Below, piece after piece: positions 1 to 64,000 of a stretch of DNA of 64,000 bases. Under the pieces are notes generated by a model. It made no database searches and was not told the DNA's origin. It saw only the letters and a list, made by a program, of their open reading frames with translations. The stretch is taken from positions 208,411 through 272,410 of the forward strand of contig DASRDX010000009.1 of the NCBI GenBank assembly GCA_035652395.1. Direction: 5' to 3'. Source of the stretch: Minisyncoccota bacterium (lineage in GTDB: Bacteria > Patescibacteriota > Minisyncoccia > Phycocordibacterales > CAJBRS01). The position numbers and the translations under genes are program-made. Each line of letters opens with the position of its first letter. The stretch's first letter is position 1.

Positions 1-323
1 ACGACTCCGGAAATCACGGGCTATTGTAATCAGGATTACACTTGTCAGACCAAGTTTGACGCCGCTAGAAAAGTTTATGAACGTAATGTTTTTGTCATTC
101 TAGTCATTCTTGGCATTCTATCCATCTTAGTAGCAATCTTCTGGCGAGCCGCCGGTATCGTCTCAATTGGCCTTTCCTTAGGAGGAGTCTTATCTTTAGT
201 CATCGCTTCCATTCGATACTGGGGTGATGCCCAAAACTTATTACGCGTTTTAATTTTAGCCGTAGCTCTAGCCGCCCTTATCTGGGTAGGAGTTAAAAGA
301 TTCAAAAATGAGTGAAAGAGGGA

Positions 324-2672
324 ATGAAAGAGTACAACCACAAAGAAGTTGAAGAAAAATGGCAAAAAATTTGGGAGGAAAAACAAATCTATAAGGCAGA
401 AGATAATTCAAAGAAGCCCAAATTCTATAGTCTAATTGAATTTCCGTATCCGTCCGGAGACGGTCTTCATGTTGGTCATCCTCGTCCATACATTGGCATG
501 GATGTCATTTCCCGGAAAAGACGAGCCGAAGGATTTAATGTTCTTTATCCGATAGGCTGGGATGCCTTTGGTCTGCCCACCGAAAACTATGCCATTAAGA
601 CTGGAATTGCTCCGGCCGAGGTAACCAAGCAAAACACCGATAATTTCCGCCGTCAGATCAAGATGCTCGGTACTTCTTTTGACTGGTCCCGAGAAATCAA
701 CACTACGGATCCAAAATATTACAAATGGACGCAATGGATTTTTTTGCAGCTCTACAAACATGACTTGGCTTACAAAGCCAAAGCCACTATTAATTGGTGC
801 CCGAAAGACAAAATCGGTTTAGCTAACGAGGAAGTGGTTAACGGTAGATGCGAGCGTTGTGGCACGCCGGTGGAAAAGCGGGAGAAAGAGCAATGGATTC
901 TAGCCATCACTAAATATGCCGAACGCCTTGACAAAGATCTTGACAGCGTCGATTACCTGCCGCAAATCAAAACCCAACAGCGCAACTGGATCGGCCGAAG
1001 TGAGGGAGCGGAAATAAAATTTTATCTAAACTTTACCTTCGATCCTTCGGCGAATCAGAATCGCAGCCCCGATGGGGAAAAAGCTCATATCCCAATTTTT
1101 ACCACTCGTCCGGATACTATTTTCGGCGCAACATATCTGGTGTTGGCGCCGGAGCATTTGTGGGTCACCTTAGCGACGCGTAACGATCATCACGTTTTAG
1201 AGAACAAAGAAGAAGTCCAGACTTATGTCCAGACCGTTAAAAATAAAACTGATATTGAACGAACCGCGGAAGGAAAAGAAAAGACGGGCATAGAGATTAA
1301 AGGAGTTCGAGCTATTAATCCTGCTACCAAGGAAGAAATTCCAATTTGGGTGGCAGATTACGTTCTGCCACATTACGGAACCGGCGCTATTATGGCTGTA
1401 CCAGCAGACGATAAGAGAGATGAAGAGTTTGCGGAGAAATTTAAGCTGCCGATTGTCAGGGATTATCCGAAAGCCGGATTTGAGGATTTTGGCAAAAAGG
1501 TTATTCGATTCAAGCTCCGCGACTGGATCTTTTCACGCCAGCGATATTGGGGGGAGCCGATTCCGATAATTCATTGCCCGAAATGCGGGATGGTGGCGGT
1601 GCCCGAAGAGGATTTACCGGTGATCTTGCCAGAGGTGAAAAATTATCAGCCGACTGAAACAGGGGAGTCGCCACTTTCCGCTATTTCCGATTGGGTCAAG
1701 GTGAAGTGTCCAAAGTGCGATGGAGAGGCTAAAAGAGAAACCGATACTATGCCAACATGGGCTGGTTCTAGCTGGTATTTTTTGCGCTATACCGATCCAG
1801 AAAATGATCGCGCTCTGGCTGATCCGAAAAAACTTAAATATTGGATGCCGGTTGATTGGTATAACGGTGGCATGGAGCACACCACTCTTCACTTGCTCTA
1901 CTCACGGTTTTGGAACAAGTTCCTCTTTGATATTGGAGTTGCTCCGACAAGCGAGCCATATCGGAAGAGAACTTCACATGGATTTATCCTAGCGCCCGAT
2001 GGCGAGAAGATGTCCAAATCTCGCGGCAATGTTATCAATCCGGATGATGTCGTCAATCAATTTGGAGCTGATACTTTTCGTCTGTATGAAATGTTTATGG
2101 GGCCGTTTGATCAAGCGGTAAAGTGGAGCACTGAAGGTATTCTTGGACCACGCCGATTTTTGGAAAGAATCTGGAAATTGTCCGATAAAATTTCAGAAAA
2201 TGAAACATCCAAAGAAACTAAGGCCTTACTCGAAGCAACTATTAAAAAAGTAACTGAAGATATTGAGGCAATGAGATTTAATACGGCCGTCTCAGCTTTG
2301 ATGATTATGGCCAACCAGTTTGAGAAGGAGGAATCTATTAGGAAAACCGATTATGAAAAGTTTTTAGTCTTGTTATCAGTTTTCTGCCCGCACATTTGCG
2401 AGGAATTGTGGCAAATGTGCGGGCACTCCGACTCCATTCAAGAAGCCGCCTGGCCTTCCTACGATCAATCCCTAATCCGCGAAGAAAAGGTGACAATTGT
2501 GGTTCAAATTAACGGCCGCCTGCGGGCCAGTTTGGAATCGAACCCCGATAAAGACGAAGCTGGAATAACCGAAGCGGCCAAAGCCATTCCGGAAGTCCAA
2601 AAATGGCTTCTTGGCCAAACTATTAAAAAAGTCATTTTTGTCCCCAATAAGCTAATAAATTTTGTCATTTAG
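324..2672 (+). CDS. leuS: Leucyl-tRNA synthetase
   Basis: HVGH (HIGH-type) motif and KMSKS motif are present, and the LeuRS N-terminal consensus MKEYNHKEVEEKWQKIW matches. The ORF track starts at GTG 312; the first ATG is at 324. Confidence 0.93.
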   Translation: MKEYNHKEVEEKWQKIWEEKQIYKAEDNSKKPKFYSLIEFPYPSGDGLHVGHPRPYIGMDVISRKRRAEGFNVLYPIGWDAFGLPTENYAIKTGIAPAEVTKQNTDNFRRQIKMLGTSFDWSREINTTDPKYYKWTQWIFLQLYKHDLAYKAKATINWCPKDKIGLANEEVVNGRCERCGTPVEKREKEQWILAITKYAERLDKDLDSVDYLPQIKTQQRNWIGRSEGAEIKFYLNFTFDPSANQNRSPDGEKAHIPIFTTRPDTIFGATYLVLAPEHLWVTLATRNDHHVLENKEEVQTYVQTVKNKTDIERTAEGKEKTGIEIKGVRAINPATKEEIPIWVADYVLPHYGTGAIMAVPADDKRDEEFAEKFKLPIVRDYPKAGFEDFGKKVIRFKLRDWIFSRQRYWGEPIPIIHCPKCGMVAVPEEDLPVILPEVKNYQPTETGESPLSAISDWVKVKCPKCDGEAKRETDTMPTWAGSSWYFLRYTDPENDRALADPKKLKYWMPVDWYNGGMEHTTLHLLYSRFWNKFLFDIGVAPTSEPYRKRTSHGFILAPDGEKMSKSRGNVINPDDVVNQFGADTFRLYEMFMGPFDQAVKWSTEGILGPRRFLERIWKLSDKISENETSKETKALLEATIKKVTEDIEAMRFNTAVSALMIMANQFEKEESIRKTDYEKFLVLLSVFCPHICEELWQMCGHSDSIQEAAWPSYDQSLIREEKVTIVVQINGRLRASLESNPDKDEAGITEAAKAIPEVQKWLLGQTIKKVIFVPNKLINFVI

Positions 2673-2703
2673 AGCTTATTTTTAGCCATTTTAACTAGTC
2701 TAT

Positions 2704-3772
<1,069 letters not shown>

Positions 3773-3794
3773 GGAGTACATTTGAGCTAAAATA

Positions 3795-5036
3795 TTGAAT
3801 ATGAATGTTTTTTATGCGGTTTACGTGCTGTTAATAGTGGCCATTCCGTTCTTTTTTATCTACGCCTTCGTTCGCTTGTGGCTGCGCTATGCCCGAACAG
3901 ATTTCGAATCAAGACAAAAATACACTTTGCTTGAATTGAAGGTACCTCGCGAAATCACCAAATCGCCGGCTGCCATGGAGATCTTTCTGACCGCTCTATA
4001 TCAGACTGGGGCCGCCACCTATCTTGAAACTTATTGGCAGGGAAAACTCCGACCGGTTTTTTCCTTGGAACTCGTCTCGCTTGAGGGTCGAGTACATTTT
4101 TATATTTGGACTCGTCAGGCTTGGAAAAATATCATTGAGTCGCAAATTTATGCTCAGTATCCGACGGTGGAAGTAGTGGAAGTTTCTGATTACACCGACA
4201 TGATCGAGCACGCCGAGAATGACATGGTGATGTGGGGCACTTATTTTAAGAAAAAAGAGGATGAGGTTTACCCCATCAAAACTTATATTGACTACGGACT
4301 AGATCAAAATCCGAAAGAGGAACACAAGGTGGATCCGATGACTTCGGTCTTGGAATATCTCGGCTCACTGCATCAGAACGAATATGCTTGGATTCAAATT
4401 ATCATCCAAGCTCATAAGAGTGAGGGAATAAAAGAAGGGCGGATTTTTCACGCCAAGAAAAATGATTGGAAAGATGCGGTAAAAGAAGAAATTCAGAAAA
4501 TTCGCGAGGAAATCTTAAAAAGCGGCGGCGAAAATATTCGCGTACCGAATCCTACCAGAGCCCAGCAGGAATTAATCGCCTCCATGGAGCGTAATCTGGC
4601 TAAATTTCCTTTTGAATGCTGCATTCGGGGCATCTATCTTGCCAAGGGCGAAATCTTCAACAATCACTTGGGGATCTCAGGTTTAATTGGCAGCTTCCGT
4701 CAGTATTCCTCTCCGTCACGTTTAAATAATATTTCTTTGGGCTGGTTTACCGATCACGACGACTTTGGCAAAGATATGCTGACTTTGTTTGGCTGGTTTC
4801 CGCCGCTTCGAAACGCCATGCGTCGGCGGCGAGATCGGATGGAAAGACATATGCTTGAAGCTTACAAACATCGCGGAGCTTTTGAGCCTCCCTTTACCGA
4901 TCATCATGAGCCGTTTGTTATGACTACCGAGGAGCTTGCCACCGTCTTTCACTTTCCGGGTGAAGTGGCCGCTACACCTACCTTTGATCGCATTCCGGCT
5001 AAGAAAGCCGAAGCGCCTTCTAACTTACCGATTTAA
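3795..5036 (+). CDS. Hypothetical membrane-anchored protein
   Basis: 413-aa ORF with an N-terminal TM helix and protein-like composition. No motif recognised. Confidence 0.5.
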   Translation: MNMNVFYAVYVLLIVAIPFFFIYAFVRLWLRYARTDFESRQKYTLLELKVPREITKSPAAMEIFLTALYQTGAATYLETYWQGKLRPVFSLELVSLEGRVHFYIWTRQAWKNIIESQIYAQYPTVEVVEVSDYTDMIEHAENDMVMWGTYFKKKEDEVYPIKTYIDYGLDQNPKEEHKVDPMTSVLEYLGSLHQNEYAWIQIIIQAHKSEGIKEGRIFHAKKNDWKDAVKEEIQKIREEILKSGGENIRVPNPTRAQQELIASMERNLAKFPFECCIRGIYLAKGEIFNNHLGISGLIGSFRQYSSPSRLNNISLGWFTDHDDFGKDMLTLFGWFPPLRNAMRRRRDRMERHMLEAYKHRGAFEPPFTDHHEPFVMTTEELATVFHFPGEVAATPTFDRIPAKKAEAPSNLPI

Positions 5037-6019
5037 TGTCTTGGAACAATCAGCTTAAAGAGAAGGCCAAAATTCTGTTCCAGCGACTCGGTCTTTACGG
5101 CATTTTAATTATTTGCGTCCTCCTATTTTGTTTTTATTTATTCTTTTTTCAGACACCGCGCAATTTCAAACCCGACTCAACTATCAAGATCGAAGCCGGG
5201 CAAAGCGTTTATTCGGTGACGCGCGAGATGACAAAAGAGGGCATTATAAATTCTTCTTTTTGGCTGACCAATTTAATTATTTTAACCGGCGGCGAGCATC
5301 GAGTAGTCGCCGGCTATTATCTGTTTCAGAGTCCGGAAAATCTTTTTACCATTGCTCATCGCATTACACACGGAAAGTTCGGCATTGTTCAGATCAAGGT
5401 CACTATTCCTGAAGGCCTGAATGTTTCAGAGATCGCCGATATTTATAAACAGAAATTCAATCTTTTCGATGAAGAGGGATTCTTGAGTCTGGCCAAGCCG
5501 AAGGAAGGATATCTATTTCCGGAAACTTATTTTTTCATTCCAACGGTTACGCCCGCAGAAGTTGTTACCATGATGTCTACCACTTTTAATCAGAAAATTG
5601 CCCCCCTGGAGCCCGCTTTGGCCACTTCCAGTCATTCTTTGAACGAAATCATTACTATGGCCTCGATTTTGGAAGGCGAGGCCAAGACTGTAGAGGATAA
5701 GAAAATCGTCTCCGGTATTCTTTGGCAGCGGCTGGCGGATGGGGTGGCTCTGGGAGTAGATTCCACTTTTAAATACATTAACGGCAAAAGTTCGGCTGAA
5801 TTAACTGCCGCCGATCTCAAAACTAAATCTCCCTATAATACTTATCTAAATCGCGGCCTGCCACCGACTCCAATTTCCAATCCAGGTCTTGAATCCATTG
5901 AAGCGGCTCTTAATCCAACTATCACCGATTATTACTATTTCCTTTCCGATAAAGAGGGGAATATTCACTATGCCAAGACTCTGAAGGAGCATCTGGCCAA
6001 TATTAAAAAGTATCTTTGA
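5036..6019 (+). CDS. mltG: Endolytic murein transglycosylase MltG (YceG family)
   Basis: N-terminal TM followed by a YceG-like domain. The C-terminal SPYNTYLNRGLPPTPISNPG signature is present. The ATG overlaps the upstream stop (TAATG). Confidence 0.8.
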   Translation: MSWNNQLKEKAKILFQRLGLYGILIICVLLFCFYLFFFQTPRNFKPDSTIKIEAGQSVYSVTREMTKEGIINSSFWLTNLIILTGGEHRVVAGYYLFQSPENLFTIAHRITHGKFGIVQIKVTIPEGLNVSEIADIYKQKFNLFDEEGFLSLAKPKEGYLFPETYFFIPTVTPAEVVTMMSTTFNQKIAPLEPALATSSHSLNEIITMASILEGEAKTVEDKKIVSGILWQRLADGVALGVDSTFKYINGKSSAELTAADLKTKSPYNTYLNRGLPPTPISNPGLESIEAALNPTITDYYYFLSDKEGNIHYAKTLKEHLANIKKYL

Positions 6020-6051
6020 GATTCTCGGCTTCTTTGTGTTAAATTGTCTGA

Positions 6052-7113
6052 ATGCTAAAGAAAGCTAAAAAAGTTTTTGTCGCCATGTCCGGCGGAGTGG
6101 ATTCGTCTGTTTCGGCCGCGTTGCTCCAAAAGGCCGGCTATGATGTTACTGGAGTATTCATAAAAGTCTGGCAGCCGGACTTTATTCATTGCACTTGGAA
6201 GGAAGATAGGAGGGATGCCATGCGGGTGGCCGCTCTTTTGGATATTCCGTTTTTAACTTTGGATTTAGAAAAGGAATACAAAAAGGAAGTGGTGGACTAC
6301 ATGCTGGCCGAATATAAAGCCGGACGAACACCCAATCCGGACGTTATGTGCAATCAGCAGATTAAATTCGGCGCTTATTATCGATGGGCTCTGAAGCAGG
6401 GAGCGGATTATGTCGCCACTGGTCATTATGCACGGGTGACCCGAAGTCAATTATTTGAAGGAAAGGATAAAAACAAAGACCAAAGCTACTTTTTGTGGAC
6501 TTTAACGAAAGATCAATTAGCGCATATCTTGTTTCCGATCGGAGATTTCAAAAAAGAAAAGGTTCGGCAGCTTGCCAAAAAATTCAAGCTGCCGAACGCC
6601 GAGAAAAAGGACAGCCAAGGCCTCTGCTTTATCGGCAAAGTGGATATGAAGGAATTTTTATCCCACTTTATTAAGCCTAAGGCAGGGAAGGTGGTAGATG
6701 AAGAGGGAAATACCCTCGGCGATCATAACGGCGCCTTCTTTTTCACTATTGGCGAAAGACATGGGTTTAATATCACTAAAAAATCTCCGAAAGATAAGCC
6801 CTATTATGTTATCGGCAAGGATCTGAAGAAGAACTTACTTATCGTTTCTGATCGGTCGAAAATAGCTGAAGAAAGCAAAAAAAGAAAAAGCTGCAGCTTA
6901 TCAGCCGTTAATTGGATAGAAAACCCGACAACCGGCAAGAATTACACTTGTCGAATTCGCTATAGACAAGAAAAGCAGAAATGTACCATAAAAAGGCGCG
7001 GCAAAAACTTCGAAGCCGTTTTTGCCGCGCCCCAAACCACCTTGGCCTCCGGCCAATCTCTCGTTCTCTATGAGCAAGAAAAATGTCTGGGCGGGGGAGT
7101 AATAGAGGTATAG
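6052..7113 (+). CDS. mnmA: tRNA-specific 2-thiouridylase MnmA
   Basis: PP-loop motif VAMSGGVDSSV is present, together with the conserved central and C-terminal MnmA regions. Confidence 0.93.
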   Translation: MLKKAKKVFVAMSGGVDSSVSAALLQKAGYDVTGVFIKVWQPDFIHCTWKEDRRDAMRVAALLDIPFLTLDLEKEYKKEVVDYMLAEYKAGRTPNPDVMCNQQIKFGAYYRWALKQGADYVATGHYARVTRSQLFEGKDKNKDQSYFLWTLTKDQLAHILFPIGDFKKEKVRQLAKKFKLPNAEKKDSQGLCFIGKVDMKEFLSHFIKPKAGKVVDEEGNTLGDHNGAFFFTIGERHGFNITKKSPKDKPYYVIGKDLKKNLLIVSDRSKIAEESKKRKSCSLSAVNWIENPTTGKNYTCRIRYRQEKQKCTIKRRGKNFEAVFAAPQTTLASGQSLVLYEQEKCLGGGVIEV

Positions 7114-7151
7114 TCGTTAAAGATTTAATAAATTGAAACTTCACTACGGGG

Positions 7152-7157
7152 TATAAT
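7152..7157 (+). promoter_or_regulatory. -10 hexamer TATAAT 6 nt upstream of ATG 7164 (leaderless arrangement)
   Basis: Sequence ggggTATAATaatcatATG. Confidence 0.4.
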
Positions 7158-7163
7158 AATCAT

Positions 7164-8009
7164 ATGCATAAATCCAATATTCAAATCATCAAAAATACTG
7201 GCGAAAGGGAATTTTTTGATCCGGAAAAGCTAATTGACTCCTTGCGAGACGCCGGTGCCGACAAATTGGTGATTGAAAAAGTAGTGAAGCATATTGAAGA
7301 TGAACTTCACGATGGTATGACTACGCGGGCTATTTATGATCACGCTTTTCAATATTTAAAAAAGCTCCAAAGGCCGGTAGCCGCCCGCTATTCGCTGAAA
7401 AAAGCTATTGCCGAGCTTGGACCAACCGGTTTTCCTTTTGAAGATTACGTGGCTAGAATTTTTAGCTCTCGGGGTTATAAAACCCTAACGGATCAAATGG
7501 TGCTGGGAAGCTGCGTCCCGCACGAAGTTGATATTGTGGCCTGGAACAAGGAGAAGCTCATCATGTGCGAAGTGAAATTCCATAATGAAACTAGTCCGAA
7601 GACTGATCTAAAAGTGGCTCTTTACGTGAAGGCTCGCTTTGACGATCTGAAAGCTAACATTTTTGATTACGGACACGAACGCCGGCTGGATGAAGGTTGG
7701 CTCATCACCAATACTAAATTCACTGAAACAGCTATTCACTATGGCGAGTGCTACGGTCTCAAAATGGTCGGCTGGGATTATCCGAAAAAGGGCAATCTTC
7801 AACAATTCATTGAAGACCAAGAGCTTCATCCCATTACCTGTCTCACCACTCTAACCTCCGCTGAAAAGACCGACCTTCTCGCTAACAAAATCGTCCTCTG
7901 CCGCGAACTCTTAGAAAATCACCATCATCTCTTTACGCACCTCCCCGACGCCCAAAAACGCCTCCCCGAAATTTTGGAGGAAATAAACTATCTGACAGGA
8001 CAGAAGTAA
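7164..8009 (+). CDS. ATP-cone domain fused to Mrr-like restriction endonuclease (PD-(D/E)xK) domain protein
   Basis: N-terminal IQIIKNTGEREFFDPEKLIDSLRDAG...VVKHIEDEL has an ATP-cone-like pattern. The central VDIVAWNKEKLIMCEVKF region is a D...E.K nuclease core of Mrr_cat type. Confidence 0.65.
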   Translation: MHKSNIQIIKNTGEREFFDPEKLIDSLRDAGADKLVIEKVVKHIEDELHDGMTTRAIYDHAFQYLKKLQRPVAARYSLKKAIAELGPTGFPFEDYVARIFSSRGYKTLTDQMVLGSCVPHEVDIVAWNKEKLIMCEVKFHNETSPKTDLKVALYVKARFDDLKANIFDYGHERRLDEGWLITNTKFTETAIHYGECYGLKMVGWDYPKKGNLQQFIEDQELHPITCLTTLTSAEKTDLLANKIVLCRELLENHHHLFTHLPDAQKRLPEILEEINYLTGQK

Positions 8010-8061
8010 ATTTTTTCTGAATTTGAAATAAACTCATTTTTATGGCATAATCCATTAAATA

Positions 8062-9027
8062 ATGGCCAATTTATTTCGGATCACAGCTAGTAATCCAGAG
8101 GCTTACCAGCATTACATCGATACAATCGAGCGAGGTTTTCCGTTAGATTCAGTCACTAGTTTTCTTGACCAAGATCAAATCTTTGCATTAAGAAATATCT
8201 ACGGTGATAAGCTAATTCGGGCTTGGGGTGCTACTGCAGGGTCTGGAAATATTCGAACTTGGCATCAACTTAATATTGGCGACCCCATTTTAATTTATCG
8301 AAAAGGCAATTTTGAATATTACGCTTTTGTAACTTTTAAAATCCACAATAAGGATTTGGCGAAACATTTGTGGCGCACCAATCCCCAGGGAGAAACCTGG
8401 GAATATGTTTACTTTTTAGATGGTCTGGTGGAAATTTCTGTTCCCCTCAAAATTTTTAATGAATTAATGGGATTTAACGAAGCTTTTCGACCATATGGGT
8501 TTGCCGCTACCGAATCAATGCGGTTAAATAGAATTGAAAATAAATTTGGATCAGTAATAGATTTTCTTAATTACCTTCGTGAAGGAAAATGGGTGGACAA
8601 AGAAACTCAGTATCCTGCTGAAGTCAAAGAAAATATTATAAAGGAGAGATTATTACGCCCTATTGGGAACACCACCATATTGGAAGCTAACCTCGAGAAT
8701 CTGATTGTCGATAAGGTTAGTGAAATTGAACCCGGCCTCAATCTCATTGGAAGACAAGTAGATACTAAAGAAGTCGGCCGATTAGATCTGTTGTGTGAAG
8801 ATAAGGATAAAAATCTGGTGGTCATCGAATTAAAAAGAGCGGCTGCTGGACCATCTATTATTGAACAGATTCAACGATATATGGGCTGGGCCATAAAGCA
8901 CCGAGCACAACCTGGTCAGCGAGTGCGAGGCATCATTATAGCCGGATCAAAAGATACTGCCTTAGAATACGCCGTTAGTGCAAATCCTTTAATGGAAGTA
9001 AAGACTTTCAATTTGTCTATTCAGTAG
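8062..9027 (+). CDS. NucS/EndoMS-like (DUF91) PD-(D/E)xK endonuclease domain protein with an N-terminal beta-barrel (PUA/EVE-like?) domain
   Basis: C-terminal EPGLNLIGRQVDTKEVGRLDLLCEDKDKNLVVIELKRAAAGPSIIEQIQRY matches the NucS C-terminal nuclease signature. Assignment of the N-terminal domain is inference. Confidence 0.6.
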   Translation: MANLFRITASNPEAYQHYIDTIERGFPLDSVTSFLDQDQIFALRNIYGDKLIRAWGATAGSGNIRTWHQLNIGDPILIYRKGNFEYYAFVTFKIHNKDLAKHLWRTNPQGETWEYVYFLDGLVEISVPLKIFNELMGFNEAFRPYGFAATESMRLNRIENKFGSVIDFLNYLREGKWVDKETQYPAEVKENIIKERLLRPIGNTTILEANLENLIVDKVSEIEPGLNLIGRQVDTKEVGRLDLLCEDKDKNLVVIELKRAAAGPSIIEQIQRYMGWAIKHRAQPGQRVRGIIIAGSKDTALEYAVSANPLMEVKTFNLSIQ

Positions 9028-9105
9028 ATCATACAAGAAGTCAGAATTGACAACAGCTTATACAAGAATTGGGCGGCTGGCCCACTTCTGTGATAAAAAT
9101 AACGA

Positions 9106-10494
9106 ATGTCCTCGAGACCTTTTCACGATGAATACAGCGATGAGCCAGAATTACAAGCTGGTGACAAAGTGGCATTTGGGAAATGGTTAACAATAACCCA
9201 TCCTTATAAAAATTGCCCAAATTGCAGACGTCGAGTCTTAGGCAATCCGATGATGCATAGCGGTGAGACCTATGTTATGGCATGTCTTTTGTGCGATTAC
9301 ACTGAGGGTTTGAATCTTCCAAAATTAAAAAAGAAAGTAATCTATCTAGATCAGTTCGTATTTGACAATATCGTAAAAACTTTGGATCCAAAGCACCCTA
9401 AGCACTCTCAAGTTATTAAGGAGCCATTCTGGAAGGAGGTATTTGAAAAGCTTGAAGGACCTACCAGAGCAGAACTTATTGTTTGTCCAGATTCATTTTT
9501 CCATATAGATGAATCGGCTCCAACAGATTATTTTAAGTCATTAGAAAGAATCTACGAACATTTTTCTGGAGGAGTCACCTTCTTAAATAACGCTAAAATT
9601 ACTGAACAACAGGTGGTCAATTACTTTAAAAACTGGCTAATCGGAAAAGATGTAATACCTGTTCTTGATCCATCTCAAATTGTGATAGGAGATCTAAATA
9701 AGTGGCACGACCGGATGAAAGTCAGTATAAGTATGCAGCCCAAAGAAGAAGAGATTAAAGAGAAGCTGGAACATAAGAAAAAAGGGTATAAGTTTTTTTG
9801 TGAAGTGTTCCGGCGGTGGCAGACAGAAACGCAGAGGAAATTTGACGATTGGTATCGTGAAGAGATTGGTGGATTTGCCAAGGGCACAATTCTTGCTGCA
9901 AAAAATTTCCAGGAACGCCAAACGGCTTTTTTGATGAACTATGTGCCAGGTCAAATAATTGATCTAAATAATATTTTACCGCCCCCTAGTGTTGATTTGC
10001 TTAAAAAATTAATGAATGAAGCATTTATAGCAGGAGCGTCCGATCAACAAGATTGTGTTAAAAAAGTGCTTGATTTTATGCAGATTGAGAATCTACAAAA
10101 AATACCTGCCATAAGAATTCAAAGTCTTATCTATGCCGCCCTTGCAGATCAGGCCGCTCATGGAAGAAAAAATCTACCTTCTCCCGGAGTCCAAGCGGAT
10201 ACTGATATGATCTCCGGGCTACTTCCATATTGTGATGCCATCTTTGTTGATAAGGAAAACGCAGCTCTTCTAGAAGATGGCCGAGTAAAAGGAAAGCTAG
10301 GAGTAAATACAAAAATATTTTCTCTCAGAAACAAGGAAGCTTTCCTTAATTATTTAGATAATATATTGTTAAAAGCTGATAATGATCATCTTAGATTTGT
10401 TCAGCAGATATATGGAAAGGATTGGGCGAAACCCTATCTGACAATAATTGAGGACATGGATAAATATGAAACCAATAATGGGAGCGACAAGTAA
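9106..10494 (+). CDS. Hypothetical protein with N-terminal zinc-ribbon (CPNC...CLLC)
   Basis: 462-aa ORF with an N-terminal CxxC...CxxC pair. No other recognisable motif. Confidence 0.5.
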   Translation: MSSRPFHDEYSDEPELQAGDKVAFGKWLTITHPYKNCPNCRRRVLGNPMMHSGETYVMACLLCDYTEGLNLPKLKKKVIYLDQFVFDNIVKTLDPKHPKHSQVIKEPFWKEVFEKLEGPTRAELIVCPDSFFHIDESAPTDYFKSLERIYEHFSGGVTFLNNAKITEQQVVNYFKNWLIGKDVIPVLDPSQIVIGDLNKWHDRMKVSISMQPKEEEIKEKLEHKKKGYKFFCEVFRRWQTETQRKFDDWYREEIGGFAKGTILAAKNFQERQTAFLMNYVPGQIIDLNNILPPPSVDLLKKLMNEAFIAGASDQQDCVKKVLDFMQIENLQKIPAIRIQSLIYAALADQAAHGRKNLPSPGVQADTDMISGLLPYCDAIFVDKENAALLEDGRVKGKLGVNTKIFSLRNKEAFLNYLDNILLKADNDHLRFVQQIYGKDWAKPYLTIIEDMDKYETNNGSDK

Positions 10495-10572
10495 TTTTTC
10501 GCCAACAGGGCGACACCTTTTATTTCTTGGGAGCAAGTGAGGAAATTTAAATGAATAAGATATAATCAAGAT

Positions 10573-11172
10573 ATGAGAAAAATTATTGTTTTATCTTTTA
10601 TTAGTCTAGATGGGGTAATGCAGGCGCCGGGCGGCCCGGACGAAGATACTTCGAGCGGGTTTAAATACGGGGGCTGGACCTTTCCATACTTTGATGAAGC
10701 GGCGGGGAAGCTGATGGATGAGCAGATGAAAGAGCCCTTTAGTTTGCTTTTGGGGCGAAAAACTTATGACATCTTTGCCAATTATTGGCCGCAACATGGA
10801 GAGAATTGGCCCGGAGTAAATAAAGCTCAAAAATACGTGGCTTCAAACACTTTGACCGAGGCCAAATGGGAAAACAGTGTCATTTTAAATGGGGATGTGG
10901 TATCCGCCGTGAAGAAATTGAAAGAGGAAGATGGGCCGGATCTTCAGGTTTATGGTTCCGGCAATTTCATTCAAACTCTTCTTAAGAACGATTTAGTGGA
11001 TGAATTATGGCTGAAAACCTTTCCCGTAACTCTTGGTGGTGGTAAGAAATTGTTTGCCGAGGGTACGATTCCGGCTGCATTTAAATTGCTGGAGTCTAAA
11101 TCTACACCCAGCGGAGTAATTTTCGCCAATTACAAGAGAGATGGGGAAGTAAAAACCGGTTCTTTTTCCTAG
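10573..11172 (+). CDS. Dihydrofolate reductase family protein (RibD C-terminal domain type)
   Basis: IIVLSFISLDGVMQAPGG...GRKTYDIF...VYGSGNF pattern of the YwjB/RibD_C family. Confidence 0.75.
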   Translation: MRKIIVLSFISLDGVMQAPGGPDEDTSSGFKYGGWTFPYFDEAAGKLMDEQMKEPFSLLLGRKTYDIFANYWPQHGENWPGVNKAQKYVASNTLTEAKWENSVILNGDVVSAVKKLKEEDGPDLQVYGSGNFIQTLLKNDLVDELWLKTFPVTLGGGKKLFAEGTIPAAFKLLESKSTPSGVIFANYKRDGEVKTGSFS

Positions 11173-11209
11173 CCTCTAAACAGGAATTGAAAAGTGTTAT
11201 ACTGCTCGC

Positions 11210-12007
11210 GTGAGTCACTATAATAAAGACAAAAAAAGGACTATTTTCAATACTGATTCCAAGGAGCCTTTTAAGATCAGTCGATCAAAGATTGATCTTT
11301 TTACCGAGTGTCCGCGCTGTTTTTATTTAGATCAGGTGCTCGGCGTGCCACGCCCGCGACCCTTTCCCTTCACTTTAAATGCAGCTGTTGATAAGTTGCT
11401 GAAGAAGGAATTCGATATTCATCGCGCGGCGGGGAGCCCTCATCCCATGATGGAACAATATGGAATTGATGCCGTGCCATTTGCTCACGATAATCTGGAG
11501 GAATGGAGAGACGCTCTTCGAAAGGGCATTAGCTATTTGGATCCGGAAACCAATCTTTTGGTGCGAGGCGGAATAGATGATGTTTGGATTACCTCGGACA
11601 AGGAATTATTAATTGTTGATTATAAAGCTACAGCCAAAGAGGCCGAAGTTACTCTAGATGCAGAGTGGCAGGACGGATACAAGAGACAAGTGGAAGTTTA
11701 TCAATGGCTCTTTCGTCAAAATGGTTTTAAAGTCTCCGATACCGCTTGGTTTGTCTACGTGAACGGCAAAACAGACAGAAAAGCTTTTGATGGGAAGTTG
11801 GATTTCGATATTAAATTAATTTCTCACAAGGGATCTGATAAATGGATTCCGGCGACACTGAAGGAGATCAAGAAATGTTTAATAAGCGAGAAATCGCCGG
11901 CGCCGGCCGAGGACTGCGAGTATTGCAGTTATCGCAATCAGGCGGCCGCCGCTTTTCAGGCCCGTATTAGCGCTAATAAAGAATTGAAAGAATCAACCTT
12001 GTTTTAA
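11210..12007 (+). CDS. Cas4/RecB-like PD-(D/E)xK nuclease with Fe-S cysteine quartet
   Basis: N-terminal CPRCFY and C-terminal CEYCSY cysteines flank a DYK...QVEVYQ nuclease core, as in Cas4/AddB nuclease domains. GTG start. No CRISPR array nearby. Confidence 0.65.
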   Translation: MSHYNKDKKRTIFNTDSKEPFKISRSKIDLFTECPRCFYLDQVLGVPRPRPFPFTLNAAVDKLLKKEFDIHRAAGSPHPMMEQYGIDAVPFAHDNLEEWRDALRKGISYLDPETNLLVRGGIDDVWITSDKELLIVDYKATAKEAEVTLDAEWQDGYKRQVEVYQWLFRQNGFKVSDTAWFVYVNGKTDRKAFDGKLDFDIKLISHKGSDKWIPATLKEIKKCLISEKSPAPAEDCEYCSYRNQAAAAFQARISANKELKESTLF

Positions 12008-12008
12008 C

Positions 12009-12617
12009 ATGATGGAGCGAGAGGAGTTATATGAACATCTAAAAAATGAAAGCAAGGTGCTTGAATCAGAGCCACTTGCACGCGCTTTTCGCGAAATTGA
12101 TAGAGCCGATTTTGTCCCCGAGGACTACAAGGTAGAAGCGTATGAAGATTATGCCTTGCCGATTGGTTTTGGTCAGACCATTTCTCAACCGACCACCGTG
12201 GCCTTTATGCTGGAACTGCTCGATGTCAAAGAAGGAGAAGAGGTACTGGACATTGGCTCCGGCTCAGGATGGACCACGGCTTTACTTTCTAACTTGGTTG
12301 GACAAGAAGGATTGGTCTTGGGAGTGGAAATCGTACCTGAATTAGCAGAGCTGGGACAAAAAAACTTGCAGCCATATAAATATTCTCAAACCAAGATCAT
12401 AAAAGTGGGGGAGGAAGAGGAGCAGAGCGAGCAGTATGACAAGATTCTCGTTTCGGCATCGGCAGAAGAACTTCCGGAGGATTTAATTGAGAGACTAAGA
12501 GCTGGTGGAACTATTGTAATTCCCATCGAAGAATCTATTTTTAAAATCATCAAAACAGAGGATGGGGAACTGGAGGAGGCGGAATACCCCGGCTTTGCTT
12601 TTGTACCGCTGATTTAA
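12009..12617 (+). CDS. pcm: Protein-L-isoaspartate O-methyltransferase
   Basis: The SAM-binding motif LDIGSGSGW and the PIMT family pattern are present. Confidence 0.88.
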   Translation: MMEREELYEHLKNESKVLESEPLARAFREIDRADFVPEDYKVEAYEDYALPIGFGQTISQPTTVAFMLELLDVKEGEEVLDIGSGSGWTTALLSNLVGQEGLVLGVEIVPELAELGQKNLQPYKYSQTKIIKVGEEEEQSEQYDKILVSASAEELPEDLIERLRAGGTIVIPIEESIFKIIKTEDGELEEAEYPGFAFVPLI

Positions 12618-12630
12618 GTATAGTTAACCT

Positions 12631-13239
12631 ATGAAGCTAGAAGAAAAGAAAGAAGCCCTCCGAAAAATAAAAGACGAGGTAGTGGCTCTGAAAGCCTCGC
12701 CCTTGTTTGAAGAAAGAACTAAGAACAAAGTTTTCCCAGTAATAGGCGAGGGAAGTCATGATGGGGAAATTATGTTCGTGGGAGAAGCACCGGGAAAAAA
12801 CGAAGCCGCGACCGGCCGCCCTTTTGTCGGGGCGGCCGGAAAAATCCTGACTCAATTATTGGAAGAGATCGGCATTAAGCGCGAAGATGTCTACATTACC
12901 AATATCGTCAAAGATCGACCACCGCAAAATCGCGATCCATTGCCAGACGAAATCGAAATCTACGGCCCGTTTCTGGATCGTCAGATTGATATCATCCAGC
13001 CAAAAATCATCGCCACTCTAGGACGATTTTCAATGGTCTACATCATGACGAAATTCGGTCTGGAATTTGAACTTTTGCCAATTACCCAAATGCACGGCAA
13101 AAGTTTTGAGGCCGAAGCTACCTATGGCAAAGTCACTATCATTCCGTTCTACCATCCAGCCGCTTCAATCTATAATCAAAGTTTGCGAGAAGTATTGCGA
13201 GAGGACTTCAAAATTTTAAAGAAATATGCCAAAAAATAA
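12631..13239 (+). CDS. Uracil-DNA glycosylase, family 4
   Basis: GEAPGKNEAATGRPFVGAAGKIL...ITNIVKDRPPQNRDP motif. Confidence 0.9.
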   Translation: MKLEEKKEALRKIKDEVVALKASPLFEERTKNKVFPVIGEGSHDGEIMFVGEAPGKNEAATGRPFVGAAGKILTQLLEEIGIKREDVYITNIVKDRPPQNRDPLPDEIEIYGPFLDRQIDIIQPKIIATLGRFSMVYIMTKFGLEFELLPITQMHGKSFEAEATYGKVTIIPFYHPAASIYNQSLREVLREDFKILKKYAKK

Positions 13240-15013
13240 ATCAAAATCTAAAACCGAATGGAACCTCGGCCTGCTTTATAAAAGCCCGAAGGACCCACAG
13301 ATTGAAAAGGATATCCGAACGATAGAAGCGGCTTTCAATAACTTTGAAAAAAAATACAAAGACAAGGATGATTATTTGAAAAATGAAGCTGCTTTATTTC
13401 GGGCTCTGACTGATGGCGAGAAATTGCGGGATATCGTCGGCTCAACGAGGCCGCTTCATTATTTTCATTTGCTTAAGGATATTGATTCTCAAAACAAGAT
13501 AGCTGAAGCCAGACTCAACCAACTTTCGGAACACCTAACCAAAGTTTCCAATAAGGTCTTGTTTTTCGAGCTGAAATTGGGAAAAATTCCGCCAAATCTG
13601 CAAAAAAGATTTTTACAGAGCCGAAAATTAGAGCATTTCCGCTACCAACTGAAACTGATTTTTGACCAAAGCCGACACAACCTAACAGAGCCGGAAGAAA
13701 AGATTATGAATCTAAAGTCACTGCCGGCCTATTCGATGTGGGTAAATAGCTCTGAAAAATATCTTTCCAAGCAAGAAATATCATTCAAGCGGAAAATGCT
13801 GCCGATCGCCGAAGCTATCGGCCGTGTTTCGTCTTTACCAACACCAGACCGCCGAAACCTAATGAGAGACGTAATGAAAAAATGCAAAGAGATCAGTGAT
13901 TTTGCCGAAGCTGAATTAAATGCCGTTATAACTAACAAAAAAATCAATGATGAGCTGCGCCATTTTAAAAATCCATATGACGCCACCCTGCTTTCTTATG
14001 AGACGTCAGAGAAAATGGTTTTGAATTTAATCGATACGGTCACCAAGAATTTCAAAATCAGTCACGATTTCTACAAATTGAAAGCCAAGCTAATGCGCCT
14101 GCCATATTTAACTTACGCCGATCGGAATGCCAAGGTAGGCAAAAGCACGAAGGTTTATAAGTGGAAAGAGACTCTGAAAACTGTTGAAAATGCCTTTGAA
14201 ATTGTCAGTCCAAAATATGCCGACATTTTAAAATCTTATGTGAAAAGGGGTCAAATTGATGTTTATCCTAATAAGGGCAAAACCGGAGGCGCCTACTGCT
14301 CTGGCGGGCTCAATATTGATACTTTTGTGTTGTTAAACCATACCGATAGTCTCGGATCCGTCATGACTTTGGGGCATGAGATGGGCCACGCCATCCATAC
14401 GGAATTAAGCAAAGTTCAAAGCCCGCTTTATCAAGGCTATACCATTGCCGCCGCCGAAGTGGCCAGTACTTTGTTTGAAAACTTTGTCTTTGATCAGATT
14501 TTTGAAACTTTAAGTCCGAAAGAAAAAGTTATTGCCCTTCATAATCGGCTCAATGACGACATTCAAACTATATTTCGCCAGATTGCCTGTTTTAATTTTG
14601 AAAACGACTTGCATCAGAAAATCAGAAAAGATGGTGCCATTTCAAAAGAAGAAATTGCGGCTCTCATGAATAAGCATATGAAAAGTTATCTCGGACCAAT
14701 CACTCGCTTGGAAGAAGTGGATGGTTACTTTTTCGTTTACTGGAGCCACATTCGCCGATTCTTTTATGTCTACACTTACGCTTTCGGCCAGATTGTTAGC
14801 AAAGCCCTTTATAAAAAGTATCGGGAAGATAAGAACTTTTTAAACAAAATCGAGCAATTCCTAAAAGCTGGCGGCAGTAAATCACCGGAAGATATTTTCA
14901 AGGATATCGGTATCGATGTCACCAAGCCAGATTTCTTTCAACGTGGATTGGACCAAATCAAAGGAGATATAAAAGAGCTGGAAAAATTGGCAAAAGAGGC
15001 CAAATTGATATAG
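13226..15013 (+). CDS. pepF: Oligoendopeptidase F (M3B family)
   Basis: HEMGH zinc motif with the surrounding M3 fold pattern. Confidence 0.88.
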   Translation: MPKNKSKSKTEWNLGLLYKSPKDPQIEKDIRTIEAAFNNFEKKYKDKDDYLKNEAALFRALTDGEKLRDIVGSTRPLHYFHLLKDIDSQNKIAEARLNQLSEHLTKVSNKVLFFELKLGKIPPNLQKRFLQSRKLEHFRYQLKLIFDQSRHNLTEPEEKIMNLKSLPAYSMWVNSSEKYLSKQEISFKRKMLPIAEAIGRVSSLPTPDRRNLMRDVMKKCKEISDFAEAELNAVITNKKINDELRHFKNPYDATLLSYETSEKMVLNLIDTVTKNFKISHDFYKLKAKLMRLPYLTYADRNAKVGKSTKVYKWKETLKTVENAFEIVSPKYADILKSYVKRGQIDVYPNKGKTGGAYCSGGLNIDTFVLLNHTDSLGSVMTLGHEMGHAIHTELSKVQSPLYQGYTIAAAEVASTLFENFVFDQIFETLSPKEKVIALHNRLNDDIQTIFRQIACFNFENDLHQKIRKDGAISKEEIAALMNKHMKSYLGPITRLEEVDGYFFVYWSHIRRFFYVYTYAFGQIVSKALYKKYREDKNFLNKIEQFLKAGGSKSPEDIFKDIGIDVTKPDFFQRGLDQIKGDIKELEKLAKEAKLI

Positions 15014-15020
15014 TTAGGGC

Positions 15021-16703
15021 ATGAATTCAGCCGAAATTCGGGAGCGATTTCTAAAATTTTTTGAAAAAAGGGGACACAAAATTATTCCTTCGGCATCGCT
15101 CGTGCCGGAGAATGATAATAGCGTGCTTTTCACTACTGCGGGTATGCAGCAATTTAAACCATATTTTATTGGGCTTGCCGACGCGAAAAAAGATTTTGGT
15201 ACCTTAAATACTGCTTCTATTCAAAGGTGTATTCGAACTTCTGATATTGAAGAGGTGGGAGATGAAAGCCATTTAACCTTTTTTGAGATGTTGGGGAACT
15301 TTAGTTTCGGAGGCTATTGGAAAAAAGACGCTATACAATATGGTTATGATTTTATTACTAAAGAATTGGGTTTAAAGATTGACTATGTAACAGTTTTTCA
15401 GGGAGAAGGGGAGGTGCCTTCCGATACAGAGTCAGAAAAAATTTGGCGAACTATTGATCAGCACATTCTTATTAAAAAGGCTGGGCGATCGGATAATTTT
15501 TGGGGACCAACCGGTGAGGAAGGGCCGTGCGGTCCAACTACAGAAATATACGTAGATGGCATTGAGGTCTGGAATATCGTCTTCAATGAGTATTTTCAGA
15601 ATAAGAGTAAAGGACTTGCGCCGCTAAAAGTCACAGGAATCGATACGGGAATGGGATTAGAGCGCTTAGCGAAAGTCGTTCAGAAGACACCCACAGTTTT
15701 TGAAACAGATTTATTTTCTTTTGGTCAAATACTTAGTGATTTTGACGAAAGAACCAAAAGAATAATTTTAGATCATTCCCGCGCGGTCGTTTTCCTTATT
15801 AATGATGGTGTGGAACCTACAAACAAAGGAAGAGGTTACATTTTGCGCCGTCTCTTAAAAAGAATTGTCACTCATTATTACTTAGCCAGTATTTCGAAAA
15901 AGGTACCCATGAATTATGAGGATATATTGAGGGCAGTCTGTATAAAATATAAAGACATATATCCATCTTTAGACCTTTCCCGTGTTGAGGATATAGTTAG
16001 AAATGAATATATAAGATTTAATGAAAGTCTTCCTAAGGGCCTAAAGGAATTAAGCAAGATGAAGAGTATTGATATATCGAATGCATTTTTGCTATTTGAA
16101 AGCTATGGACTTGACTTCGATTTAATAAAAGAGCTTGCTCCAAAAGAAACAGAGCGGCTGACCAGAGAAGATTTTGAAAAAGAGCTTAAGAAACATCAGG
16201 AAATTTCTCGCGCCGGTGCCGAACAAAAATTCAAAGGAGGTCTGGCTGATACATCCGAGATGTCCGTCAAATATCATACCGCTACTCATTTATTGAACGC
16301 GGCCTTGAGAGAAGTTCTCGGGAAAGAAGTGGTGCAGAAGGGAAGTAACATTACGCCGGAGCGCCTGCGTTTTGACTTCAGTTATCCGAATAAAATGACC
16401 GATGAGCAGAAGAAGGCGGTGGAAGATTTGGTCAATAGCAAAATCGAGGCAAATCTTCCGGTTTCCTTTAAGGAGATGTCCAAGGAGGAGGCCGAGAAAA
16501 CCGGCGCCGTTCATGCTTTCGGCGAAAAATACGGAGATGTTGTCAAAGTTTATTCGATCGGTGATGAGAAAAATGGATACTTCAGCCGAGAATTTTGTGG
16601 CGGGCCACACGTGGAGCGAACCGGGATTCTGGGACATTTTAAGATCACTAAAGAAGAAGCGGTTTCTGCCGGTGTTCGGCGAATAAAAGCTGTCTTGGAA
16701 TAG
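15021..16703 (+). CDS. alaS: Alanyl-tRNA synthetase, compact form (no C-Ala domain)
   Basis: N-terminal class II AlaRS catalytic core (FTTAGMQQFKP, GLERL) plus editing-domain HxxxH...CGGPHV motifs. Only 560 aa. Confidence 0.85.
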   Translation: MNSAEIRERFLKFFEKRGHKIIPSASLVPENDNSVLFTTAGMQQFKPYFIGLADAKKDFGTLNTASIQRCIRTSDIEEVGDESHLTFFEMLGNFSFGGYWKKDAIQYGYDFITKELGLKIDYVTVFQGEGEVPSDTESEKIWRTIDQHILIKKAGRSDNFWGPTGEEGPCGPTTEIYVDGIEVWNIVFNEYFQNKSKGLAPLKVTGIDTGMGLERLAKVVQKTPTVFETDLFSFGQILSDFDERTKRIILDHSRAVVFLINDGVEPTNKGRGYILRRLLKRIVTHYYLASISKKVPMNYEDILRAVCIKYKDIYPSLDLSRVEDIVRNEYIRFNESLPKGLKELSKMKSIDISNAFLLFESYGLDFDLIKELAPKETERLTREDFEKELKKHQEISRAGAEQKFKGGLADTSEMSVKYHTATHLLNAALREVLGKEVVQKGSNITPERLRFDFSYPNKMTDEQKKAVEDLVNSKIEANLPVSFKEMSKEEAEKTGAVHAFGEKYGDVVKVYSIGDEKNGYFSREFCGGPHVERTGILGHFKITKEEAVSAGVRRIKAVLE

Positions 16704-16729
16704 AGTCGATAAGCGCTATAATAAAGAGA

Positions 16730-17887
16730 ATGGAGAAACAAGTTTTGCTTTTTTATATTGGTAACGGAGGACTGAAGAGTGCTTTAATCAGTCAATCCAA
16801 AACAGATCTACCGAAAATTTTGTTACTGGATCGAGAAAGTCTCGGAAATTCGGCAAGCTTGTCTAAGAAGGAGCTGGAAGAAGTTGTCTATAGAAAATTG
16901 GATGCACTCGCCGGTCGGATGCAAAAAGCTATTCTAGATGCCAACCTTACGAATAAGAAGGTAAACGCAGTTTTAGCCATCGTTTCCGCTCCTTGGTATC
17001 ACGCTCTGACCAAAACCTATAAATTGAAAAAGGATGAACCCTTCTTAATTAAAGACAAAACCATCACGGAATTATTGGAATCAACCGATAAAGATTCAGC
17101 TCCGGAGCAAGAAGAAGTCACGGTCTTGGAAAGAAAAATTATTCACATTGCTCTAAATGGCTACGTCACGGATTCGCCGATTAATAAAAAAGCAACCGAT
17201 CTGGAAGTTTCGGTAATTCAAAGTCTGACGGAGAAAAAATTCCTAAGCGAGATTGAAAATATTTTATCCAGATATTTTCCGATTTCGGCTTACCATTTTC
17301 ACACTTTGGCCTTGGCCAGTTTCGTTACCATTCGGGATATTCTGAAAGAGACCAAGGATTTTCTTTTAATTAATGTCACGAATTTAATCAGCGAAATTTC
17401 CTTGGTTAAGGACAATCTGCTACAGGAAACTATTTCGATTCCAATTGGTTTTGCCGGCTTACTGGATAAAGTTTCAAAGGCCCTGAATGTTACTCCCGAG
17501 GTAGCCTTTTCTCTTTTAAAAATGTACAAAGGTGATCAGTTGGAAAAACAGATTGGGGAGAAATTGGGAGAATCCCTAGCCGTCTTCAGGAAGGAATGGG
17601 CGGCTCAAATTGGGGAGGCCTTCAAAAATCTCTCGGGAGGAGTGGCGCTTCCGGCCGCCTGCTACTTATTGTCGCATCACCAGCTAGAAAATCTGTTTGC
17701 CGATTTGATTCAACCAGAAGATTACAGTCAGTTTTCTTTCAATCAGGGAGAATTTCATATTCGAAATATTTCGGCTCTGGACTTCGTACAATTTATTGAC
17801 TTCAATCGCTTACCTCTCGATTCCGGAATGGCGGTGGCTATCATTTTCGCCAAACAAACCCTTTTGAATCGGGAACGAATGAGTTAG
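16730..17887 (+). CDS. Hypothetical protein, possibly a degenerate actin-like ATPase fold (FtsA/PilM-like)
   Basis: LLFYIGNGGLKSAL (phosphate-1-like) and FLLINVTNLISEISLV (phosphate-2-like with the glycines replaced). Inference only. Confidence 0.4.
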   Translation: MEKQVLLFYIGNGGLKSALISQSKTDLPKILLLDRESLGNSASLSKKELEEVVYRKLDALAGRMQKAILDANLTNKKVNAVLAIVSAPWYHALTKTYKLKKDEPFLIKDKTITELLESTDKDSAPEQEEVTVLERKIIHIALNGYVTDSPINKKATDLEVSVIQSLTEKKFLSEIENILSRYFPISAYHFHTLALASFVTIRDILKETKDFLLINVTNLISEISLVKDNLLQETISIPIGFAGLLDKVSKALNVTPEVAFSLLKMYKGDQLEKQIGEKLGESLAVFRKEWAAQIGEAFKNLSGGVALPAACYLLSHHQLENLFADLIQPEDYSQFSFNQGEFHIRNISALDFVQFIDFNRLPLDSGMAVAIIFAKQTLLNRERMS

Positions 17888-17911
17888 AATGAGATAAACA
17901 ATTCTCCAATT

Positions 17912-19348
17912 ATGGCCAATCAATTCCAAGATATCATTCCACCAAAAAAACGATCTATTCGGGACATTCCCTTACCGGAAGGACGGGAGCGACCCGATCG
18001 ACCGACACCTCCACCGCCGCCACTCACTCATCGACCAAAAGCTGAACCGGAGATTAAAGCACGACCTTCTCCTGTAGTTCCACCCCGGGAAGAGGTGAGA
18101 ATAAAAAAGACTCCGGAGATTAGGCCTAACGAAGAAATAGTCGGGCCCCGCCCCATCGATTCTCCTCCCGATCTGGAAGAACGATCAGAGCGAGATCCTT
18201 ATTGGCGAGCTGGCCTCTGGCTTCTGGCCCTAATTGCCCTGATTTTTCTCTTCTTCGGCGTTTCTTATTTATTTGCCGGCGCGAATATAAAAGTCATTCC
18301 TCACAGTCAGGATGTAACAGTCAATCAAACTATCAACGCTGACCCAAATGGAAGCGGGGGAACCATGCCGTATGCCGTGATCACATTGGAAAAGACTGGC
18401 AGCAAAGATGTAACGGCCAATGGAACGCAGAATGTGGCTAACAAGGCTTCTGGAGAGATTATCATCTACAACAATTACAGTTCCAGTCCACAATCACTAG
18501 TAGCCACTACTCGGTTTGAGACTCCGGAAGGTTTGGTTTTCCGAATCGATAAAGATATAACAGTGCCCGGGCAGAGCACGGTTAACGGACAGGTAACGGC
18601 AGGCAGCGTTGAAGCAACCGTTTATGCCGATCAGGCCGGCGAAGAATATAATGTTGGTTTGAAAGATTTCACCATTCCGGGTTTTAAAGGCACGCCTAAA
18701 TATCAAGGATTCTATGCCCGTTCAAAAACACCGATTACCGGAGGCTTCATTGGTACTACTGCCACAGCTTCGGCCGCCGATATCGCTACCGCCAAAACTC
18801 AAATTGAGGCAGATCTACGAAATCAATTTATAACCCAAGCCAATTCTCAAAAGCCCGACGACTTTATTCTTTATCCAGACGCTCTTACCATTACTTATTC
18901 TCCGGCAGCTAATTCCACCAGCACTACTCAAAAGTTGACGGTGCGGGAAAGCGCTACTGCTTACGCCGTTCTGTTCAATCGCAATATTTTGGCTAAATAT
19001 TTCCAAGATAACCTTTCCGTCAATTATTCAAGTAGTACTCTAGCGGGAATTGAGAATTTAAAATTCAGTTTTACAAATCCGAACGGTTTTCAATCAACCG
19101 CCTCAAGCTCGGCCGACTTCACTTTTAAACTGGAAGGTACTTTGAAGCTAGTTTCCTTGGTAGATATTGAGAAATTAAAAAATGATCTGAAGGGAATCTC
19201 TCGTTCAGGACTTTCAGCCGTTTTAGCTAAATATCCTTCCATTGAAAAAGCCGAGGTAGTTTTCAAACCATTCTGGCGCTGGTCTTTTCCGAATAAAACG
19301 GCTAATATTAAGGTTGAAATTGAAAGCGCCACCTCCACCGTTGACTAA
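17912..19348 (+). CDS. Hypothetical proline-rich, single-pass membrane protein
   Basis: Pro-rich cytoplasmic N-terminus, one TM helix, and a Ser/Thr-rich extracytoplasmic domain. Confidence 0.5.
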   Translation: MANQFQDIIPPKKRSIRDIPLPEGRERPDRPTPPPPPLTHRPKAEPEIKARPSPVVPPREEVRIKKTPEIRPNEEIVGPRPIDSPPDLEERSERDPYWRAGLWLLALIALIFLFFGVSYLFAGANIKVIPHSQDVTVNQTINADPNGSGGTMPYAVITLEKTGSKDVTANGTQNVANKASGEIIIYNNYSSSPQSLVATTRFETPEGLVFRIDKDITVPGQSTVNGQVTAGSVEATVYADQAGEEYNVGLKDFTIPGFKGTPKYQGFYARSKTPITGGFIGTTATASAADIATAKTQIEADLRNQFITQANSQKPDDFILYPDALTITYSPAANSTSTTQKLTVRESATAYAVLFNRNILAKYFQDNLSVNYSSSTLAGIENLKFSFTNPNGFQSTASSSADFTFKLEGTLKLVSLVDIEKLKNDLKGISRSGLSAVLAKYPSIEKAEVVFKPFWRWSFPNKTANIKVEIESATSTVD

Positions 19349-19413
19349 AGGGCCTTATTTCTGTTATGCTGAGGTTACTGGTTTAATTTAATATGTTCGG
19401 CAAGAAAATATAA

Positions 19414-19635
19414 ATGGCTAGCAGTAAAGAGAAAGCTCCAAGCGCCACTGGGGTAGTGACTGAAGCCTTGCCCAATACCTTATTCAAGGTCAGATTGGAT
19501 GATCAAGAAGAGGAACTCTTGGCGTATCTTGGAGGCCGAATGAGATTGAATCGAATCAGAGTTTTAATTGGAGATAAAGTTCAGGTAGAACTTGATCCGT
19601 ACGGAGGCAGGGGAAGGATTGTCAAAAGGTTTTAA
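19414..19635 (+). CDS. infA: Translation initiation factor IF-1
   Basis: S1-like IF-1 sequence GVVTEALPNTLFKVRLD...GDKVQVELDPYG. Confidence 0.95.
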   Translation: MASSKEKAPSATGVVTEALPNTLFKVRLDDQEEELLAYLGGRMRLNRIRVLIGDKVQVELDPYGGRGRIVKRF

Positions 19636-19644
19636 GCACAACAA

Positions 19645-19690
19645 TCACCCAGACCCTAAGATAAGAATGGAGACGGGTGGTTTTTTCGTC
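19645..19690 (+). terminator. Putative intrinsic terminator after infA
   Basis: TCACCC...GGGTGG 6-bp stem with a long loop, followed by TTTTTT. Weak. Confidence 0.35.
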
Positions 19691-19709
19691 GCTAGAAATT
19701 TTAATTAAT

Positions 19710-19826
19710 ATGAAAGTTAAAGCATCAGTCAAAAAAATGTGTCCAAAATGTCAGGTAGTTCGTCGAAAGGGCTACGTTTATATTGTCTGCAAAGCTAATC
19801 CCCGCCATAAACAGCGACAAGGTTAA
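19710..19826 (+). CDS. rpmJ: 50S ribosomal protein L36
   Basis: Hand-translated 38-aa [41 protein letters not shown] that is absent from the ORF track. It has the classic L36 zinc ribbon in the conserved infA-rpmJ-rpsM position. Confidence 0.9.
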
Positions 19827-19835
19827 TCAATCAAT

Positions 19836-20213
19836 ATGCGTATTTTAGGTATTACCATTCCAGATAATAAAAGATTAGAGATTGGCTTGACCACTCTTTA
19901 TGGTATTGGCCGGCCAAGAGCTCAAGAAATCTTAGAGCAGGCTAAGATTGATTACGGCCGAAAAGCTAAAGATTTGAAACTTGAGGAAGAGAATGAAATT
20001 CGCCGAATCGTGGAAGCTTACAAAATAGAAGGAGATCTGAAAAGAGAAGTGGCTTCCAATATTAAACGTCTGAAAGACATTAAATCTTATCGCGGCAGCC
20101 GACACGCCAAAAGATTACCGGCTCGCGGACAGCGCACCAAAACAAACGCCCGCACTCTGAAAGGGGTGAAGAAGACCATGGGCTCCGGACGCAAGAAAGC
20201 CGAGAAGAAGTAA
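19836..20213 (+). CDS. rpsM: 30S ribosomal protein S13
   Basis: MRILGITIPDNKRLEIGLTTLYGIG consensus. Confidence 0.97.
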   Translation: MRILGITIPDNKRLEIGLTTLYGIGRPRAQEILEQAKIDYGRKAKDLKLEEENEIRRIVEAYKIEGDLKREVASNIKRLKDIKSYRGSRHAKRLPARGQRTKTNARTLKGVKKTMGSGRKKAEKK

Positions 20214-20250
20214 AAGAGCCAATAATCATAAACAATAATTCAAACGATCA

Positions 20251-20682
20251 ATGGGTAAGAAACGAATTGTAAAAAAAGAAGGAGAAGAAGGCGGAGCTGC
20301 TGAAAAAGCGGCACCTTCAATCGTCTCTAAAAAGCGCGTAGACACAGGCATTTTGTACGTCCAGTCTACCTATAATAATACGAAGGCAGTACTCACTGAT
20401 CCTAAGGGCAATAGTTTAGCTTGGTCTTCCAGCGGCTCACTCGGCTTTAAAGGAGCCAAAAAGGGAACACCTTTTGCCGCGGCTAAAGTTGGCGAAACCG
20501 TTGGCGGCAAGGCCCAGACCATGGGCTTAAAAGAAGTGGCGGTAGTAGTCAAAGGAGTCGGTTCCGGCCGCGAATCTTCCATTCGAGGCTTTGTATCAAA
20601 GGGAATTGCCATTACGTCTATTAAAGATGTAACACCGGTGCCCCACAATGGTCCAAAACCTAAGAAACCCCGACGTGTTTAA
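20251..20682 (+). CDS. rpsK: 30S ribosomal protein S11
   Basis: S11 consensus, and order after rpsM. Confidence 0.97.
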   Translation: MGKKRIVKKEGEEGGAAEKAAPSIVSKKRVDTGILYVQSTYNNTKAVLTDPKGNSLAWSSSGSLGFKGAKKGTPFAAAKVGETVGGKAQTMGLKEVAVVVKGVGSGRESSIRGFVSKGIAITSIKDVTPVPHNGPKPKKPRRV

Positions 20683-20722
20683 TTTATTCAATTGCTTTCT
20701 ACAAATTACGTATTAAAAATTT

Positions 20723-21331
20723 ATGAAAATTGGCCCAAAATTTAAAATCGCTCGACGCCTCGGTGCTCCGGTCTTTGAAAAAACTCAGACCACTAAATTC
20801 AAGCTGAGTGCCGATCGAAAAAGCAAAGGTGGCCGACCGCGAGCTCGCAGCGACTATGGTCAACAGCTTTTGGAAAAACAGAAGGCGCGTTTTTCTTACG
20901 GGATTTCCGAAAAACAATTTGGCAATTATGTTAATAAGGTAATCGGGCAAATGAGTAAAGTACCCCCACAGGAAAGACTTTTTTCCATGCTCGAGAGACG
21001 TTTGGACAACGTAGCATATCGCCTTGGCTTGGCTAAAACCAGATTAGCCGCCCGACAAATGGTTTCTCACGGCCACCTTACGGTTAACGGCCGAAAAGTT
21101 ACCATTCCGTCATTTCAGGTTTCGGTTGGCGACAAGATTGGTATTCGGGCTGGCAGCGCCGCCAAAGCTCTTTTTCAGGATTTGGATGAGAAGCTTGCTG
21201 AACAGGAGACTCCGAACTGGCTTAATTTAGATATCAAAACCAAGACCGCTGAAGTTAAAGGAGTGCCGCAGTTGGCCGGACAAAGTTTGGTTTTTGATTT
21301 GGGATCGGTGTTGGAATTTTATAAGCGTTAA
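20723..21331 (+). CDS. rpsD: 30S ribosomal protein S4
   Basis: S4 N-terminal and S4-domain consensus. Confidence 0.97.
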   Translation: MKIGPKFKIARRLGAPVFEKTQTTKFKLSADRKSKGGRPRARSDYGQQLLEKQKARFSYGISEKQFGNYVNKVIGQMSKVPPQERLFSMLERRLDNVAYRLGLAKTRLAARQMVSHGHLTVNGRKVTIPSFQVSVGDKIGIRAGSAAKALFQDLDEKLAEQETPNWLNLDIKTKTAEVKGVPQLAGQSLVFDLGSVLEFYKR

Positions 21332-21385
21332 TTTATTTATTTAATTAATAGAAGCGCAAGCAAAGCTCGCGCTAATAGCAAACAT

Positions 21386-22360
21386 ATGGCTGATTACAAC
21401 GTCCTCTTACCATCAAAACCCCGAGTAGTTAATGAAAATCAATTTCAAGGTAATTTTGAAATTGACGGACTTTACCCCGGTTACGGTCATACTCTCGGCA
21501 ATTCTCTCCGCCGCATCATTTTGTCGTCGCTTCCGGGCTCGGCCATTACTTCAATTAAAATTGACGGCGTCAGTCATGAATTTTCCACTATTTCTGGTGT
21601 AAAAGAGGATGTTATAAATATCATTCTCAACCTCAAGAAAGTCAGAATCCAGCTTTTAACCGACGAGCCGCAAACGCTTACTTTGAAAGTCAAAGGGGCA
21701 AAAAAGGTGACCGCTGCCGATATCAAAGCTCCGGGACAGGCTCAAATTATGAATACTGATCAGTATCTGGCTGAAATCACCGATAAAAACGGAGAAATTA
21801 ACATGGAGCTTTCGGTAGAGAAAGGCATTGGCTATATTTCAAAAGAGGCTCTCCAGAAAGAGAAGGTGGAGATTGGTACTATCGCTCTAGATGCTCCGTT
21901 TAGCCCGATTAAAAGAGTTAATTATGATGTTGAGCAAATGCGAGTGGGTGATCGAACCGACTTCAATCGATTAAAGATGTTTATTGAAACGGACGGAACG
22001 ATTTCTCCAAAAGAAGCTTTGGAGAAATCCATTGAAATTATGATTAGCCAACTGAAAGCCATCGTTGGTTTCAAGGAAGAGGAGGAAATTTTAATTACTC
22101 ATTCTGAATCAATGGGTGAAACTCCGGCGGGTGAAACTGAAAACAAAGAAGATTATGATGACTTGCTGAAGACCAGAATTGAATCATTGGACTTATCACA
22201 GCGAACCATTAATGCCCTGATTGGCGGAAATATTCGGACTCTCGGAGGTCTGGTCAAAAAGAAGGAGAAAGATATTTTAGAGATTGAAGGTTTGGGAGCC
22301 AAAGGTCTCGAGGAAATTAAAAAGATTCTTAAAGATTCCAGCCTTTCATTAAAAGAATAG
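21386..22360 (+). CDS. rpoA: DNA-directed RNA polymerase subunit alpha
   Basis: Alpha NTD and CTD consensus, and order rpsD-rpoA-rplQ. Confidence 0.97.
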   Translation: MADYNVLLPSKPRVVNENQFQGNFEIDGLYPGYGHTLGNSLRRIILSSLPGSAITSIKIDGVSHEFSTISGVKEDVINIILNLKKVRIQLLTDEPQTLTLKVKGAKKVTAADIKAPGQAQIMNTDQYLAEITDKNGEINMELSVEKGIGYISKEALQKEKVEIGTIALDAPFSPIKRVNYDVEQMRVGDRTDFNRLKMFIETDGTISPKEALEKSIEIMISQLKAIVGFKEEEEILITHSESMGETPAGETENKEDYDDLLKTRIESLDLSQRTINALIGGNIRTLGGLVKKKEKDILEIEGLGAKGLEEIKKILKDSSLSLKE

Positions 22361-22361
22361 T

Positions 22362-22709
22362 ATGCGTCACCATAATAGCAATCGAAAATTAGGATTAAAA
22401 CGAAAAGGACGTAGCGCCTTGCTGAAAAGTCTTGCCCGAAATTTAATTCGCGAGGAAAAAATTGTTACTACCGAGGCTAAAGCCAAAGAGCTGCGCTCTT
22501 ACGTGGAAAAATTGATCTCCAGAAGTCGAAAGGATAGCCTAGCCAATCGGCGCTTAGTGGCTGCAAAAATTACCAAAAGCAAGGAAGTTAACAAACTTTT
22601 TAAAATTGGTTCGCGTTATCAGGATCGGGCCGGAGGTTATACTCGAATTGTAAAATTGCCGCGCCGCTTGAGTGATGGTAGTCGCATGGCTCAAATTGAA
22701 TTAGTTTAA
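22362..22709 (+). CDS. rplQ: 50S ribosomal protein L17
   Basis: L17 consensus. Confidence 0.97.
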   Translation: MRHHNSNRKLGLKRKGRSALLKSLARNLIREEKIVTTEAKAKELRSYVEKLISRSRKDSLANRRLVAAKITKSKEVNKLFKIGSRYQDRAGGYTRIVKLPRRLSDGSRMAQIELV

Positions 22710-22713
22710 TACT

Positions 22714-23058
22714 ATGGAACACACTATCGACGCAAAAGATAAAAAATTGGGCAGAGTCGCATCAGAGGCGGCCCGAATTTTGATGGGTAAGAATCGAGCG
22801 GATTTTGCCCGTCATCGTATTCCAAATCAAACGGTGCGCATTATCAACGCCTCGGCCGTTAATATTGATACTAAAAAACGCCAAGGTAAAACATATCAGT
22901 TTTACAGCGGTTACCCTGGTGGGCAGAAGACAGTAACTCTGGAGCGGTTGATCGGCAAGAAGGGCTACTCAGAAGCATTTCGCAAGGCCGTTCGCGGGAT
23001 GTTGCCGCCAAACAAACTTCGGGCTAGAATGCTCAAGCAATTAATTATCACGGAATAA
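22714..23058 (+). CDS. rplM: 50S ribosomal protein L13
   Basis: L13 consensus. Confidence 0.96.
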   Translation: MEHTIDAKDKKLGRVASEAARILMGKNRADFARHRIPNQTVRIINASAVNIDTKKRQGKTYQFYSGYPGGQKTVTLERLIGKKGYSEAFRKAVRGMLPPNKLRARMLKQLIITE

Positions 23059-23465
23059 TGGCTACAACTGAGACAAAACGATACATAGAAGCGGTGGGGC
23101 GACGCAAGACTTCAATTGCTCGCGTTCGGATTTTGCCTGAATCAAAACAATCTTATTTAGTTAATGATCGGGATTTGGAGTCTTATTTTCCGACTGCCGA
23201 ACTTCGACTGACGGCTACCAGTCCCTTGAACAAGGCGGCTTTGACAGAAAAATTCAAGGTAACGGTCAAACTGAAAGGTGGAGGGATTAGCTCACAGGCG
23301 GAAGCTCTACGCCACGGACTCTCCCGAGCCTTAATAGAATATGATCGGGAGCTCCGACCAAAACTAAAGAAAGAAGGTTTTTTGAAGCGTAATCCGCGAA
23401 TGAAGGAGCGCCGAAAATTCGGTCTCAAGAAAGCCCGAAAGGCGCCGCAGTGGAGCAAGAGATAA
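23058..23465 (+). CDS. rpsI: 30S ribosomal protein S9
   Basis: S9 consensus including the C-terminal ...RRKFGLKKARKAPQWSKR. Confidence 0.97.
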   Translation: MATTETKRYIEAVGRRKTSIARVRILPESKQSYLVNDRDLESYFPTAELRLTATSPLNKAALTEKFKVTVKLKGGGISSQAEALRHGLSRALIEYDRELRPKLKKEGFLKRNPRMKERRKFGLKKARKAPQWSKR

Positions 23466-23637
23466 TAAAAAGCCTCCTTCCAAGAAGAGGCTTCAATGTC
23501 GCCGAAACTTTTTAAAAAGTATTTCCCAAAACGCAAGAACGAGGAGAACAATTGGAAATGAGAGGGAAATAAGCACGGCCGTATCGCTCATGGAGTCCAT
23601 ATCTTTTTCTATAGTAGATAACCATTAATATTAGTCA

Positions 23638-24204
23638 ATGACTGCCGAGAGAAATAAAAAAGATCAAGTTGAACCAGAGGAGGAGGAAATCGTTGAAACC
23701 AACGAAGACGGTGAGGAATTGCCCGGCAAGGATCAGTTAAAGAGGCTCCGAGAACGATTAAAGGAAGCAGTAGCGGAAAAACAAAAATATCTAGACAATT
23801 GGCAGAGAGACAAGGCTGAATTCATTAATGCCCGTAAACGTGATGAAGAGCGGAATGCCGAACATCTTCAGTATGCTTCGGCCAGATTGGTAGAGGAGCT
23901 TTTGCCGGTTTTGGATAGTTTTGATGCCGCTATCAGTAAGATGAAACAGGACGAAAACGTCCCGAAAGAATGGAGGAGTGGTCTGGAAAGTATTGATCAG
24001 CAGCTTCGCACCGTATTAAGTAAGAACGCCGTCGAAGCTTTCGGAGAGGTTGGTGATTCTTTTGACCCAAACTTTCATCAGTCAATTGCTTCAGTAAAAT
24101 CAGAAGGGGTGGAAAAAAGTCATACCGTTGCCGAAGTGGTTCAGAAAGGTTATAAAATGAAGGAAAGATTATTGAGACCGGCTTTAGTAAAAGTTTATGA
24201 ATAA
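23638..24204 (+). CDS. grpE: Nucleotide exchange factor GrpE
   Basis: Acidic N-terminus, coiled coil, and a C-terminal GrpE beta-domain motif. Confidence 0.9.
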   Translation: MTAERNKKDQVEPEEEEIVETNEDGEELPGKDQLKRLRERLKEAVAEKQKYLDNWQRDKAEFINARKRDEERNAEHLQYASARLVEELLPVLDSFDAAISKMKQDENVPKEWRSGLESIDQQLRTVLSKNAVEAFGEVGDSFDPNFHQSIASVKSEGVEKSHTVAEVVQKGYKMKERLLRPALVKVYE

Positions 24205-24247
24205 AAGGGCAGGGAGAGTAGCAAGTAAGAAGTAAAATAAAAATCAA

Positions 24248-24610
24248 ATGTTAGAGGTCATCAAAAATTACAACCAAAAATCGGTAATTCTCCTAAAGAA
24301 GCTCTCGAGCGGCTGGCTGGCTTCCGTTATTGTATTTAATGAGAGTAATGAATCAAAAATTCTGGGACAGAAAGTCCTGAATGAAGCTGAATATATACTT
24401 TTGCTGACGGAGAAGAGGGAATTGGAGAGTCGAAATATTTTCATAATTTTCGAGGAAAATATTTCGACTAAACCATTCCTTCTGGCTTCGCCGAAAGCCG
24501 ATAGCCTCCCTGTCGAGAGTGCTGATATCGTACCTTCCCCATACTTTTTATCTTTATTTAGAGAAGCGGAATTCTTCTCGACTCAAAAGACTCGCGGACC
24601 AAATAAGTAA
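24248..24610 (+). CDS. Hypothetical protein inserted between grpE and dnaK
   Basis: 120-aa ORF in the operon orientation. No motif recognised. Confidence 0.4.
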   Translation: MLEVIKNYNQKSVILLKKLSSGWLASVIVFNESNESKILGQKVLNEAEYILLLTEKRELESRNIFIIFEENISTKPFLLASPKADSLPVESADIVPSPYFLSLFREAEFFSTQKTRGPNK

Positions 24611-24657
24611 TTTAGATTCGTTCGGTTTATTAATCGCATCTAAATTAATTATTTACT

Positions 24658-26562
24658 ATGGCAAAAATTATTGGAATTGACTTAGGAACTACAAACTCGG
24701 CCGTGGCAGTGATGGAGGCAGGCTCGCCAAAGATCTTGGAAAATGCTGAAGGCGCTCGTACCACACCTTCCATCGTAGCCGAATCAAAAACAAAAGAGAG
24801 ATTGGTAGGGCTTTTGGCCAAACGCCAAAGTGTCACTAATCCGCAAAACACCATCTTTCAAATCAAGCGTTTCATTGGGCACAACTTTGATGAAGCCGCC
24901 GTTCAGAAAGATATTAAGGCCGTGCCGTTTGAGAGTCGAAAGGCTTCAAATGGCGGTATCGAGGTAAAAATGGGTGAGAAATGGTTTCGACCGGAAGAGA
25001 TTTCGGCCATGATCCTTCAGAAATTAAAGAAGGATGCCGAAGCGCGTCTCGGGCAGACCATTACGGAGGCGGTTATTACCGTGCCGGCTTACTTCAACGA
25101 CTCCCAACGACAGGCCACCAAAGATGCTGGAAAGATTGCCGGTCTCGATGTTAAAAGAATCATTAACGAGCCAACGGCGGCGGCCTTAGCTTACGGTTTT
25201 GACAAAAAGAAAGATGAAAAGATTGCCGTCTTTGACTTCGGAGGCGGAACTTTCGATATTTCCATTCTGGAAGTTGGCGGCGATGTCATCGAAGTAAAGT
25301 CAACGGATGGAGATGCTCACCTTGGCGGTAAAGACATTGATCAGAAAATCATCAATTGGCTAGCTGATGAATTTAAACGGGAGCAGGGAATTGATCTGCT
25401 AACCGATCCTTTGGCCAAGCAGCGATTAGATGAGGCAGCCGAGAAGGCCAAGATTGAGCTCTCAACTGCTTTAGAAACGGAGGTGAATATTCCATTCATT
25501 ACTTCAGGCGCTGATGGTCCGAAGCACCTGCTTATCAAAATGACTCGCGCCAAGCTTGAGGAATTGACGGCTGAATTCATTGATCGAGCCATGCAGATTA
25601 CCAAGCGCGCCATGGAAGCATCGCCCTTCAAACTGAATGAAATTAATGAGATCATTTTGGTCGGTGGTCAGACTCGCATGCCGAAAATCCAGCAGGAAGT
25701 GAAAAATTACTTCGGCAAAGATCCGAACATGACTGTCAATCCTGATGAAGTAGTAGCTCTGGGTGCCGCTATTCAGGGAGGAATTTTGGCTGGAGATGTG
25801 AAGGATGTGCTGCTTCTCGACGTTATTCCACTTTCACTTGGAATTGAAACCATGGGAAATGTGGCCACTAAATTAATTGATCGAAATACTACCATTCCAA
25901 CTTCCCGCTCGCAGATATTCTCGACTGCCGCGGACAATCAGACTTCGGTTGAGATTCATGTCGTTCAGGGTGAAAGAGCCATGGCTAAAGACAATAAATC
26001 ACTCGGAAGATTCATTCTTGATGGAATTCCACCGGCTCCGCGAGGTATGCCGCAGATTGAAGTAACCTTTGATGTGGACGCAAACGGAATCTTGAATGTC
26101 AAAGCCAAAGACAAAGCAAGTGGTAAAGAGCAGTCCATTACCATCCAAGGAAGCTCCGGTCTTTCAAAAGACGAAATCGATAGAATGCAGAAAGAAGCTG
26201 AAGCTAACAAAGCTGAGGATGAAAAGAAACGACAGGAGGTTGAGGTTAAGAACTTGGCCGAGCAGTTGATTTACACTGCGGAGAAATCATTAAAAGATGG
26301 CGGTGATAAAGTACCAGCCGATGTAAAGACCTCAGTGGAAGAGAAGGTCACTGCTTTGCGGGGAGTAAAAGATGGAACTGATACAGAGGCAATCAAGAAG
26401 GCTACGGAAGAGTTATCTACCGAATTATCGAAAGTAGGAGAGGCAATTAATAAAGCTAACCAAAGCAACTCCTCGACTGGCTCCACGCAAACAGATGGCC
26501 AGAACGGCAGTGATCAAACTGGCGGACCAGAAGGAAATGTTAGGGATGCAGAGACAAAATAA
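24658..26562 (+). CDS. dnaK: Chaperone DnaK (Hsp70)
   Basis: [18 protein letters not shown] and other Hsp70 signatures. Confidence 0.98.
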
Positions 26563-26575
26563 AAAACCGCCAGCA

Positions 26576-26785
26576 TCAAGAAGACGCTGGCCGGTTCGTG
26601 AAATACAGACTTCTGAAAAATGACCACGTGAGACCAAGAGACCCCATGATCATCAGAGCCATAGCTATTCTATGTTCGGTGGGATTGGGATTAGCCGGAT
26701 GTTTCCAATGATGAATAACTACTGCCCAAGCCCCGCTGCACATTAGTAAAAGGATGATTTTGAATCGAATCAGAGTTGTTTTCAT
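26576..26785 (-). CDS. Possible small two-TM membrane protein antisense between dnaK and dnaJ
   Basis: 70 aa from MKTT with two hydrophobic helices. GGAGGG lies 8 nt upstream of this ATG. Could be spurious. Confidence 0.22.
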   Translation of the reverse strand: MKTTLIRFKIILLLMCSGAWAVVIHHWKHPANPNPTEHRIAMALMIMGSLGLTWSFFRSLYFTNRPASS

Positions 26786-26834
26786 TGATATTCCCTCCAC
26801 TTATAAAATAACATAATAAATTTAATCAGTCAAG

Positions 26835-27911
26835 ATGGCGAAAGATTATTACAAAACTCTAGGCATCGATAAAAAGGCCTCGAAAGACGAGATCAAGAAG
26901 GCTTTTCGTGCGCAGGCACATAAGTATCATCCGGATAAAGGCGGCGGCGAAGCCGCCGCCACCAAATTCAAAGAAGCTAGCGAAGCTTACTCTGTGTTGT
27001 CTGATGAGAAGAAACGAGCTCAATACGATATGTATGGAGAGGCCGGCGCCGGATTTGGAGGCGCCGGCCAAGGCTTCGGCGGCTTTGATTTCAGTCAAGG
27101 CTTTGACCCAAGTCAATTTCAGGACTTCGATCTCGGAGATATCTTTGGCGACTTCTTCGGCGGAGGCCGTGCTTCCAGACGCTCCGCACGAGGTCGTGAC
27201 ATCTCCATCGATCTCGAAATTCCATTTGCTGAATCGGTTTTTGGCACCGAGCGCAATGTTCTCCTGACCAAAACCAGCGTCTGTAGTCATTGTCACGGTA
27301 GTGGTGGCGAACCGGGCACCGAAATGCAAACCTGTCCGACCTGCAACGGCCAAGGACAGATTAATGAAGCCCGCCGTTCGTTTTTGGGCGTCTTTAATAC
27401 GGTTATAGTCTGTCCTACTTGTCACGGTAGCGGCCAAGTGCCGAAAGTAAAATGCAAACAATGTAAAGGTGAGGGAGTGGAAAGAAAACAGACCGAAATC
27501 AAAATCAAAATTCCCGCCGGCATCAATAACGGCGAAATGATCCGACTTTCCGGCGAAGGCGAAGCTATTTCAGGCGGCTCGGCCGGAGATCTATACGTCA
27601 AAATCCATGTGCGACCTCATCCAGTTTTCACTAAGGAAGGCTCAAACCTTTACATGACCCTGAAAATTAAATTGAGCGAGGCACTCCTGGGCACCGAGAT
27701 CCCCATTGAGACTTTGGACGGAAAAGTTACGGTTAAGGTTCCAGCCGGCATCACTTTTGGAGAAATCTTGCGAATTAAAGGCAAAGGCGTACCGGGCGAG
27801 CGAACCAATCGTCGCGGGGATCTAATGATCCGAATTCAGATTGAGTTGCCGAAAAAACTTTCTAAAGAAAGCAAAAAGCTAATTGAAGAACTCAAAAAAG
27901 AGGGGATTTAA
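26835..27911 (+). CDS. dnaJ: Chaperone DnaJ
   Basis: J-domain HPD motif, G/F-rich linker, and four CxxCxGxG zinc-finger repeats. Confidence 0.97.
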   Translation: MAKDYYKTLGIDKKASKDEIKKAFRAQAHKYHPDKGGGEAAATKFKEASEAYSVLSDEKKRAQYDMYGEAGAGFGGAGQGFGGFDFSQGFDPSQFQDFDLGDIFGDFFGGGRASRRSARGRDISIDLEIPFAESVFGTERNVLLTKTSVCSHCHGSGGEPGTEMQTCPTCNGQGQINEARRSFLGVFNTVIVCPTCHGSGQVPKVKCKQCKGEGVERKQTEIKIKIPAGINNGEMIRLSGEGEAISGGSAGDLYVKIHVRPHPVFTKEGSNLYMTLKIKLSEALLGTEIPIETLDGKVTVKVPAGITFGEILRIKGKGVPGERTNRRGDLMIRIQIELPKKLSKESKKLIEELKKEGI

Positions 27912-28165
27912 ATAAACATTTCATCAACATAGCACCAGCGCCAATTTTGCTCCGGTCCAAAGAATTGAATGATTGGATGGCCAGTTGCTTTAAAATGTTT
28001 AGTAGCGTGCTTGTTCTTGGATGAATCGCAGCAACCCACATGACCGCAACTGAGGCAAAGTCTAAGTGAAACCCATTTATCTCCCATTTTCAAACATTCT
28101 TCACAACCAGAACTTTTAGGTTTGACCTCTTTAATACTGCTTATATGAGTACATTTCTTTTCCAT
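27908..28165 (-). CDS. UBP-type zinc-finger domain protein
   Basis: C..C...C..C..H...C..C..H spacing typical of zf-UBP. Convergent with dnaJ, with a 4-nt overlap. Confidence 0.7.
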   Translation of the reverse strand: MEKKCTHISSIKEVKPKSSGCEECLKMGDKWVSLRLCLSCGHVGCCDSSKNKHATKHFKATGHPIIQFFGPEQNWRWCYVDEMFI

Positions 28166-28202
28166 GCCCTAATCATATCAACTATTATGTTAAAATATAG
28201 AG

Positions 28203-28712
28203 ATGAAAACTATTTTGGCCCTCTTACCCAATTCCTTAACCCATTCATACGGCGCTGATCTAAGCATTCTAGTAATTCTTTTTATTTTGACCGCCGTCTA
28301 CGGTTTGTATTGGGGCAAGCAGCGGCTGGTTTCCTTAATTTTGGCTTTTTATCCGGCCATTCTGCTTTTCCTGAACTTTCCTTACGTTAATAATCTTCTA
28401 TTAATTAAAGCGACGGCCGGCCAGATCTTTGTTTCCAAATGCGTTATCTTTCTAATATTTCTTATTCCAATTCATCTTATTTTTAATCGATTTGTCTTCG
28501 GGGATTTCGGCTTCAATAGTAATCGAAAGTTTCTGCAAGCCGCTATTCTTTCCATCTCCATTCTGATCTTGATCATCGTTTTCTTCTATAGAGTGGTGCC
28601 CTTAACAAACGTCTACTCTGTTTCCTTACCGTTAGCTCGTTATCTCTCAACCTCCAAAGATTTCTTCTGGTGGCTTTTAGTGCCATTTGTTGGACTATTT
28701 TTCACTCGGTAG
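28203..28712 (+). CDS. Hypothetical integral membrane protein (CvpA-like?)
   Basis: Four predicted TM helices. A TAAAAT -10 box lies 6 nt upstream of the ATG. Confidence 0.5.
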   Translation: MKTILALLPNSLTHSYGADLSILVILFILTAVYGLYWGKQRLVSLILAFYPAILLFLNFPYVNNLLLIKATAGQIFVSKCVIFLIFLIPIHLIFNRFVFGDFGFNSNRKFLQAAILSISILILIIVFFYRVVPLTNVYSVSLPLARYLSTSKDFFWWLLVPFVGLFFTR

Positions 28713-28751
28713 ACATTACCAAAAAAACCGGTGTCGTCAAAAATAACGTCA

Positions 28752-29054
28752 TTATCCACTTGTTTTATTTGGAAGCGGAATCCTCTGCATTTCTTTTTCT
28801 TTAAAGCGACTTTGGCGAAGTAGAAACGCAAGTTCTCCATTGCGTTTAATAGGCATTCCAATCATATGATGACATTCTATACATATCAGAAGTCGAACAT
28901 TATCCGGATCTGTATTATTTAAGTCAGATTGAAATTTAATTAAATCGGAAGGCAAGATTTGATTTAAATAACAGCATTTAGGAGCTTTTTTATCCTTTTT
29001 AAAATATGCGAATAGTCTGTTTCCGCAAACACACAGTAATTCATACTTTTTCAT
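28752..29054 (-). CDS. Hypothetical small Cys-rich protein
   Basis: Internal ATG of the 147-aa ORF; CVCG...CC...CIECHH pattern. Start choice uncertain. Confidence 0.3.
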   Translation of the reverse strand: MKKYELLCVCGNRLFAYFKKDKKAPKCCYLNQILPSDLIKFQSDLNNTDPDNVRLLICIECHHMIGMPIKRNGELAFLLRQSRFKEKEMQRIPLPNKTSG

Positions 29055-29374
29055 GAATTTATTCTTAGGTCTTATAACAAAATAAGAATAGTGTGGCAAT
29101 AATTGTTGTCTATAGCCAACAACAATTAGGAAATAAATTTCTACATGTGCAAAATACTGCCTCTGCGCGCCAACAGTGATTAAGTCCAAAAACAATTATA
29201 GAATGAGATTCTGTTATATATAATAAACAGCGGAAGTTTTTTAACAAAAATTATTATTTAAATTTAAGTCTTTAATAGTTTTATTGATTCGGCTAGCATC
29301 TTTCATAGTATAAATTTGGATTAGGTAATGTCTTGTGTTAAAATTCTTAAAAAATCGCTTAAATAAGGATTCAA

Positions 29375-30817
29375 ATGAAACCCATGAATGGAGAGAGAAA
29401 AACGTTAGAACTTTTTGAAAAAGCAGCAAGAAACGTAGTGGCTTATAAAAAGTTTCTCAAAAAAAACCACTTAAATGCAACTGATATTTCGAGATCAAAA
29501 GATTTTTTGACTATCCCAATAATGAATAAGTCCAACTACCTTCGTCGATATCCATTAAAGGAGTTGACCTGGAAAGGTTCTATGCGTCATCATCTTATTT
29601 TTACTTCCACGTCCGGATCAACGGGCGAGCCATTTTATTTCCCGCGCGAAAAACTTGTCGATAATCAAGCCGCATGGGTTCATGATCTTTTTTATAAATA
29701 TCGTTCAGATTCTAAAGATAAATCGACTTTAGTGATCGTTTGTTTCGGTATGGGTGTTTGGATTGGTGGAATTCTCACTTATCAGGCCTTTAAAATAATG
29801 GGGGATAGAGGTGAATCTATATCTATTCTTACACCAGGTATTAATAAAGCAGAGATATTCAATGCCTTGAAAAAGATCGCCTACAATTTTGATGAGGTCA
29901 TTATGGTTGGGTACGCTCCGTTTATAAAAGATATTGTTGATGAGGCACCTAGTCAGGGTGTTAATTTGCGCAAAATGAATGTAAGACTTATTTTTGCGGC
30001 CGAGGCATTTACAGAAGGTTTTCGTGATTATATTGCAAAGAAAGCCGGTCTCAAAAATGTTCTTCTCGATACGATGAATATCTACGGCAGTGCGGATATC
30101 GGCGCCATGGCTTTTGAAACGCCAATTAGCATTCTAATGCGCCGTTTAGCCCAAAGAAAACCGGAGCTTTTTGACTCTCTTTTTTCATCAATCTCAAAAA
30201 CTCCTACTTTTGCGCAGTATAATCCGGAATTTATTCATTTTGTTTCCAATAATGGTCGTATTCTGCTTTCCGGGGACAGCACCATACCTTTAATCAAATA
30301 CGATATTGGTGACCACGGGGGAACCATGACCTTCAGAGAGGTCGTTCGAATATTTCGCAATCACGGTATAAATATTTTGCGGGAAGCGGAAAAGGCTGGT
30401 ATATCCAAAACCATTTTGAAATTTCCTTTTGTTTATGTCTACGAAAGAGCCGATCTTTCCACCACTCTATACGGATTGCAGATTTATCCGGAAACAGTGC
30501 GGGAAGCTCTTTTGACAAAACCAATCTCAACCTATTTAACCGGTAAGGTTACTCTCATTACTCGATATGATCACCTCCAGAATCAGTACTTGGAAATCAA
30601 TTTGGAACTTCAAAAAAACAAAAACGCCTCTCAAGCATTGAAGGCTCGAACTTTGACGCAGATTGTGAAAAATTTGCGCCTGAAAAACTCGGAGTATCGG
30701 GAACTTTCAAATTTTTTGAAGAAGCGAGCTTATCCACGCTTAGTCTTTTGGCCAAATGAACATCCTGAACATTTTCGCCCGGGCATTAAACAAAAGTGGG
30801 TTAAAAAACAACGCTAA
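29375..30817 (+). CDS. Adenylate-forming enzyme, phenylacetate-CoA ligase/CapK/F390-synthetase family
   Basis: TSTSGSTGEPFYFP adenylation motif and size match the PaaK-like family. Confidence 0.7.
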   Translation: MKPMNGERKTLELFEKAARNVVAYKKFLKKNHLNATDISRSKDFLTIPIMNKSNYLRRYPLKELTWKGSMRHHLIFTSTSGSTGEPFYFPREKLVDNQAAWVHDLFYKYRSDSKDKSTLVIVCFGMGVWIGGILTYQAFKIMGDRGESISILTPGINKAEIFNALKKIAYNFDEVIMVGYAPFIKDIVDEAPSQGVNLRKMNVRLIFAAEAFTEGFRDYIAKKAGLKNVLLDTMNIYGSADIGAMAFETPISILMRRLAQRKPELFDSLFSSISKTPTFAQYNPEFIHFVSNNGRILLSGDSTIPLIKYDIGDHGGTMTFREVVRIFRNHGINILREAEKAGISKTILKFPFVYVYERADLSTTLYGLQIYPETVREALLTKPISTYLTGKVTLITRYDHLQNQYLEINLELQKNKNASQALKARTLTQIVKNLRLKNSEYRELSNFLKKRAYPRLVFWPNEHPEHFRPGIKQKWVKKQR

Positions 30818-30818
30818 A

Positions 30819-31610
30819 CTATTTTTTGATCCGTTCGTGTAACCTCTGAGCCTCTTTCCACGCTAAATTAAAACTATTTTTGAACATCTCCGCTATTTCT
30901 TTATGTTCAATGATAATTCCAAATTTTTTTACGGGATCTACTAATGCTACTCGATTCCCATATATAGCCATATCACAAGGGAATTTATATTCTTTTTCTG
31001 GTATGAGCGAGATTTGATCAGGTATATTTTTGGGCAATGTTCTCCAGCGAGCTACAGACTCCTTGTTGGCAGGATTTATTGCCCGCATCTTTATACCTTT
31101 TTTAATACGAGGTATATTATGTTCTTCTAGAAAGTTCGGGAAAATTTTAAAAATAGTCCCTGGATTTGCATAAGTCTTTAAATCTTTCGCCTCAGAAGAA
31201 AAGATATCATGATAAGTATTTTTCAATCCTTCAACGCCCTCATATACTTTCACGGTTGGCTTGTATCGTGTTTCTTTATGATAAGCACGCAATTCAGGGA
31301 TGATTTTTTTCACCGAATCTAAAGCAAGAGTACGGTCTTTTACAGCGTCTTCTGCGATTTTCAGAATAGCATCTGGGGTAGCTGCCACAAATTGTTGACA
31401 TTTATGACCCACCACCAACTCCACCAGACCGCGTTTCCGCAAAGAATCAATGATGACATAAGTCGAGCTTCTATTAACTTTTGCCTCTTTAGCTATCACA
31501 CTGACTGTTGCGGTCCCGAGCTTTATTAAACAGACATAAACTGTGATTTGTTTCTCACTTAATCCAATGGAAGTTAAGTCATTTTTTGTGTTGTTAAGCA
31601 TCAACAACAT
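30819..31610 (-). CDS. TrmB-family transcriptional regulator
   Basis: N-terminal wHTH LSEKQITVYVCLIKLGTATVSVIAKEAKVNRSSTY plus TrmB-type C-terminal domain. ORF track start is TTG at 31637; ATG at 31610 is preferred. Confidence 0.7.
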   Translation of the reverse strand: MLLMLNNTKNDLTSIGLSEKQITVYVCLIKLGTATVSVIAKEAKVNRSSTYVIIDSLRKRGLVELVVGHKCQQFVAATPDAILKIAEDAVKDRTLALDSVKKIIPELRAYHKETRYKPTVKVYEGVEGLKNTYHDIFSSEAKDLKTYANPGTIFKIFPNFLEEHNIPRIKKGIKMRAINPANKESVARWRTLPKNIPDQISLIPEKEYKFPCDMAIYGNRVALVDPVKKFGIIIEHKEIAEMFKNSFNLAWKEAQRLHERIKK

Positions 31611-31926
31611 CTTAGAATTAATCTTTAAAAGAATCAATGGGTCGTTCAGTCGGTGGAAATATTGATGAACCTGAATCTGCTCGTCATGCAGATAAAATCA
31701 AATCTTCGGCAGGTGAATGCGGTATTATTCTACGGTGATTGAGCCCCGCTTAGCCCACGGGGATTTTTAATGATAAAATAAACACATGAATCAGATTGTC
31801 TTGATTAGATTTACTTTTAAACACGGAGGAAAAAGAAAGTGGATAAAATGGTCTAAAGAAAAAATGAAAAGTTTATCTATCTTCTTCCAAAAAGCTTGTT
31901 TGTCTATTTAATTTTGAGTTAAAGAA

Positions 31927-32952
31927 ATGAACCCTAGGGACATTAAATTATCAAATTTTTATCGAATGGTAACTCAGTCAGACCGTATTAAGTTTTTATT
32001 GAGTTACGCCGTTCTGGCGCCATCGACTCACAACAGCCAGCCATGGCTTTTTAAAATTGAGAATAATGTCTGTAAGGTTTATTACGATCCAAAATATTTG
32101 ATTCCGGTAGGAGATCCTCTAACTCGCGATCTGCATATAAGTATCGGGTGCGCGGTGGAAAACTTGAATATCGCCGCTAAATATTTTGGTATGGCTCCCA
32201 TTGTTAATCTCGGTCCGTTCGAGGAAAAAAATCTTCTTGCAAAAATAATTTTCTCCGAACCCGCCAATAAGCTCGATAACTACGGGAATCTCTTAAATAC
32301 GATCCCGAAAAGAATTAATGCCCGTGGAGTTTTCCAAAAGACCGAAATCAATTTGTCTACTTTGGACGAAGTCAAATCTGAAATGCAAAAGAGTGGTTAT
32401 ACCGATAATTTAACTCTTCACCTCATTGTGGATCGAGATAAAATAAATAGTCTTGCCCGTTTAACGGCACGGGGTCTCCGTATGGCTTATCAAAAACCTA
32501 TTTTTAGAAGGGAAATGTCTCGATGGATGAATAATAGTCTTTCGCCGAAAAAAGAAGGGCTCCACGGTTACGCGCTTAAAATGCCACTGTTTTTGTCTTT
32601 CATTATTCCTACTTTAGTTCGTCTGAAGGATATTGGCCCTTTTTTAGCCGACAAAAATTATCAAAGTATTTCATCTGCTCCGCTTTTAGTAGTTATAAGC
32701 GCCAAGAAGAATGATCCGCACACTTGGCTCGAAACTGGGCTATTAGCCGAAAGACTCATGCTTGAATTTCAGAGTCAAGATCTGCAGACTTCCATTTTTG
32801 TAGCCTCTATTGAAATGGCTGATCTTTATAAAGAGGTTCAGAAAATTTTAAATACGACTGAAATTCCACAATTTCTTTTTGCGGTAGGGAAAATAGACTC
32901 CCTTCATAAATTCACGCCCCGTCATCGATTAGAAAAGAAAATTATTAATTGA
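31927..32952 (+). CDS. Nitroreductase-fold protein, large (SagB-type/Acg-like two-lobed) form
   Basis: LAPSTHNSQPWLF nitroreductase signature. The 341-aa size fits SagB-like FMN dehydrogenases. Confidence 0.65.
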   Translation: MNPRDIKLSNFYRMVTQSDRIKFLLSYAVLAPSTHNSQPWLFKIENNVCKVYYDPKYLIPVGDPLTRDLHISIGCAVENLNIAAKYFGMAPIVNLGPFEEKNLLAKIIFSEPANKLDNYGNLLNTIPKRINARGVFQKTEINLSTLDEVKSEMQKSGYTDNLTLHLIVDRDKINSLARLTARGLRMAYQKPIFRREMSRWMNNSLSPKKEGLHGYALKMPLFLSFIIPTLVRLKDIGPFLADKNYQSISSAPLLVVISAKKNDPHTWLETGLLAERLMLEFQSQDLQTSIFVASIEMADLYKEVQKILNTTEIPQFLFAVGKIDSLHKFTPRHRLEKKIIN

Positions 32953-32953
32953 C

Positions 32954-34060
32954 ATGGATCTCTTCTCTAAAATTAAAAAACAACCTCACAAACCGGATAC
33001 GATCTGGCAACCCTCTATTTTTGATTTAAAAACGCAGAAGGATCAAAAGGCCGTGGCAGATCTTATAGAAAGTGGGGCAATTGACCGAATAATTGAAACT
33101 TTTCATATTCAGAATAAAGAATTGGCCGAAGTTCGGGATCCATCTAAAATTTCTCATCCAACCGAAACAAAGACAGAATCTAAAACAGATCCCGACGAAG
33201 GAGTTTGGGTGTATTTCCCTTGGAGGAAAAGTCTGATTCACCTTTTGGCGAAATCTGATTATATAGAACTTCGGACGTCTCGAAATAGTCACTTGATTAC
33301 CCTGGAGGAACAGAAAAAGTTCGAGGGGGCGAGAATTGGTTTCGCCGGTCTAAATGTCGGTAATCCGGGGGCCGTTTGTATTACGCTAGAGGGAGGATCC
33401 CGTCAGATGAAATTGGCTGACCTTGATCCTTTATCTGTGTCGAATATGAACCGTTTTAATACCGGCATTGATAATTTAGGAGTAAATAAAGTCATAATCT
33501 CTGCTAGACAAATATTCGAAATAGATCCATTCATGGAAATAGAATTGTATGAAGATGGAATTAAGCCGGAAAATATTGATAAATTTCTTCTTGAGCCTAA
33601 AATTGACCTACTCATTGAGGAAATGGACAATTTAAAATTGAAAATTCTTATCCGGGAAAGAGCTAAGCTTCATCGGATCCCAGTGATTATGGTCACCGCT
33701 GATGGCATTTTAGACATTGAAAGATATGATTTGGAACCTGATTTGCCAATTATGGCGGGCAACTTGAGGGCGGAAGTCATTGAAGGGATAAATAATGTTG
33801 TGCCCAGCAAAGGCAACTTGCGAGAAAGAGTGATGTTGGCGCGGGATTTTATCGGGAAGGATCTGCATTCTCAACGTTTAAACGAAGCTTTTGAAAAAAT
33901 TGGTACGGAAATCCCAAGCATTCCGCAGTTAGCCGAATGGACGTTTTTGCGCGGCGCCCTCCTCTGTCATGGCGCAAGAAAAATTCTAAGCGGAGAGAAA
34001 GTGGTATCCGGAAGATACTTATTAACTTCTGACAGTATTTTGAAAAAGAAAATAGCCTGA
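32954..34060 (+). CDS. E1-like ThiF/MoeB-family protein with an N-terminal ~115-aa extension
   Basis: RIGFAGLNVGNPG Rossmann motif and DLDPLSVSNMNRF, which matches the ThiF hhDxDxVexSNLnRQ motif. The start codon is 2 nt after the nitroreductase stop. Confidence 0.7.
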   Translation: MDLFSKIKKQPHKPDTIWQPSIFDLKTQKDQKAVADLIESGAIDRIIETFHIQNKELAEVRDPSKISHPTETKTESKTDPDEGVWVYFPWRKSLIHLLAKSDYIELRTSRNSHLITLEEQKKFEGARIGFAGLNVGNPGAVCITLEGGSRQMKLADLDPLSVSNMNRFNTGIDNLGVNKVIISARQIFEIDPFMEIELYEDGIKPENIDKFLLEPKIDLLIEEMDNLKLKILIRERAKLHRIPVIMVTADGILDIERYDLEPDLPIMAGNLRAEVIEGINNVVPSKGNLRERVMLARDFIGKDLHSQRLNEAFEKIGTEIPSIPQLAEWTFLRGALLCHGARKILSGEKVVSGRYLLTSDSILKKKIA

Positions 34061-34073
34061 TAGAATTTTAACG

Positions 34074-35651
34074 ATGGATGTCTTTCAAAACTTTGATCTT
34101 TTGACAGTAGGAATCGTTACGGCCGGAATTGGTATTCTGGGCTTTACTCTCTACATCAATAATCGGCGAAGCATTACCAACCAAACTTTTTTGATGTTGT
34201 CGGTAGTCTCGATAGTTTGGAGCATTCTAAACTATTTAAGTTACCAGTTGATCCTACCCAACCAGCTGTTCTTGATAAGAGGAGAACTTTTTTGCGCTAT
34301 TTGGCACACTTATTACTTTTTTAAATTCCTGTATGTGTTGCCGGAAGAGACGGTTACTTTTCCGAGATATTATCAGAGATTTTTAATTCCCTGGGTTTGC
34401 CTATTATCTCTACTAACTTTGAGTAACTTAGTAGCGGCCACTCCAGGAAGTTACTCCGGAGATGGTCATTTAATTTCATTCCTGCCCGGTCCCTTAATTC
34501 CTTTTTTCGGGCTAACCATTGTTATTCTGCTTATTAGTGCCTTCATTATTTTAATTCGCAAGATTGTTCGGGCTAAATCAGGTCAGAAAGCGCCGCTCGT
34601 CTATATTTTGATAGGCACTCTCACCACTTTCTTTTTGATCATTACTTTTATTTTCATTTATCCTGCTTTCCGTGGAGATTCACACTATATTATCTATGGG
34701 GCCTTGTTCAATTTCCCTTTAATAGCCCTGACTAGTTATGCCATTTATCAGCGAAAATTATTAAACGTTCGAGCAGCTAGTGTCTCGGTTATTACTTCAG
34801 TCCTATGCGTAGTGTCATTTCTTGAAATTATTTTTTCCAATACTTTAGTTTTAATTATTTTTCGATCCGCAGTCTTTTTAATTGTTTTGGCAATTAGCAT
34901 CTTGATGAACCGTTTTGTGGAAACTATTGCCGAACAAAGAGAAGAATTGGAGCGCGCCAATGAGAGACAAGAGGGTTTAATCCACTTTATTAGTCATCAA
35001 ATTAAGGGGTATCTGACCAAAAGCAAGGCCGCTTTTGCCGGTATTTTGGAGGGGGATTTCGGGGAAGTCTCTGAGAATGTTAAGTCTGTGGCTAAAGAAG
35101 GATTGAAGGATAATCAGGAAGGGGTAGAGACCGTCATGAGCATTTTGAGCGCCGCCAATTTGAAAAGTGGTACAGTTACCTACAAAAGAGAATCACTTGA
35201 TTTTAGGAAGTTAGTAATCGATCAGATCGATAGTCACCGAAAGGCCGCCGTCGATAAAGGGTTGCGTTTTGAAAGTCAGATTGATCAAGAACCGAATTAT
35301 GCTTTGATCGGAGACGGGGAACAATTGAGTAAGCACGTTATCGGAAATCTGATCGATAATTCCATTAAATACACCCTGAAGGGGAACGTCACGATTGGCT
35401 TGAGAAAAAATGGAGACAAAATTTTATTTTGGGTAAAGGATAGTGGTGTTGGAATTACAGATGAAGATAAGAAGCGCCTCTTCACCGAAGGCGGGCGCGG
35501 CAAGGAATCAACTAAAGTGAATGTTGACAGCACCGGTTACGGCCTTTATATCGCCAAACAAATCGTGGAAGTTCATAAAGGGCGCATTTGGGCCGAATCG
35601 GAAGGGGCCGGAAAAGGTTCTACTTTTTTTGTGGAATTATCCGCTACTTGA
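34074..35651 (+). CDS. Sensor histidine kinase (polytopic membrane N-terminus)
   Basis: Six or more TM helices, HisKA H-box FISHQIKG, and HATPase_c N, G1 and G2 boxes (NLIDNSIKYT, DSGVGI, GYGLYIAKQIV). Confidence 0.85.
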   Translation: MDVFQNFDLLTVGIVTAGIGILGFTLYINNRRSITNQTFLMLSVVSIVWSILNYLSYQLILPNQLFLIRGELFCAIWHTYYFFKFLYVLPEETVTFPRYYQRFLIPWVCLLSLLTLSNLVAATPGSYSGDGHLISFLPGPLIPFFGLTIVILLISAFIILIRKIVRAKSGQKAPLVYILIGTLTTFFLIITFIFIYPAFRGDSHYIIYGALFNFPLIALTSYAIYQRKLLNVRAASVSVITSVLCVVSFLEIIFSNTLVLIIFRSAVFLIVLAISILMNRFVETIAEQREELERANERQEGLIHFISHQIKGYLTKSKAAFAGILEGDFGEVSENVKSVAKEGLKDNQEGVETVMSILSAANLKSGTVTYKRESLDFRKLVIDQIDSHRKAAVDKGLRFESQIDQEPNYALIGDGEQLSKHVIGNLIDNSIKYTLKGNVTIGLRKNGDKILFWVKDSGVGITDEDKKRLFTEGGRGKESTKVNVDSTGYGLYIAKQIVEVHKGRIWAESEGAGKGSTFFVELSAT

Positions 35652-35700
35652 TTTTTTATTTAAAGATGGTATAATTCGGAAAATAAACCAAGGAGGTCTT

Positions 35701-36003
35701 TTGGATAAAATCATTGTTGGAATTCTGCGTCGTGAGCAAAAGGACTTGCTTCAGGAAGAAGTTCTCGCCATCGAACATGCCTTTCCGGGAAAAGAGATTC
35801 AGTACGTGAAGCTAGATTCGCGAGATTATCTCGAGCACTCAAAACTTTGCAGAGAGATCAAGCCGAGCGTGGTTATCTTGCCCATGGATCGCCCTATTCC
35901 AGCGAAGGCAATGGAAGAGGGTGTCGTGCATGTCGAAGCCACCACTGGCCGACTGCGAAGGCTTCTGCCATTGCGGCCGGAGTTCGAACCATATGTTTCG
36001 TGA
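35701..36003 (+). CDS. Hypothetical small protein (possible degenerate receiver-like domain)
   Basis: The ORF track ORF overlaps the HK 3' end. It is trimmed to the TTG start at 35701, 4 nt after an AAGGAGG RBS-like sequence. An intrinsic terminator follows. Confidence 0.3.
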   Translation: MDKIIVGILRREQKDLLQEEVLAIEHAFPGKEIQYVKLDSRDYLEHSKLCREIKPSVVILPMDRPIPAKAMEEGVVHVEATTGRLRRLLPLRPEFEPYVS

Positions 36004-36010
36004 TTTTATT

Positions 36011-36056
36011 AGCCCAGCCACCATCAAAAGTGGCTGGGCTAATTATTTTATTTCAG
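36011..36056 (+). terminator. Intrinsic terminator after HK/small-protein operon
   Basis: AGCCCAGCCAC-catcaaaa-GTGGCTGGGCT 11-bp stem followed by a T-rich tract. Confidence 0.8.
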
Positions 36057-36087
36057 TTTTAAGCCATTTTTTGCTATTATTTTCCTA

Positions 36088-37041
36088 ATGGCAAACTCAA
36101 AAATCATGTTCTCCGGCGTTAAGCCAACCGGCCGACCTCATATTGGCAATTATTTTGGGGCCATGCGCCAGTTTGTACAATTGCAGGATAAATATGACAG
36201 TCTGGTGATGATTGCCGATTATCATGCCCTCAATTTCATTCAAAATGCCGACGAAATGACCGAAAATATTGTCGGAGTGATGATGGATTATTTAGCCATC
36301 GGCCTTGACCCTAAAAAGGTAATTTTATTTAAGCAGTCAGATGTGCCGGAACATACTGAATTAACGTGGATTTTTGACACCATTACCACCATGCCATATC
36401 TTCAGCGCGCTCACGCCTACAAGGATGCGCTAGCCAAAAATAAGGAAATTAGCGCCGGCACTTTTAATTATCCGATGTTGATGGCCACTGATATTTTGCT
36501 TTATGATCCGGCCGTCGTTCCGGTAGGAAGCGACCAGAAACAGCATGTGGAAATTGCTCGAGATACGGCTGAAAAATTCAATCGAATTTTCGGGGAAACT
36601 TTTAAGCTGCCGGAGCCAATGATCTTGAGTGAAGTTCAAACGGTGCCCGGCATTGACGGACAGAAAATGAGCAAAAGTTACAACAACACCATTCCACTTT
36701 TTGCTTCGGATGAGGAAATAAGGAAATCGGTAATGAGCATCGTCACTGATTCAGGAGAGGGGGAGCCGACGAATGTGAAAGCCATTCATCTTCTGGTAAA
36801 ACCCGCCGCGGAAGTTGAAAAACTATATTCGGAAAGCCGCGGAAAGTATCAGTCTCTGAAAGAAGCCTTAATTACAGATTTAACTGCTTTCATTTCACCG
36901 CTACGAGAAAAAAGAAAAGAATGGGAGAGTCGGCGAGAGGAGGTGCTGAAAATCTTAAAAGAGGGCGGGGAGAAGGCCCGGGAGCGAGCGGCGGCCAAAA
37001 TGAATATTGTTCGTGAGCGCATCGGGGTAAAATTATATTGA
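36088..37041 (+). CDS. trpS: Tryptophanyl-tRNA synthetase
   Basis: HIGN HIGH-type motif and KMSKS motif are present, together with TrpRS size and consensus. Confidence 0.95.
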   Translation: MANSKIMFSGVKPTGRPHIGNYFGAMRQFVQLQDKYDSLVMIADYHALNFIQNADEMTENIVGVMMDYLAIGLDPKKVILFKQSDVPEHTELTWIFDTITTMPYLQRAHAYKDALAKNKEISAGTFNYPMLMATDILLYDPAVVPVGSDQKQHVEIARDTAEKFNRIFGETFKLPEPMILSEVQTVPGIDGQKMSKSYNNTIPLFASDEEIRKSVMSIVTDSGEGEPTNVKAIHLLVKPAAEVEKLYSESRGKYQSLKEALITDLTAFISPLREKRKEWESRREEVLKILKEGGEKARERAAAKMNIVRERIGVKLY

Positions 37042-37077
37042 AATAGCTTATAGCTTATGGGCGTTAGCTTTTAGAAA

Positions 37078-38478
37078 ATGCAAAGAACCTATATTAAAAA
37101 CTTAAAGGAGAAAATCGGACAGGAAGTCAAAATTAATGGTTGGATTGATATTCGACGTGATCAGGGAAAACTGATTTTCTTAGATTTTCGCGATATGAGT
37201 GGCTATGTACAAGGTGTAATCTTGCCTAAAAGTGAAGCGCATGAGATTGGGGAAAAGGTCCGGCCGGAATGGGTGGTAGAAGTCCAGGGTCTTGTCAATA
37301 AGCGACCGGAAAAAAGTGTTCAGCCGGAAAAACTAAACGGCGATATTGAACTGGAAATTAAAGAGATAGTGGTTTTAAACGAGGCGGAAACTCCACCGAT
37401 TGATGTTCAGAGTGACGGTCACGAAATCGGAGAAGAACATCGTCTAAAATATCGTTACTTGGATTTGCGGCGGCCAAGGTTGCAGAAAAATATTCGCCAT
37501 CGCCATCGAGTGGTGAAGTTTGTGCGGGATTTTCTGGACAAAGAAGGCTTTACCGAAATTGAAACACCAGTTTTAACTAAATCAACACCGGAGGGTGCTC
37601 GAGATTATATTGTGCCGTCTCGGCTTGAACCGGGCCATTTTTACGCCCTTCCTCAATCGCCACAGCAATACAAGCAGCTTTTGATGGCTGCTGGTTTGGA
37701 GAAGTACTTTCAATTTGCCAAATGTATGCGCGATGAAGATACTCGAGGAGACCGACAGCCGGAGTTCACTCAACTTGATCTGGAAATGAGCTTCGTGGAT
37801 CAAGATGATGTGATGGCACTTAATGAAAAGCTTTTGATTGAAATGGTTCAGGCGATTTATCCAGATAAGAAAATTCAAGAGATTCCATTTCCAAGAATTT
37901 CGTACGCGGAGACGATGGAAAAATACCAGACTGACCGGCCTGATCTCAGAGAAGATAAAAATGATCCAAATGTTTTGGCTTTTTGCTGGATTATTGATTT
38001 TCCTTTCTTTGAGAAAACTGATAAAGGGGCTTGGACATTTACTCATAATCCTTTTTCTGGCGCCAAGACCGAGCATCAAGATTGGCTTAAAAACAAAGAG
38101 AATATTGATCAAATTTTGACTTCTCAATACGATATTGTCCTGAACGGCTATGAAATTGGCGGCGGTAGTATTCGAAATCATAATCCAGAGGCTCTGACTT
38201 CTGTTTTCGAAATCATGGGATATTCAAAGGAAAGCATTGAAAAGAGTTTTGGGCATATGCTGGATGCTTTTAAAAGCGGTACGCCACCGCACGGTGGCAT
38301 TGCTTGGGGTTTTGATCGCCTGATGATGATACTTGAGAACGAGCCAAACATCCGTGAAGTAATCGCCTTCCCAAAAACTGGAGAGGGAAGAGACCTGATG
38401 ATGGATTCGCCAAGCGAAGTATCTGATGAGCAACTGCGAGAGTTAGGAATCAGTCTAAAGAAAAAATCGCAAGGTTAA
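37078..38478 (+). CDS. aspS: Aspartyl-tRNA synthetase, short form lacking the GAD insertion
   Basis: OB-fold N-terminus and class IIb motifs FRDEDTRGDRQPEFTQLD, GGGSIR, GLDR. 466 aa. Confidence 0.92.
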   Translation: MQRTYIKNLKEKIGQEVKINGWIDIRRDQGKLIFLDFRDMSGYVQGVILPKSEAHEIGEKVRPEWVVEVQGLVNKRPEKSVQPEKLNGDIELEIKEIVVLNEAETPPIDVQSDGHEIGEEHRLKYRYLDLRRPRLQKNIRHRHRVVKFVRDFLDKEGFTEIETPVLTKSTPEGARDYIVPSRLEPGHFYALPQSPQQYKQLLMAAGLEKYFQFAKCMRDEDTRGDRQPEFTQLDLEMSFVDQDDVMALNEKLLIEMVQAIYPDKKIQEIPFPRISYAETMEKYQTDRPDLREDKNDPNVLAFCWIIDFPFFEKTDKGAWTFTHNPFSGAKTEHQDWLKNKENIDQILTSQYDIVLNGYEIGGGSIRNHNPEALTSVFEIMGYSKESIEKSFGHMLDAFKSGTPPHGGIAWGFDRLMMILENEPNIREVIAFPKTGEGRDLMMDSPSEVSDEQLRELGISLKKKSQG

Positions 38479-38517
38479 CTTTGTTTTAGCTGAAGCTAGT
38501 GATATGCTAAAAATCCT

Positions 38518-38541
38518 CCAGGAAATTCCTGGTTTTCTTTG
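38518..38541 (+). terminator. Intrinsic terminator after aspS
   Basis: CCAGGA-AAT-TCCTGG followed by TTTTCTTT. Confidence 0.7.
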
Positions 38542-38552
38542 TCTATAAAAGT

Positions 38553-40382
38553 ATGAAAAACACCCCGAAAATCGGCATAAAAGAGGTGGCGCTCTCATTC
38601 TGGCGGATAGTCAAAACCGTTCGTTTTTGGCTTATACTCACTTTAATTGGGAGTATCGGCCCCACTGTTATTGATATCTTTGTTCCGCTGCAATATAGAA
38701 ACTTTTTTAACTTATTGGCTGACGCCACGGATAAGGCGGCGACCATTCCCGCTCTTTCGAAAATCATTGTTATTGTTCTTGTTCTGAATTTAGCCGAATG
38801 GGCTATTTCTCGGATTGGCACTATCGGTATTGACCGTTTCGAGAGTAAAGGTTCAATCAGGATACGTCAGCTATCGTTTGAATATCTAATCGATCATTCT
38901 TACACTTTCTTTGCCAATAATTTTACCGGATCGTTGACACAGAAGATTGGCCGCTATGCCCGCGCATATGAGAGTTTGACCGATCGGATCTCTTACAACA
39001 TTATTCCGCTTGCTATTCGAATTGTCGGAACGATTATTATTGTCTTTACTATTAACAACGTCATTGCTTGGGTAATTGTCGGCTGGACAATTCTCTTTTT
39101 AGCTTTTAATTACACCTTTGCCCGATTCAAACTGAAGTACGATATTGCCAAAGCGGCTGCCGATACTAAGTCCTCGGGCCTTTTGGCTGACAACATCACC
39201 AATCACAACACCATTCAACTTTTTACTGGACAACGAATGGAGAACGAAAGATATAAGGAAACAACAAATGAACAGCTCCGCCTCGGTCTTTTGGTAGCCA
39301 ATTTAAATGAGGCAATGGACGCCACGCAAGCTTTATTGATGATCCTGATGGAATTTTTTCTGTTCTATTTTTCCATTCGATTGTGGGCGGAAAATCAAAT
39401 CAGTTTGGGAACATTCGTGCTTTTTCAAACCTACATTCTTGGTCTAGGTTATCGACTTTGGGGGTTCAGTAACATCATCCGCAATCTTTATGAAGCGTTT
39501 GCCGACGCCAAGGAAATGGTGGAAATTCTGCATTTGCCACATGAAATTCAGGATCAGCCAAACGCCCAAAATCTTCAAATCAGGAAAGGGGAGGTGAGAT
39601 TCGAGAATCTTTCATTTAGTTTTAATGAAAATAGGCAGGTGCTAAAAGACGTTGATCTAACAATCGCTGGCGGAGAAAAAGTGGCTCTTATCGGCCCTTC
39701 GGGTGCAGGTAAATCAACTTTCGTTCGCCTCTTACTTCGACTCTATAACGTTACTAGCGGTAAGATCTTGATAGATGAACAAGATATTCAGCAAGTGCGA
39801 CAGGAAAGTCTCCATGCCAATATTAGTCTGGTGCCACAGGACCCAATTCTTTTTCACCGAACCTTGATGGAAAATATTCGATATGGAAAGCGTGACGCCA
39901 CCGATGAAGAGGTGATTAGAGCGGCCAAATTGGCACACTGTGATGAATTTATTGAGAGCTTGCCGAAGAAATATGAAACTTATGTGGGAGAGCGAGGTAT
40001 CAAGCTTTCCGGAGGGGAAAGGCAGCGGGTCGCCATTGCCAGAGCCATTCTGAAAAACGCGCCAATTCTAGTGCTGGATGAAGCGACATCAAGTCTTGAT
40101 TCACATTCGGAAGCTTTAATTCAGGACGCCTTGGAAAAGCTGATGCAGAATAAAACCGTAATTGTTATCGCTCACCGACTTTCTACTATTCAAAAAATGG
40201 ATCGTATTGTAGTAGTAGAAAATGGCAAAATCATTGAAGAAGGTACACATCAGTCGCTGCTTCAGAAAGAAGGCGGGCTGTATCAGAAATTATGGAATTT
40301 ACAGGCAGGCGGTTTTATTGTGACTGATGATGGGGAAGAGGAGACTATTGAAGAAAAAGATACAGAGGAGGAAGAGGATTAA
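38553..40382 (+). CDS. ABC exporter, fused permease/ATPase (MsbA-like)
   Basis: Six-TM N-terminal domain, Walker A GPSGAGKST, signature LSGGERQRV, and Walker B ILVLDEAT. Confidence 0.9.
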   Translation: MKNTPKIGIKEVALSFWRIVKTVRFWLILTLIGSIGPTVIDIFVPLQYRNFFNLLADATDKAATIPALSKIIVIVLVLNLAEWAISRIGTIGIDRFESKGSIRIRQLSFEYLIDHSYTFFANNFTGSLTQKIGRYARAYESLTDRISYNIIPLAIRIVGTIIIVFTINNVIAWVIVGWTILFLAFNYTFARFKLKYDIAKAAADTKSSGLLADNITNHNTIQLFTGQRMENERYKETTNEQLRLGLLVANLNEAMDATQALLMILMEFFLFYFSIRLWAENQISLGTFVLFQTYILGLGYRLWGFSNIIRNLYEAFADAKEMVEILHLPHEIQDQPNAQNLQIRKGEVRFENLSFSFNENRQVLKDVDLTIAGGEKVALIGPSGAGKSTFVRLLLRLYNVTSGKILIDEQDIQQVRQESLHANISLVPQDPILFHRTLMENIRYGKRDATDEEVIRAAKLAHCDEFIESLPKKYETYVGERGIKLSGGERQRVAIARAILKNAPILVLDEATSSLDSHSEALIQDALEKLMQNKTVIVIAHRLSTIQKMDRIVVVENGKIIEEGTHQSLLQKEGGLYQKLWNLQAGGFIVTDDGEEETIEEKDTEEEED

Positions 40383-40415
40383 GAAGAGGGGTCGGGCTTC
40401 GCCCGACCCCTCTTC
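40383..40415 (+). terminator. Very stable 15-bp GC-rich hairpin immediately after the ABC exporter stop
   Basis: GAAGAGGGGTCGGGC-ttc-GCCCGACCCCTCTTC. No U-tract. The scpA -10 follows directly. Confidence 0.55.
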
Positions 40416-40433
40416 TACTATATAATTATTAGA

Positions 40434-41165
40434 ATGACGACAAAATTCGCCATCAAAACCGAACAATTTGAAGGGCCTCTTGATCTGCTTTTAAACCTGA
40501 TTGAGAAGCGAAAGCTTCTGATTAACGACATCTCTCTAGCCAAAGTGACCGATGATTATCTGGGCTATTTAAAAAATCTACCTCAATTTTCCATTCCGGA
40601 AAGCGCCAATTTTATATTAATTGCTTCTACTCTGGTTCTTATAAAGTCCAGATCTTTATTGCCGGTAATCAGCCTCTCGGAGGAAGAAGAAATGAGCATT
40701 GAGGAGCTTCAAGAGAGGCTTCGAGTTTACAAAATTTTGAAAGAGGCTACGGCCGGCCTGCGCGAGCACTTTGGCCGAAAGATAATTTTTCCAAAGTCAT
40801 CAACGCGAATGACGGTTTCTGTCTTTTCTCCGGCAGAGGATTTATCCCTGGACTCATTAGTAAGTTCCATGCAAAATCTCTTAGCTAATCTACCAAAGAA
40901 TGAGCGACTGCCAAAAACGGTAGTGGAAAAAGTAATTAGTCTGGAAGAGATGATTGATAGTCTGACGGTCCGCATCAAAGATTCCTTAAAGATGAGTTTT
41001 CGAGAGTTTACCAAAATTAGCAAAGAGAATAAGATAAATATTATCGTCAGCTTTCTGGCCATGCTTGAATTGGTCAAACAGGGCATAATTGATGTCACCC
41101 AAAATACCAATTTTGACGATATTCATATGGAAACTCAAAGTCTTGAAACTCCAAAATATAATTGA
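40434..41165 (+). CDS. scpA: Segregation and condensation protein A
   Basis: FEGPLDLLLNLI ScpA N-terminal consensus. Confidence 0.88.
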   Translation: MTTKFAIKTEQFEGPLDLLLNLIEKRKLLINDISLAKVTDDYLGYLKNLPQFSIPESANFILIASTLVLIKSRSLLPVISLSEEEEMSIEELQERLRVYKILKEATAGLREHFGRKIIFPKSSTRMTVSVFSPAEDLSLDSLVSSMQNLLANLPKNERLPKTVVEKVISLEEMIDSLTVRIKDSLKMSFREFTKISKENKINIIVSFLAMLELVKQGIIDVTQNTNFDDIHMETQSLETPKYN

Positions 41166-41773
41166 CCATGAATCTGGAAAATAAAATTGAAGCAATTCTG
41201 TTTTGGAAGGGCGAGCCGCTCTCTATCAAGCGGCTCGCCGACATTCTCAAAAAAGATCCAGCCGAAATTGAAGCGGCTCTTACCACTCTGGAAAGAAGGC
41301 TGGAAACCGGCGGTTTGGTTCTAATGCGAAAAGAAGATGAAGTGATGCTCGGAACCGCTCCGGCTCTTTCAAAAATGATTGAGGATCTGGCCAAGGAAGA
41401 ACTGACTAAAGATTTGGGGCGAGCCGGTCTCGAAACTCTTTCCGTTATTCTTTACAAAGGGCCGATTACCCGTCGCGAAATTGATTTTATCCGCGGAGTT
41501 AATTCCACTTTTATTTTGAGACATCTTCTGATTCGCGGTTTAGTCGAAAAAATTACTAACCCAAAAGACGAGCGAAGCTTCCTCTACAAGCCAACTTTTG
41601 AACTACTGTCTTATCTTGGGGCAAGTCGCCTGGAAAGCATCCCGAATTATCAGGAAGTTCTCACCCAATTGAATGATTTCCAAAAAGCTGAAGAGAAGTC
41701 GGAAGTCGAAAGTGAAGGAGAAACAACCAGCGAGCCTTCGGAAGAAAACCTGGAACCAGTTCAGAATGAATAG
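41162..41773 (+). CDS. scpB: Segregation and condensation protein B
   Basis: Tandem wHTH ScpB pattern IEAILFWKGEPLS...ILYKGPITRREID. Confidence 0.88.
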   Translation: MTMNLENKIEAILFWKGEPLSIKRLADILKKDPAEIEAALTTLERRLETGGLVLMRKEDEVMLGTAPALSKMIEDLAKEELTKDLGRAGLETLSVILYKGPITRREIDFIRGVNSTFILRHLLIRGLVEKITNPKDERSFLYKPTFELLSYLGASRLESIPNYQEVLTQLNDFQKAEEKSEVESEGETTSEPSEENLEPVQNE

Positions 41774-42758
41774 AATAAGAAAGGAAACTTTTAAAAAATG
41801 GGTGATTGGAACCTTAGCGGTGGTTGTTTTTTTCATTTTGGTGTATGCCCCTTCTAAACGCGACACCGTTACCAATCCAAACAACGAAGCATCTTCGACA
41901 GTCCCGGTCCCGGCGTCGCTACCAACTGTCGGTCTTTTTGATCATCTTAAACTTCAGGCCAAAGCTGCGTACGTTCTCGACATCACTACCAATCAGGTTA
42001 TCTTCGCCAAAAATGAAAACACGCCGTTGCCCCTCGCTTCCATAACCAAGCTAATGACAGCTTTTGTTGGCTCAAAATTTTTAGACGATAAGGCCACTGT
42101 AACTATCTCCACTTCTTCCGCAGCGATTGAGGGTGAGAGTGGCCTCCAGCCAAATGAGCTCTGGACTTTCAAGGATTTAAGAAATTTTACTCTGATGGTT
42201 TCTTCCAACGATGGCGCCAACGCCATCGCTTTGGCCGTTGCCACTACCATCGCCACTCATTCAAGCTCAACGGATCCGACTATCTCCGGTCTAAGTAGCA
42301 GCACTCTCGAGGCTCTCTTCGCCAATGAAATGAATACAGCAGCCGCTTCATTAAATCTTCCTACTTTGCATTTTCAAAATTCCACCGGCCTCGATGTCGA
42401 TACGACAACTCCGGGAGCAATTGGTTCGGCTAAAGATGTAAGTGAATTCTTACGCTATCTTGTTCAAACTCATCCCGATATTGTGGAAATCACTAAAAAT
42501 AATCGGTTTAAGTTCACTTCATTGAGCGGTATAAATCATACGGCGGTAAATACCGACGAAGATATCACTAGGATTTCCGGAATTATTGCTTCGAAAACCG
42601 GCTACACTTTGCTTGCTGGTGGAAACCTGGTTATTGCATATAACCCAGGACTGATTCACCCGATTATTATCACCGTGCTTGGCTCAACTGCGGCTGGCCG
42701 ATTTAGCGATACTTTGGCTCTAGCTTCCTCTACTCGCGCCTATCTCAAGAGCCAATAA
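41766..42758 (+). CDS. D-alanyl-D-alanine carboxypeptidase (peptidase S11, PBP5 family)
   Basis: SITK, SSND and KTGYT motifs. Start trimmed to ATG 41766 (MNRIRKE...), which overlaps the scpB stop. Confidence 0.8.
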   Translation: MNRIRKETFKKWVIGTLAVVVFFILVYAPSKRDTVTNPNNEASSTVPVPASLPTVGLFDHLKLQAKAAYVLDITTNQVIFAKNENTPLPLASITKLMTAFVGSKFLDDKATVTISTSSAAIEGESGLQPNELWTFKDLRNFTLMVSSNDGANAIALAVATTIATHSSSTDPTISGLSSSTLEALFANEMNTAAASLNLPTLHFQNSTGLDVDTTTPGAIGSAKDVSEFLRYLVQTHPDIVEITKNNRFKFTSLSGINHTAVNTDEDITRISGIIASKTGYTLLAGGNLVIAYNPGLIHPIIITVLGSTAAGRFSDTLALASSTRAYLKSQ

Positions 42759-42773
42759 TGCCTCTTTTTAGGC

Positions 42774-42779
42774 TATAAT
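42774..42779 (+). promoter_or_regulatory. -10 hexamer TATAAT 6 nt upstream of mraY ATG (leaderless arrangement)
   Basis: Sequence ggcTATAATtctcctATG. Confidence 0.4.
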
Positions 42780-42785
42780 TCTCCT

Positions 42786-43841
42786 ATGATTCTCAGTACG
42801 GTTAAAGTCTTTGTCCCCGCCATTCTTTCCTTTCTGGTCGGTCTGGCTATTACGCCAAGCATTAGCAACATTCTCTATCGGCGTCGGATGTGGAAAAACC
42901 GCTCTCGAAGCGCTGAAAACAAGGATTATGTCACTCCTGAGTTTCAGAAAATCCATAATCACGGCGGCGAAACTTCAACTCCGCGAATTGGCGGCATCAT
43001 TGTCTGGCTTTCCGTTTTGATTTCCACGCTTTTACTTTCTTTGAATTCCTTTATATTTCCGAGTCGTCTGAATATTAAATTAAATTTCTTAAGTCAGAAT
43101 CAAACTTTACTGCCACTTTTTACTCTGGTTTTGGCGTCGTTGATCGGCCTTCTTGACGATCTTCTGCAAATTTATAGCACTCGAATTGAATTAAGTGACG
43201 GGCTCAATCGACGTTTGCGAGTCTTAATCGTTCTTTTTCTCGGCTCCATCGGCGCTTGGTGGTTTTATTTTAAGTTAAAAAATTTCGGCGTTCATGTGCC
43301 GTTTTGGCAGGACGTTGATTTAGGCATTTCTTTCATCCCATTTTTTATTATCGTCATGCTCGGCGTCTTTTCTGGTTCGGTCATTGATGGCATCGATGGC
43401 TTGGCCGGCGGCGTCCTGGCTTCTTCCTTTGGCGCCTACATGATCATTGCCTTTGTTCACAACCAGATTGACTTGGCCGCCTTCTGCGCCGTGATTGTCG
43501 GCGGAATTCTGGCTTTCTTATGGTTCAATATTCCACCCGCTCGCTTTTATATGGGGGAGACAGGCATGCTGGGACTAACCGTTACTCTGGCTATCATCGC
43601 TTTTCTGACGAATTCCGTTTTAGTTTTGCCTTTAATCGCTTTTCCGCTTTTCATTACTTCTCTTTCAGTAATTATTCAGAGAATTGCTAAAACCAGATTT
43701 AATCGAAAGATTTTTATAGTAGCGCCGCTCCATCATCATTTTGAGGCCTCCGGTTGGCCATCTTACAAAGTAACGATGCGCTTCTGGATTATTTCCGTTG
43801 TCTTCGCCTTAATCGGAGCAATTATTGCTATCATAAGTTGA
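42786..43841 (+). CDS. mraY: Phospho-N-acetylmuramoyl-pentapeptide transferase
   Basis: GT4 (MraY/WecA) pattern: TPRIGG, DDLLQIY and IDGIDGLAGG motifs. Confidence 0.8.
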   Translation: MILSTVKVFVPAILSFLVGLAITPSISNILYRRRMWKNRSRSAENKDYVTPEFQKIHNHGGETSTPRIGGIIVWLSVLISTLLLSLNSFIFPSRLNIKLNFLSQNQTLLPLFTLVLASLIGLLDDLLQIYSTRIELSDGLNRRLRVLIVLFLGSIGAWWFYFKLKNFGVHVPFWQDVDLGISFIPFFIIVMLGVFSGSVIDGIDGLAGGVLASSFGAYMIIAFVHNQIDLAAFCAVIVGGILAFLWFNIPPARFYMGETGMLGLTVTLAIIAFLTNSVLVLPLIAFPLFITSLSVIIQRIAKTRFNRKIFIVAPLHHHFEASGWPSYKVTMRFWIISVVFALIGAIIAIIS

Positions 43842-44935
43842 TGAAAGCTGTCGACAAACCATTTTTGATTTCTATCCTGATCTTAGTCATTGCTGGTCTT
43901 TTTATTTTTAGTTCAGCCTCTCTCGGACTTTTAGCCGGCAGCGGCGCCACCTTTAAATCCGTTCTGATAAACCAAATAGTTTTGGGAGTGGTGCTGGGGT
44001 CGCTGGCCTGTTATATCAACAATAAAATTCCATATAAGTTCTGGCGAAAATACGCTCTTTTTATCTTTGTCGGCTCCATCTTATCGGTGCTCCTAATTTT
44101 TGTTCCTCATATTGGATTCAAATACAATGGCGCCAGGCGCTGGATTAGTTTAGGTAGTTTTTCTCTGCAACCATCAGAGATTTTCAAAGTTGGTTTTGTT
44201 ATCTATTTTGCCGCTTGGCTTTCGGGTGTAAAGCAAAAAGTGGATACTTTTAAATATGGCAGCCTGCCATTCGCCATTTTAATTGCCATCGCTGCCATCC
44301 TAATGTTAATAGAACCTGACACCGCCACCTTCGGAGTGATTTTTATTGCCGGACTTTCAATGTTTGTGGTTGCAGGTTGTCGTTGGCGGGATCTTTTTAT
44401 TCTGGGACTTATCGGCATTATCGGCATCGGGGTTTTATATGTCAGTCGCCCTTACATTCGACAGCGAATTGATACTTTTATCCATCCGGCCAATGACGCA
44501 CTGGGGAGCGGCTACCAAATTCAGCAGTCCTTAATCGCCATAGGAGCCGGGCGACTTACCGGTAGGGGATTTGGTCAAAGTATTCAGAAATTCAATTATT
44601 TACCGGAGCCGATTGGCGACTCTATTTTTGCCGTGGCAGCAGAAGAATTCGGTTTTGTGGGCGCTAGTTTAATTATTTTGCTTTATCTTTTCTTTACCTT
44701 TCGTGGCCTGCGCATTGCGGCTCAAACCCCGGATCTCTTCGGTAGACTATTAGTAACAGGGCTTGTTATACTGATTTTAGCCGAGTCCTTCATTAATATT
44801 GCTTCCATGTTGGGTATTTTGCCGGTTTCCGGAATTCCGCTTCTCTTTATCAGTCACGGTGGCACCGCTCTTTTTTTCACTTTGGCCGAAGTCGGAATTA
44901 TTTTAAATGTCTCACGATACACATCCAAAAGATAA
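43841..44935 (+). CDS. ftsW: SEDS-family peptidoglycan polymerase FtsW/RodA
   Basis: Ten-TM SEDS pattern. ATG overlaps the mraY stop (TGATG). Confidence 0.82.
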   Translation: MKAVDKPFLISILILVIAGLFIFSSASLGLLAGSGATFKSVLINQIVLGVVLGSLACYINNKIPYKFWRKYALFIFVGSILSVLLIFVPHIGFKYNGARRWISLGSFSLQPSEIFKVGFVIYFAAWLSGVKQKVDTFKYGSLPFAILIAIAAILMLIEPDTATFGVIFIAGLSMFVVAGCRWRDLFILGLIGIIGIGVLYVSRPYIRQRIDTFIHPANDALGSGYQIQQSLIAIGAGRLTGRGFGQSIQKFNYLPEPIGDSIFAVAAEEFGFVGASLIILLYLFFTFRGLRIAAQTPDLFGRLLVTGLVILILAESFINIASMLGILPVSGIPLLFISHGGTALFFTLAEVGIILNVSRYTSKR

Positions 44936-45008
44936 GTTATAGAGTTTATAAAGTTCATAAAGACTACTTTACGGACTTTTAAACCTTAAGAACTTCTAAC
45001 CTTTTAAA

Positions 45009-46136
45009 ATGAAAATTGTTTTCTGTGGTGGAGGGACGGGCGGACATTTCTATCCACTAATTGCCGTGGCCGAGGAATTGCGAGCTGTAATGCGCGAAGA
45101 GAAATTGCTGGAAGCCCAAATATATTATTTAGCGCCGGTTCCGTATTCGAGTAAAATTCTTTTTGATCACGACATCACTTACAAGAAAATTGAGGCTGGT
45201 AAGGTCCGCCGCTACCGATCCATTTTAAATTTTTTCGACCTATTTAAAACCGGCTGGGGAGTAATACGCGCTTTATGGAAAGTCTTTTGGATTTATCCGG
45301 ATGTGGTTTTTGGCAAAGGTGGTTACATGAGTTTTCCGGTGCTTTTCGCCGCCAAACTTTTGAAAATTCCAGTAATTATTCACGAGTCCGATACGGTTCC
45401 GGGTAAAGTAAACCTCTGGGCTGGTAAGTTTGCCAGAGCCATTGCTATTTCGTATCCGGAAACAGCCAGTTATTTTCCAAAAGACAAAACGGTTTATACC
45501 GGCAATCCTATTCGCAAGGAAATTATGATTCCGGCCACAGAAGGATCATTTGAGTTTCTGAATCTTCAAAGAGAAGTTCCGACAATTTTAATTCTGGGCG
45601 GCTCGCAGGGCGCAAAAATCATTAACGAAAGATTACTCGATTGTCTGGCGCCGTTAGTAGAAAACTTTCAGGTTATTCACCAAACCGGTCGTAAAAATAT
45701 TGAAGAAGTGAAAGGGCGGGCCAAAGTCATCTTGGAGAAACGACCGCACCCGGAAAGATATAAACCTTTTGATTATCTAAATGATTTGGCTCTACGAATG
45801 GCGGCCGGTGCCAGTAAATTGGTAATTTCTCGCAGCGGTTCCACTTTATTTGAAATTGCCGCCTGGGGGTTGCCCAGCATCATGATCCCTATTCCGGAAA
45901 AAGTTAGTCATGATCAACGCGAAAATGCTTATGCGTATGCCAGAAGTGGAGCGGCGGTGGTGATTGAGCAGGAGAATCTGACACCGGAAATTATGCTTTC
46001 CGAGATAAAAAGAATTATGACTAATCCGGAAATTTATCAGAAAATGCAGAAGGCGGCTAAAGATTTTGCCAAACTGGACGCAGCCAAGAAAATTGCCCAA
46101 GAAATCATTGCCTTGGGATTGGAACACCAGAACTAG
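45009..46136 (+). CDS. murG: UDP-GlcNAc:lipid I N-acetylglucosaminyltransferase
   Basis: GGGTGGHFYP motif and GT28 pattern. Confidence 0.93.
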   Translation: MKIVFCGGGTGGHFYPLIAVAEELRAVMREEKLLEAQIYYLAPVPYSSKILFDHDITYKKIEAGKVRRYRSILNFFDLFKTGWGVIRALWKVFWIYPDVVFGKGGYMSFPVLFAAKLLKIPVIIHESDTVPGKVNLWAGKFARAIAISYPETASYFPKDKTVYTGNPIRKEIMIPATEGSFEFLNLQREVPTILILGGSQGAKIINERLLDCLAPLVENFQVIHQTGRKNIEEVKGRAKVILEKRPHPERYKPFDYLNDLALRMAAGASKLVISRSGSTLFEIAAWGLPSIMIPIPEKVSHDQRENAYAYARSGAAVVIEQENLTPEIMLSEIKRIMTNPEIYQKMQKAAKDFAKLDAAKKIAQEIIALGLEHQN

Positions 46137-46139
46137 ATT

Positions 46140-47513
46140 ATGGAGCAAACTAATAAACCGAAAATTATCACTCGTTTTCCACCGAGTCCGACCGGTTTTC
46201 TTCATATTGGTCGGGCTCGTACCGCTCTTTTTAATTTTTTATTTACCCGGAAAAACGGCGGAGAAATGGTTTTCCGATTGGAAGATACCGACAAGGAAAG
46301 ATCCAAAAGCGAATTCGAGCAGGATATTGTTGAAAGTTTAAAGTGGCTGGGTATTTCATATGATCAAGGCCCTTTTAGGCAATCAGAGAGGACGGGAGAA
46401 TATCAAAAATATTTAAAGAGGCTTCTGGAAAGTGGAGCAGCTTATAAATCAATAGAACCCAAAAAAGAAAATCCCACTGAAAATATAGAAGTGGTGCGCT
46501 TCAAGAATCCAAATAAGAAAATTAAATGGAATGATTTAATTCGCGGCGAAGTTGAGTTTGATACAACGGATTTGAAGGATTTTGTCATTGCCCGAACTAT
46601 CGATGATCCGCTTTATCATCTGACAGTGGTAGTAGATGACTTTGAAATGGGAATTACCCACGTCCTTCGGGGTGAGGATCATATTTCAAATACACCGCGC
46701 CAGATTTTAATTCAGGAAGCGATTGGGGCGCCACGACCAGTGTATGCTCACATTCCTCTAATTCTGGCGCCGGATCGTTCAAAACTTTCAGGCCGACACG
46801 GAGCAGTCAGTGTGACAGAGTATCGCGCGATGGGGTATCTACCGGAGGCTTTAGTTAATTATCTGGCGTTACTTGGCTGGAATCCGGGGACAGAGCAAGA
46901 AATTTTTTCAATGGAAGAATTGATTGGTGAGTTTGATATCGGAGCGGTTCAGAAAGGTGGCGCCATTTTTGATTTGGTGAAATTAAAATGGATTAATAAG
47001 GAACATATTAAGTTGATGCCGGAGGAAGGGTTTGCTGAGGAAGTAAAGAAGTGGCTGCCGGAAGAAATTAAAGAGGCGGCAAAATTTTCGACTGTTTTTC
47101 CGAAAATTTTGCCTCTCCTTCGAGAGCGTATTTCTACTTTTGGAGAGCTTAAAGAAATGGCCGAAGCGGGTGAAATTCAGTACTTTTTTGAGCCGCCTCA
47201 ATATGACCCTCAAAGTCTCCTTTGTCCGCCTAAACAGCGAAAGGGTCAGGAGCTGGAATTAGGGGCCTTAAAACCGATTTTAGAGGCTTTAAAGGGCTTA
47301 TTAGAGCCACTTTTAGACAATTTTGACCGAAATTTTATAAAGGATACAATTTGGCCATACGCGGAAAAGCAGGGTAGAGCGGTAGTCCTTTGGGCCATGC
47401 GATATGCATTAAGCGGCCGCGACAAATCGCCCGATCCTTTCACCTTGGCCGAGATTCTCGGCAAAGACGAAACCTTGAGACGTTTAGATAATGCCATTTC
47501 TAAAATTAAATAA
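46140..47513 (+). CDS. gltX: Glutamyl-tRNA synthetase
   Basis: PSPTGFLHIG HIGH motif and KLSGR KMSKS-like motif. Confidence 0.94.
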   Translation: MEQTNKPKIITRFPPSPTGFLHIGRARTALFNFLFTRKNGGEMVFRLEDTDKERSKSEFEQDIVESLKWLGISYDQGPFRQSERTGEYQKYLKRLLESGAAYKSIEPKKENPTENIEVVRFKNPNKKIKWNDLIRGEVEFDTTDLKDFVIARTIDDPLYHLTVVVDDFEMGITHVLRGEDHISNTPRQILIQEAIGAPRPVYAHIPLILAPDRSKLSGRHGAVSVTEYRAMGYLPEALVNYLALLGWNPGTEQEIFSMEELIGEFDIGAVQKGGAIFDLVKLKWINKEHIKLMPEEGFAEEVKKWLPEEIKEAAKFSTVFPKILPLLRERISTFGELKEMAEAGEIQYFFEPPQYDPQSLLCPPKQRKGQELELGALKPILEALKGLLEPLLDNFDRNFIKDTIWPYAEKQGRAVVLWAMRYALSGRDKSPDPFTLAEILGKDETLRRLDNAISKIK

Positions 47514-48813
47514 AAAATTATTACTTGTCGGCTTCCTCATTCTAGTGGCGGCAGGCGTTTTGTTAGTCCGCCTGCCGCTCTCCACTGCCCGTGCCGACGA
47601 TGTCTCCGACCTTCAAGCTCAAATCGATCAGCGTAACGCCAATATCGCTCAACTGGAAAAAGAAATTGCTCAATATCAGGCCTTGGCCGACAAGACCAGC
47701 GCTCAAGCCAAGACTTTGCAAAATGCTATCGCCACTTTGCAAGCCAGTCAGAAAAAACTCGACGCCAGCATTAAAGTAACTCAAGATAAAATCGCCGCGG
47801 CTAACTTGGATATTCAAAAACTGGGAATTCAAATTACTGATAAACAGCAGGATATTAAAACAAATCAGGAAGTCATTGCCCAGGCCCTACGTAGCATTCA
47901 GCAAACTGATTCTGAAAGTCTTATTACTTCTTTTCTTAGCCGGAAAAATTTAGGTGATTTTTGGAATGATGTTCAAAATCTCATCACCTTTCAAAATCGG
48001 GTACGAGATAGAGTGCAAGATCTAGAGAATACCAAAGCCGGGCTGGAGAAGGATCAAGCGTCCACCACCGCTGAAAAAGTAAATCTTCAGAATTATCAGA
48101 ATCAGTTAAGCGATCAGGAAAAAGTAATCGCTTATAACAAACAGCAGCAGTCAAAACTTCTGACCGAAACTAAAAATCAGGAAAAAATTTATCAGCAGAC
48201 GATTGCCGAGAAGCAGGCAAAAAAAGCGGCCTTTGAAAAAGAGCTTTACGATTACGAGTCGCAATTGAAGTTTAAATTAAATCCGAGCAGCTTGCCAAAA
48301 GCCGGGTCGGCCGTGCTTTCCTGGCCTCTTGATAAGATCCGAATCACTCAATTATTCGGCGTCACTAACGCTTCGGCTCGATTGTACGTTTCCGGCTCTC
48401 ACAACGGTGTAGATTTTGCCGCCAGTGTCGGCACCCCGGTGAAAGCAGCGGCTGACGGTACAGTAGAAGGCGCGGCTGATACGGATTTAGTTTGTCCGGG
48501 GGCTTCATTCGGTCGTTACGTTTTTATTCGCCATTATGATGGTCTAGCCACCACTTACGGTCACCTTTCAGTCATCTCCGTGAAGGAGGGTCAGCAAGTA
48601 AAAAGAGGAGAGGTTATTGGTTACAGCGGCTCAACAGGTTACGCTACCGGTCCTCACCTTCATTTGAGTGTGTACGCTTCAGCTGCTGTCACCATGCAAA
48701 ATCTTCCCAGCAAAGTCTGCGGCAACCGTATTTATCGTTTACCAATCGCCGCTACTAACGGCTATTTAGATCCAATGTTATATCTGCCAGCATATAGCGG
48801 TCCAACGCAATAA
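47491..48813 (+). CDS. M23 peptidase with N-terminal signal/TM and long coiled coil (EnvC-like)
   Basis: Gln-rich coiled coil, then HNGVDF...GPHLHL M23 catalytic motifs. Confidence 0.85.
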   Translation: MPFLKLNKKLLLVGFLILVAAGVLLVRLPLSTARADDVSDLQAQIDQRNANIAQLEKEIAQYQALADKTSAQAKTLQNAIATLQASQKKLDASIKVTQDKIAAANLDIQKLGIQITDKQQDIKTNQEVIAQALRSIQQTDSESLITSFLSRKNLGDFWNDVQNLITFQNRVRDRVQDLENTKAGLEKDQASTTAEKVNLQNYQNQLSDQEKVIAYNKQQQSKLLTETKNQEKIYQQTIAEKQAKKAAFEKELYDYESQLKFKLNPSSLPKAGSAVLSWPLDKIRITQLFGVTNASARLYVSGSHNGVDFAASVGTPVKAAADGTVEGAADTDLVCPGASFGRYVFIRHYDGLATTYGHLSVISVKEGQQVKRGEVIGYSGSTGYATGPHLHLSVYASAAVTMQNLPSKVCGNRIYRLPIAATNGYLDPMLYLPAYSGPTQ

Positions 48814-48850
48814 AAAACTTCGTGCAAACAAAAGGAACTAATAAAAATAT

Positions 48851-48859
48851 TGCTATAAT
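48851..48859 (+). promoter_or_regulatory. Extended -10 TGcTATAAT 6 nt upstream of asnB ATG
   Basis: Sequence atatTGCTATAATagttttATG. Confidence 0.45.
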
Positions 48860-48865
48860 AGTTTT

Positions 48866-50710
48866 ATGTGCGGGATTGCCGGAATAGTCGGACAAAGTAC
48901 GCCGAATAAGGAAAAAATTATTCGGGAAATGGTTGAAAGAATTCGTCATCGCGGACCCGATGGCGATGGTTTTTATGACGGAGAGAAAGCTTCCATTGGC
49001 ATGCGGCGCCTTAGTATTATTGACCTATCCACCGGAGACCAGCCGATTTGGAACGAAACTAAAGATATTGGCATCGTTTTTAACGGTGAAATCTACAATT
49101 ATAAAATTCTTCGAGAAGAACTCCTTCAGCAAAACCACATTCTAAAGACTCACAGCGATACAGAAACACTGGTTCATTTATATGAGCAACACGGACCGGA
49201 GATGCTTTTAAAGTTGCGCGGAATGTTTACTTTCGCCATTTATGACAAAAGAAAGGAGGAACTTTTCGTGGCACGGGATTATTTTGGTATCAAACCTCTC
49301 TACTATTTCTTTGACGACTGGAAGCTGAAAGCTTTCGGCTCGGAAATTAAATCGATCCTGCTTCATCCGGATTTCAAGCCGGAATTAAATGAGAAAGCTA
49401 TTTTTAATTATCTTTCATACCAATACAATCCGTTTAAAGAAACTTTTTTTCGGCGAATTCATAAACTTTTGCCCGGTCACTATTTGCGAATTGATTTAAA
49501 TGATCAGAGTATTAAAGAAGAGAAATACTGGGGCTACCAGTTTCGAGAAAAAAATATCGATGAGGAGAAATTGAAGCGGGAAGTCCGAGAGGGAATTGAA
49601 GATTCGGTGCGAGCGCATATGATTGCCGATGTACCGGTTGGTGCTTTTCTTTCTGGAGGAATTGATAGCGCCGTCATTGTCGCCATGATGAGTAAAGTCA
49701 GAAAAGAAACCGGCGACAATCTGAAGACCTTCACTATTGGGTTCAACGAAGTCAGTGAGCAGAGCGAAGCTAAAGTGATGGCTGATCTTCTGGGGACGGA
49801 ACATACGGAAATCAGCGTTAATTCAGAAGAATATTTTAGAGAGATGCCAAAAATTGTCTGGCATTTTGATGAGCCTGTAGCCGATCCTTCGGCAGTAGCG
49901 CTTTATTTTTTGGCCAGAGAAGCCCGAAGGCACGTTAAAGTAGTGCTTAGTGGCGAGGGAAGCGACGAGCTTTTCGGCGGCTACAACATTTATCGCGAGC
50001 CTTTTGCTCTGGCGTATGCCAAATGGCTCCCAAAATCTTTGATTAGATTCTTCGCCAATCTGCCTTTTGATTTCTATGGACGCAATTATCTTCAACGTGT
50101 TCTTCTGCCAATTAGAGAGCGCTATATCGGCAACGCCTACGTTTTCCATCCGGCTGAAATAGAAAAACTTTGGAAAAGTAATCCGAACGAAAAGTTCAAC
50201 CTCAACCCACTTTACGATCAGGTCAAAACCCAGACTGATTCAGCCAAAATGCAGTTCATTGATATTCACACCTGGCTCCCAGGCGACATTCTGGCCAAGG
50301 CGGACAAAATGACTATGGCCAATTCTCTGGAGCTGCGAGTGCCGTTTTTGGATGTGGAAATTGCTAAAATTTCTGGCCGCATTCCAGAAGAATTGAAATA
50401 TAAAAATGGTAAAACCAAATACATTCTGCGCGAAGCTTTTGAAGGGATCTTACCTAAGGCCACGGCTGATCGTAAGAAGCTTGGTTTTCCCACCCCAATT
50501 CGCGCTTGGCTAAAAGATCCGAAAAAAGCCGAAGTTATTTTAAAAACGATTACCGATAATGAATATATCAGTGCTAAATTCAGTTTGAAATATATTAAGG
50601 AACTTTCTGAAAATCATCTTAATCGAAAAGAGGACAATGCCCGCAAACTCTATCTCTTATACATGCTGGCCCTTTGGTATAATGTCTTTATCAAAAATGA
50701 CGCACACTAA
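48866..50710 (+). CDS. asnB: Asparagine synthetase (glutamine-hydrolysing)
   Basis: N-terminal MCGIAG nucleophile, SGGIDS PP-loop. Confidence 0.95.
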   Translation: MCGIAGIVGQSTPNKEKIIREMVERIRHRGPDGDGFYDGEKASIGMRRLSIIDLSTGDQPIWNETKDIGIVFNGEIYNYKILREELLQQNHILKTHSDTETLVHLYEQHGPEMLLKLRGMFTFAIYDKRKEELFVARDYFGIKPLYYFFDDWKLKAFGSEIKSILLHPDFKPELNEKAIFNYLSYQYNPFKETFFRRIHKLLPGHYLRIDLNDQSIKEEKYWGYQFREKNIDEEKLKREVREGIEDSVRAHMIADVPVGAFLSGGIDSAVIVAMMSKVRKETGDNLKTFTIGFNEVSEQSEAKVMADLLGTEHTEISVNSEEYFREMPKIVWHFDEPVADPSAVALYFLAREARRHVKVVLSGEGSDELFGGYNIYREPFALAYAKWLPKSLIRFFANLPFDFYGRNYLQRVLLPIRERYIGNAYVFHPAEIEKLWKSNPNEKFNLNPLYDQVKTQTDSAKMQFIDIHTWLPGDILAKADKMTMANSLELRVPFLDVEIAKISGRIPEELKYKNGKTKYILREAFEGILPKATADRKKLGFPTPIRAWLKDPKKAEVILKTITDNEYISAKFSLKYIKELSENHLNRKEDNARKLYLLYMLALWYNVFIKNDAH

Positions 50711-50951
50711 ACGGCAGCAGGGAGGCTTTCTTCAGATCATATTGGTCTTAGTAATTGCGCTGGTGATTCTTCACTATCTTAATATCAGCCTACTTGAACT
50801 CTTAAGTAAGAAATCTGTCCACGACTTTTTTGTTTATGTATGGGATCTAACTAAAATTATTTGGCAAGATTTTCTTCTACTTCTAAACTTCATTCGCGGT
50901 ATTGTCCAAGGCCATTGACATATCTGTTTTTATATTATATTATTGAAGTAG

Positions 50952-51239
50952 ATGAAAAATGCTACTTCGAAAGCAAAAGCTAAAAAGAAGAAAAGTGGAT
51001 CTCGTCCACGAGGAAAGATTTCCCCAAAGAAGCAGGGCAGCTCTTCAAAAATCATCAGTTTTGCTAAAGCCAGCCGACTGATAAAGAAAGGACGAGTCAG
51101 ACTGAAATTCGTCGGAGGTATGGCGGAATTGGAGTTCAGTTCCGAGGTTATCCAAGAGACTGGTCATTGCCCCTGCGGTCTTATCGAGTGTGGCGGATTA
51201 ATGGCCATAAGATTCTTGGACGGGAAGCCTCTTTCTTGA
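50952..51239 (+). CDS. Hypothetical small basic Cys-containing protein
   Basis: Lys-rich N-terminal tail and HCPCG...CGG motif. Followed by an intrinsic terminator. Confidence 0.45.
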   Translation: MKNATSKAKAKKKKSGSRPRGKISPKKQGSSSKIISFAKASRLIKKGRVRLKFVGGMAELEFSSEVIQETGHCPCGLIECGGLMAIRFLDGKPLS

Positions 51240-51252
51240 ATTCAATCTATTC

Positions 51253-51285
51253 AAAGACTCTGCCCTTGGTAGAGTCTTTTTATTT
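51253..51285 (+). terminator. Intrinsic terminator after gene 50952-51239
   Basis: AAAGACTCT-gcccttggt-AGAGTCTTT followed by TTATTT. Confidence 0.75.
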
Positions 51286-51290
51286 AAATA

Positions 51291-51311
51291 AAAACTGCGC
51301 TAAAACGCAGT
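51291..51311 (-). terminator. Intrinsic terminator for minus-strand gene 51312-51611
   Basis: CTGCG-ttttag-CGCAG followed by TTTTTATTT on the minus strand. Confidence 0.6.
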
Positions 51312-51611
51312 TCAAGCTTTAGTTAGGCGCCGAAGACTGCCACGAACAGGAATCAAGCGGATCTCCATACCTGTTAACCGATATTCAAAAATTCCAACTT
51401 GATATTTATAGAAGAGCTCAAATCCAGCCGGCCCGTGTAGGTATTCATATGTAATGTGGTATAGAAGTTCGTCCTGAAGGCCGAAATCGCAACTGTTTAT
51501 ATTGATCCATTCCTTAAGGGTCAGGGTACAAATGTCACCATTCCAGCTATAAGCCGAGGCCACGTGTTGGCAGCTGAAAAGTAGACAAAGGGCAAATAGG
51601 AGTTTTTTCAT
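51312..51611 (-). CDS. Hypothetical small secreted protein
   Basis: Signal peptide MKKLLFALCLLFSCQHVASA. Has its own terminator hairpin. Confidence 0.45.
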   Translation of the reverse strand: MKKLLFALCLLFSCQHVASAYSWNGDICTLTLKEWININSCDFGLQDELLYHITYEYLHGPAGFELFYKYQVGIFEYRLTGMEIRLIPVRGSLRRLTKA

Positions 51612-51664
51612 CTGCTCTAAAGTATAGCCATCCGGCCTAGAAAAAGTTATCCACAGCCCTATAG

Positions 51665-51694
51665 TTGACAGGTGAACTATGGTTCACCTATACT
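51665..51694 (+). promoter_or_regulatory. Consensus promoter TTGACA-18-TATACT with embedded LexA (Cheo-type) SOS box GAACTATGGTTC at 51674-51685
   Basis: Perfect GAAC-N4-GTTC palindrome within the spacer of a near-consensus sigma70 promoter. It drives the small ORF plus lexA. Confidence 0.8.
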
Positions 51695-51700
51695 ATAGAC

Positions 51701-51901
51701 ATGGGTAAAAGTCAGATTTTAAACAAAATTAGATATGAGCTCGACAAGTTAAATGAGCAGATCGATCTAGCTATTATTGAGGGCCGCAACTACAAATCTT
51801 TGGCTAGTAAACATAAGATTTTGCTTTCCCGATTCAACCGATTGCAGAGTGAGGGAAGTTCTTTACTAACTAAAAGCTTTCGTTTCTTAACGTTATTTTA
51901 A
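51701..51901 (+). CDS. Hypothetical small protein co-transcribed upstream of lexA (leaderless)
   Basis: ATG lies 6 nt after the TATACT -10 of the LexA-box promoter. The stop is 1 nt before the lexA ATG. Confidence 0.35.
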   Translation: MGKSQILNKIRYELDKLNEQIDLAIIEGRNYKSLASKHKILLSRFNRLQSEGSSLLTKSFRFLTLF

Positions 51902-51902
51902 G

Positions 51903-52475
51903 ATGAACATGGATCATAAAGATAAAATCATCGGTTTCTATCAAAAGCACGGACGATTGCCGGGCTACAAAGAAATGATGAGCATGCTCGGTTTCAAATC
52001 CAAGAATGCCGTTTTTAAGCTGATTAATAAGCTGGTAGATGAAGGAATTCTGAATAAAGACAGCAACGGTCGCATCAGTCTCAACTCCATTTTTGATGAA
52101 ATCCCTTTACTCGGTTTGGTAGAAGCTGGTATTCCGGAAACGGCGGAAGAGATCCGGGGTGACACCATTAGTCTTGAAGATTTCTTGGTGGAGAATAAAG
52201 ATTCTACTTATCTTCTGGAGGTTAAGGGTGATTCCATGATTGATGCTCATATTGAGGAAGGGGATATGGTACTGGTCGATCGCAAAGGTAAGCCAAAGGA
52301 AGGAGATATTGTTATCGCCGAAGTCGACGGAGGCTGGACTATGAAGTATCTGCGCCGCGACAGTCGAACCGGCAAGCACTATCTTCAGCCGGCTAATAAG
52401 AATTACCGCAATATTTATCCGGAATATGAGATGAAAATCGCCGCCATTGTTCGGGCAGTTATCAGAAAATATTAA
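51903..52475 (+). CDS. lexA: LexA repressor
   Basis: N-terminal wHTH and an S24 peptidase domain with GDSM serine and EEGDMVLVDRKGKPKEGDIV lysine region. Confidence 0.93.
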   Translation: MNMDHKDKIIGFYQKHGRLPGYKEMMSMLGFKSKNAVFKLINKLVDEGILNKDSNGRISLNSIFDEIPLLGLVEAGIPETAEEIRGDTISLEDFLVENKDSTYLLEVKGDSMIDAHIEEGDMVLVDRKGKPKEGDIVIAEVDGGWTMKYLRRDSRTGKHYLQPANKNYRNIYPEYEMKIAAIVRAVIRKY

Positions 52476-52731
52476 TTAGGTCATTAAAGTAAGATTTATC
52501 AACCGTTTACGTCATCAAAAACATGTTGTATTACGATTATCAAACTAAGGAGAGACGACTTCAGAGAGCAAAGCATCGCTTTGCCAGTCATTTCCAGATC
52601 TTTTTGAAGTTCCACAATAAGCTCGTCACTCTTTCTTTATTTTAGTTAGGTCTTAGTTAAATCGGCGGTTAGCTTGTTAGGAATTTACTCCTAACGGCTA
52701 ACTTTCTGATTTACTGGCCCACTATTTTTAT

Positions 52732-53880
52732 ATGGAGCCTTTAGCCTCGCGTATTAGGCCTCGGAGTTTGAAGGAATTTATCGGTCAATCTCACTTAGTG
52801 GGCCGCGGAAAGTCTTTGGCTATTGCTATTAAAGAGAAGCATCTTTTTTCTTTTATTTTGTGGGGACCGCCGGGGGTCGGAAAAACTACTCTGGCTAAAA
52901 TTTATGCTGACGCTCTAGATGTGGAGTTTCATCATCTCTCGGCTGTCTCGGCCGGCAAAGATGACATTAAGCAATTGGTGGGGAAGGGTAATCTCCTTTC
53001 CAAACCGAAGTTGCTTTTTCTCGATGAGATACATCGTTTTAACAAAGCCCAGCAGGATTTTTTGTTGCCTTACGTAGAAAGTGGCGAAATTACTTTAATC
53101 GGAGCCACCACAGAAAATCCGAGTTTTGAAGTTATTCCGGCTTTGCTTAGTCGCTGTCGGGTATTTGTCCTAAATGAGTTGACTGATGCGGAGATGTCTA
53201 AAATTATTGATCGAACCGGCCTGAAGCTTTCTAAAGATTCAAAAGAGTGGCTAATTGGTATGGCCAATGGTGATGCCCGACAGGCCATTACTATGCTTGA
53301 AGCCGTTTCGAAACTTTATGATGAAATTACTCCCAAGACTCTGGCGGAAACTTTGCAGAGCAAATTTTTGCGTTTTGATAAGAAAGGAGAAGAGCATTAC
53401 AACACTATAAGTGCTTTCATTAAAAGTATGCGCGCCAGTCAACCGGACGCGGCGCTATATTATCTGGCCAGAATGATTGAGAGCGGAGAGGATCCAAAAT
53501 TTATTGCTCGCAGAATGGTTATCTTTGCCTCGGAAGATATCGGACAGGCTAACCCAACCTCCTTAGTAGTGGCCAATGAAGTGTTTAAGGCGGTTGAGAT
53601 AATTGGATTACCGGAATGCGCCATTAACTTGGCTGACGGCACGGTTTATTTGTGCCGTCAGCCAAAATCGAAGGCCTCTTACGAGGCCTTCGGCCGCGCC
53701 ATGGAAGATGCCAAAAAATTCGGCAATCTTCCAATTCCACTAAAGATTCGCAATGCTCCCACCAAACTGATGAAAGATCTCGGCTATCACAAAGGATATG
53801 AACGCTACAGCAAAGAAGACCTTCTTCCGGAAAAATTAAAAGGGAAGAAGTATTATAAAAATGATAAGAGTAAGTTATAA
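52732..53880 (+). CDS. rarA: Replication-associated recombination protein A (AAA+)
   Basis: GPPGVGKTT Walker A, LFLDEIHRF Walker B and MgsA C-terminal pattern. Confidence 0.92.
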   Translation: MEPLASRIRPRSLKEFIGQSHLVGRGKSLAIAIKEKHLFSFILWGPPGVGKTTLAKIYADALDVEFHHLSAVSAGKDDIKQLVGKGNLLSKPKLLFLDEIHRFNKAQQDFLLPYVESGEITLIGATTENPSFEVIPALLSRCRVFVLNELTDAEMSKIIDRTGLKLSKDSKEWLIGMANGDARQAITMLEAVSKLYDEITPKTLAETLQSKFLRFDKKGEEHYNTISAFIKSMRASQPDAALYYLARMIESGEDPKFIARRMVIFASEDIGQANPTSLVVANEVFKAVEIIGLPECAINLADGTVYLCRQPKSKASYEAFGRAMEDAKKFGNLPIPLKIRNAPTKLMKDLGYHKGYERYSKEDLLPEKLKGKKYYKNDKSKL

Positions 53881-53911
53881 TTGAGGAACTTAATAATTAA
53901 GTTAAACTTCT

Positions 53912-54502
53912 ATGATCAAATGGAATGAGTATACTTGGTATTCGCGGCTTGCCGCTTTAATCGTCTTTATTCTTCTTCTGCCGATTTTGACTTTTTACTT
54001 GGGAGTTCAATATCAGAAAACTGCGGATGTTTTGAGTTTATCGGCGAATGCGCCGCTACCGGCTGGCAATTATTCAAATAGTGGAGGATCCATTCCAGTC
54101 ACCATTGTAACTTCCACTACTACTTCCACCACCACTGTCATTACAACTACGAGCAAACCTCAAATCAATTCATTGAATCCCTCAAGTGGTAGCGCTGGCA
54201 CAGAAGTAACTATTAGCGGTTTAAATTTTGATCGAAATTCCAATCAAATCACTTTTGGCAGTTCCAATGGTCGCCATCATCCGGATGGATCGGCTGATAA
54301 CGTTATTGCCAATGTTGGTTCGGCTGATGGCAAAACTTTAACTTTTACCGTTCCCGCCAGTGGTCCATCCGGCATTCTTTGTAGCAGCGCCGGATCTTGT
54401 ATTGGAATTTCCGCTCTGCGTCTAACTTCCGGAACTTATCCTGTCAGTGTCATCAATAAAAATGGCACTAGTAATGTTGTTCAATTTAGCCTGACTGAGT
54501 AA
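53912..54502 (+). CDS. Secreted/membrane-anchored protein with Thr-rich linker and IPT/TIG-like domain
   Basis: N-terminal TM, TSTTTSTTTVITTT linker, PQINSLNPSSGSAGTEVTISGLNF IPT-like strand pattern. Confidence 0.55.
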   Translation: MIKWNEYTWYSRLAALIVFILLLPILTFYLGVQYQKTADVLSLSANAPLPAGNYSNSGGSIPVTIVTSTTTSTTTVITTTSKPQINSLNPSSGSAGTEVTISGLNFDRNSNQITFGSSNGRHHPDGSADNVIANVGSADGKTLTFTVPASGPSGILCSSAGSCIGISALRLTSGTYPVSVINKNGTSNVVQFSLTE

Positions 54503-54981
54503 TGGCTGTTCATCCAGAAGTAAAGATCGGTCACGTCCATTTAAAGGTGGCCGATCTTGATAGAGCCTTGAAATTTTATAGAGATCTTCTGGGCTTTGAG
54601 GTGACTGCTCGGTATGGCGCCGGAGCGGTTTTTCTTTCGGCCGGAGGCTATCACCACCACATTGGTTTAAATACTTGGGAAAGTCTGGGAGGAACTCCGC
54701 CAGCAGCAGGTCACACAGGCTTGTATCACTTTGCGATTTTGTATCCAAGTCGAAAAGAGCTGGCCACAGTCTTGCAGAAATTAATTGAAGCTGATTATCC
54801 ATTGACTGGCGCTTCCGATCATGGTGTTTCCGAAGCTATTTATCTCAATGATCCTGATGGTAATGGGGTGGAACTTTATGTTGATCGACCTCGTTCAGAA
54901 TGGAAAGTTAAAAATGATGGGGAAGTGGAAATGATTACCGAGCCTCTCGATTTGGAAGATTTGCTTAAGACTTTGGATTAA
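54502..54981 (+). CDS. VOC-family (glyoxalase/bleomycin-resistance/dioxygenase) protein
   Basis: IGHVHLKVADLDRALKFYRDLLGFEV VOC beta-alpha-beta-beta-beta motif. Confidence 0.8.
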   Translation: MAVHPEVKIGHVHLKVADLDRALKFYRDLLGFEVTARYGAGAVFLSAGGYHHHIGLNTWESLGGTPPAAGHTGLYHFAILYPSRKELATVLQKLIEADYPLTGASDHGVSEAIYLNDPDGNGVELYVDRPRSEWKVKNDGEVEMITEPLDLEDLLKTLD

Positions 54982-55621
54982 AAATAAAAACTCGATATCG
55001 CATGTTGCTAATCGAGTCTGGATTCATTGAATTTTTGACACATCTGTTTCCATGTTTGGAAACCTATTCGTGAAAGAAAGACCAGAACGATTAAACGATT
55101 ACCAGGAGAATTCCCACGCCCTACAAAATCTGCTTAAGAGACATGGTGATAAATCCTCCTAATCATTCGTGGACTATCGAAGGCCACGTTTATCAAATCC
55201 TCTGATGTAGCTACTCGCGAGTAGCAGTACAAGAGTTCGAGATGGTCACACTGACGACACCATCTGGTGGTGATTTTGTGGTAATGCGCCCGTGGCTCTG
55301 ACTCATTGAAGTAGACCACTAAACGATTGCAGGTAATAACTATAGTGGTCACCTCCAGACTTTTGCAACTTCGACAGGCTGGACGCTTTTTGATCCTTCT
55401 GGTAAGTCTGCTTAGACTATAGAAGCTTAACCAGAGAGCCAAAGAGATGGGTCCCCAGAGAAAAAAGTAAAGAAAAAGGTAAAAAAGAACATGAGAAAAT
55501 GTACTCATCTAATTTCTAGATTAAATTAAGATAAAGAAAAAATCAAACCCAACCAAGATAAATAAGCCCTCTAGACTTATCTTATAAATCTTATAAATGT
55601 GAAATAAAATGCCAGACCTCT
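54982..55621. other. 640-bp ORF-poor gap between convergent genes, candidate structured ncRNA locus
   Basis: Stops in all frames. Perfect palindrome GCTACTCGCGAGTAGC and several other inverted repeats. No tRNA-like, tmRNA (UUCGACGGG / GGUUCGA...CCA) or RNase P (AGGAAAGUCC) signature found by eye. Confidence 0.3.
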
Positions 55622-56380
55622 TTAGTCTGACAGCTCCGTTTCAACCACCAACATTAAGTGGTCCGAAAAAGCCTTGGCTTTCGGAATGTAGCAGTTAATT
55701 GACCGGAAATGATGGCTGAGAAAGATGTAATCTCGCGGCTGCTTTGGATTCCACGAAGGATAGGTCGGGAGACTACAGCAATGATTTAGCGGTGTCTTCT
55801 GAAGCAAGACCTCAAGATCCCGTGCCTCCTTATCCTTTCTGGTATTGAAATCGCCCATTAGGATTAACGGCTCCGACCGATCTTTCAGCACTTCAATGAT
55901 CTCTCCAATCTGAATTCGCCGATTTTTAGTCTGAAGAGCCAAATGACAAATGAAGACACTCATTTTCTGGCCCCCAACATCGATCGCGCCTTCTTCCAGT
56001 GCCATTCGCATCAATTTATTGTAAATACGATGCGAATCAAATCTCTTGATCGGAAACTGCGTCAGAAGTGCATTTCCTTCATAAAAGAAGAATTTGCCGT
56101 ACTTCTGTGACGAATAGAAATGAGTTTCGGCCAGATCGGAGCTTCCGGAGAGAACCTTGAGTTGTGATTCAGATCCTCCTCGAAGTGAGGGTTCCGAGAT
56201 TTCAGTTACGCCGGCAATCTGAATCCCTTCTTTTTTAAGGATTTCTCCTGCCTGTCTGATCGGGGCGTCGGAATGAGGCAGCCAATACCGCCAACCAGTT
56301 AAAAAGAAATCATGAAGACCGCGGGTAGTAGCTACTCCCGATTGAAGATTTAAAGTGGCAATTTTGATTTTAGTCGACAT
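55622..56380 (-). CDS. Endonuclease/exonuclease/phosphatase (EEP, ExoIII-like) family protein
   Basis: IATLNLQ, MGDFN and SDHLML catalytic motifs. Confidence 0.8.
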   Translation of the reverse strand: MSTKIKIATLNLQSGVATTRGLHDFFLTGWRYWLPHSDAPIRQAGEILKKEGIQIAGVTEISEPSLRGGSESQLKVLSGSSDLAETHFYSSQKYGKFFFYEGNALLTQFPIKRFDSHRIYNKLMRMALEEGAIDVGGQKMSVFICHLALQTKNRRIQIGEIIEVLKDRSEPLILMGDFNTRKDKEARDLEVLLQKTPLNHCCSLPTYPSWNPKQPRDYIFLSHHFRSINCYIPKAKAFSDHLMLVVETELSD

Positions 56381-56408
56381 AAATCTAACTCTGTATTAGC
56401 ATAAAAGT

Positions 56409-56960
56409 ATGGATACCGCTACTTATCTTATCATCGGAGGCTTTGTTGCAGGCATTGCCGGAACAGTGATTTTAAAATCCATAAAATTAACACCCAAGCA
56501 ATTTTTCGGCTGGATGCTGGTTTTATTTGCGGGGATATACATCATAATTCAGATTTATGGGGCGGTTGAGTATGCTTACGTGGCCAACGCCGATTGTCAT
56601 AAATACTTAGGCTGTGGGGTTGAATTTTTCGGTTACGACGCCTTTGAGCATTTCTTTTCAGGACTTTTATTTTGGTTTTTAATATTGTGGCTCTGCCAGC
56701 TTTTCCCAAAATATTCAATCCTTCATGAAAGTCGTTGGAAAAATTTCCTTATCCTGGTTTCTCTTTCCACTTTATTTTTTGTCCTTTGGGAAATAGGGGA
56801 GTGCCTCCACGATATTTTCCGCCTTCAGATCGTTCACGAGCCTATTCTTAGCTACAACCTCCGCTTCAATCTGCTAGATCAGCCAACAAACCTAGACACC
56901 ATGGGTGACTTAATTTTCGGTTTGCTTAGCTCAATTGTTGGATTTCTCATCAGTCTTTAA
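56409..56960 (+). CDS. Hypothetical integral membrane protein
   Basis: Four to five TM helices. No motif recognised. Confidence 0.5.
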   Translation: MDTATYLIIGGFVAGIAGTVILKSIKLTPKQFFGWMLVLFAGIYIIIQIYGAVEYAYVANADCHKYLGCGVEFFGYDAFEHFFSGLLFWFLILWLCQLFPKYSILHESRWKNFLILVSLSTLFFVLWEIGECLHDIFRLQIVHEPILSYNLRFNLLDQPTNLDTMGDLIFGLLSSIVGFLISL

Positions 56961-56977
56961 AATTACGCGTTCTATTT

Positions 56978-56986
56978 TGCTATAAT
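56978..56986 (+). promoter_or_regulatory. Extended -10 TGcTATAAT 6 nt upstream of M23 peptidase ATG 56993
   Basis: Sequence ttTGCTATAATttctccATG. Confidence 0.45.
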
Positions 56987-56992
56987 TTCTCC

Positions 56993-57652
56993 ATGATTTT
57001 CCCGACCTTAAAAAATAAGGCCTTTGGGTATGTAAACCTAAATACTGAAGCGGAACTGTGGCTTAAAGATCAGAAACCAGCTTTAAAAGAAAATGCTTTA
57101 CTTGATCCTGAAGTGAATACTAAAATGGTTGCTGATGTGCACAAAAAATATGGAATTGATTTTTCGTATGGTGGTTGGATGGAAGACAGAAGTTTTTTGG
57201 GGCGCGGAACATATCTTGAGCCTCTAAATACTTATCTCCACCTTGGTGTTGATATTAATGCCCCGGTTGGAACAGAAATAGCTGCCGATTTTAATGCAGA
57301 AGTGATTTTGATTGATGACGATTATCCGGAAGAAGGGGGTTGGGGACCAAGAGTTATGCTGAAACATCAATCAAAACCGGTGTATTTTATTTACGGACAT
57401 TTGGACAAAGAAATTTCGTTTACGAAGGGAGAAAAAATTACAAAAGGACAAGTATTCGCCCGGATCGGTAAGGCTCCTTACAATGGAAATTGGTTTCCTC
57501 ATGTACACGTTCAAGTAATTAGAGAGGATTTCTATAAACAGCTAGAAAAGGAAAATGCTGTAGAAGATCTTGATGGTTACGGCTCTTGGGAGAATTTAGC
57601 GAATCACGCTTTTAGATTTCCTGACCCACTCCAATACATATCACTTACATAG
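56993..57652 (+). CDS. M23-family peptidase (LytM-like)
   Basis: HLGVDINAPVGT...HVHVQV M23 motifs. Confidence 0.78.
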   Translation: MIFPTLKNKAFGYVNLNTEAELWLKDQKPALKENALLDPEVNTKMVADVHKKYGIDFSYGGWMEDRSFLGRGTYLEPLNTYLHLGVDINAPVGTEIAADFNAEVILIDDDYPEEGGWGPRVMLKHQSKPVYFIYGHLDKEISFTKGEKITKGQVFARIGKAPYNGNWFPHVHVQVIREDFYKQLEKENAVEDLDGYGSWENLANHAFRFPDPLQYISLT

Positions 57653-57678
57653 CTTAAACGGTAATCAAAAATTAATTC

Positions 57679-58029
57679 ATGCTAAAACAAAATCTTTACG
57701 CCACATCGTTCGCCAAGGTTTATCCTTACTATATTGCCAAGGCGGAGAAAAAAGGACGCACGAAAGCGGAAGTTGATAAGATTATCTGCTGGTTAACCGG
57801 CTACACCCAAAAACAATTTGAAAAACAACTCGAAAAGGGAACTGACTTCGAGACTTTCTATACCAAAGCGCCTAAGCCTAACCCCAAGAGATCCTTAATA
57901 AAAGGCGTGATCTGTGGTGTTCGAGTTGAAGAAATTAAGGACAAAGTAATGCGAGAACTCCGTTATTTAGACAAACTGATTGATGAATTGGCCAAAGGAA
58001 AGCCTATGGAGCAAATTTTACGGAAGTAA
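57679..58029 (+). CDS. DUF2200-like small protein
   Basis: N-terminal [32 protein letters not shown] resembles the DUF2200 family as recalled from memory. Unverified. Confidence 0.45.
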
Positions 58030-58173
58030 GCTTAAAGCTCGAGAGGCGGTGGTGTAGCTATACCATGTCGCAAAAGGTATATTGTGCGACACTATCTATA
58101 TATGAGAAAGGTCTCTTCCCCACAGCTATAGCGACGTGTAATACTGCATGGGGTTTTTAGTGGTTCGACTTTC

Positions 58174-58677
58174 TTATTGATGGCAAGATGTTTGACTCAG
58201 ACTTACTTCCTTTTGGACATTGTTTGCTGCTACATTACAAATCGCAAATAGAACCAAAAAGGCTAAACCCAAAATAAAACTAAACATTACAAAGTCATTT
58301 ATTCGTTCGATTTTCCTTCCTCTTTTATCCTTGAGATCATCAGACAACTTTTGATACATTTGAGGTGTAAATTCCTCTGGTGCACCAATACGGTTGTTTA
58401 TTTCCTCAAAATTTTCTGCAGAATATCTTCTACTTATGTAATAACTAAAGGCATTTGACATTAGCGAAGAAGAAAGACAGGCCCAAGAAGCCAGTAGTAG
58501 TTGAATATTCTCTAAACAAGAAGAGCCGCTATAGAAAGTAATCGATACGGCGAAAGCCCCAGCGGAAACGTATAAAAGAATTTTACTCAATTCTTCATCA
58601 GCAAGCTTTTCGCCCCATCTATTCCTCTCCAATTCTTTAAAGATGAATTCTCTAAAATTAGAATCTGACAGAGACAT
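58174..58677 (-). CDS. Hypothetical membrane protein downstream of the Doc toxin gene
   Basis: Two TM segments. Same strand as Doc, 51 nt downstream. Confidence 0.45.
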   Translation of the reverse strand: MSLSDSNFREFIFKELERNRWGEKLADEELSKILLYVSAGAFAVSITFYSGSSCLENIQLLLASWACLSSSLMSNAFSYYISRRYSAENFEEINNRIGAPEEFTPQMYQKLSDDLKDKRGRKIERINDFVMFSFILGLAFLVLFAICNVAANNVQKEVSLSQTSCHQ

Positions 58678-58728
58678 TCAATTATTATACCTCTAATTTA
58701 TGCAGGATCCGACCAGGGGCTCACTTCC

Positions 58729-59157
58729 CTACCTTTTTGCTTTTACAAGATATATATTGAAAATCTTTTGGATTTTCTCTACTTCTTTGTCTTTGTCAGA
58801 TGCCTCACTCATAGCAACTTCTTTGGCAATTTCATAAAGGAGTTTTTTGGGCATGGCTAGCCATCTTTTGTTTTTATTAACGAAAGAAAAAACGGTCATC
58901 ACAGCAATTCTTTTATTTCCATTAACAAAGGCATGATTTTTCACCAAAAGGTAAAATAATATACTTACTTTTCCTATAAGCCCCTTGTAAAGATACTTTC
59001 CACCATAAGTTTGGAAAGGAGTATCTAAACAACTTTCTAACTTACCTTTATATCGAGTACCAAATTCAGGTATTGGCTCACTATATTTCATCAATGCTCG
59101 TGCTAGTGCGTGAGCCCCATATTCCACCTCCTGGATCGTAATGGGTTTTGATCTCAT
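58729..59157 (-). CDS. doc: Doc (death-on-curing) family toxin, Fic fold
   Basis: HAFVNGNKR motif, equivalent to the Doc HxFx(D/N)GNKR signature. Confidence 0.85.
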   Translation of the reverse strand: MRSKPITIQEVEYGAHALARALMKYSEPIPEFGTRYKGKLESCLDTPFQTYGGKYLYKGLIGKVSILFYLLVKNHAFVNGNKRIAVMTVFSFVNKNKRWLAMPKKLLYEIAKEVAMSEASDKDKEVEKIQKIFNIYLVKAKR

Positions 59158-59414
59158 TCCTTTCCAAGTTTCTCGAAGACTTCTCGATACTCCTTTACAG
59201 CTCTTTTTACTGCCGAGTTAATTTCTTTTCGACTAGATTTGGGAAGATTGGAATCTATATGTAGATTTTTTACATCAATAATATAGTTTCTTCCAACCTT
59301 TTCAGCCGGAATTTCACCACTTTGAATCTTCTTGAATACGGCCGTTCTGCTTAATCCATATAAACGAGATATTTCAGTAGCGCTGTAGTATCTTTTGTTT
59401 GAGCCATTTTTCAT
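59154..59414 (-). CDS. HTH (excisionase/MerR-like) DNA-binding protein, putative antitoxin for Doc
   Basis: SATEISRLYGLSRTAVFKKIQSGEIPAEKVGRNYII helix-turn-helix. 4-nt overlap with the doc start. A palindromic operator lies immediately upstream. Confidence 0.7.
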   Translation of the reverse strand: MKNGSNKRYYSATEISRLYGLSRTAVFKKIQSGEIPAEKVGRNYIIDVKNLHIDSNLPKSSRKEINSAVKRAVKEYREVFEKLGKE

Positions 59415-59422
59415 ATTTGTAT

Positions 59423-59438
59423 GTTAACATATGTTAAC
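59423..59438. promoter_or_regulatory. Perfect 16-bp palindrome GTTAACATATGTTAAC, candidate TA-operon operator
   Basis: Lies 9 nt upstream of the antitoxin ATG on the minus strand. It sits between a TTGATA -35-like and a TACAAA -10-like element. Confidence 0.6.
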
Positions 59439-59619
59439 TATCAAATCAAATTCTGGCTCTTTTACAGCAGAAATACTGTTGCCATTTTTGTTCAAAAATC
59501 CTGTCAAAGCGCTAGAAAAAAATTCAGTATTTTTGTTAGTCGCGATTACCATATTGTGCGATGTTGCCTCTCTCTCATCTGATATAAAAACGAATACCTC
59601 GGGTATTCGTGAATCTGAC

Positions 59620-60291
59620 CTAATGGGCGGCCAGGAATTTTTTTAGCGTTTTCAGATCTCTACCAACAGTCGTAGTAATTCCACCGCACACGTTTGTGGC
59701 CATCACCATGCTGATCACTTCCCCATTTTGATTAAATAATGGTGAACCGGAGTTTCCATGCTCACTCCTAATAGTGAAGAAATCTTGATGATTGAAGTGA
59801 TAAAGAAAATAACCAACTTTCTCTACACACTTTTTATCCATCGGATGAACGATCTGATGAATTGACTCGAAGGAACGCAGGCGGCTAGCTGTCGCGAGTT
59901 GAAGCGGTGGCAGTGGTTTCTTAATCCAAATAAGGGCCAGATCATCTTTTGGATCGGTTTTTACTACTTTACCCATTTGAGTCTCGTTTCTTAGACTGGA
60001 GACAGCACAACTTTTTCTATTGTCTATGCCGTGGAAACAAGTCAAAACAAAATGGCCGTTACCAATTGCGAAACCACTGGAGTTAAGGTTGTTTTGGATA
60101 ACACGTGTAGTCACTCGTGCTAGAAGGCTTCCACTAGAGGTTGATTCCTTTACTCTCTTAGAACTTACTAGCGTTCTCACGAATGTCACAGACTGTGCCA
60201 ACTTGTTGTGAAGTGATGATGGCCACTCCTCTACCGCTTCTGCGAATTGGGTAAAGAAAAATGGAATTAAAATGAACAGGAGCTTTTTCAT
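59620..60291 (-). CDS. Secreted trypsin-like serine protease (S1 family)
   Basis: Signal peptide. Catalytic triad context CFHG, DLALI, GNSGSP. Confidence 0.78.
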   Translation of the reverse strand: MKKLLFILIPFFFTQFAEAVEEWPSSLHNKLAQSVTFVRTLVSSKRVKESTSSGSLLARVTTRVIQNNLNSSGFAIGNGHFVLTCFHGIDNRKSCAVSSLRNETQMGKVVKTDPKDDLALIWIKKPLPPLQLATASRLRSFESIHQIVHPMDKKCVEKVGYFLYHFNHQDFFTIRSEHGNSGSPLFNQNGEVISMVMATNVCGGITTTVGRDLKTLKKFLAAH

Positions 60292-60349
60292 GAGTATTCT
60301 GGATTCTGCTCATATTTTAATACTTAGTTTCTTAAAATAAAAGACTACC

Positions 60350-60395
60350 AAAATAAAAAACGCGAACGAGAACGTTCGCGCTACTTTTTCTTTTC
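60350..60395. terminator. Bidirectional intrinsic terminator (8-bp stem CGCGAACG/CGTTCGCG, A-tract and T-tract flanks)
   Basis: Immediately after the stop of minus gene 60381-60914. T-runs are present on both sides. Confidence 0.8.
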
Positions 60396-60914
60396 GGGAA
60401 AGGGTTCGGCGATTCTAGCCGGCAACTTCACATTATGAACTCGGAGGTGACCTTGATGAATCTTGAGCTCCGAAAGAAGCTTTTTGAGTTCCAACCGCGC
60501 TTCCCTCTTTTCTTTTCCTTTGAGCAGTTCCGGCGATCTCTCTTGCAGGATCTTCAAAAATCCGATCAGGATTTCGCCTAAGTTGCATATCCTTGGCGGT
60601 AGCCGATTTGCTTCAAGAAAGTAAACAGCCGTTCGAAACTTCGTAATAATTAGCTCCGACGGATTCTCTGGGTCAAAACAGGTGGCGTCCGCCAAAGCTT
60701 GGGCAAGGGCGCATCTGTTTTCCCTCTTGGTCAAGGCCGGAGGAATGGAATTTTGTCCCAGTTTCCCAAGATAAACTTCCAGCCTGTTTGAAATCTCTTC
60801 CGCCGAAAGCGGTTCAGAGAGGGGCTTATAAAGTGTGGCGTCTTTCAGCCGCACAACTTTGCCATTTGTACCGGCGGGCTTTTGAGCCACAAGTGTAGCT
60901 AATGAGCAGTGCAT
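60381..60914 (-). CDS. Hypothetical protein
   Basis: 177-aa ORF followed by a strong intrinsic terminator. No motif recognised. Confidence 0.5.
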   Translation of the reverse strand: MHCSLATLVAQKPAGTNGKVVRLKDATLYKPLSEPLSAEEISNRLEVYLGKLGQNSIPPALTKRENRCALAQALADATCFDPENPSELIITKFRTAVYFLEANRLPPRICNLGEILIGFLKILQERSPELLKGKEKREARLELKKLLSELKIHQGHLRVHNVKLPARIAEPFPEKKK

Positions 60915-60953
60915 TCTGGCTCATAGTATAGTCAAATCCACTCTGAATACAAG

Positions 60954-61700
60954 CTAGGCTTCAATCGTAGAGAATAGATAAGCACCGACGGCGATGAACA
61001 GAATGCTAAGCACAGCCAGAATGCCAAAGTCAGTCCAGAGATTAAAAGTGGCGGCATGAATTAGTGTTCCCCGCAAGCCATCAATACCGTACGAGAGTGG
61101 ATTAATTCTAGTCAGATATTCAATTATTTTTGGCAAACCGGAAAGTGGAAAGAGAGCGCCGGAGAGAAAGAAAATTGGCATCACCAAGAAGTTCATGATC
61201 AATTGAAACCCTTGCATATCATTTAATCGTGCGGCTATGGCTGTTCCGAGGGCGGTGAAGAGTAAAGCGGTTAGAAACATAAAGACGAAGGCTGGAATAA
61301 GCAGGCTGAAATTAGTCAGACGAAATCCCACCACTACCGAAAGAATTAGAACGACAATTCCCTGCAGGCTGGCAACTGTCGCGCCGCCCAGAGTTCGGCC
61401 GAGCATAATATTGAAACGTGAGACCGGCGCTACCATCGTTTCTTTTAGAAAGCCGAATTGTTTGTCCCAAATAATTTCAATACCGGAAAAGATGGAGGTA
61501 AAAAGAACACTCATGCCGATAACTCCGGGCGTCAAGAATTGGATGTAATTGCCTCCGCCGGCCTTGGCGTAAATCGAGCCAAGGCCGTAACCTAGAGCCA
61601 CTAAATAAAGAATCGGCTGACCAAGTGAGCCTATCACGCGGGACGGCGAGCGAAGATATTTTTTTACTTGTCTTAACCAAAGAATATAAATAGTTCTCAT
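60954..61700 (-). CDS. ABC-2 type transporter permease
   Basis: Six TM helices. Immediately downstream of the ABC ATPase. Confidence 0.8.
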   Translation of the reverse strand: MRTIYILWLRQVKKYLRSPSRVIGSLGQPILYLVALGYGLGSIYAKAGGGNYIQFLTPGVIGMSVLFTSIFSGIEIIWDKQFGFLKETMVAPVSRFNIMLGRTLGGATVASLQGIVVLILSVVVGFRLTNFSLLIPAFVFMFLTALLFTALGTAIAARLNDMQGFQLIMNFLVMPIFFLSGALFPLSGLPKIIEYLTRINPLSYGIDGLRGTLIHAATFNLWTDFGILAVLSILFIAVGAYLFSTIEA

Positions 61701-61706
61701 ATATTT

Positions 61707-62507
61707 TTATCTTCGGCCACCCTGCCAAAGTTTGGCCATTTGTTTAAATTCCGACTGGCCTCCTTCTTCCCGAATGGCATGTCCGGTAAGCGATAGGAAG
61801 GCCTCTTCCAGACTTCCCTTCCCCGTCTGCTTTTTTAATTCCTCGGATGACCCTTGGGCGACGATTTTACCATGATCGATCACGGCAATTCGGCCGGCTA
61901 CTTTATCGGCCTCTTCCATGTAATGAGTGGTGACAAAAACAGTAATTCCCTCTTTTTTGTTCAAATCCTGAATGTATGACCACATATGATTGCGAGTTTG
62001 AGGATCCAGTCCGAGGGTTGGCTCATCCAAAAACAGCACCTTCGGGTGATGAAGAAGGCCGCGAGCAATTTCCAGTCGTCTCTTCATGCCACCGGAAAAT
62101 TCACGCACGAAGTCATTGCGACGATCCCAAAGTTCCACCATTTTTAGAAGTTCCTCGGCCCGACTGCGATAGAGGTCGTTTGGCAAATCGTATAGCACCC
62201 CGTGAATATGCATGTTTTCCAAAGCGGTCAGATCGGTGTCCAAACTTGGATCCTGAAAGACGATTCCAAAAGAATGCCGCGCCTGATTTGACTGCTTGGT
62301 AACATCAAAACTGTTCAGACGAATGTTGCCGGAAGTGGGATGAAGCAAGGTCGTAAGCATTTTAATAGTTGTGGTCTTCCCTGCCCCATTTGGACCAAGA
62401 AAAGCAAAAATCTCTCCTTTCTTTACTTCAAAAGAGATGTTGTCGACGGCGACGAAGTCGCCGAATTTTTTGATGAGATTTTTTACCTCAATTATGTTTG
62501 AGTCCAT
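61707..62507 (-). CDS. ABC transporter ATP-binding protein (ABC-2/DrrA-like)
   Basis: Walker A GPNGAGKTT, signature SGGMKRRLEIA, Walker B VLFLDEPT. Confidence 0.93.
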   Translation of the reverse strand: MDSNIIEVKNLIKKFGDFVAVDNISFEVKKGEIFAFLGPNGAGKTTTIKMLTTLLHPTSGNIRLNSFDVTKQSNQARHSFGIVFQDPSLDTDLTALENMHIHGVLYDLPNDLYRSRAEELLKMVELWDRRNDFVREFSGGMKRRLEIARGLLHHPKVLFLDEPTLGLDPQTRNHMWSYIQDLNKKEGITVFVTTHYMEEADKVAGRIAVIDHGKIVAQGSSEELKKQTGKGSLEEAFLSLTGHAIREEGGQSEFKQMAKLWQGGRR

Positions 62508-62539
62508 GTTTATGTAAGGACGAGTGATGTCCTTCTTGC

Positions 62540-62983
62540 TTACTTATTGATAGCGACGCTTGAGCTTGCGGCGGATTTGGCCACATTGTCCCAACAGGCG
62601 CTGGAAGAAATCCACGGCTCCGAACCCTGCGAAGTGTAGAGATAACGGGCGTAGGCCATGTTGCCTTTTAAGGTGTAGATATCGAGACCCATCTTTTTCG
62701 AAGTCTGGAGGTGGTATTTTTCGTTAATCTGCATCACTCCGACGTCACTGGTATTAATGGAACCGCGATAAATATTGCCGTTTGAGGCATATTGATGGTA
62801 ATGCGATTCACACTGAGCGATATCGGCCATTAAAGGAATGTCCTTAAAGTAGGCCTTTACTGCCGCTTCCACCTTCTTAGGGCTCACATAAAGGGTTTTT
62901 TCATCCGGCTTTTGAGCTACCTTGGAGCTGGAGGTGGCCAGCAAAAGGGCTACTTTATTGACTGGCTGACCCTTCGTGGCCAC
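62540..62983 (-). CDS. Transglycosylase-like (Rpf-like lysozyme fold) domain protein
   Basis: DIAQCESHY...VGVMQIN resembles the transglycosylase-like domain CESGG/Q core. GTG start in the ORF track. Confidence 0.55.
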   Translation of the reverse strand: MATKGQPVNKVALLLATSSSKVAQKPDEKTLYVSPKKVEAAVKAYFKDIPLMADIAQCESHYHQYASNGNIYRGSINTSDVGVMQINEKYHLQTSKKMGLDIYTLKGNMAYARYLYTSQGSEPWISSSACWDNVAKSAASSSVAINK

Positions 62984-63159
62984 AGTTTCTTCAGCATGAA
63001 GAACCGAATAGGTATTCGGTGAAAGATTCGGAGTTTGTGAAATTAGAGCGGCGCTAGTCGGTTTTGGGGTAATTAAGAGGGATACGGCAGTAAATGCTGC
63101 AATAAATAAATGTATTATAAGCCTTTTTTTAGCTGATAAACTGAAGACTTACCGGGAGA

Positions 63160-63186
63160 AGAAAAAACCAGACATCATGTCTGGTA
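63160..63186 (-). terminator. Minus-strand intrinsic terminator (CCAGACAT...ATGTCTGG followed by TTTTTTC)
   Basis: Palindrome 63168-63184 with an A-run on the plus side, giving a U-tract on the minus strand. Confidence 0.55.
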
Positions 63187-63332
63187 ATCAATATACTAGC
63201 AGATTTGAGGTTTTTTTCAAGGCCGCTGTGGATAAAAAATAAAGGAAATTTTATATTTCGTGCCTTAAAATAAGCATTTTTTAACTTGGTCCAATTGACA
63301 ATTTACTCTAAAATGTGGTAAAAACAGTTAAG

Positions 63333-63572
63333 ATGAAAGCTCACATGTTCCGAATGTCCGATCTTCCACCCGAAACCAAGGAATACATTGATGTTGAACC
63401 AGAAGACCGATGGATAGTTGAGATTGCGAAACGAATGTCTCGACCCAATTCTATCCTTTATCTTTCTTATGAAGTGGGTAAATCCCCCGTTCACAACATT
63501 CATCGAGTCGAATTCTATTTGGCTCGACCAGGGATCCAAATTCTGCTTTGTTTAGTACCTTGGCGTCCATGA
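63333..63572 (+). CDS. Hypothetical small acidic protein
   Basis: TTGACA-17-GTAAAA promoter-like sequence with the ATG about 9 nt after the -10. The stop codon sits in the loop of a terminator hairpin. It competes with an antisense ORF. Confidence 0.3.
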   Translation: MKAHMFRMSDLPPETKEYIDVEPEDRWIVEIAKRMSRPNSILYLSYEVGKSPVHNIHRVEFYLARPGIQILLCLVPWRP

Positions 63573-63590
63573 GGACGCATTTTATTTAAT
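63563..63590. terminator. Bidirectional terminator between convergent small ORF and exonuclease gene
   Basis: GCGTCC-atga-GGACGC followed by ATTTTATTT. The plus-strand stop codon is in the loop. Confidence 0.65.
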
Positions 63591-64000
63591 CCAAGGTATA
63601 GAATACTGGGCAAATTCTTCTAGCAAATTTTTGTCATAAAGAAGTCGACTGAGAGCTTCCGCTTCCCATTTGGCACCTCCAAGAGGTGTGCGATGAGGTT
63701 TAGGTTCTGCTGGAATGCCGACATATTGGCAGACAGCATCTGAGTTCAAAGATGAATGGTGGTTTTGGAGTGGAGGAATAATTCCTTTTTTGATCATATG
63801 TGCGAGGCAGACAGAATGTACATCAATAATTCGTTGAGCAAAGGGCCAATTTAAATGGTAGCGCATTGCCGCCTGACGCAAACACTCATAATCGAAGAAG
63901 ACGTTTTGACCGGCAAAAGTGAAATCAGGTAGTATGCTGGCCCAGTTTATGAAATCTTTAAGAATCTCTTCCTCACTCTTTTTAGTCGGATCATTAATTT
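63582..64000 (-). CDS. DEDDh 3'-5' exonuclease (DnaQ/RNase T-like), N-terminus beyond the window edge
   Basis: Hand translation to the window end gives NVFFDYECL (Exo II-like) and HRTPLGGAKWEAEAL (Exo III-like H...A) motifs. Partial. Confidence 0.55.
   Translation of the reverse strand, partial: INDPTKKSEEEILKDFINWASILPDFTFAGQNVFFDYECLRQAAMRYHLNWPFAQRIIDVHSVCLAHMIKKGIIPPLQNHHSSLNSDAVCQYVGIPAEPKPHRTPLGGAKWEAEALSRLLYDKNLLEEFAQYSIPWIK

Follow-up and report, generated by a model that had tools for sequence, protein, structure and literature searches.

In leaderless mRNAs, which are known from Actinobacteria, Deinococcus, archaea and E. coli, the ribosome reads the 5'-terminal AUG via the initiator tRNA, and not through pairing between the Shine-Dalgarno (SD) and anti-SD sequences. 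A Pribnow box located 6 to 8 nt from the start codon is the accepted signature of leaderless transcription in bacteria (PMC6028130). The main text of that GeneMarkS-2 survey does not mention CPR or Paceibacterota (PMC6028130). In genomes of GeneMarkS-2 group C that use code 4, such as Mycoplasma, 30 to 60% of the transcripts are predicted to be leaderless (MetaGeneMark-2 preprint, 10.1101/2022.07.25.500264). As regards Parcubacteria, the anti-SD motif was undetected in the 16S rRNA of about half of them, and SD helices were inferred not to form; the study deals with rRNA and ribosomal proteins only, leaderless mRNAs and promoters being unmentioned (Tsurumaki et al. 2022, PMC9297842). Our literature search found no paper linking leaderless mRNAs with Parcubacteria, Patescibacteria or CPR.

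The window analyzed here is a 64-kb stretch of DNA with a GC content of 42%, from a Candidatus Paceibacterota MAG (source contig of 462.7 kb). It uses code 11: TGA is a stop codon, and mraY, for instance, terminates with it. We consider it about 80% probable that this Paceibacterota (Parcubacteria, CPR) genome initiates translation without SD pairing and that some 20 of the 70 genes in the window lie directly behind leaderless-type sigma-70 promoters. The sites are as follows.

3788..3803, plus strand: TAAAAT-N7-ATG, hypothetical protein (ATG 3801; start as in NCBI HZS42844.1)
6037..6054, plus strand: TGtTAAATT-N6-ATG, extended -10, mnmA (ATG 6052)
7152..7166, plus strand: TATAAT-N6-ATG, ATP-cone/Mrr-like protein (ATG 7164; start as in HZS42847.1; ATP-cone domain from residue 6)
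10561..10575, plus strand: TATAAT-N6-ATG, RibD_C/DHFR-family protein (ATG 10573; start as in HZS42850.1; RibD_C from residue 2)
11195..11212, plus strand: TGtTATACT-N6-GTG, PD-(D/E)XK nuclease (GTG 11210), the sole non-ATG case
12619..12633, plus strand: TATAGT-N6-ATG, family-4 uracil-DNA glycosylase (ATG 12631)
15006..15023, plus strand: TGaTATAGT-N6-ATG, alaS (ATG 15021), with a -35-like TTGGCA 16 nt upstream
16717..16732, plus strand: TATAAT-N7-ATG, hypothetical protein (ATG 16730), with TTGGAA 16 nt upstream
28163..28205, both strands: divergent pair, back to back in a common 37-bp intergenic region; TGtTAAAAT-N6-ATG on the plus strand (ATG 28203) and TGaTATGAT-N6-ATG of a UBP zinc-finger protein on the minus strand (ATG 28165)
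34058..34076, plus strand: TGaTAGAAT-N7-ATG, sensor histidine kinase (ATG 34074)
36008..36090, plus strand: terminator with a 14-bp stem (36008-36043), then TGcTATTAT-N7-ATG, trpS (ATG 36088)
40389..40436, plus strand: hairpin and TATAAT-N7-ATG, scpA (ATG 40434)
42774..42788, plus strand: TATAAT-N6-ATG, mraY-like glycosyltransferase 4 (ATG 42786)
43826..43843, plus strand: TGcTATCAT-N6-ATG, ftsW (ATG 43841; start as in HZS42887.1)
48851..48868, plus strand: TGcTATAAT-N6-ATG, asnB (ATG 48866; protein N terminus MCGI)
51665..51703, plus strand: TTGACA-18-TATACT-N6-ATG, near-consensus two-hexamer promoter of an ORF of 66 aa that precedes a lexA-like gene (ATG of the ORF, 51701)
56978..56995, plus strand: TGcTATAAT-N6-ATG, M23 peptidase (ATG 56993)
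58675..58689, minus strand: TATAAT-N6-ATG, hypothetical protein (ATG 58677)
59412..59429, minus strand: TGtTAACAT-N6-ATG, 86-aa ORF (ATG 59414)

Thirteen of these pairs of hexamer and start codon were already listed in the initial annotation; all are present as described, with an N6 spacer in 10 and N7 in three (16730, 36088 and 40434). We add seven, at 3801, 6052, 34074 and 43841 on the plus strand and at 28165, 58677 and 59414 on the minus strand. The initial description of leaderless mRNAs as pervasive holds insofar as 20/70 genes carry a -10 box placed for transcription beginning on the start codon, but this amounts to about 29% of the genes, and to about one-third of the likely operon-first genes, in the window. 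The hexamer ends 6 nt (15/20) or 7 nt (5/20) before the start codon, which is ATG in 19 cases and GTG once (11210). The consensus, T-A-t-a-a-T, is a full Pribnow box in which A2 and T6 are invariant.

This geometry far exceeds chance in the window. A -10 hexamer matching at least 5/6 positions stands at spacer 6-7 before 18 of the 70 starts; when the 30 nt upstream of each gene were shuffled 5,000 times, the number averaged 2.2 and never exceeded 9. The spacer histogram of -10-like hexamers before starts has its sole peak at 6-7. Gene calls are not needed to see the signal: TATAATN6ATG has 6 matches versus 0.71 expected and TGnTAnnnT-N6-ATG has 11 versus 1.81, values that were reached in 0/100 shuffles (dinucleotide shuffles for the former). 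Likewise, among the 32 perfect TATAAT hexamers on both strands, ATG follows at N6 or N7 in 8 and at other offsets in 0 to 2. The N6 spacing carries the signal, since TGn with N7 alone (3 versus 1.87 expected) is not above chance. In an E. coli control region, a start-proximal -10 hexamer precedes 0/63 genes.

The -10 element lies 7 bp upstream of the transcription start site (TSS), with a variation of ±1 nt in known bacteria; since the spacer is 6 nt, the canonical +1 falls on the A of ATG. The first nucleotide transcribed by RNA polymerase would thus be the A of AUG, or the G of the lone GUG, and the mRNA would have no 5' leader. Judged from the spacing, the leader would measure 0 nt, or possibly 1 to 2 nt, especially at the N7 sites. 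The strongest alternative, which we nevertheless regard as unlikely, is that the promoters are real and produce mRNAs with very short leaders, the TSS lying 1 to 3 nt to either side of the A of AUG, or that a downstream codon is used. The 7-nt spacer at five sites, a shoulder at spacers 8-9 in relatives and the known scatter of the TSS relative to the -10 element would fit this proposal. The exact 6-nt spacer dominates, however, and in AlaRS, AsnB, RibD_C, the ATP-cone protein and TrpRS the domains begin too close to the assigned start for a downstream one to be used. Moreover, a leader of 1 to 3 nt would be functionally equivalent to none for SD-independent initiation.

Leaderless initiation on the assigned start codons is further supported by the start codons themselves, since the domain boundaries of these five proteins agree with their starts. 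Position 1 of the AlaRS profile corresponds to residue 1, and the N-terminal M-N/D-S is kept in about 70 relatives. The start of asnB is unambiguous because MCGI contains the N-terminal nucleophile, Cys2, of class II amidotransferases. In the public NCBI and IMG annotations of the source MAG, the same start codon is called for all 16 of the genes tested. The NCBI annotation (PGAP) presumably relies on GeneMarkS-2, which models the leaderless -10 motif; because the same motif is modeled, this support may be partly circular. The longer starts, at TTG 3795 for the 3801 gene and at 43754 for ftsW, were not found in the public gene-call collection. At these two positions the longest-ORF starts are wrong, the annotated gene beginning with the ATG next to the promoter.

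Several features identify the hexamers as promoters. The initial annotation had pointed out an extended TGn element at trpS, asnB and 56993, which is correct; it is also found at 11210, 15021 and 28203. Overall, TG occurs one base upstream of the hexamer at 11 of the 20 sites. TGn accompanies 8/15 start-proximal hexamers versus 16/614 (2.6%) -10-like hexamers elsewhere, an approximately 20-fold enrichment (Fisher P = 7e-9), and TGnTAnnnT at spacer 6-7 precedes 11 genes versus 0.27 in shuffles. A TG in this position is the contact of sigma region 3.0. Because TGn is enriched, we take the start-proximal hexamers for sigma-70-type promoters and not for translational signals. Hairpins or terminators directly precede three of them: a terminator-like hairpin (10499-10513) at 10573, the terminator at 36088, and at 40434 a GC-rich hairpin, GGGTCGGGC-TTCG-CCCGACCC (40389-40409), 5' of TATAAT. 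A perfect TTGACA at 18-nt spacing to TATACT was observed at one site (51665). No -35 enrichment was detected at the start-proximal hexamers (a match of at least 4/6 in 3/15 versus 16% elsewhere), and for this reason -35-dependent promoters are claimed only at 51665; a generic two-hexamer (-35/-10) scan of the window barely exceeds shuffles. The promoter would thus usually be -35 independent and, in half of the cases, carry an extended -10 TGn. A candidate conserved promoter-discriminator motif, TTGATATRRTTAGGGC (alaS, 28165 on the minus strand and the alaS of L006), was rejected, with 3 instances on both strands of 4.5 Mb and no family.

The same features weigh against the proposal that the TATAAT-like element is an A/T-rich, non-SD translation initiation signal on leadered or polycistronic mRNAs, as in the Bacteroidetes-type group B of GeneMarkS-2. 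The motif is indeed A/T-rich and sits where a ribosome-binding site is expected, many sites lie in short, possibly cotranscribed co-directional gaps, and the upstream regions of all genes in the window are A/T-rich and G-poor. Yet a ribosome-binding signal should also precede operon-internal genes, and the motif does not occur in the rpsM-rplQ and rplM-rpsI clusters of ribosomal protein genes or at most other tightly linked genes. The 52 other genes have no positional motif, and neither the enriched TG, the perfect -35 sequence, the hairpins nor the invariant A2 and T6 of a full Pribnow box would be expected of such a signal, which makes it improbable. A compositional artefact of A/T-rich intergenic DNA, of upstream stop codons (TAA or TAG within TATAAT or TATAGT) and of biased start picking is effectively refuted: A/T-rich upstream regions, contacts between hexamer and upstream stop codon (the 12619 hexamer begins 2 nt past the stop of the upstream gene, and that of alaS at 15009 overlaps the stop of pepF) and an accumulation of TAnnnT at spacers 0-1 in relatives would favor it, but it accounts neither for 18 sites against 2.2 in own-upstream shuffles, nor for the same peak in the test made without gene calls, nor for the empty E. 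coli control, most hexamers lie 15 to 60 nt from the upstream stop, and stop codons cannot produce the co-occurrence with TGn. The leaderless transcripts proposed initially are therefore supported by the TGn enrichment, the 6-nt spacer geometry, the upstream hairpins and the motif-free operon-internal ribosomal protein genes, with 5' ends that we infer from the spacing.

The second part of our reading concerns SD pairing. The claim that rpsM, rpsK, rpsD, rpoA, infA and dnaK lack a GGAGG-like motif within 15 nt upstream of the ATG is correct, and the wider claim of no SD usage agrees with two tallies. The energy of the anti-SD duplex over positions -20 to -1 averages -1.13 kcal/mol and is at or below -4.4 in 7.5% of the genes in the window, equal to their own shuffles, versus 87% and a mean of -6.48 kcal/mol in the E. 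coli control region. SD-like motifs inside the coding sequence are not depleted (ratio of 1.02), whereas they are in E. coli (0.66, z = -4.2). The position-specific profile of the 52 nonpromoter genes showed no SD and no positional motif, only A/T richness, and their start regions are weakly structured (mean folding energy of -2.8 versus -5.1 kcal/mol, P = 3e-7). A cluster of ribosomal protein genes provides a contrast to the sites listed above:

19341..19416, plus strand: TTGACT-18-TGtTATGCT upstream of the infA-rpmJ-rpsM-rpsK-rpsD-rpoA-rplQ cluster (infA ATG 19414)

Between TGtTATGCT and the ATG of infA lies an A/T-rich leader of about 37 nt without SD. A strong SD is found before two small, doubtful ORFs called only by IMG (AAGGAGG-N4-TTG at 35701 and GGAGG-N8-ATG at 26785 on the minus strand); if real, these ORFs suggest that an anti-SD may still exist. 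No rRNA, nor any Rfam family at the gathering threshold, was detected in the 64-kb window, and neither rRNA nor a conserved 16S 3' motif was found in any of the 160 further loci analyzed. The region 35682-36043 was discarded as a noncoding RNA, with no Rfam match and a folding z-score of -3.5 arising largely from the terminator.

The promoters sit in gaps of 7 to 80 nt or inside the gene before, at its 3' end; that of ftsW is embedded in the 3'-terminal part of mraY, whose stop overlaps the ftsW ATG (TGATG). Because promoters are packed in this way, many genes of co-directional arrays could be transcribed individually, perhaps alongside read-through from upstream. Where the promoter overlaps or closely follows an upstream gene on the same strand, as several do, the downstream gene is probably also transcribed by read-through, into a leadered mRNA. 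For the other approximately 50 genes, including the ribosomal protein/rpoA cluster, dnaK and infA, initiation would most likely proceed via an accessible, unstructured start region and, most likely also, by coupling at overlapping stop and start codons.

The same signature, although weaker, is found in 154 related Parcubacteria loci. Among their 1,387 ATG-start genes, a -10-like hexamer occurs at spacers 6, 7 and 8 in 67, 50 and 41 cases, respectively, versus a background of about 16, and TGn accompanies 35% of these hexamers versus 13% elsewhere. SD motifs are barely above shuffles (18% versus 13%), with no locus above 33%. AlaRS scans of genomes and metagenomes for close relatives suitable for footprinting gave at most 58% identity, among the metagenome matches listed.

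These results suggest what replaces SD-led initiation in reduced Parcubacteria genomes. With promoters in 7- to 80-nt gaps, in gene ends and, twice, in a 37-bp divergent spacer, leaderless expression would allow extreme compaction. SD-based calling of gene starts in CPR genomes will be biased; the two strong SD motifs found here drew small ORF calls from IMG only. In SD-dependent hosts, a ribosome-binding site has to be supplied for expression, because the genes of the window carry none of their own. Much more tentatively, and with the odds somewhat against it, the Paceibacterota lineage and much of Parcubacteria may have abandoned SD/anti-SD pairing altogether, with a 16S tail lacking CCUCC and two SD-independent routes only, namely leaderless transcripts made gene by gene from extended -10 promoters set in tiny spacers or in upstream gene ends, and initiation on unstructured A/U-rich starts. 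If so, the reported loss of the anti-SD would be tied to a concrete alternative mechanism, in a bacterial clade whose initiation logic would resemble that of leaderless-rich archaea.

As in the extended -10 (TGnTATAAT) promoters of E. coli and Gram-positive bacteria, TG stands one base upstream of the hexamer, here at 11/20 sites, and a good -35 sequence is unneeded. In model organisms such promoters normally drive leadered mRNAs, unlike those of the window, which abut the start codon. Group B resembles the window in its little or no SD and its A-rich, unstructured starts. It differs in that one non-SD motif, which is not a promoter, recurs at a fixed short distance before every gene, operon-internal ones included, whereas here a promoter motif precedes a subset. 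The anti-SD-less Parcubacteria (PMC9297842) belong to the same superphylum, and the window provides the mRNA side, neither SD enrichment nor SD avoidance being seen, which matches the anti-SD absence reported in many of them. The code-4 genomes of group C (10.1101/2022.07.25.500264) are likewise low in GC and reduced, with a promoter box adjoining the start codon; for their other genes, an SD-type model is still obtained, and the window uses code 11.

The closest likeness is to group C as a whole (Actinobacteria such as Mycobacterium tuberculosis, Streptomyces and Corynebacterium, and Deinococcus-Thermus; PMC6028130), in which a TAnnnT box lies 6 to 8 nt before operon-first starts, ATG is strongly preferred and 25 to 50% of the operons are affected (PMC6028130). 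The window shares the -10 box at this distance, the preference for ATG and a motif that is promoter-like and not a ribosome-binding site, its hexamer being nearer to the full TATAAT and often preceded by TGn. Almost all group C genomes have a high GC content and use SD for the remaining genes (the dual model), whereas the window, at 42% GC, has no SD on its remaining genes, and in these two respects it is unusual for this architecture. It is well supported, then, that the window displays a known style of expression, the leaderless architecture of group C, in a group of bacteria where it is barely documented.

The coupling of -10-like hexamers to start codons goes far beyond chance in the window. 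All 13 hexamer-start codon pairs of the initial annotation were found in place, with a spacer of 6 nt at 10 of them and of 7 nt at 3, and the enrichment of this spacing within the window, for which it had proposed a genome-wide check, emerged from four tests. The perfect TATAAT occurs 32 times on both strands, and 8 of these copies are followed by an ATG after 6 or 7 nt (N6/N7), every other offset being found 0 to 2 times. TATAATN6ATG was observed 6 times (0.71 expected; 0/100 dinucleotide shuffles reach 6), and TGnTAnnnT-N6-ATG, which includes the extended -10 element TGn, was observed 11 times (1.81 expected; 0/100 shuffles reach 11). A hexamer matching at 5 or more of its 6 positions precedes 18 of the 70 genes at a spacer of 6 to 7 nt, versus 2.2 by chance (maximum of 9 in 5000 local shuffles); admitting TGnTAnnnT adds mnmA (6052) and the gene at 59414 (-), for a total of 20/70. 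Seven sites lie beyond the initial list: 3801, 6052, 34074, 43841 (ftsW), 28165 (-), 58677 (-), and 59414 (-).

The window (42% GC) is densely packed with coding sequence, chiefly on the + strand, and its 64 kb hold no tRNA genes and no Rfam families at the gathering threshold. Its named genes are as follows, many others having no family match:

First stretch: leuS, mltG, mnmA, family-4 UDG, pepF, short-form alaS, infA-rpmJ-rpsM-rpsK-rpsD-rpoA-rplQ-rplM-rpsI
Later stretch: grpE-dnaK-dnaJ, trpS, Asp/Asn-tRNA ligase, scpAB, mraY-ftsW-murG, gltX, asnB, lexA-like, rarA

By exact-sequence look-up, the proteins are deposited at NCBI as HZS42844-HZS42904 (locus tags VFA52_013xx-016xx). AlaRS (15021-16703) is a short form of 560 aa with PRK01584 as its best match; it aligns end to end with this 595-position model rather than with the 847-position bacterial alaS model, and the matches listed for it are exclusively Parcubacteria/Patescibacteria MAGs, at identities of at most 58%. 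uL13 (22714-23058) has only 114 aa, its N- and C-terminal truncation agreeing with that reported in Parcubacteria (PMC9297842). A 120-aa ORF without a family match (24248-24610, +) lies between grpE and dnaK, within an otherwise conserved chaperone cluster. In a 342-aa protein (2744-3772, +), the sole sigma-70 part is a region-4-like helix-turn-helix at the N terminus (residues 4-71), and residues 222-290 give a weak RNA polymerase delta-like match; without region 2, this protein is therefore not a complete sigma factor.

Several of the start codons concerned are correct. Residue 1 of AlaRS aligned with profile position 1, and the Met-Asn/Asp-Ser N terminus immediately after the ATG is conserved in ~70 relatives. 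The N terminus of AsnB is MCGI, and this start is fixed because class-II amidotransferases use Cys2 as their N-terminal nucleophile. Domains begin at residue 2 (RibD_C) or residue 6 (ATP-cone and TrpRS) of their proteins. All of the leaderless-type starts looked up (16/16) are identical to those of NCBI-deposited products, most being in IMG too, and the exact-sequence look-up returned no deposited product for the longer alternative starts at 3795 and 43754. The NCBI start calls are probably not fully independent of the motif, since PGAP uses GeneMarkS-2, which models this -10 motif.

What decides for a promoter over a translational signal is the association with the extended -10 element. TG lies one base upstream of 8 of the 15 start-proximal hexamers, versus only 16 of the other 614 -10-like hexamers of the window (P = 7e-9, Fisher test). 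This TG is contacted by sigma region 3.0, and it is not known to have a role in translation. No -35 hexamer enrichment was found in the window at the start-proximal hexamers, in agreement with extended -10 promoters; one site only, 51665, has a perfect TTGACA-18-TATACT. The -10 element lies 7 bp upstream of the transcription start site (TSS) in a cross-species promoter study (PMC12641261), and the Pribnow box of leaderless starts is 6 to 8 nt away in GeneMarkS-2 (PMC6028130). The leaderless, SD-independent reading of the initial annotation is supported by the TGn association, the spacing, and the lack of an SD signal: with a 6-nt spacer, the canonical +1 would fall on the A of the ATG, transcription would begin there, and ribosomes would initiate at the 5'-terminal AUG. 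Features around promoters include:

10499-10513: hairpin separating the hexamer from the upstream stop codon
36008-36043: hairpin separating the hexamer from the upstream stop codon, 14-bp stem and T-tract
40389-40409: hairpin separating the hexamer from the upstream stop codon
28166-28202: 37-bp spacer of the divergent pair 28165 (-)/28203 (+), two back-to-back TGn promoters with 6-nt spacers to their start codons
infA-rpsM-rpoA cluster: TTGACT-18-TGtTATGCT promoter, ~37-nt leader without an SD

The divergent pair encodes a UBP-type zinc-finger protein (- strand) and a 169-aa protein without a family (+ strand), and its spacer leaves no room for leaders. The -10 motif is absent before the tightly linked ribosomal-protein/rpoA genes, and no positional motif whatever was found among the 52 remaining genes.

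Some sites have features of their own. The start codon of ftsW shares bases with the stop codon of mraY (TGATG), and a TGcTATCAT extended -10 lies within the mraY coding end (43826-43843, +); therefore, coupling and an internal promoter could both contribute to ftsW expression. A 19-mer, TTGATAT(AG/GA)TTAGGGCATG, recurs almost unchanged in two leaderless-type promoters (15005-15023, +, and 28163-28181, -), and the alaS upstream region of one relative (locus L006, ~9975-9993) carries TTGATATGATTAGGGC followed by a 10-nt leader; in 4.5 Mb (both strands), this motif occurs just three times. At 31771-31911 (+), TGaTAAAAT-N6-ATG opens a 41-aa ORF in the 289-nt spacer 5' of a nitroreductase-like gene (31927); this could be a small ORF on a leaderless transcript, or the promoter could serve a leadered transcript of the downstream gene.

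The absence of SD usage, also proposed initially, held in both respects considered: anti-SD energy at starts equals that of shuffles, and SD-like pentamers are not avoided in coding sequence. Duplex energy was computed for positions -20 to -1 against 5'-ACCUCCUUA-3', with a 50-kb E. coli region containing orthologous ribosomal-protein genes (63 annotated starts) as a control. The mean was -1.13 kcal/mol in the window versus -6.48 in E. coli, and the share of genes at -4.4 kcal/mol or below was 7.5%, versus 7.5% in the window's own shuffles, 23% at internal ATGs, and 87% in E. coli, in which a -10 hexamer at spacer 6-7 precedes 0/63 genes. G is strongly depleted 5' of the starts. The ratio of observed SD-like pentamers in coding sequence to a synonymous-shuffle null was 1.02 (z = +0.4) in the window versus 0.66 (z = -4.2) in E. 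coli; this missing intragenic avoidance indirectly suggests that ribosomes do not interact with SD-like sequences. We infer that the organism has lost its 16S anti-SD or, as Bacteroidetes do, leaves a retained one unused. The start regions of non-promoter genes fold weakly (-2.8 versus -5.1 kcal/mol for internal 40-mers; P = 3e-7), which fits accessibility-driven initiation, and these genes would depend on unstructured start regions and coupling.

When the window was scanned for a strong SD motif followed by an ORF, only two plausible gene starts were found:

35648-36043, +: self-contained transcription unit between the histidine-kinase gene and trpS, ORF start at 35701
26576-26833, -: 69-aa ORF with hydrophobic stretches, start at 26785, antisense in the 272-nt dnaK-dnaJ spacer

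The first, the sole such start on the + strand, comprises TTGATT-16-TGgTATAAT, AAGGAGG-N4-TTG, a 100-aa ORF, and a 14-bp-stem terminator at 36008; it has no Rfam match, and its folding z of -3.5 is mostly due to the terminator. For the second, the elements are TTGACT-17-TGtTATTTT, GGAGG-N8-ATG, and a terminator of its own (26591-26569). Neither ORF has a family or an NCBI accession, JGI/IMG being the only listed source. They may be SD-attracted overpredictions or genuine genes, and in the latter case the organism may still have its anti-SD.

The same signature, weaker, was found in 154 nonredundant Parcubacteria/Patescibacteria loci (1387 ATG-start ORFs, naive longest-ORF starts), and the architecture is therefore clade-wide, the window being a strong example (26 to 29% of genes versus ~8 to 11% in this naive set). 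In these loci, -10-like hexamers peak at spacers 6/7/8 (67/50/41 versus a background of ~16), and TGn accompanies 35% of the hexamers at spacers 6 to 8 versus 13% elsewhere. SD complementarity is barely higher than in shuffles (18% versus 13%), and it stays at or below 33% in every locus having 12 or more genes. Upstream of alaS, 12 of 71 relatives have the hexamer by the strict criterion at spacers 5 to 8, and many more have, by eye, TAnnnT 6 to 9 nt away. TAnnnT-like hexamers are also heaped at spacers 0 and 1 before ATG in the pooled relatives (L001-L160; 58 and 40 versus ~16), a possible result of upstream stop codons or of A/T richness right at the start.

The result is solid and of use for the annotation and expression of CPR genes. 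Tsurumaki et al. (2022) did not detect the CCTCCT anti-SD motif in about half of Parcubacteria and deduced that these bacteria form no SD helices; they neither examined mRNAs nor mentioned leaderless transcripts (PMC9297842). Our analysis supplies a mechanistic counterpart to this reported loss, and no paper in the literature searched connects CPR, Patescibacteria, or Parcubacteria with leaderless mRNAs. The mechanism itself is not of a new kind. Among the GeneMarkS-2 genome classes, the window does not belong to group B (non-SD ribosome-binding site, Bacteroidetes type), because no single non-SD motif precedes all of its genes. It shares the defining positional and promoter features of group C (leaderless transcription), known from Actinobacteria, Deinococcus-Thermus, and some code-4 Mollicutes (PMC6028130; 10.1101/2022.07.25.500264), whose other genes have SD sites, whereas those of the window do not. 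The architecture is thus of an established kind with variant traits: low GC, a near-consensus extended -10, and remaining genes without SD.

Follow-up and report, generated by a model that had tools for sequence, protein, structure and literature searches.

Gene organization and conservation of the locus

The window, a 64,000-nucleotide stretch of a Minisyncoccota bacterium contig, contains two adjoining forward-strand genes assigned from ORF calls and Pfam/NCBIfam models: one for a 341-aa nitroreductase-fold protein (NTR; 31927-32952) and one for a 368-aa ThiF/E1-like protein (E1; 32954-34060). The gap between them is 1 nt, a single base lying between the NTR stop codon TGA (32950-32952) and the E1 ATG (32954). 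A first-pass annotation of this DNA had described the pair with the same ORFs and in the same place, but had started it at position 31638, which opens the intergenic region; the coding sequence starts at 31927. The three neighbors that it named are likewise where it put them. A PaaK-like adenylate-forming (ANL) ligase gene (29375-30817, forward strand; 480 aa) is recognized by its motifs and AF2 fold; a TrmB-family helix-turn-helix regulator gene (30819-31637; Pfam TrmB, E=3e-12) lies on the reverse strand; and a gene for a multi-TM histidine kinase (HK; 34074-35651, forward strand; 525 aa), identified by HATPase_c and hydrophobic segments, follows the pair, its ATG at 34074 lying 13 nt past the E1 stop.

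The TrmB gene is divergent from the oxidase-cyclase-kinase operon. The 289-bp intergenic region between them (31638-31926), read from the sequence as the presumed promoter/operator, holds a GC hairpin with a T-run (~31744-31770) and a 25-codon ORF (31666-31743) with no Cys, one Ser, and no Thr; Rfam and tRNA searches of 31638-31926 gave no match. At the other end, a strong intrinsic-terminator-like hairpin on the forward strand (36008-36043; a 14-bp stem with 8 GC pairs, then a T-run) is predicted to end the transcription unit ahead of trpS. Response regulators, receiver domains, deaminating enzymes, and small ORFs ending in GG are all absent from the window.

Conservation was assessed in 80 Patescibacteria loci, with a subset of 51 that have enough flanking sequence. 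The NTR gene lies on the same strand as the E1 gene and within 2.5 kb of it at 73 of the 80 loci, the PaaK-like gene within 4.5 kb at 69, and the HK gene on the same strand within 6.5 kb also at 69; for the 51-locus subset the counts are 49, 48, and 50, with all three present at 46. The linkage spans at least three gene orders, and in the closest relatives the PaaK-like gene is immediately 5' of the NTR gene. The pairing of NTR with E1 is far beyond chance, and the PaaK-like and HK genes, which the first-pass annotation had rightly noted but treated as mere surroundings, are conserved parts of the module in related loci. Only about 10 of the 80 loci have a TrmB gene close to the module, and in L083 it is upstream in the same orientation; TrmB is probably a lineage-specific local regulator.

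Module genes are also found joined in single proteins, including ligase-E1 fusions (P0254, P0250), Patescibacteria E1-NTR fusions (P0241-P0246 and others), one protein combining ELFV-DH, PaaK, and E1 (P0479), and a fusion of E1 with an aromatic amino-acid lyase (P0383); these natural fusions argue that ligase, cyclase, and oxidase belong to one pathway. Many relatives have an ELFV dehydrogenase, an aminotransferase, or an aromatic ammonia-lyase nearby or fused. Across the 80 loci no additional gene family is recurrent within the module and no small ORF is conserved in the neighborhoods; GG-ending small ORFs occur at 8 of 79 loci, all as antisense artefacts, and none is conserved. An alpha/beta-hydrolase or a 310-aa protein of unassigned function accompanies the module in some loci.

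Assignment of the module proteins

The Pfam ThiF model covers only residues 113-247 of E1 and leaves about 110 N-terminal residues outside it. This extension, previously called unexplained and thought to be possibly RRE-like, has no PqqD/RRE Pfam match and aligns with the N-terminus of small-molecule TrzS-type fusions. Against the NCBIfam model NF005901 ("Rv1355c family"), E1 scores 296.8 bits (E=3.2e-88), with residues 11-364 aligned to model positions 4-340 of 722, the N-terminal half including the extension; in an exhaustive profile search, the alignments of fusion proteins of 720-790 aa run from residue ~10 to residue ~370. The equivalog cutoff of 476 bits is unreached by the split proteins (E1 296.8, NTR 70.3); a fused Patescibacteria relative of 743 aa (L066) scores 534.2 bits over its full length. 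Rv1355c is TrzS, which was shown biochemically to cyclize N-acyl-Trp with ATP and to desaturate with O2, two activities separated by the variants D217A and R540A (PMC12856293).

E1 is accordingly best described, from its homology, as a putative TrzS-type ThiF/E1-like ATP-dependent cyclase with a family-specific N-terminal domain (residues ~1-100). Its adenylation site is intact: G132-G136, D156, D158, N166-R167, K179, and D225 are invariant among 29 sequences. The DxD...NR motif and D225 line up with TcdA motifs, TcdA being also the best solved-structure sequence match of the E1 profile (E=3.5e-12), and we infer that D225 corresponds to the catalytic D217 of TrzS. PRK08223, a ThiF-like model of ~300 aa that we tentatively take to be the TyzB/MoeW group, scores 56 bits against E1, compared with 297 bits for Rv1355c.

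Pfam places NTR in Nitroreductase/TM1586_NiRdase. Residues 24-337 align end to end with positions 2-317 of the 319 in NF047509, the NCBIfam Acg family model, at 192.1 bits, 7 bits under the curated cutoff of 199, and the PDB sequence match is MsAcg (2YMV); NTR also matches the C-terminal half of the Rv1355c model (E=1e-19, 70.3 bits). All 45 of the 45 orthologues of the upstream type match only the Acg model at 1e-30 or better, the best reaching E=5.4e-69; 22 orthologues of the downstream type match PRK14851/Rv1355c instead, and the downstream-type oxidases of Patescibacteria score highest on PRK14851, a 679-aa model matched by both protein halves. The segment VLAPSTHNSQPWLF occupies NTR residues 29-42, and an APS-HN-QPW motif is invariant in the orthologues. 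NTR thus appears to be an Acg-type, monomeric, two-lobed flavin-dependent oxidase just under the family cutoff, and is proposed to act as a desaturase.

The ligase (29375-30817) has no Pfam match and matches NCBIfam PaaK N-terminal models weakly (31-35 bits, against PaaK cutoffs of 646-700). Its AF2 model (pLDDT 88) gives PaaK1/2, BT_0428, HCL, and ClxA as top Foldseek matches at 13-15% identity, and also matches McbA structurally. In ClxA and McbA the acyl-adenylate is condensed straight with a hydroxyl or amine nucleophile, not with CoA. In 30 ligase homologues the TSGSTGEP P-loop and the YGSAD, GD, and ER-D motifs are invariant. No acyltransferase of the OxzA/TyzA/TrzA type recurs near the module in the 80 loci, although TyzA-like proteins have no Pfam model and may escape such a search; since none is found nearby, the ligase is probably its replacement and is proposed to make, as the first enzyme of the pathway, the N-acyl-amino-acid-type substrate in place of an OxzA/TrzA-type enzyme. 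Alternatively, it could be an ordinary CoA ligase supplying an acyltransferase encoded elsewhere.

HK is identified by HATPase_c (E=5.5e-22); HisKA_7TM scores 24.6 bits, under its cutoff. Residues 1-276 contain about eight distinct hydrophobic segments (the scan lists nine, of which the last three overlap), and the H, N, G1, and G2 boxes are conserved in 64 orthologues, so that the protein is predicted to be a membrane-embedded sensor kinase with ~7-8 TM segments, co-transcribed with the cyclase. Outside Patescibacteria, fused homologues are followed by a 7TMR-DISM kinase phosphorelay in 6 of 6 loci checked (four of them annotated as Rv1355c family, in Bacteroidota genera), and the 7TM domains of the Patescibacteria and Bacteroidota kinases have no detectable homology (hhalign probability 0.7%). 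HK is proposed to be linked to the pathway product as its sensor. In many of the loci the module is flanked by DnaK-DnaJ ... TrpRS-AspRS, and the adjacency of HK might partly be a product of conserved synteny.

Proposed pathway, alternative readings, and significance

We consider it fairly probable that the NTR-E1 pair is a homologue of the ThiF-FDO oxazolone synthetases in which the two parts are split and their order is swapped, set within a conserved Patescibacteria operon module. This reading draws on homology, conserved residues, linkage, and fusions; the ring chemistry we infer by homology. In the pathway so envisaged, the ligase would turn a carboxylic acid into an acyl-adenylate and join it to an amino acid, giving an N-acyl-amino-acid-type amide and standing in for the acyl-CoA N-acyltransferase of known systems; in many relatives the acid would probably derive from an amino acid through the neighboring or fused deaminating enzyme. 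E1 would then adenylate the amino-acid carboxylate, and attack by the amide oxygen would close a 5(4H)-oxazolone ring, a step proposed because of homology to TrzS and analogy with TcdA chemistry. The Acg-type oxidase would desaturate the C-alpha/C-beta bond to give a conjugated oxazolone, a role suggested by its homology to the TrzS and TyzC FDO domains. In the least certain step, HK would tie the small molecule to signaling, either as sensor or in control of production. Several points count against this reading, among them the scores of the split proteins below the Rv1355c equivalog cutoff and the lack of a deaminating enzyme and a response regulator in the window. The window NTR falls in the Acg (FDO-B-like) branch, outside the FDO-A branch of OxzB, TyzC, and TrzS. 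The desaturation carried out by TrzS needs O2, whereas an anaerobic, fermentative life is assumed for many Patescibacteria.

In place of a classical N-fatty-acyl oxazolone, the same enzyme logic might yield another product, such as a heterocycle from a 2-oxo-acid- or cinnamate-derived amide, or might serve some other carboxylate cyclization. This is a less likely outcome but one to be taken seriously: a PaaK-like enzyme replaces the acyltransferase, and PaaK-like relatives take aryl or short acids; the accessory slot is filled by an ELFV dehydrogenase, aminotransferase, or aromatic ammonia-lyase; the oxidase is Acg-type rather than FDO-A; and some loci carry the additional hydrolase or 310-aa protein. 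On the other side, the cyclase clearly belongs to the TrzS lineage from end to end, and oxidases of the downstream type resemble those of TrzS and OxzB, so that the same ring chemistry is the cautious expectation. The PaaK fold of the ligase, the amino-acid dehydrogenases and aminotransferases near many of the modules, and the syntenic housekeeping genes in the flanks would also suit a catabolic or detoxifying cluster, in which the PaaK-like enzyme makes aryl-CoA for energy or salvage, NTR reduces nitro or quinone compounds, and HK is a mere syntenic neighbor that senses no product. We regard this as improbable, because the ligase-cyclase and cyclase-oxidase fusions indicate channeled biosynthesis, catabolic partners such as an oxidoreductase or a thiolase do not recur, and the kinase link arises independently in 6 of 6 non-Patescibacteria loci checked; moreover, the characterized Acg/FDO-type enzymes have lidded active sites and act as oxidases (PMC10404671).

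The first-pass annotation had framed the pair as SagB/TOMM-like, that is, as azoline RiPP machinery without YcaO in which E1 activates a precursor peptide and NTR oxidizes the azolines. It was right that a YcaO partner is missing: none was found among the module genes and ten large uncharacterized ORFs scanned or, by eye, among the other window ORFs, and no YcaO family recurs in the 80 loci. The framing itself does not survive, and a peptide-modifying role is now very unlikely. NTR is Acg-type (192 bits) and E1 Rv1355c/TrzS-type (297 bits); NCBIfam (E<=0.01) returns no SagB-type, TOMM ThiF-like, or ocin-ThiF model for either protein, and for NTR lists only Acg, Rv1355c, and PRK14851. E1 has no PqqD/RRE model and shares its extension with small-molecule TrzS-type fusions, it is fused elsewhere to a small-molecule ligase and to amino-acid-metabolizing enzymes, and the neighborhoods of the 80 loci, having no conserved small ORF, offer no Cys/Ser/Thr-rich precursor. 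Hardly any weight attaches to the idea that E1 is a plain MoeB/ThiF activator of a sulfur carrier (MoaD/ThiS) for molybdopterin or thiamin, with NTR an unrelated neighbor. Against MoeB/ThiF-type models E1 scores 20-55 bits where the cutoffs are 152-647 (e.g., 29.8 against 266 and 55 against 159), far below its 297 bits for Rv1355c; it has two Cys and no CxxC; no MoaD/ThiS partner accompanies it, a GG-ending small ORF being neither in the window nor conserved in the loci; and its linkage and fusions are to NTR and the PaaK-like gene. A further doubt, that NTR is a generic Acg-type enzyme without linkage to E1, holds as to type and fails as to linkage, which is strongly conserved. The fallback suggestion, small-molecule adenylation together with FMN-dependent oxidation, in essence describes the activity of the nearest characterized relatives.

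With the oxazolone pathway as the preferred reading, the occurrence of the ligase together with the cyclase, oxidase, and HK suggests a small-molecule signaling circuit. In its full form, in which the module is a self-contained Patescibacteria circuit that makes an amino-acid-derived oxazolone (azlactone-type) without using acyl-CoA and has HK as receptor, and the same logic operates in Bacteroidota through a non-homologous 7TMR-DISM kinase and a phosphorelay, this idea is tentative and rather doubtful. If it is true, oxazolones would be a widespread, so far unrecognized class of bacterial signal, the module would be the first candidate for an autoinducer or host-sensing system among symbiotic bacteria of ultra-small size, and a substrate class would be assigned to the Acg family in the dormancy regulon of M. 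tuberculosis. The near-obligatory operon link between synthetase and kinase, found independently in two distant phyla, makes signaling a testable hypothesis; the physiological role of bacterial oxazolones is named as an open question in the Discussion of PMC12856293, where their resemblance to signaling molecules is noted and where c-di-GMP turnover genes are described as adjoining trzAS. Patescibacteria genomes have lost most biosynthetic capacity, and the module is one of the very few conserved pathways of a "secondary-metabolite-like" kind that they encode; its vertical inheritance at a fixed housekeeping locus suggests that it is important for the Patescibacteria lifestyle. With a ligase in place of the acyltransferase, N-acyl amino acids and oxazolones would be made without dependence on acyl-CoA, a route of biocatalytic interest.

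Comparison with characterized systems

The genes for the autoinducer synthases CqsA and LuxM are co-located with those for CqsS and LuxN, multi-TM HKs without a large extracytoplasmic domain. The module shares this co-location of synthase and HK, which was found at 50 of 51 Patescibacteria loci and 6 of 6 other loci; there is no sequence relationship, and the likeness is one of analogy alone.

TrzA and TrzS (Rv1356c and Rv1355c) form the N-acyl tryptazolone pathway of Mycobacterium (Kleetz et al. 2025, PMC12856293). The window E1 is homologous over its whole length to the cyclase half of TrzS, N-terminal domain included, and is likewise directly partnered by a nitroreductase-superfamily flavin-dependent oxidase, so that ATP-dependent cyclization followed by flavin-dependent desaturation is proposed for both. 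Unlike the fused TrzS, however, the window version consists of two genes in reversed order, with the oxidase first, and its oxidase is Acg-type rather than FDO-A4; a PaaK-like ligase is conserved in place of a TrzA-like N-acyltransferase, the operon includes a 7TM HK, and the host belongs to the Patescibacteria. The tyrazolone pathway, TyzA/TyzB/TyzC (Rv2336-Rv2338c; Grigg et al. 2023, PMC10404671), provides a precedent for the split, with the cyclase and a monomeric lidded FDO of ~340-370 aa encoded by adjacent, separate genes; its TyzA uses lauroyl-CoA as acyl donor, and TyzB, at 318 aa (PMC10404671), would, judging by length, have no long N-terminal domain. ThiF and nitroreductase domains are also coupled in OxzB of the Pseudoalteromonas rubra oxazolone synthetase OxzA/OxzB (de Rond et al. 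2021; bioRxiv 10.1101/2020.06.11.147165), whose substrate is a small-molecule N-acyl amino acid. Unlike the window pair, OxzB is a fusion, comes from a proteobacterium, and has the N-acyltransferase OxzA as its companion; no ligase or kinase linkage has been reported for it.

Individual components have more distant counterparts. Ind3 is another member of the PaaK family. By analogy with it and with ClxA of closoxazole biosynthesis, which share the PaaK-like ANL fold, the ligase may activate a carboxylate for a nucleophile other than CoA; Ind3 performs ATP-dependent coupling in the assembly of the indolmycin oxazolinone (PMC8246080). TcdA (CsdL) is an ATP-using, ThiF-like tRNA t6A cyclodehydratase that cyclizes an N-acylated amino-acid moiety, reportedly to an oxazolone form (PMC12596934); unlike the window E1, it acts on tRNA and has neither such an N-terminal domain nor an oxidase partner. 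The family model of the FMN-binding oxidoreductases Acg, Rv3131, and Rv3127 (DosR regulon, M. tuberculosis) covers the window oxidase from end to end. Unlike the stand-alone Mycobacterium enzymes, the window oxidase shares an operon with a TrzS-type cyclase, a coupling that hints at a substrate class and offers a lead to what Acg, Rv3131, and Rv3127 do during dormancy of M. tuberculosis. The system as a whole is not the undescribed one that it was first taken for, since oxazolone synthetases combining ThiF with a flavin oxidase became known between 2021 and 2025 (OxzB, TyzBC, TrzS; PMC10404671, PMC12856293); what appear to be undescribed are the substitution by a ligase, the Acg-type partner, and the link to a kinase.

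The probable cyclase-oxidase gene pair

Two plus-strand genes form the pair: a 341-aa ORF at 31927-32952, which contains VLAPSTHNSQPWLF and encodes a nitroreductase-fold protein (NTR), and the 368-aa ORF that comes next at 32954-34060, which encodes an E1-like protein. A single base separates the stop codon of the first (TGA, 32950-32952) from the start codon of the second (ATG, 32954). Pfam assigns the first product to Nitroreductase/TM1586_NiRdase and restricts ThiF in the second to residues 113-247. ORF coordinates and Pfam/NCBIfam searches bear out the pair and the neighbours listed in the first-pass annotation: a PaaK-like ligase (29375-30817), a divergent TrmB-family regulator (30819-31637), and a multi-TM histidine kinase (34074-35651) after a gap of 13 nt from the E1 stop. 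The span of 31638-34060 proposed there holds for the genes, but its start, 31638, belongs to the intergenic region and not to a coding sequence.

The E1-like protein matches NCBIfam NF005901, 'Rv1355c family protein' (Rv1355c is TrzS), at E=3.2e-88; its residues 11-364 align with model positions 4-340 of 722, N-terminal extension included. An exhaustive profile search with the protein returned 1115 representative clusters at E<=1e-30, many of them fusions of 720-790 aa aligned from about residue 10 to about residue 370. The extension earlier called unexplained is thus covered by both the family model and the fusions, and the alignments from about residue 10 mark it as a hallmark of the cyclase lineage and not as a module for peptide recognition that was added on. 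In the AF2 model (pLDDT 85), the N-terminus is a confidently folded beta-alpha-beta-alpha unit with a beta-hairpin, attached to a ThiF core. The Gly-rich loop, D156/D158, N166-R167, K179, and D225 (EEMDN motif) are invariant among 29 E1 homologues; a CxxC motif is absent from the protein.

NTR aligns end to end with the NCBIfam model for Acg family FMN-binding oxidoreductases (192 bits, cutoff 199) and more weakly with the C-terminal half of the Rv1355c model (E=1e-19). Position relative to the E1 gene separates two types of flavin-dependent oxidase (FDO) in related loci: at <=1e-30, oxidases upstream of E1 (n=45, including that of the window) match the Acg model only; those downstream (n=22) match PRK14851 and the FDO half of Rv1355c. 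In the lineage of the window, a cyclase of TrzS type is thus paired with an oxidase of Acg type (FDO-B-like). The Acg-type oxidase looks like a displacement inside the module.

These assignments bear on other readings of the pair. A TOMM/RiPP system, which the first-pass annotation favoured, is rejected: neither protein matches a SagB-type or TOMM-type NCBIfam model, no precursor is present, and no YcaO occurs among the window ORFs scanned. Its fallback idea, small-molecule adenylation with FMN-dependent oxidation, appears essentially right. Activation of a sulfur carrier by a MoeB/ThiF-type enzyme is rejected too: the NCBIfam models for MoeB, ThiF, and TcdA reach only 20-55 bits on the E1-like protein, and GG-ending small ORFs are absent from the window and spurious in related loci. 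Some 4 kb 5' of the E1-like gene, the minus strand encodes an 85-aa UBP-type zinc finger (27908-28165; PF02148, E=9e-14); as a ubiquitin-like link it is rejected, having no homologue in 80 related loci. Anti-phage defence is likewise set aside, as PADLOC gave generic domain matches only.

A conserved module and its fusions

A genome scan recovered 80 related loci, almost all of which carry the labels of Patescibacteria groups (some automated locus labels read 'Saccharibacteria' or 'Gammaproteobacteria'). Module gene content was taken from tblastn and ORF clustering, and partners were counted in the 51 loci with enough flanking sequence. Four genes are co-inherited: those for E1, NTR, the PaaK-like ligase, and the multi-TM kinase. 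On the strand of E1, NTR is found in 49/51 loci, the PaaK-like gene in 48/51, the kinase in 50/51, and all three partners in 46/51. The set persists through several gene orders (PaaK-NTR-E1-HK, NTR-E1-PaaK-HK, and PaaK-E1-NTR-HK, where HK is the kinase). In many loci, as in the window, dnaK-dnaJ and trpS-aspS flank the module, and this recurring position indicates vertical inheritance. Only about 10 of the 80 loci have TrmB close to the module, and the ligase is immediately 5' of the oxidase in the closest relatives; therefore the inverted TrmB gene of the window is a local rearrangement.

An extra slot beside the ligase is filled in 32 loci by an ELFV (Glu/Leu/Phe/Val) dehydrogenase and in 9 by a class I/II aminotransferase; neither was found in the window. 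ORF clustering across the 80 loci gave no further recurring gene family around the module, so that an acyltransferase, transporter, or small ORF as a conserved member is excluded. A protein of about 310 aa with no Pfam match lies between ligase or cyclase and kinase in a few loci (L008, L028, L036, and L080, cluster c42; L001/L007); it may be a tailoring enzyme and carries a Gly-rich motif that recalls methyltransferases.

Module genes are also fused to one another. The PaaK-like ligase is joined to E1 in proteins P0254 (889 aa, Liptonbacteria) and P0250 (901 aa), with 42-45% identity to the window ligase across about 475 aa, and E1 is joined to NTR in P0241-P0246 and others; the E1-NTR fusion of locus L066 scores 534 bits, above the Rv1355c cutoff. 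P0479 (1242 aa; L089 6001-9729 and L090 819-4547, two NCBI MAGs) combines ELFV dehydrogenase, PaaK-like ligase, and TrzS-type cyclase and has NTR, an alpha/beta-hydrolase, and a 7TM kinase as neighbours. P0383 (924 aa; L091 153-2927) combines E1 with an aromatic amino-acid ammonia-lyase/aminomutase (PF00221, E=1e-170) and is followed by a 476-aa protein without a Pfam match, NTR, and a 7TM kinase. In all of these fusion contexts, genes for NTR and a 7TM kinase come after the fusion. As Rosetta stones, these fusions argue that ligase, cyclase, and oxidase would work one after another on a single small molecule, and their partners suggest that the pathway input may often be a deaminated amino acid.

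Possible signalling link and surrounding sequence

Residues 1-276 of the kinase form about eight distinct hydrophobic segments, and the protein has no large extracytoplasmic domain. Across 64 orthologues it retains the H, N, G1, and G2 boxes, and conservation in the membrane region roughly equals that in the catalytic part. Searches by tblastn and HMM found no receiver domain or response regulator anywhere in the window; stand-alone receivers occur in 17/80 loci. Outside Patescibacteria, all six fused homologues examined (L084, L086, L087, L088, L092, and L093) share one gene order: receiver, fusion, a 227-269-aa protein (before or after the fusion, depending on the locus), 7TMR-DISM histidine kinase, hybrid receiver-kinase, and receiver. 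Four of the six are named 'Rv1355c family protein' (Pedobacter, Dyadobacter, Algoriphagus, and Mucilaginibacter), and the other two, from metagenome or genome contigs, have an identical layout. The 7TM sensor regions of Patescibacteria and Bacteroidota have no detectable homology, and on this ground the synthetase-kinase association seems to have arisen twice; two apparent origins favour a functional link over mere synteny. The 227-269-aa proteins beside the Bacteroidota fusions were considered as acyltransferases and rejected, having no Pfam or NCBIfam assignment; one gave a sub-threshold LuxS-like match (17 bits) that is probably noise.

The 289-bp TrmB/oxidase intergenic region (31638-31926) carries a GC-rich plus-strand hairpin (CCCCG-9 nt-CGGGG) with a T-run after it (about 31744-31770) and a 25-codon ORF upstream of it (31666-31743, MNLNLLVMQIKSNLRQVNAVLFYGD); together they could represent a leader or attenuator, or else a remnant. 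Rfam and ARAGORN found no known RNA element in this leader. Beyond the kinase, whose 3' end it overlaps, orf160 (35521-36003, plus strand, 160 codons) has no Pfam match; a promoter-like site lies at 35648-35675, and no terminator-like hairpin in the region is stronger than the one after the ORF (36008-36043). The ORF is rejected as a module member: it is not conserved behind the kinase in related loci, and its one homologue in the 80 loci (L050) is not beside a kinase. GC is 0.35-0.38 at 28001-32000 (membrane protein, orf147, ligase, and TrmB) vs about 0.42-0.45 elsewhere, consistent with local rearrangement or insertion. Farther away, 7164-12007 holds a nuclease-like run, perhaps an islet for restriction or defence: ATP-cone and Mrr_cat (7164-8009), NucS_C/PDDEXK (8062-9027), a 462-aa protein with no match (9106-10494), and a PD-(D/E)XK/Cas4-like protein (11210-12007). 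ORFs 3795-5036 (413 aa) and 16730-17887 (385 aa) match no Pfam family at E<=0.001.

Proposed pathway and known oxazolone systems

The AF2 model of the ligase (pLDDT 88) matches PaaK1/2, BT_0428, HCL, ClxA, and McbA, and ANL motifs are invariant among its homologues. ClxA and McbA share this fold and couple adenylates straight to hydroxyl or amine nucleophiles, not to CoA. In known oxazolone pathways the activated acyl group arrives as acyl-CoA, and ThiF separately activates the amino-acid carboxylate. Two ATP-dependent carboxylate activators in one module fit this two-activation chemistry, from which we infer that the PaaK-like ligase replaces the acyl-CoA N-acyltransferase (OxzA/TrzA); alternatively, it may make a CoA ester for an unlinked acyltransferase. 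With the ligase as replacement, it would form an amide of the N-acyl-amino-acid type, the E1-like cyclase would adenylate the carboxylate of the amide and close the oxazolone ring, the Acg-type oxidase would desaturate the product, and the kinase would tie it to signalling. The cyclase and oxidase roles, drawn from homology, are likely; that the ligase performs the amide-forming first step is plausible, somewhat better than an even guess; and the kinase is a doubtful candidate for receptor of the product. An O2 requirement may fit poorly with anaerobic hosts.

TrzS converts N-acyl-tryptophan, by ATP-dependent cyclisation and then O2-dependent desaturation, to an N-acyl oxazolone, and its partner TrzA is an acyl-CoA N-acyltransferase (Kleetz et al., PMC12856293); according to the same paper, oxazolones hydrolyse. 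OxzAB is a related system (de Rond 2021). TyzACB has separate adjacent cyclase and oxidase genes (Grigg 2023, PMC10404671), a precedent for the split form seen in the window. The pair is therefore homologous to a known kind of enzyme, but split and with the gene order swapped; it would work like TrzS/TyzBC, and its cyclase belongs to that lineage. Unlike the described systems, the split protein falls below the equivalog cutoff, the oxidase is not of the FDO-A type, and the pair has no acyl-CoA N-acyltransferase partner. In the literature library searched, no paper was found that ties oxazolone synthetases to Patescibacteria, PaaK-like ligases, or 7TM kinases. The chemistry is probably of a kind already known, but three features appear to be unreported: a design that does without acyl-CoA, an oxidase partner of Acg type, and, in a genome-reduced lineage, a kinase linkage that spans phyla. 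Between them, these features make oxazolone function approachable by experiment.

Follow-up and report, generated by a model that had tools for sequence, protein, structure and literature searches.

A lexA operon with a conserved operator and a small upstream gene in uncultured Paceibacteria

In a Candidatus Paceibacterota genome from the uncultured Paceibacteria (CPR), the lexA gene is preceded by a 66-codon ORF, and a promoter containing a LexA-type palindrome lies ahead of both. The arrangement raises the question of whether these elements make up one autoregulated SOS operon and what the small protein would contribute to it. The sequence-only reading of the locus had answered with an autoregulated, leaderless, bicistronic SOS transcript, and the sequence features that it listed were all recovered by direct reading of the window, that is, the whole stretch of 64,000 nucleotides analysed here. 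The order SOS promoter with operator, 66-aa ORF and lexA emerges from the sequence and from the comparison with relatives. The operon sits among housekeeping genes, asnB and rarA (52732-53880), and the related locus L001, from SRR19962015, has the two genes as well. No RNA family was found with Rfam in the window or in 13 related loci, and no tRNA was found in 13 related loci.

Promoter, operator and upstream element

The elements upstream of the small ORF are as follows.

51647-51655, plus strand: TTATCCACA, identical to the consensus of the DnaA box and placed 9 nt ahead of the -35; its binding protein is putative
51665-51670, plus strand: -35 hexamer TTGACA, from direct reading and a promoter scan; TTGAC/TTGCA-type in relatives
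51672-51687, plus strand: predicted LexA operator GTGAAC-TATG-GTTCAC, filling the promoter spacer, its arms invariant in relatives
51674-51685, plus strand: Cheo-type core GAAC-N4-GTTC, here GAACTATGGTTC, inside the 18-nt spacer
51689-51694, plus strand: -10 hexamer TATACT, from direct reading and the promoter scan; TATA(C/A)T in relatives
51701-51703, plus strand: ATG of the small ORF, its A at 51701 being the predicted transcription start, 7 nt after the -10

The promoter, with its 18-nt spacer, scored 11/12 in the promoter scan. The GAACTATGGTTC box lies at the centre of an extended perfect palindrome, GGTGAAC-TATG-GTTCACC, which includes a conserved core of 16 bp (51672-51687). Taken by itself, without its position and conservation, a GAAC-N4-GTTC box is not significant: one copy was observed in the window against 0.66 expected by chance, and 43 of 100 shuffles of the window contained at least one. 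The next-best sites in the window are two at exactly 2 mismatches from GTGAAC-N4-GTTCAC, with none closer. The significance of the operator derives from its position and its conservation across relatives. The sequence-only reading had suggested a search for further GAAC-N4-GTTC sites; beyond the single copy in the window, such sites occur 84 times in 564 kb of related sequence, and 81 of these lie in lexA-operon promoters. Among 79 non-identical Paceibacteria lexA-operon promoters, all 12 arm positions of GTGAAC-N4-GTTCAC are invariant (79/79), the central N4 varies freely (0.2-0.45 bits), and the palindrome is placed in the spacer of a near-consensus sigma-70 promoter. Because this invariant operator lies inside the promoter spacer, the comparison supports the autoregulation of lexA that had been proposed, and we regard the operon architecture together with autoregulation by LexA as very probable.

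The description of the site as a perfect Cheo-type box stands for the GAAC-N4-GTTC core and falls for the canonical flanks and centre, C-GAAC-RNRY-GTTC-G/C. Compared with that consensus, the flanks in the 79 promoters are invariantly T...A (GTGAAC...GTTCAC), and the predicted operator is, by its sequence, a clade-specific variant of the Cheo-type SOS box. In Bacillus subtilis and other Gram-positives, lexA (dinR) is autoregulated through Cheo-box operators with the consensus CGAACRNRYGTTYC. The Paceibacteria operon resembles the B. subtilis system in the GAAC-N4-GTTC core, the predicted self-repression, the S24 Ser-Lys autopeptidase and the Ala-Gly cleavage site, but differs in the flanks (GT...AC, not C...G), in the single operator situated exactly within the -35/-10 spacer, and in the placement of lexA as the second cistron behind a small gene. 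Closer to the present clade, Sanchez-Osuna, Barbe and Erill (2017; Environ Microbiol 19:3465) reportedly reconstructed the LexA motif and regulon of the Patescibacteria by comparative genomics; the superphylum and the regulator are the same as here. Passages of PMC8565304 and PMC7739468 cite that study on the Patescibacteria SOS regulon.

The DnaA box is a 9-mer, TTATNCACA, with the strong form TTATCCACA, and the match at 51647-51655 is perfect. This element was absent from the sequence-only reading. The pattern TT[AT]TNCACA finds it in at least 61 of the 79 promoters, and most of the remaining ones are one base off. Its spacing to the -35 falls into classes of 0, 6-10 and 17-19 nt, and its position relative to the -35 is typical of activators. 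The 564 kb of related sequence hold 79 copies of TTATCCACA, against about 5 for control 9-mers. A role as a general promoter element of the genome was rejected, since the 64-kb window contains 2 perfect copies and the one-mismatch count there is at chance level. The element also precedes the rpoB and ychF promoters, in inverted orientation; the idea that the boxes away from lexA serve minus-strand genes was dropped, as they are inverted copies upstream of the plus-strand rpoB and ychF promoters. Given these two further promoters, some other global regulator could bind the box, and we hold DnaA as the bound factor at a little over even chance. A literature search for a DnaA box within a lexA promoter returned nothing relevant.

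Start of transcription and the junction with lexA

The A of the small-ORF ATG lies 7 nt past the last T of the -10. At the predicted start position, an A is present in 61 of the 79 promoters, with a pyrimidine before it in 60. The distance from the -10 to the ATG is bimodal: it is 7-8 nt in 14 loci and at least 27 nt in the others, and no locus falls in the range of 9-26 nt. The same geometry, a -10 box ending 7-8 nt ahead of the ATG, occurs in 15 of the 64 window genes, and SD-like motifs were detected for 5 of the 64. The bimodal distances, the conserved pyrimidine/A step and the identical geometry in other window genes back the leaderless start claimed earlier, which is likely for the small ORF; leaderless initiation as such is, on these sequence patterns, routine in this genome. 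Most relatives have a leader of 27-60 nt, so the operon as such is not defined by a leaderless start. In Actinobacteria, Deinococcus and archaea, leaderless mRNAs have a -10 that ends 6-7 nt before an AUG coinciding with the transcription start, and no SD; the study of Cortes et al. in 2013, which is among the references of PMC12641261, is said to be one example. The Paceibacteria case, deduced from DNA alone, has a like -10-to-AUG geometry and likewise no SD. A literature search on leaderless translation in CPR or Paceibacteria found no description.

The end of the small ORF and the start of lexA meet at the following site.

51899-51905, plus strand: stop-start junction TAA-G-ATG, with a 1-nt gap and no SD; translational coupling is predicted

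The 66-codon ORF ending 1 nt before the lexA ATG, as first described, is read directly from the sequence: the TAA occupies 51899-51901, a single G stands at 51902, and the lexA ATG begins at 51903. In most loci, the two genes are no more than 38 nt apart, and some overlap, with gaps of -4 and -1. About 20 loci have a gap of 60-540 nt, so coupling is not universal. The promoter/terminator scan detected no plus-strand terminator 3' of lexA, and the transcript may therefore be longer than two cistrons. Of the proposed autoregulated, leaderless, bicistronic transcript, the promoter and operator, the gene order and the start geometry hold; the message may comprise more than the two cistrons.

The small protein

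The small ORF and the parts of its product are placed as follows.

51701-51901, plus strand: small ORF, 66 aa and stop, of an unnamed Paceibacteria family; hypothetical protein VFA52_01615 at NCBI
51707-51850, plus strand: residues 3-50, antiparallel two-helix hairpin with E13, N18, I21, D22, I25, G28, Y31 and H38, predicted with AlphaFold2
51851-51898, plus strand: residues 51-66, predicted disordered linker and aromatic/hydrophobic tail (...SFRFLTLF), pLDDT 51-54

The sequence-only reading had made its case depend on conservation of the upstream ORF in relatives. A homologous ORF lies between the SOS promoter and lexA in 82 of 83 loci, and the protein is under purifying selection, with a pN of about 0.20 (0.12 for lexA) at a pS saturated at 0.8-1.0. 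Eight residues, E13, N18, I21, D22, I25, G28, Y31 and H38, are invariant among 113 homologues. In the reverse direction, a look-up from divergent small proteins found an S24/LexA gene directly behind in 5 of 5 cases, the one in L083 being cut at the contig end. Judged by the low pN against saturated pS, the invariant residues and the synteny with lexA, the 66-aa ORF is a genuine gene. When its protein sequence alone served as the query, 3 proteins were obtained, a result of the word-index prefilter and not of rarity; an alignment query reached 219 proteins and an exhaustive profile search 139 clusters at 50% identity. In several database entries, gene callers have mis-started the small gene. 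In the locus L004, the ORF is cleanly lost and the promoter is fused to lexA, with promoter, operator and an intact lexA kept, so at least one lineage does without the small protein.

The junction could also suggest that the ORF is mainly a translational device, a leaderless cistron that delivers ribosomes to lexA and whose peptide is unimportant. The SD-less lexA start 1 nt past the stop codon, the short gaps or overlaps in most loci and the near absence of SD motifs (5/64 window genes) would fit such a device. It is nevertheless very unlikely, because the ORF has the eight invariant residues, a confident conserved fold, a position-specific tail motif and a pN far under the saturated pS, because it is kept in loci with gaps of 60-540 nt, and because L004 has lexA directly behind the same promoter.

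AlphaFold2 places the two helices at residues 3-27 and 32-50 with a pLDDT of about 97, and a second family member gives an equal result. The tail that follows the hairpin is conserved position by position despite its predicted disorder, with the family motif W-14 F-13 x R/K S x S F V S x F-3 M/L F/L-COOH. The net charge is +6 in the window protein, and the family mean is +8 on about 67 residues. No TM segment was found in 113 of 113 members: the highest 19-residue Kyte-Doolittle mean is 0.93, with a threshold of about 1.6. The small protein is thus predicted to be soluble and basic, an alpha-hairpin followed by an aromatic tail that is disordered yet conserved. It has no match in Pfam, NCBIfam, PHROGs or PADLOC, and Foldseek against the PDB returned generic helical hairpins only, all at E>0.8.

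Several identities were considered and rejected. A transmembrane or small-toxin protein of the TisB/SidA type is incompatible with the lack of a TM segment. A ribbon-helix-helix protein, suggested by the G-x-S turn, was discarded, as AlphaFold predicts a helix from residue 3 at high confidence and there is no RHH match in Pfam. A beta-clamp-binding motif (QL[SD]LF) came to mind from the ends of the window protein (FLTLF) and of the homologue P0003 (GLTLF); the family tail reads S-x-F-(M/L)-(F/L), with no Q and with F at position 3. Finally, identity with the ribosomal protein bS20 found no support: the sequence-profile matches to bS20, the only ones in the PDB, are non-significant (E 0.15-0.4), and 29 family members gave no match to the Pfam S20 model at E<=1.

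The charge and the bS20 echo bear on another reading, in which the small protein would be a nucleic-acid-binding factor (DNA, RNA or ribosome) of the damage response instead of a checkpoint inhibitor. The mean of +8 agrees with it, and so does the sole PDB echo, the helix 2-3 hairpin of bS20, where 'ID.A..KG....N.AaR.KSrL' stands beside the family's 'ID.KIIKG.SY..EARRHK.L'. We consider this reading unlikely, given that the bS20 matches are non-significant, that the fold search yields nothing more specific than generic hairpins, and that the conserved aromatic C-terminal motif would be left unexplained.

LexA, the proposed mechanism and the role of the small protein

The second gene and its predicted active residues are as follows.

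51903-52475, plus strand: lexA, 190 aa, with a putative N-terminal winged-helix region and an S24 autopeptidase, from Pfam, NCBIfam and the match to 3k2z
52125-52130, plus strand: codons of Ala75-Gly76, predicted autocleavage site VEAG, aligning with the AG of T. maritima LexA
52233-52235, plus strand: codon of Ser111 (GDSM), predicted catalytic nucleophile, aligned with GESM of 3k2z and GDSM of UmuD
52344-52346, plus strand: codon of Lys148 (TMKY), predicted general base of the Ser-Lys dyad, at the aligned position in 3k2z and UmuD

The protein matches Peptidase_S24 (PF00717) at E 2.4e-26 with 92 bits against a cut-off of 23.3. LexA_DNA_bind (PF01726) scores E 0.017 and 15.3 bits, under its cut-off of 23.7. 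The full-length match to T. maritima LexA (3k2z, 7.8e-18) spans residues 11-189. The top NCBIfam match is TIGR00498 lexA, with 104 bits narrowly below the equivalog cut-off of 110.95, a shortfall that we attribute to CPR divergence. Both dyad and cleavage site are conserved. Downstream of lexA, L087 and 5 of 80 loci encode a Y-family polymerase, and this linkage in several loci speaks for the SOS character of the operon.

That TIGR00498 score just below the cut-off, the PHROGs matches of the LexA protein to UmuD-like and CI-like families, and the frequency of S24 repressors with small neighbour genes in prophages could point to a cI-like repressor module of a prophage or mobile element with a small partner, and not to a cellular SOS operon. 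Such an origin is extremely unlikely here: a single conserved copy sits among housekeeping genes (asnB, rarA), the lexA operon recurs, its operator unchanged, in 80 species at 59-78% identity, the match to T. maritima LexA is full-length, a scan of 2.9 million viral contigs found no relative of the small protein, and the Y-family polymerase is linked in several loci.

For the cellular SOS operon, we propose the following mechanism. A LexA dimer on the palindrome would block RNA polymerase between the -35 and the -10. Upon DNA damage, LexA, stimulated by RecA, would use Ser111/Lys148 to cut itself at Ala75-Gly76 and so free the promoter, and transcription from the A at 51701 would yield an mRNA starting with the AUG of the 66-aa ORF, which would be translated without a leader. 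Translation of lexA would follow by termination-reinitiation, 1 nt past the stop and with no SD, so that the repressor and the small protein would be made from one message. The TTATCCACA element would add another level of control, exerted most likely by DnaA in the role of a transcription factor that reports replication status. The small protein would be a damage-induced effector that docks via its tail on a partner, the membrane or a protease. As a whole, an autoregulated SOS operon with the small protein as a damage-induced checkpoint effector is an explanation for and against which we see equal chances.

Known operons and proteins offer partial parallels. In lexA-sulA of Pseudomonas and Xanthomonas and in lexA-dinF of E. 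coli, an SOS partner is co-transcribed with lexA as the first cistron. The Paceibacteria operon is alike in placing the repressor and a proposed SOS effector on one autoregulated transcript, and unlike in that the small gene comes first and is predicted to be leaderless, and in that SulA and DinF are unrelated to the small-protein family. The sda gene of B. subtilis is controlled by DnaA boxes and encodes a small helical-hairpin checkpoint protein that targets a sporulation kinase; it is not LexA-repressed and not in a lexA operon. Small alpha-hairpin proteins, promoters with DnaA boxes and a response to replication or damage stress, here a proposed one, are common to the two systems, but there is no sequence similarity, and the sporulation kinase target is absent from the Paceibacteria genome.

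Tentatively, and at clearly less than even confidence, we prefer for the small protein the role of a cell-cycle checkpoint inhibitor, acting on division or replication. The precedent is that SOS division inhibitors adjoin lexA elsewhere: YneA, SosA, ChiZ and DivS are encoded next to lexA in divergent orientation, have one TM helix and often carry LysM (PMC6851548). Like their genes, the Paceibacteria gene is small, fast-evolving, predicted to be LexA-controlled and physically linked to lexA. Unlike them, it is co-transcribed upstream of lexA and encodes a soluble, basic protein with no TM helix or LysM, and the co-directional family without TM thus weighs against the role. So do the co-transcription with a constantly needed repressor, under which an inhibitor must be unstable or harmless at its basal level, and the loss of the small protein in L004.

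A rival role, possible but more doubtful than that of a checkpoint inhibitor, leaves the operon architecture unchanged and makes the small protein an accessory of the SOS switch, which would bind LexA as a co-repressor or autocleavage modulator, or bind RecA. Modulators of LexA or RecA are known elsewhere, namely gp7 of phage GIL01, DdrR of Acinetobacter, DinI and RecX. An accessory would account for the near-obligate pairing with lexA in both search directions, for gaps from -4 to a few nt, which suggest co-ordinated synthesis and are common for interacting partners, and for the small size, the helical fold and the disordered tail of the docking type. It fits less well with L004, where the ORF is gone but promoter, operator and an intact lexA are still in place, and with the gaps of 60-540 nt in about 20 loci. 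Nor does the small protein resemble a known modulator of LexA or RecA in sequence or fold.

The checkpoint inhibitor could be elaborated into a module of the Paceibacteria, in which the lexA promoter would integrate damage (through LexA) and replication status (through DnaA at the phased box), and the soluble, basic hairpin, a protein of a new type, would halt the cell cycle for a time by attaching its aromatic tail to a hub of the replisome or divisome. This module is speculative, and we rate it as rather improbable. If true, its hairpin would correspond in function to SulA, YneA or SidA, as a CPR-specific protein outside the membrane.

The CPR/Patescibacteria, nearly all of them uncultured, account for much of bacterial diversity and possess very few transcription factors; the locus offers handles on how they couple DNA damage, replication and division. 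With the invariant 16-bp LexA operator, the SOS regulon of any Paceibacteria genome can be delimited, and the mis-started database entries and routine leaderless initiation matter for CPR genome annotation. The conserved DnaA-box-like element at fixed phase, present also at rpoB and ychF, suggests that the SOS operon answers to a second global regulator. The unnamed small-protein family, with its 139 clusters, is the most constant companion of lexA in the Paceibacteria, and this constancy makes it a prime candidate for the SOS effector or SOS-switch accessory of the clade.

Operator and promoter of the lexA operon

The sequence-only reading had placed a Cheo-type LexA box inside a consensus promoter that drives a 66-codon small ORF and lexA, and we found every claimed element of this arrangement, from the -35 hexamer to the lexA start.

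Features of the lexA-operon promoter region in the window
51647-51655: DnaA-box-like element TTATCCACA, perfect match, 9 nt upstream of the -35
51665-51670, plus strand: -35 hexamer TTGACA, read from the sequence
51674-51685, plus strand: LexA box GAACTATGGTTC, inside the 18-nt spacer
51689-51694, plus strand: -10 hexamer TATACT, read from the sequence
51701 (ATG) to 51899-51901 (TAA), plus strand: small ORF, 66 codons, read from the sequence
51903 (ATG) to 52475 (end of the stop), plus strand: lexA, read from the sequence

The promoter scores 11 of 12 matches in the promoter scan, and GAACTATGGTTC is the center of a longer perfect palindrome, GGTGAAC-TATG-GTTCACC. By itself, the GAAC-N4-GTTC box is statistically unremarkable in the window (one observed, 0.66 expected), and a scan of the window returned no second site near the 16-bp GTGAAC-N4-GTTCAC form. 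A LexA-anchored scan with one genome per species yielded 80 Paceibacteria loci with LexA identities of 59-78%. Across 79 non-identical promoters, GTGAAC-N4-GTTCAC does not vary at any of its 12 arm positions, the central N4 holds 0.2-0.45 bits, and the palindrome is in every case flanked by a TTGAC-type -35 on one side and a TATA(C/A)T -10 on the other. In 564 kb of related sequence, 81 of the 84 GAAC-N4-GTTC sites are situated at the lexA-operon promoter position, and the remaining three are without the GT/AC flanks. The window and the two close homologues of the small ORF have the layout TTGAC(A/T)-GGTGAAC-N4-GTTCACC-TATA(C/A)T-N6-ATG in common, with variation confined to N4 and N6. Judged by this conservation, the operator and promoter are real, and a repressor seated on the palindrome in the -35/-10 spacer would be expected to overlap the RNA polymerase footprint. 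Many loci of this clade (L006-L009 and others) carry the label 'uncultured Candidatus Saccharibacteria' in TPA assemblies, and L030 and L051 bear the labels Bacteroidales and Nitrospira sp., one each; such odd labels probably stem from mistakes of binning or labelling in public records.

The lexA product matches Peptidase_S24 (E 2.4e-26), aligns over its full length with T. maritima LexA, and contains Ala75-Gly76, Ser111, and Lys148. Its TIGR00498 score of 104 bits is narrowly under the cut-off of 110.95, and its N-terminal domain scores under the Pfam threshold. By several sequence criteria, the protein behind the small ORF is LexA. Farther upstream (50915-51239), a second near-consensus promoter, TTGACA-N17-TATTAT (11/12), is located 9 nt ahead of the ATG that opens a lysine-rich 95-aa ORF lacking family matches; a convergent terminator-like hairpin pair (51253-51313) separates this ORF from a 99-aa ORF on the minus strand (51312-51611), whose N-terminus resembles a signal peptide and which likewise matches no family.

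Probable leaderless start and operon arrangement

The A of the small-ORF ATG (51701) is located 7 nt past the -10. Across the loci, the spacing between the final -10 base and this A is bimodal: 14 loci have 7-8 nt, the interval 9-26 nt is empty, and all others have at least 27 nt, which is the pattern expected if the message has either no leader or one long enough for ribosome loading. At the predicted start (51701 in the window), 61 of the 79 promoters have an A and 60 of the 79 have a pyrimidine just before that position, also when a leader is present. Among the 64 window genes, a -10-like hexamer ends exactly 7-8 nt before the ATG in 15, against ~0.3 per other position, and SD-like 4-mers occur in only 5. 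This genome seems normally to rely on leaderless initiation and on internal starts independent of an SD. TATAAT-like hexamers at 7-8 nt precede, for example, the genes starting at 7164, 10573, 12631, 15021, 42786, 48866, 56993, and 58677 (minus strand). The claimed leaderless start of the small ORF is therefore well supported by sequence geometry but typical of the genome; it also varies among the lexA operons, most loci having the longer distance.

The lexA gene is without an SD and starts 1 nt past the small-ORF stop. The gap between the two genes is mostly at most 38 nt across loci, with some -4 and -1 overlaps, a pattern that fits termination-reinitiation, in which translation of the small ORF would end and reinitiate at lexA. 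The transcript had been proposed to be bicistronic; the position of lexA as second cistron is supported, but rarA may be a third, because the scan of the lexA-rarA gap found no plus-strand promoter or terminator and rarA is without a leaderless-type -10. The rarA gene (MgsA-type AAA+ ATPase; Pfam MgsA_C, 7.5e-52) lies 256 nt past lexA (gap and gene together, 52476-53880), and this synteny is confined to the closest relatives (3/80 loci). A Y-family (IMS) polymerase gene follows lexA in 5 of 80 loci; in the loci L087 and L088 such a gene overlaps the lexA stop (3998-5293), and a 77-aa ORF without a Pfam match (3275-3508) lies between the small gene and lexA. Loci L007 (2829-3005) and L048 (2742-2966) have a common extra small ORF, MSK(S/N)KILYS..GF.KFR..FGD, and L028 and L057 (2860-2989) a common 41-aa ORF.

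The small-protein family

In 82 of 83 loci, the family HMM detects a homologous same-strand ORF ahead of lexA, and E13, N18, I21, D22, I25, G28, Y31, and H38 are invariant in 113 small-protein sequences, so that the ORF is both present and conserved in relatives. The window protein is identical to NCBI 'hypothetical protein VFA52_01615' from a Candidatus Paceibacterota MAG, and its two close homologues (68-71% identity) are each encoded directly upstream of an S24 gene. Reverse look-ups from divergent small proteins found an S24 gene behind all except that of L083, where only a 61-aa gene fragment, cut by the contig end, follows. Among three close genomes, pN of the small ORF is ~0.20 with saturated synonymous sites (pS 0.8-1.0), compared with a pN of 0.12 for lexA, 0.12 for asnB, and 0.08 for rarA. 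The family comprises 219 proteins by alignment query and 139 clusters at 50% identity by exhaustive profile search; all matches are 'hypothetical' without Pfam domains, and every match bearing a name belongs to Paceibacteria/Parcubacteria. By these comparisons, the small ORF is a gene.

The single locus without the small ORF is L004, in which the same promoter as in its relative L002 is joined directly to lexA by a clean deletion of the ORF. This close relative (LexA 77% identical) retains the DnaA-box-like element, -35, operator, and -10 intact, and a 9-nt AGAAAGGCG leader leads into lexA (2940-3010). It is very improbable that the small ORF is purely a translational-coupling device, because its product has invariant residues and L004 has deleted it.

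The window also holds a TTG-start 78-aa call (51665-51901) that begins at the TTG of the -35 hexamer, as in the homologue P0015, and the called starts of P0046, P0050, P0080, and P0140 are even farther upstream. The N-terminal '...GELWFTYT...' of such calls is the LexA operator and -10 translated; on this reading of the sequences, the upstream-shifted start is an annotation error that recurs in public databases.

AlphaFold2 with the 113-sequence alignment predicts a hairpin of helices 3-27 and 32-50 (pLDDT ~97) with a low-confidence tail, and a second, typical family member gave the same outcome. Family members have a mean net charge of +8. Conservation in the tail is position-specific (W-14, F-13, R/K-11, S-10, F-7, F-3, M/L-2, F/L-1), and such an aromatic, predicted disordered C-terminus suggests that the protein docks through it on a partner, membrane, or protease. 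Functional leads were found neither in sequence libraries and viral contigs nor in PDB sequences (a non-significant bS20 echo alone) and the PDB fold search (generic hairpins). Residues ~15-48 weakly and non-significantly resemble the bS20 helix 2-3 hairpin (PDB E 0.15-0.4; bS20 'ID.A..KG....N.AaR.KS.L', the family 'ID.KIIKG.SY..EARRHK.L').

SOS operons joining lexA to an effector are known. Gram-positive SOS division inhibitors are classically recognized by their linkage to lexA (PMC6851548). Those inhibitors are divergently transcribed membrane proteins (PMC6851548), whereas no family member here has a transmembrane segment, and on this criterion the small proteins fall outside that group. 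A checkpoint effector is our tentative first choice for the small protein; an accessory of LexA or RecA ranks second as a somewhat weaker candidate, and a nucleic-acid-binding role comes third and is unlikely.

The DnaA-box-like element and the novelty of the operon

The 9-mer TTATCCACA, which is the DnaA-box consensus, is present in 61 of 79 promoters under the rule TT[AT]TNCACA, and the majority of the others are one base off; the surrounding sequence is otherwise unconserved. It is set apart from the -35 by 0, 6-10, or 17-19 nt, three spacing classes that may reflect helical phasing. A generic promoter element was ruled out, because the window holds only two perfect copies. The 564 kb contain 79 copies against ~5 for composition-matched controls; 22 of the 25 non-lexA copies are intergenic, and ahead of rpoB and ychF promoters several stand in inverted orientation, singly or in tandem. 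This distribution points to a putative trans-acting factor that recognizes the box, for which DnaA in a transcription-factor role would be the simplest candidate, and suggests a small regulon that has the box in common with the lexA operon. A literature search found no paper connecting a DnaA box with a lexA promoter.

At the rpoB and ychF sites, one or two inverted TTATCCACA-like boxes, such as TGTGAATAG-TA-TGTGGATAA, lie just upstream of clustered TTGAC...TATACT promoters: ahead of rpoB with a 250-330 nt leader in L059 (4245-4320), L023, L047, L066, and L082, and ahead of the YchF GTPase gene in L022 and L077. The second perfect window copy (63227-63235, minus strand; context 63150-63240) likewise precedes a promoter-like site, TTATCCACAG-N5-TTGAAA-N17-TAGTAT, directly followed by a hairpin, CCAGACAT-GATGTCTGG, and a T-run; the arrangement could represent a short RNA or an attenuator, or have arisen by chance. 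On the minus strand, the next ORF (62540-62983) matches the SLT domain weakly (Pfam E 2.5e-4, 21.0 bits, cut-off 21.3).

The autoregulated Cheo-type SOS promoter is of a known kind. The Patescibacteria SOS network was reportedly analyzed earlier, by Sanchez-Osuna et al. 2017, and priority for some points is uncertain. Three features appear to be new, or at any rate unannotated: a small-protein family that takes the first-cistron position of the lexA operon across the clade, the variant 16-bp operator, invariant and set in the spacer, and the conserved DnaA-box-like element in the lexA-operon promoter.
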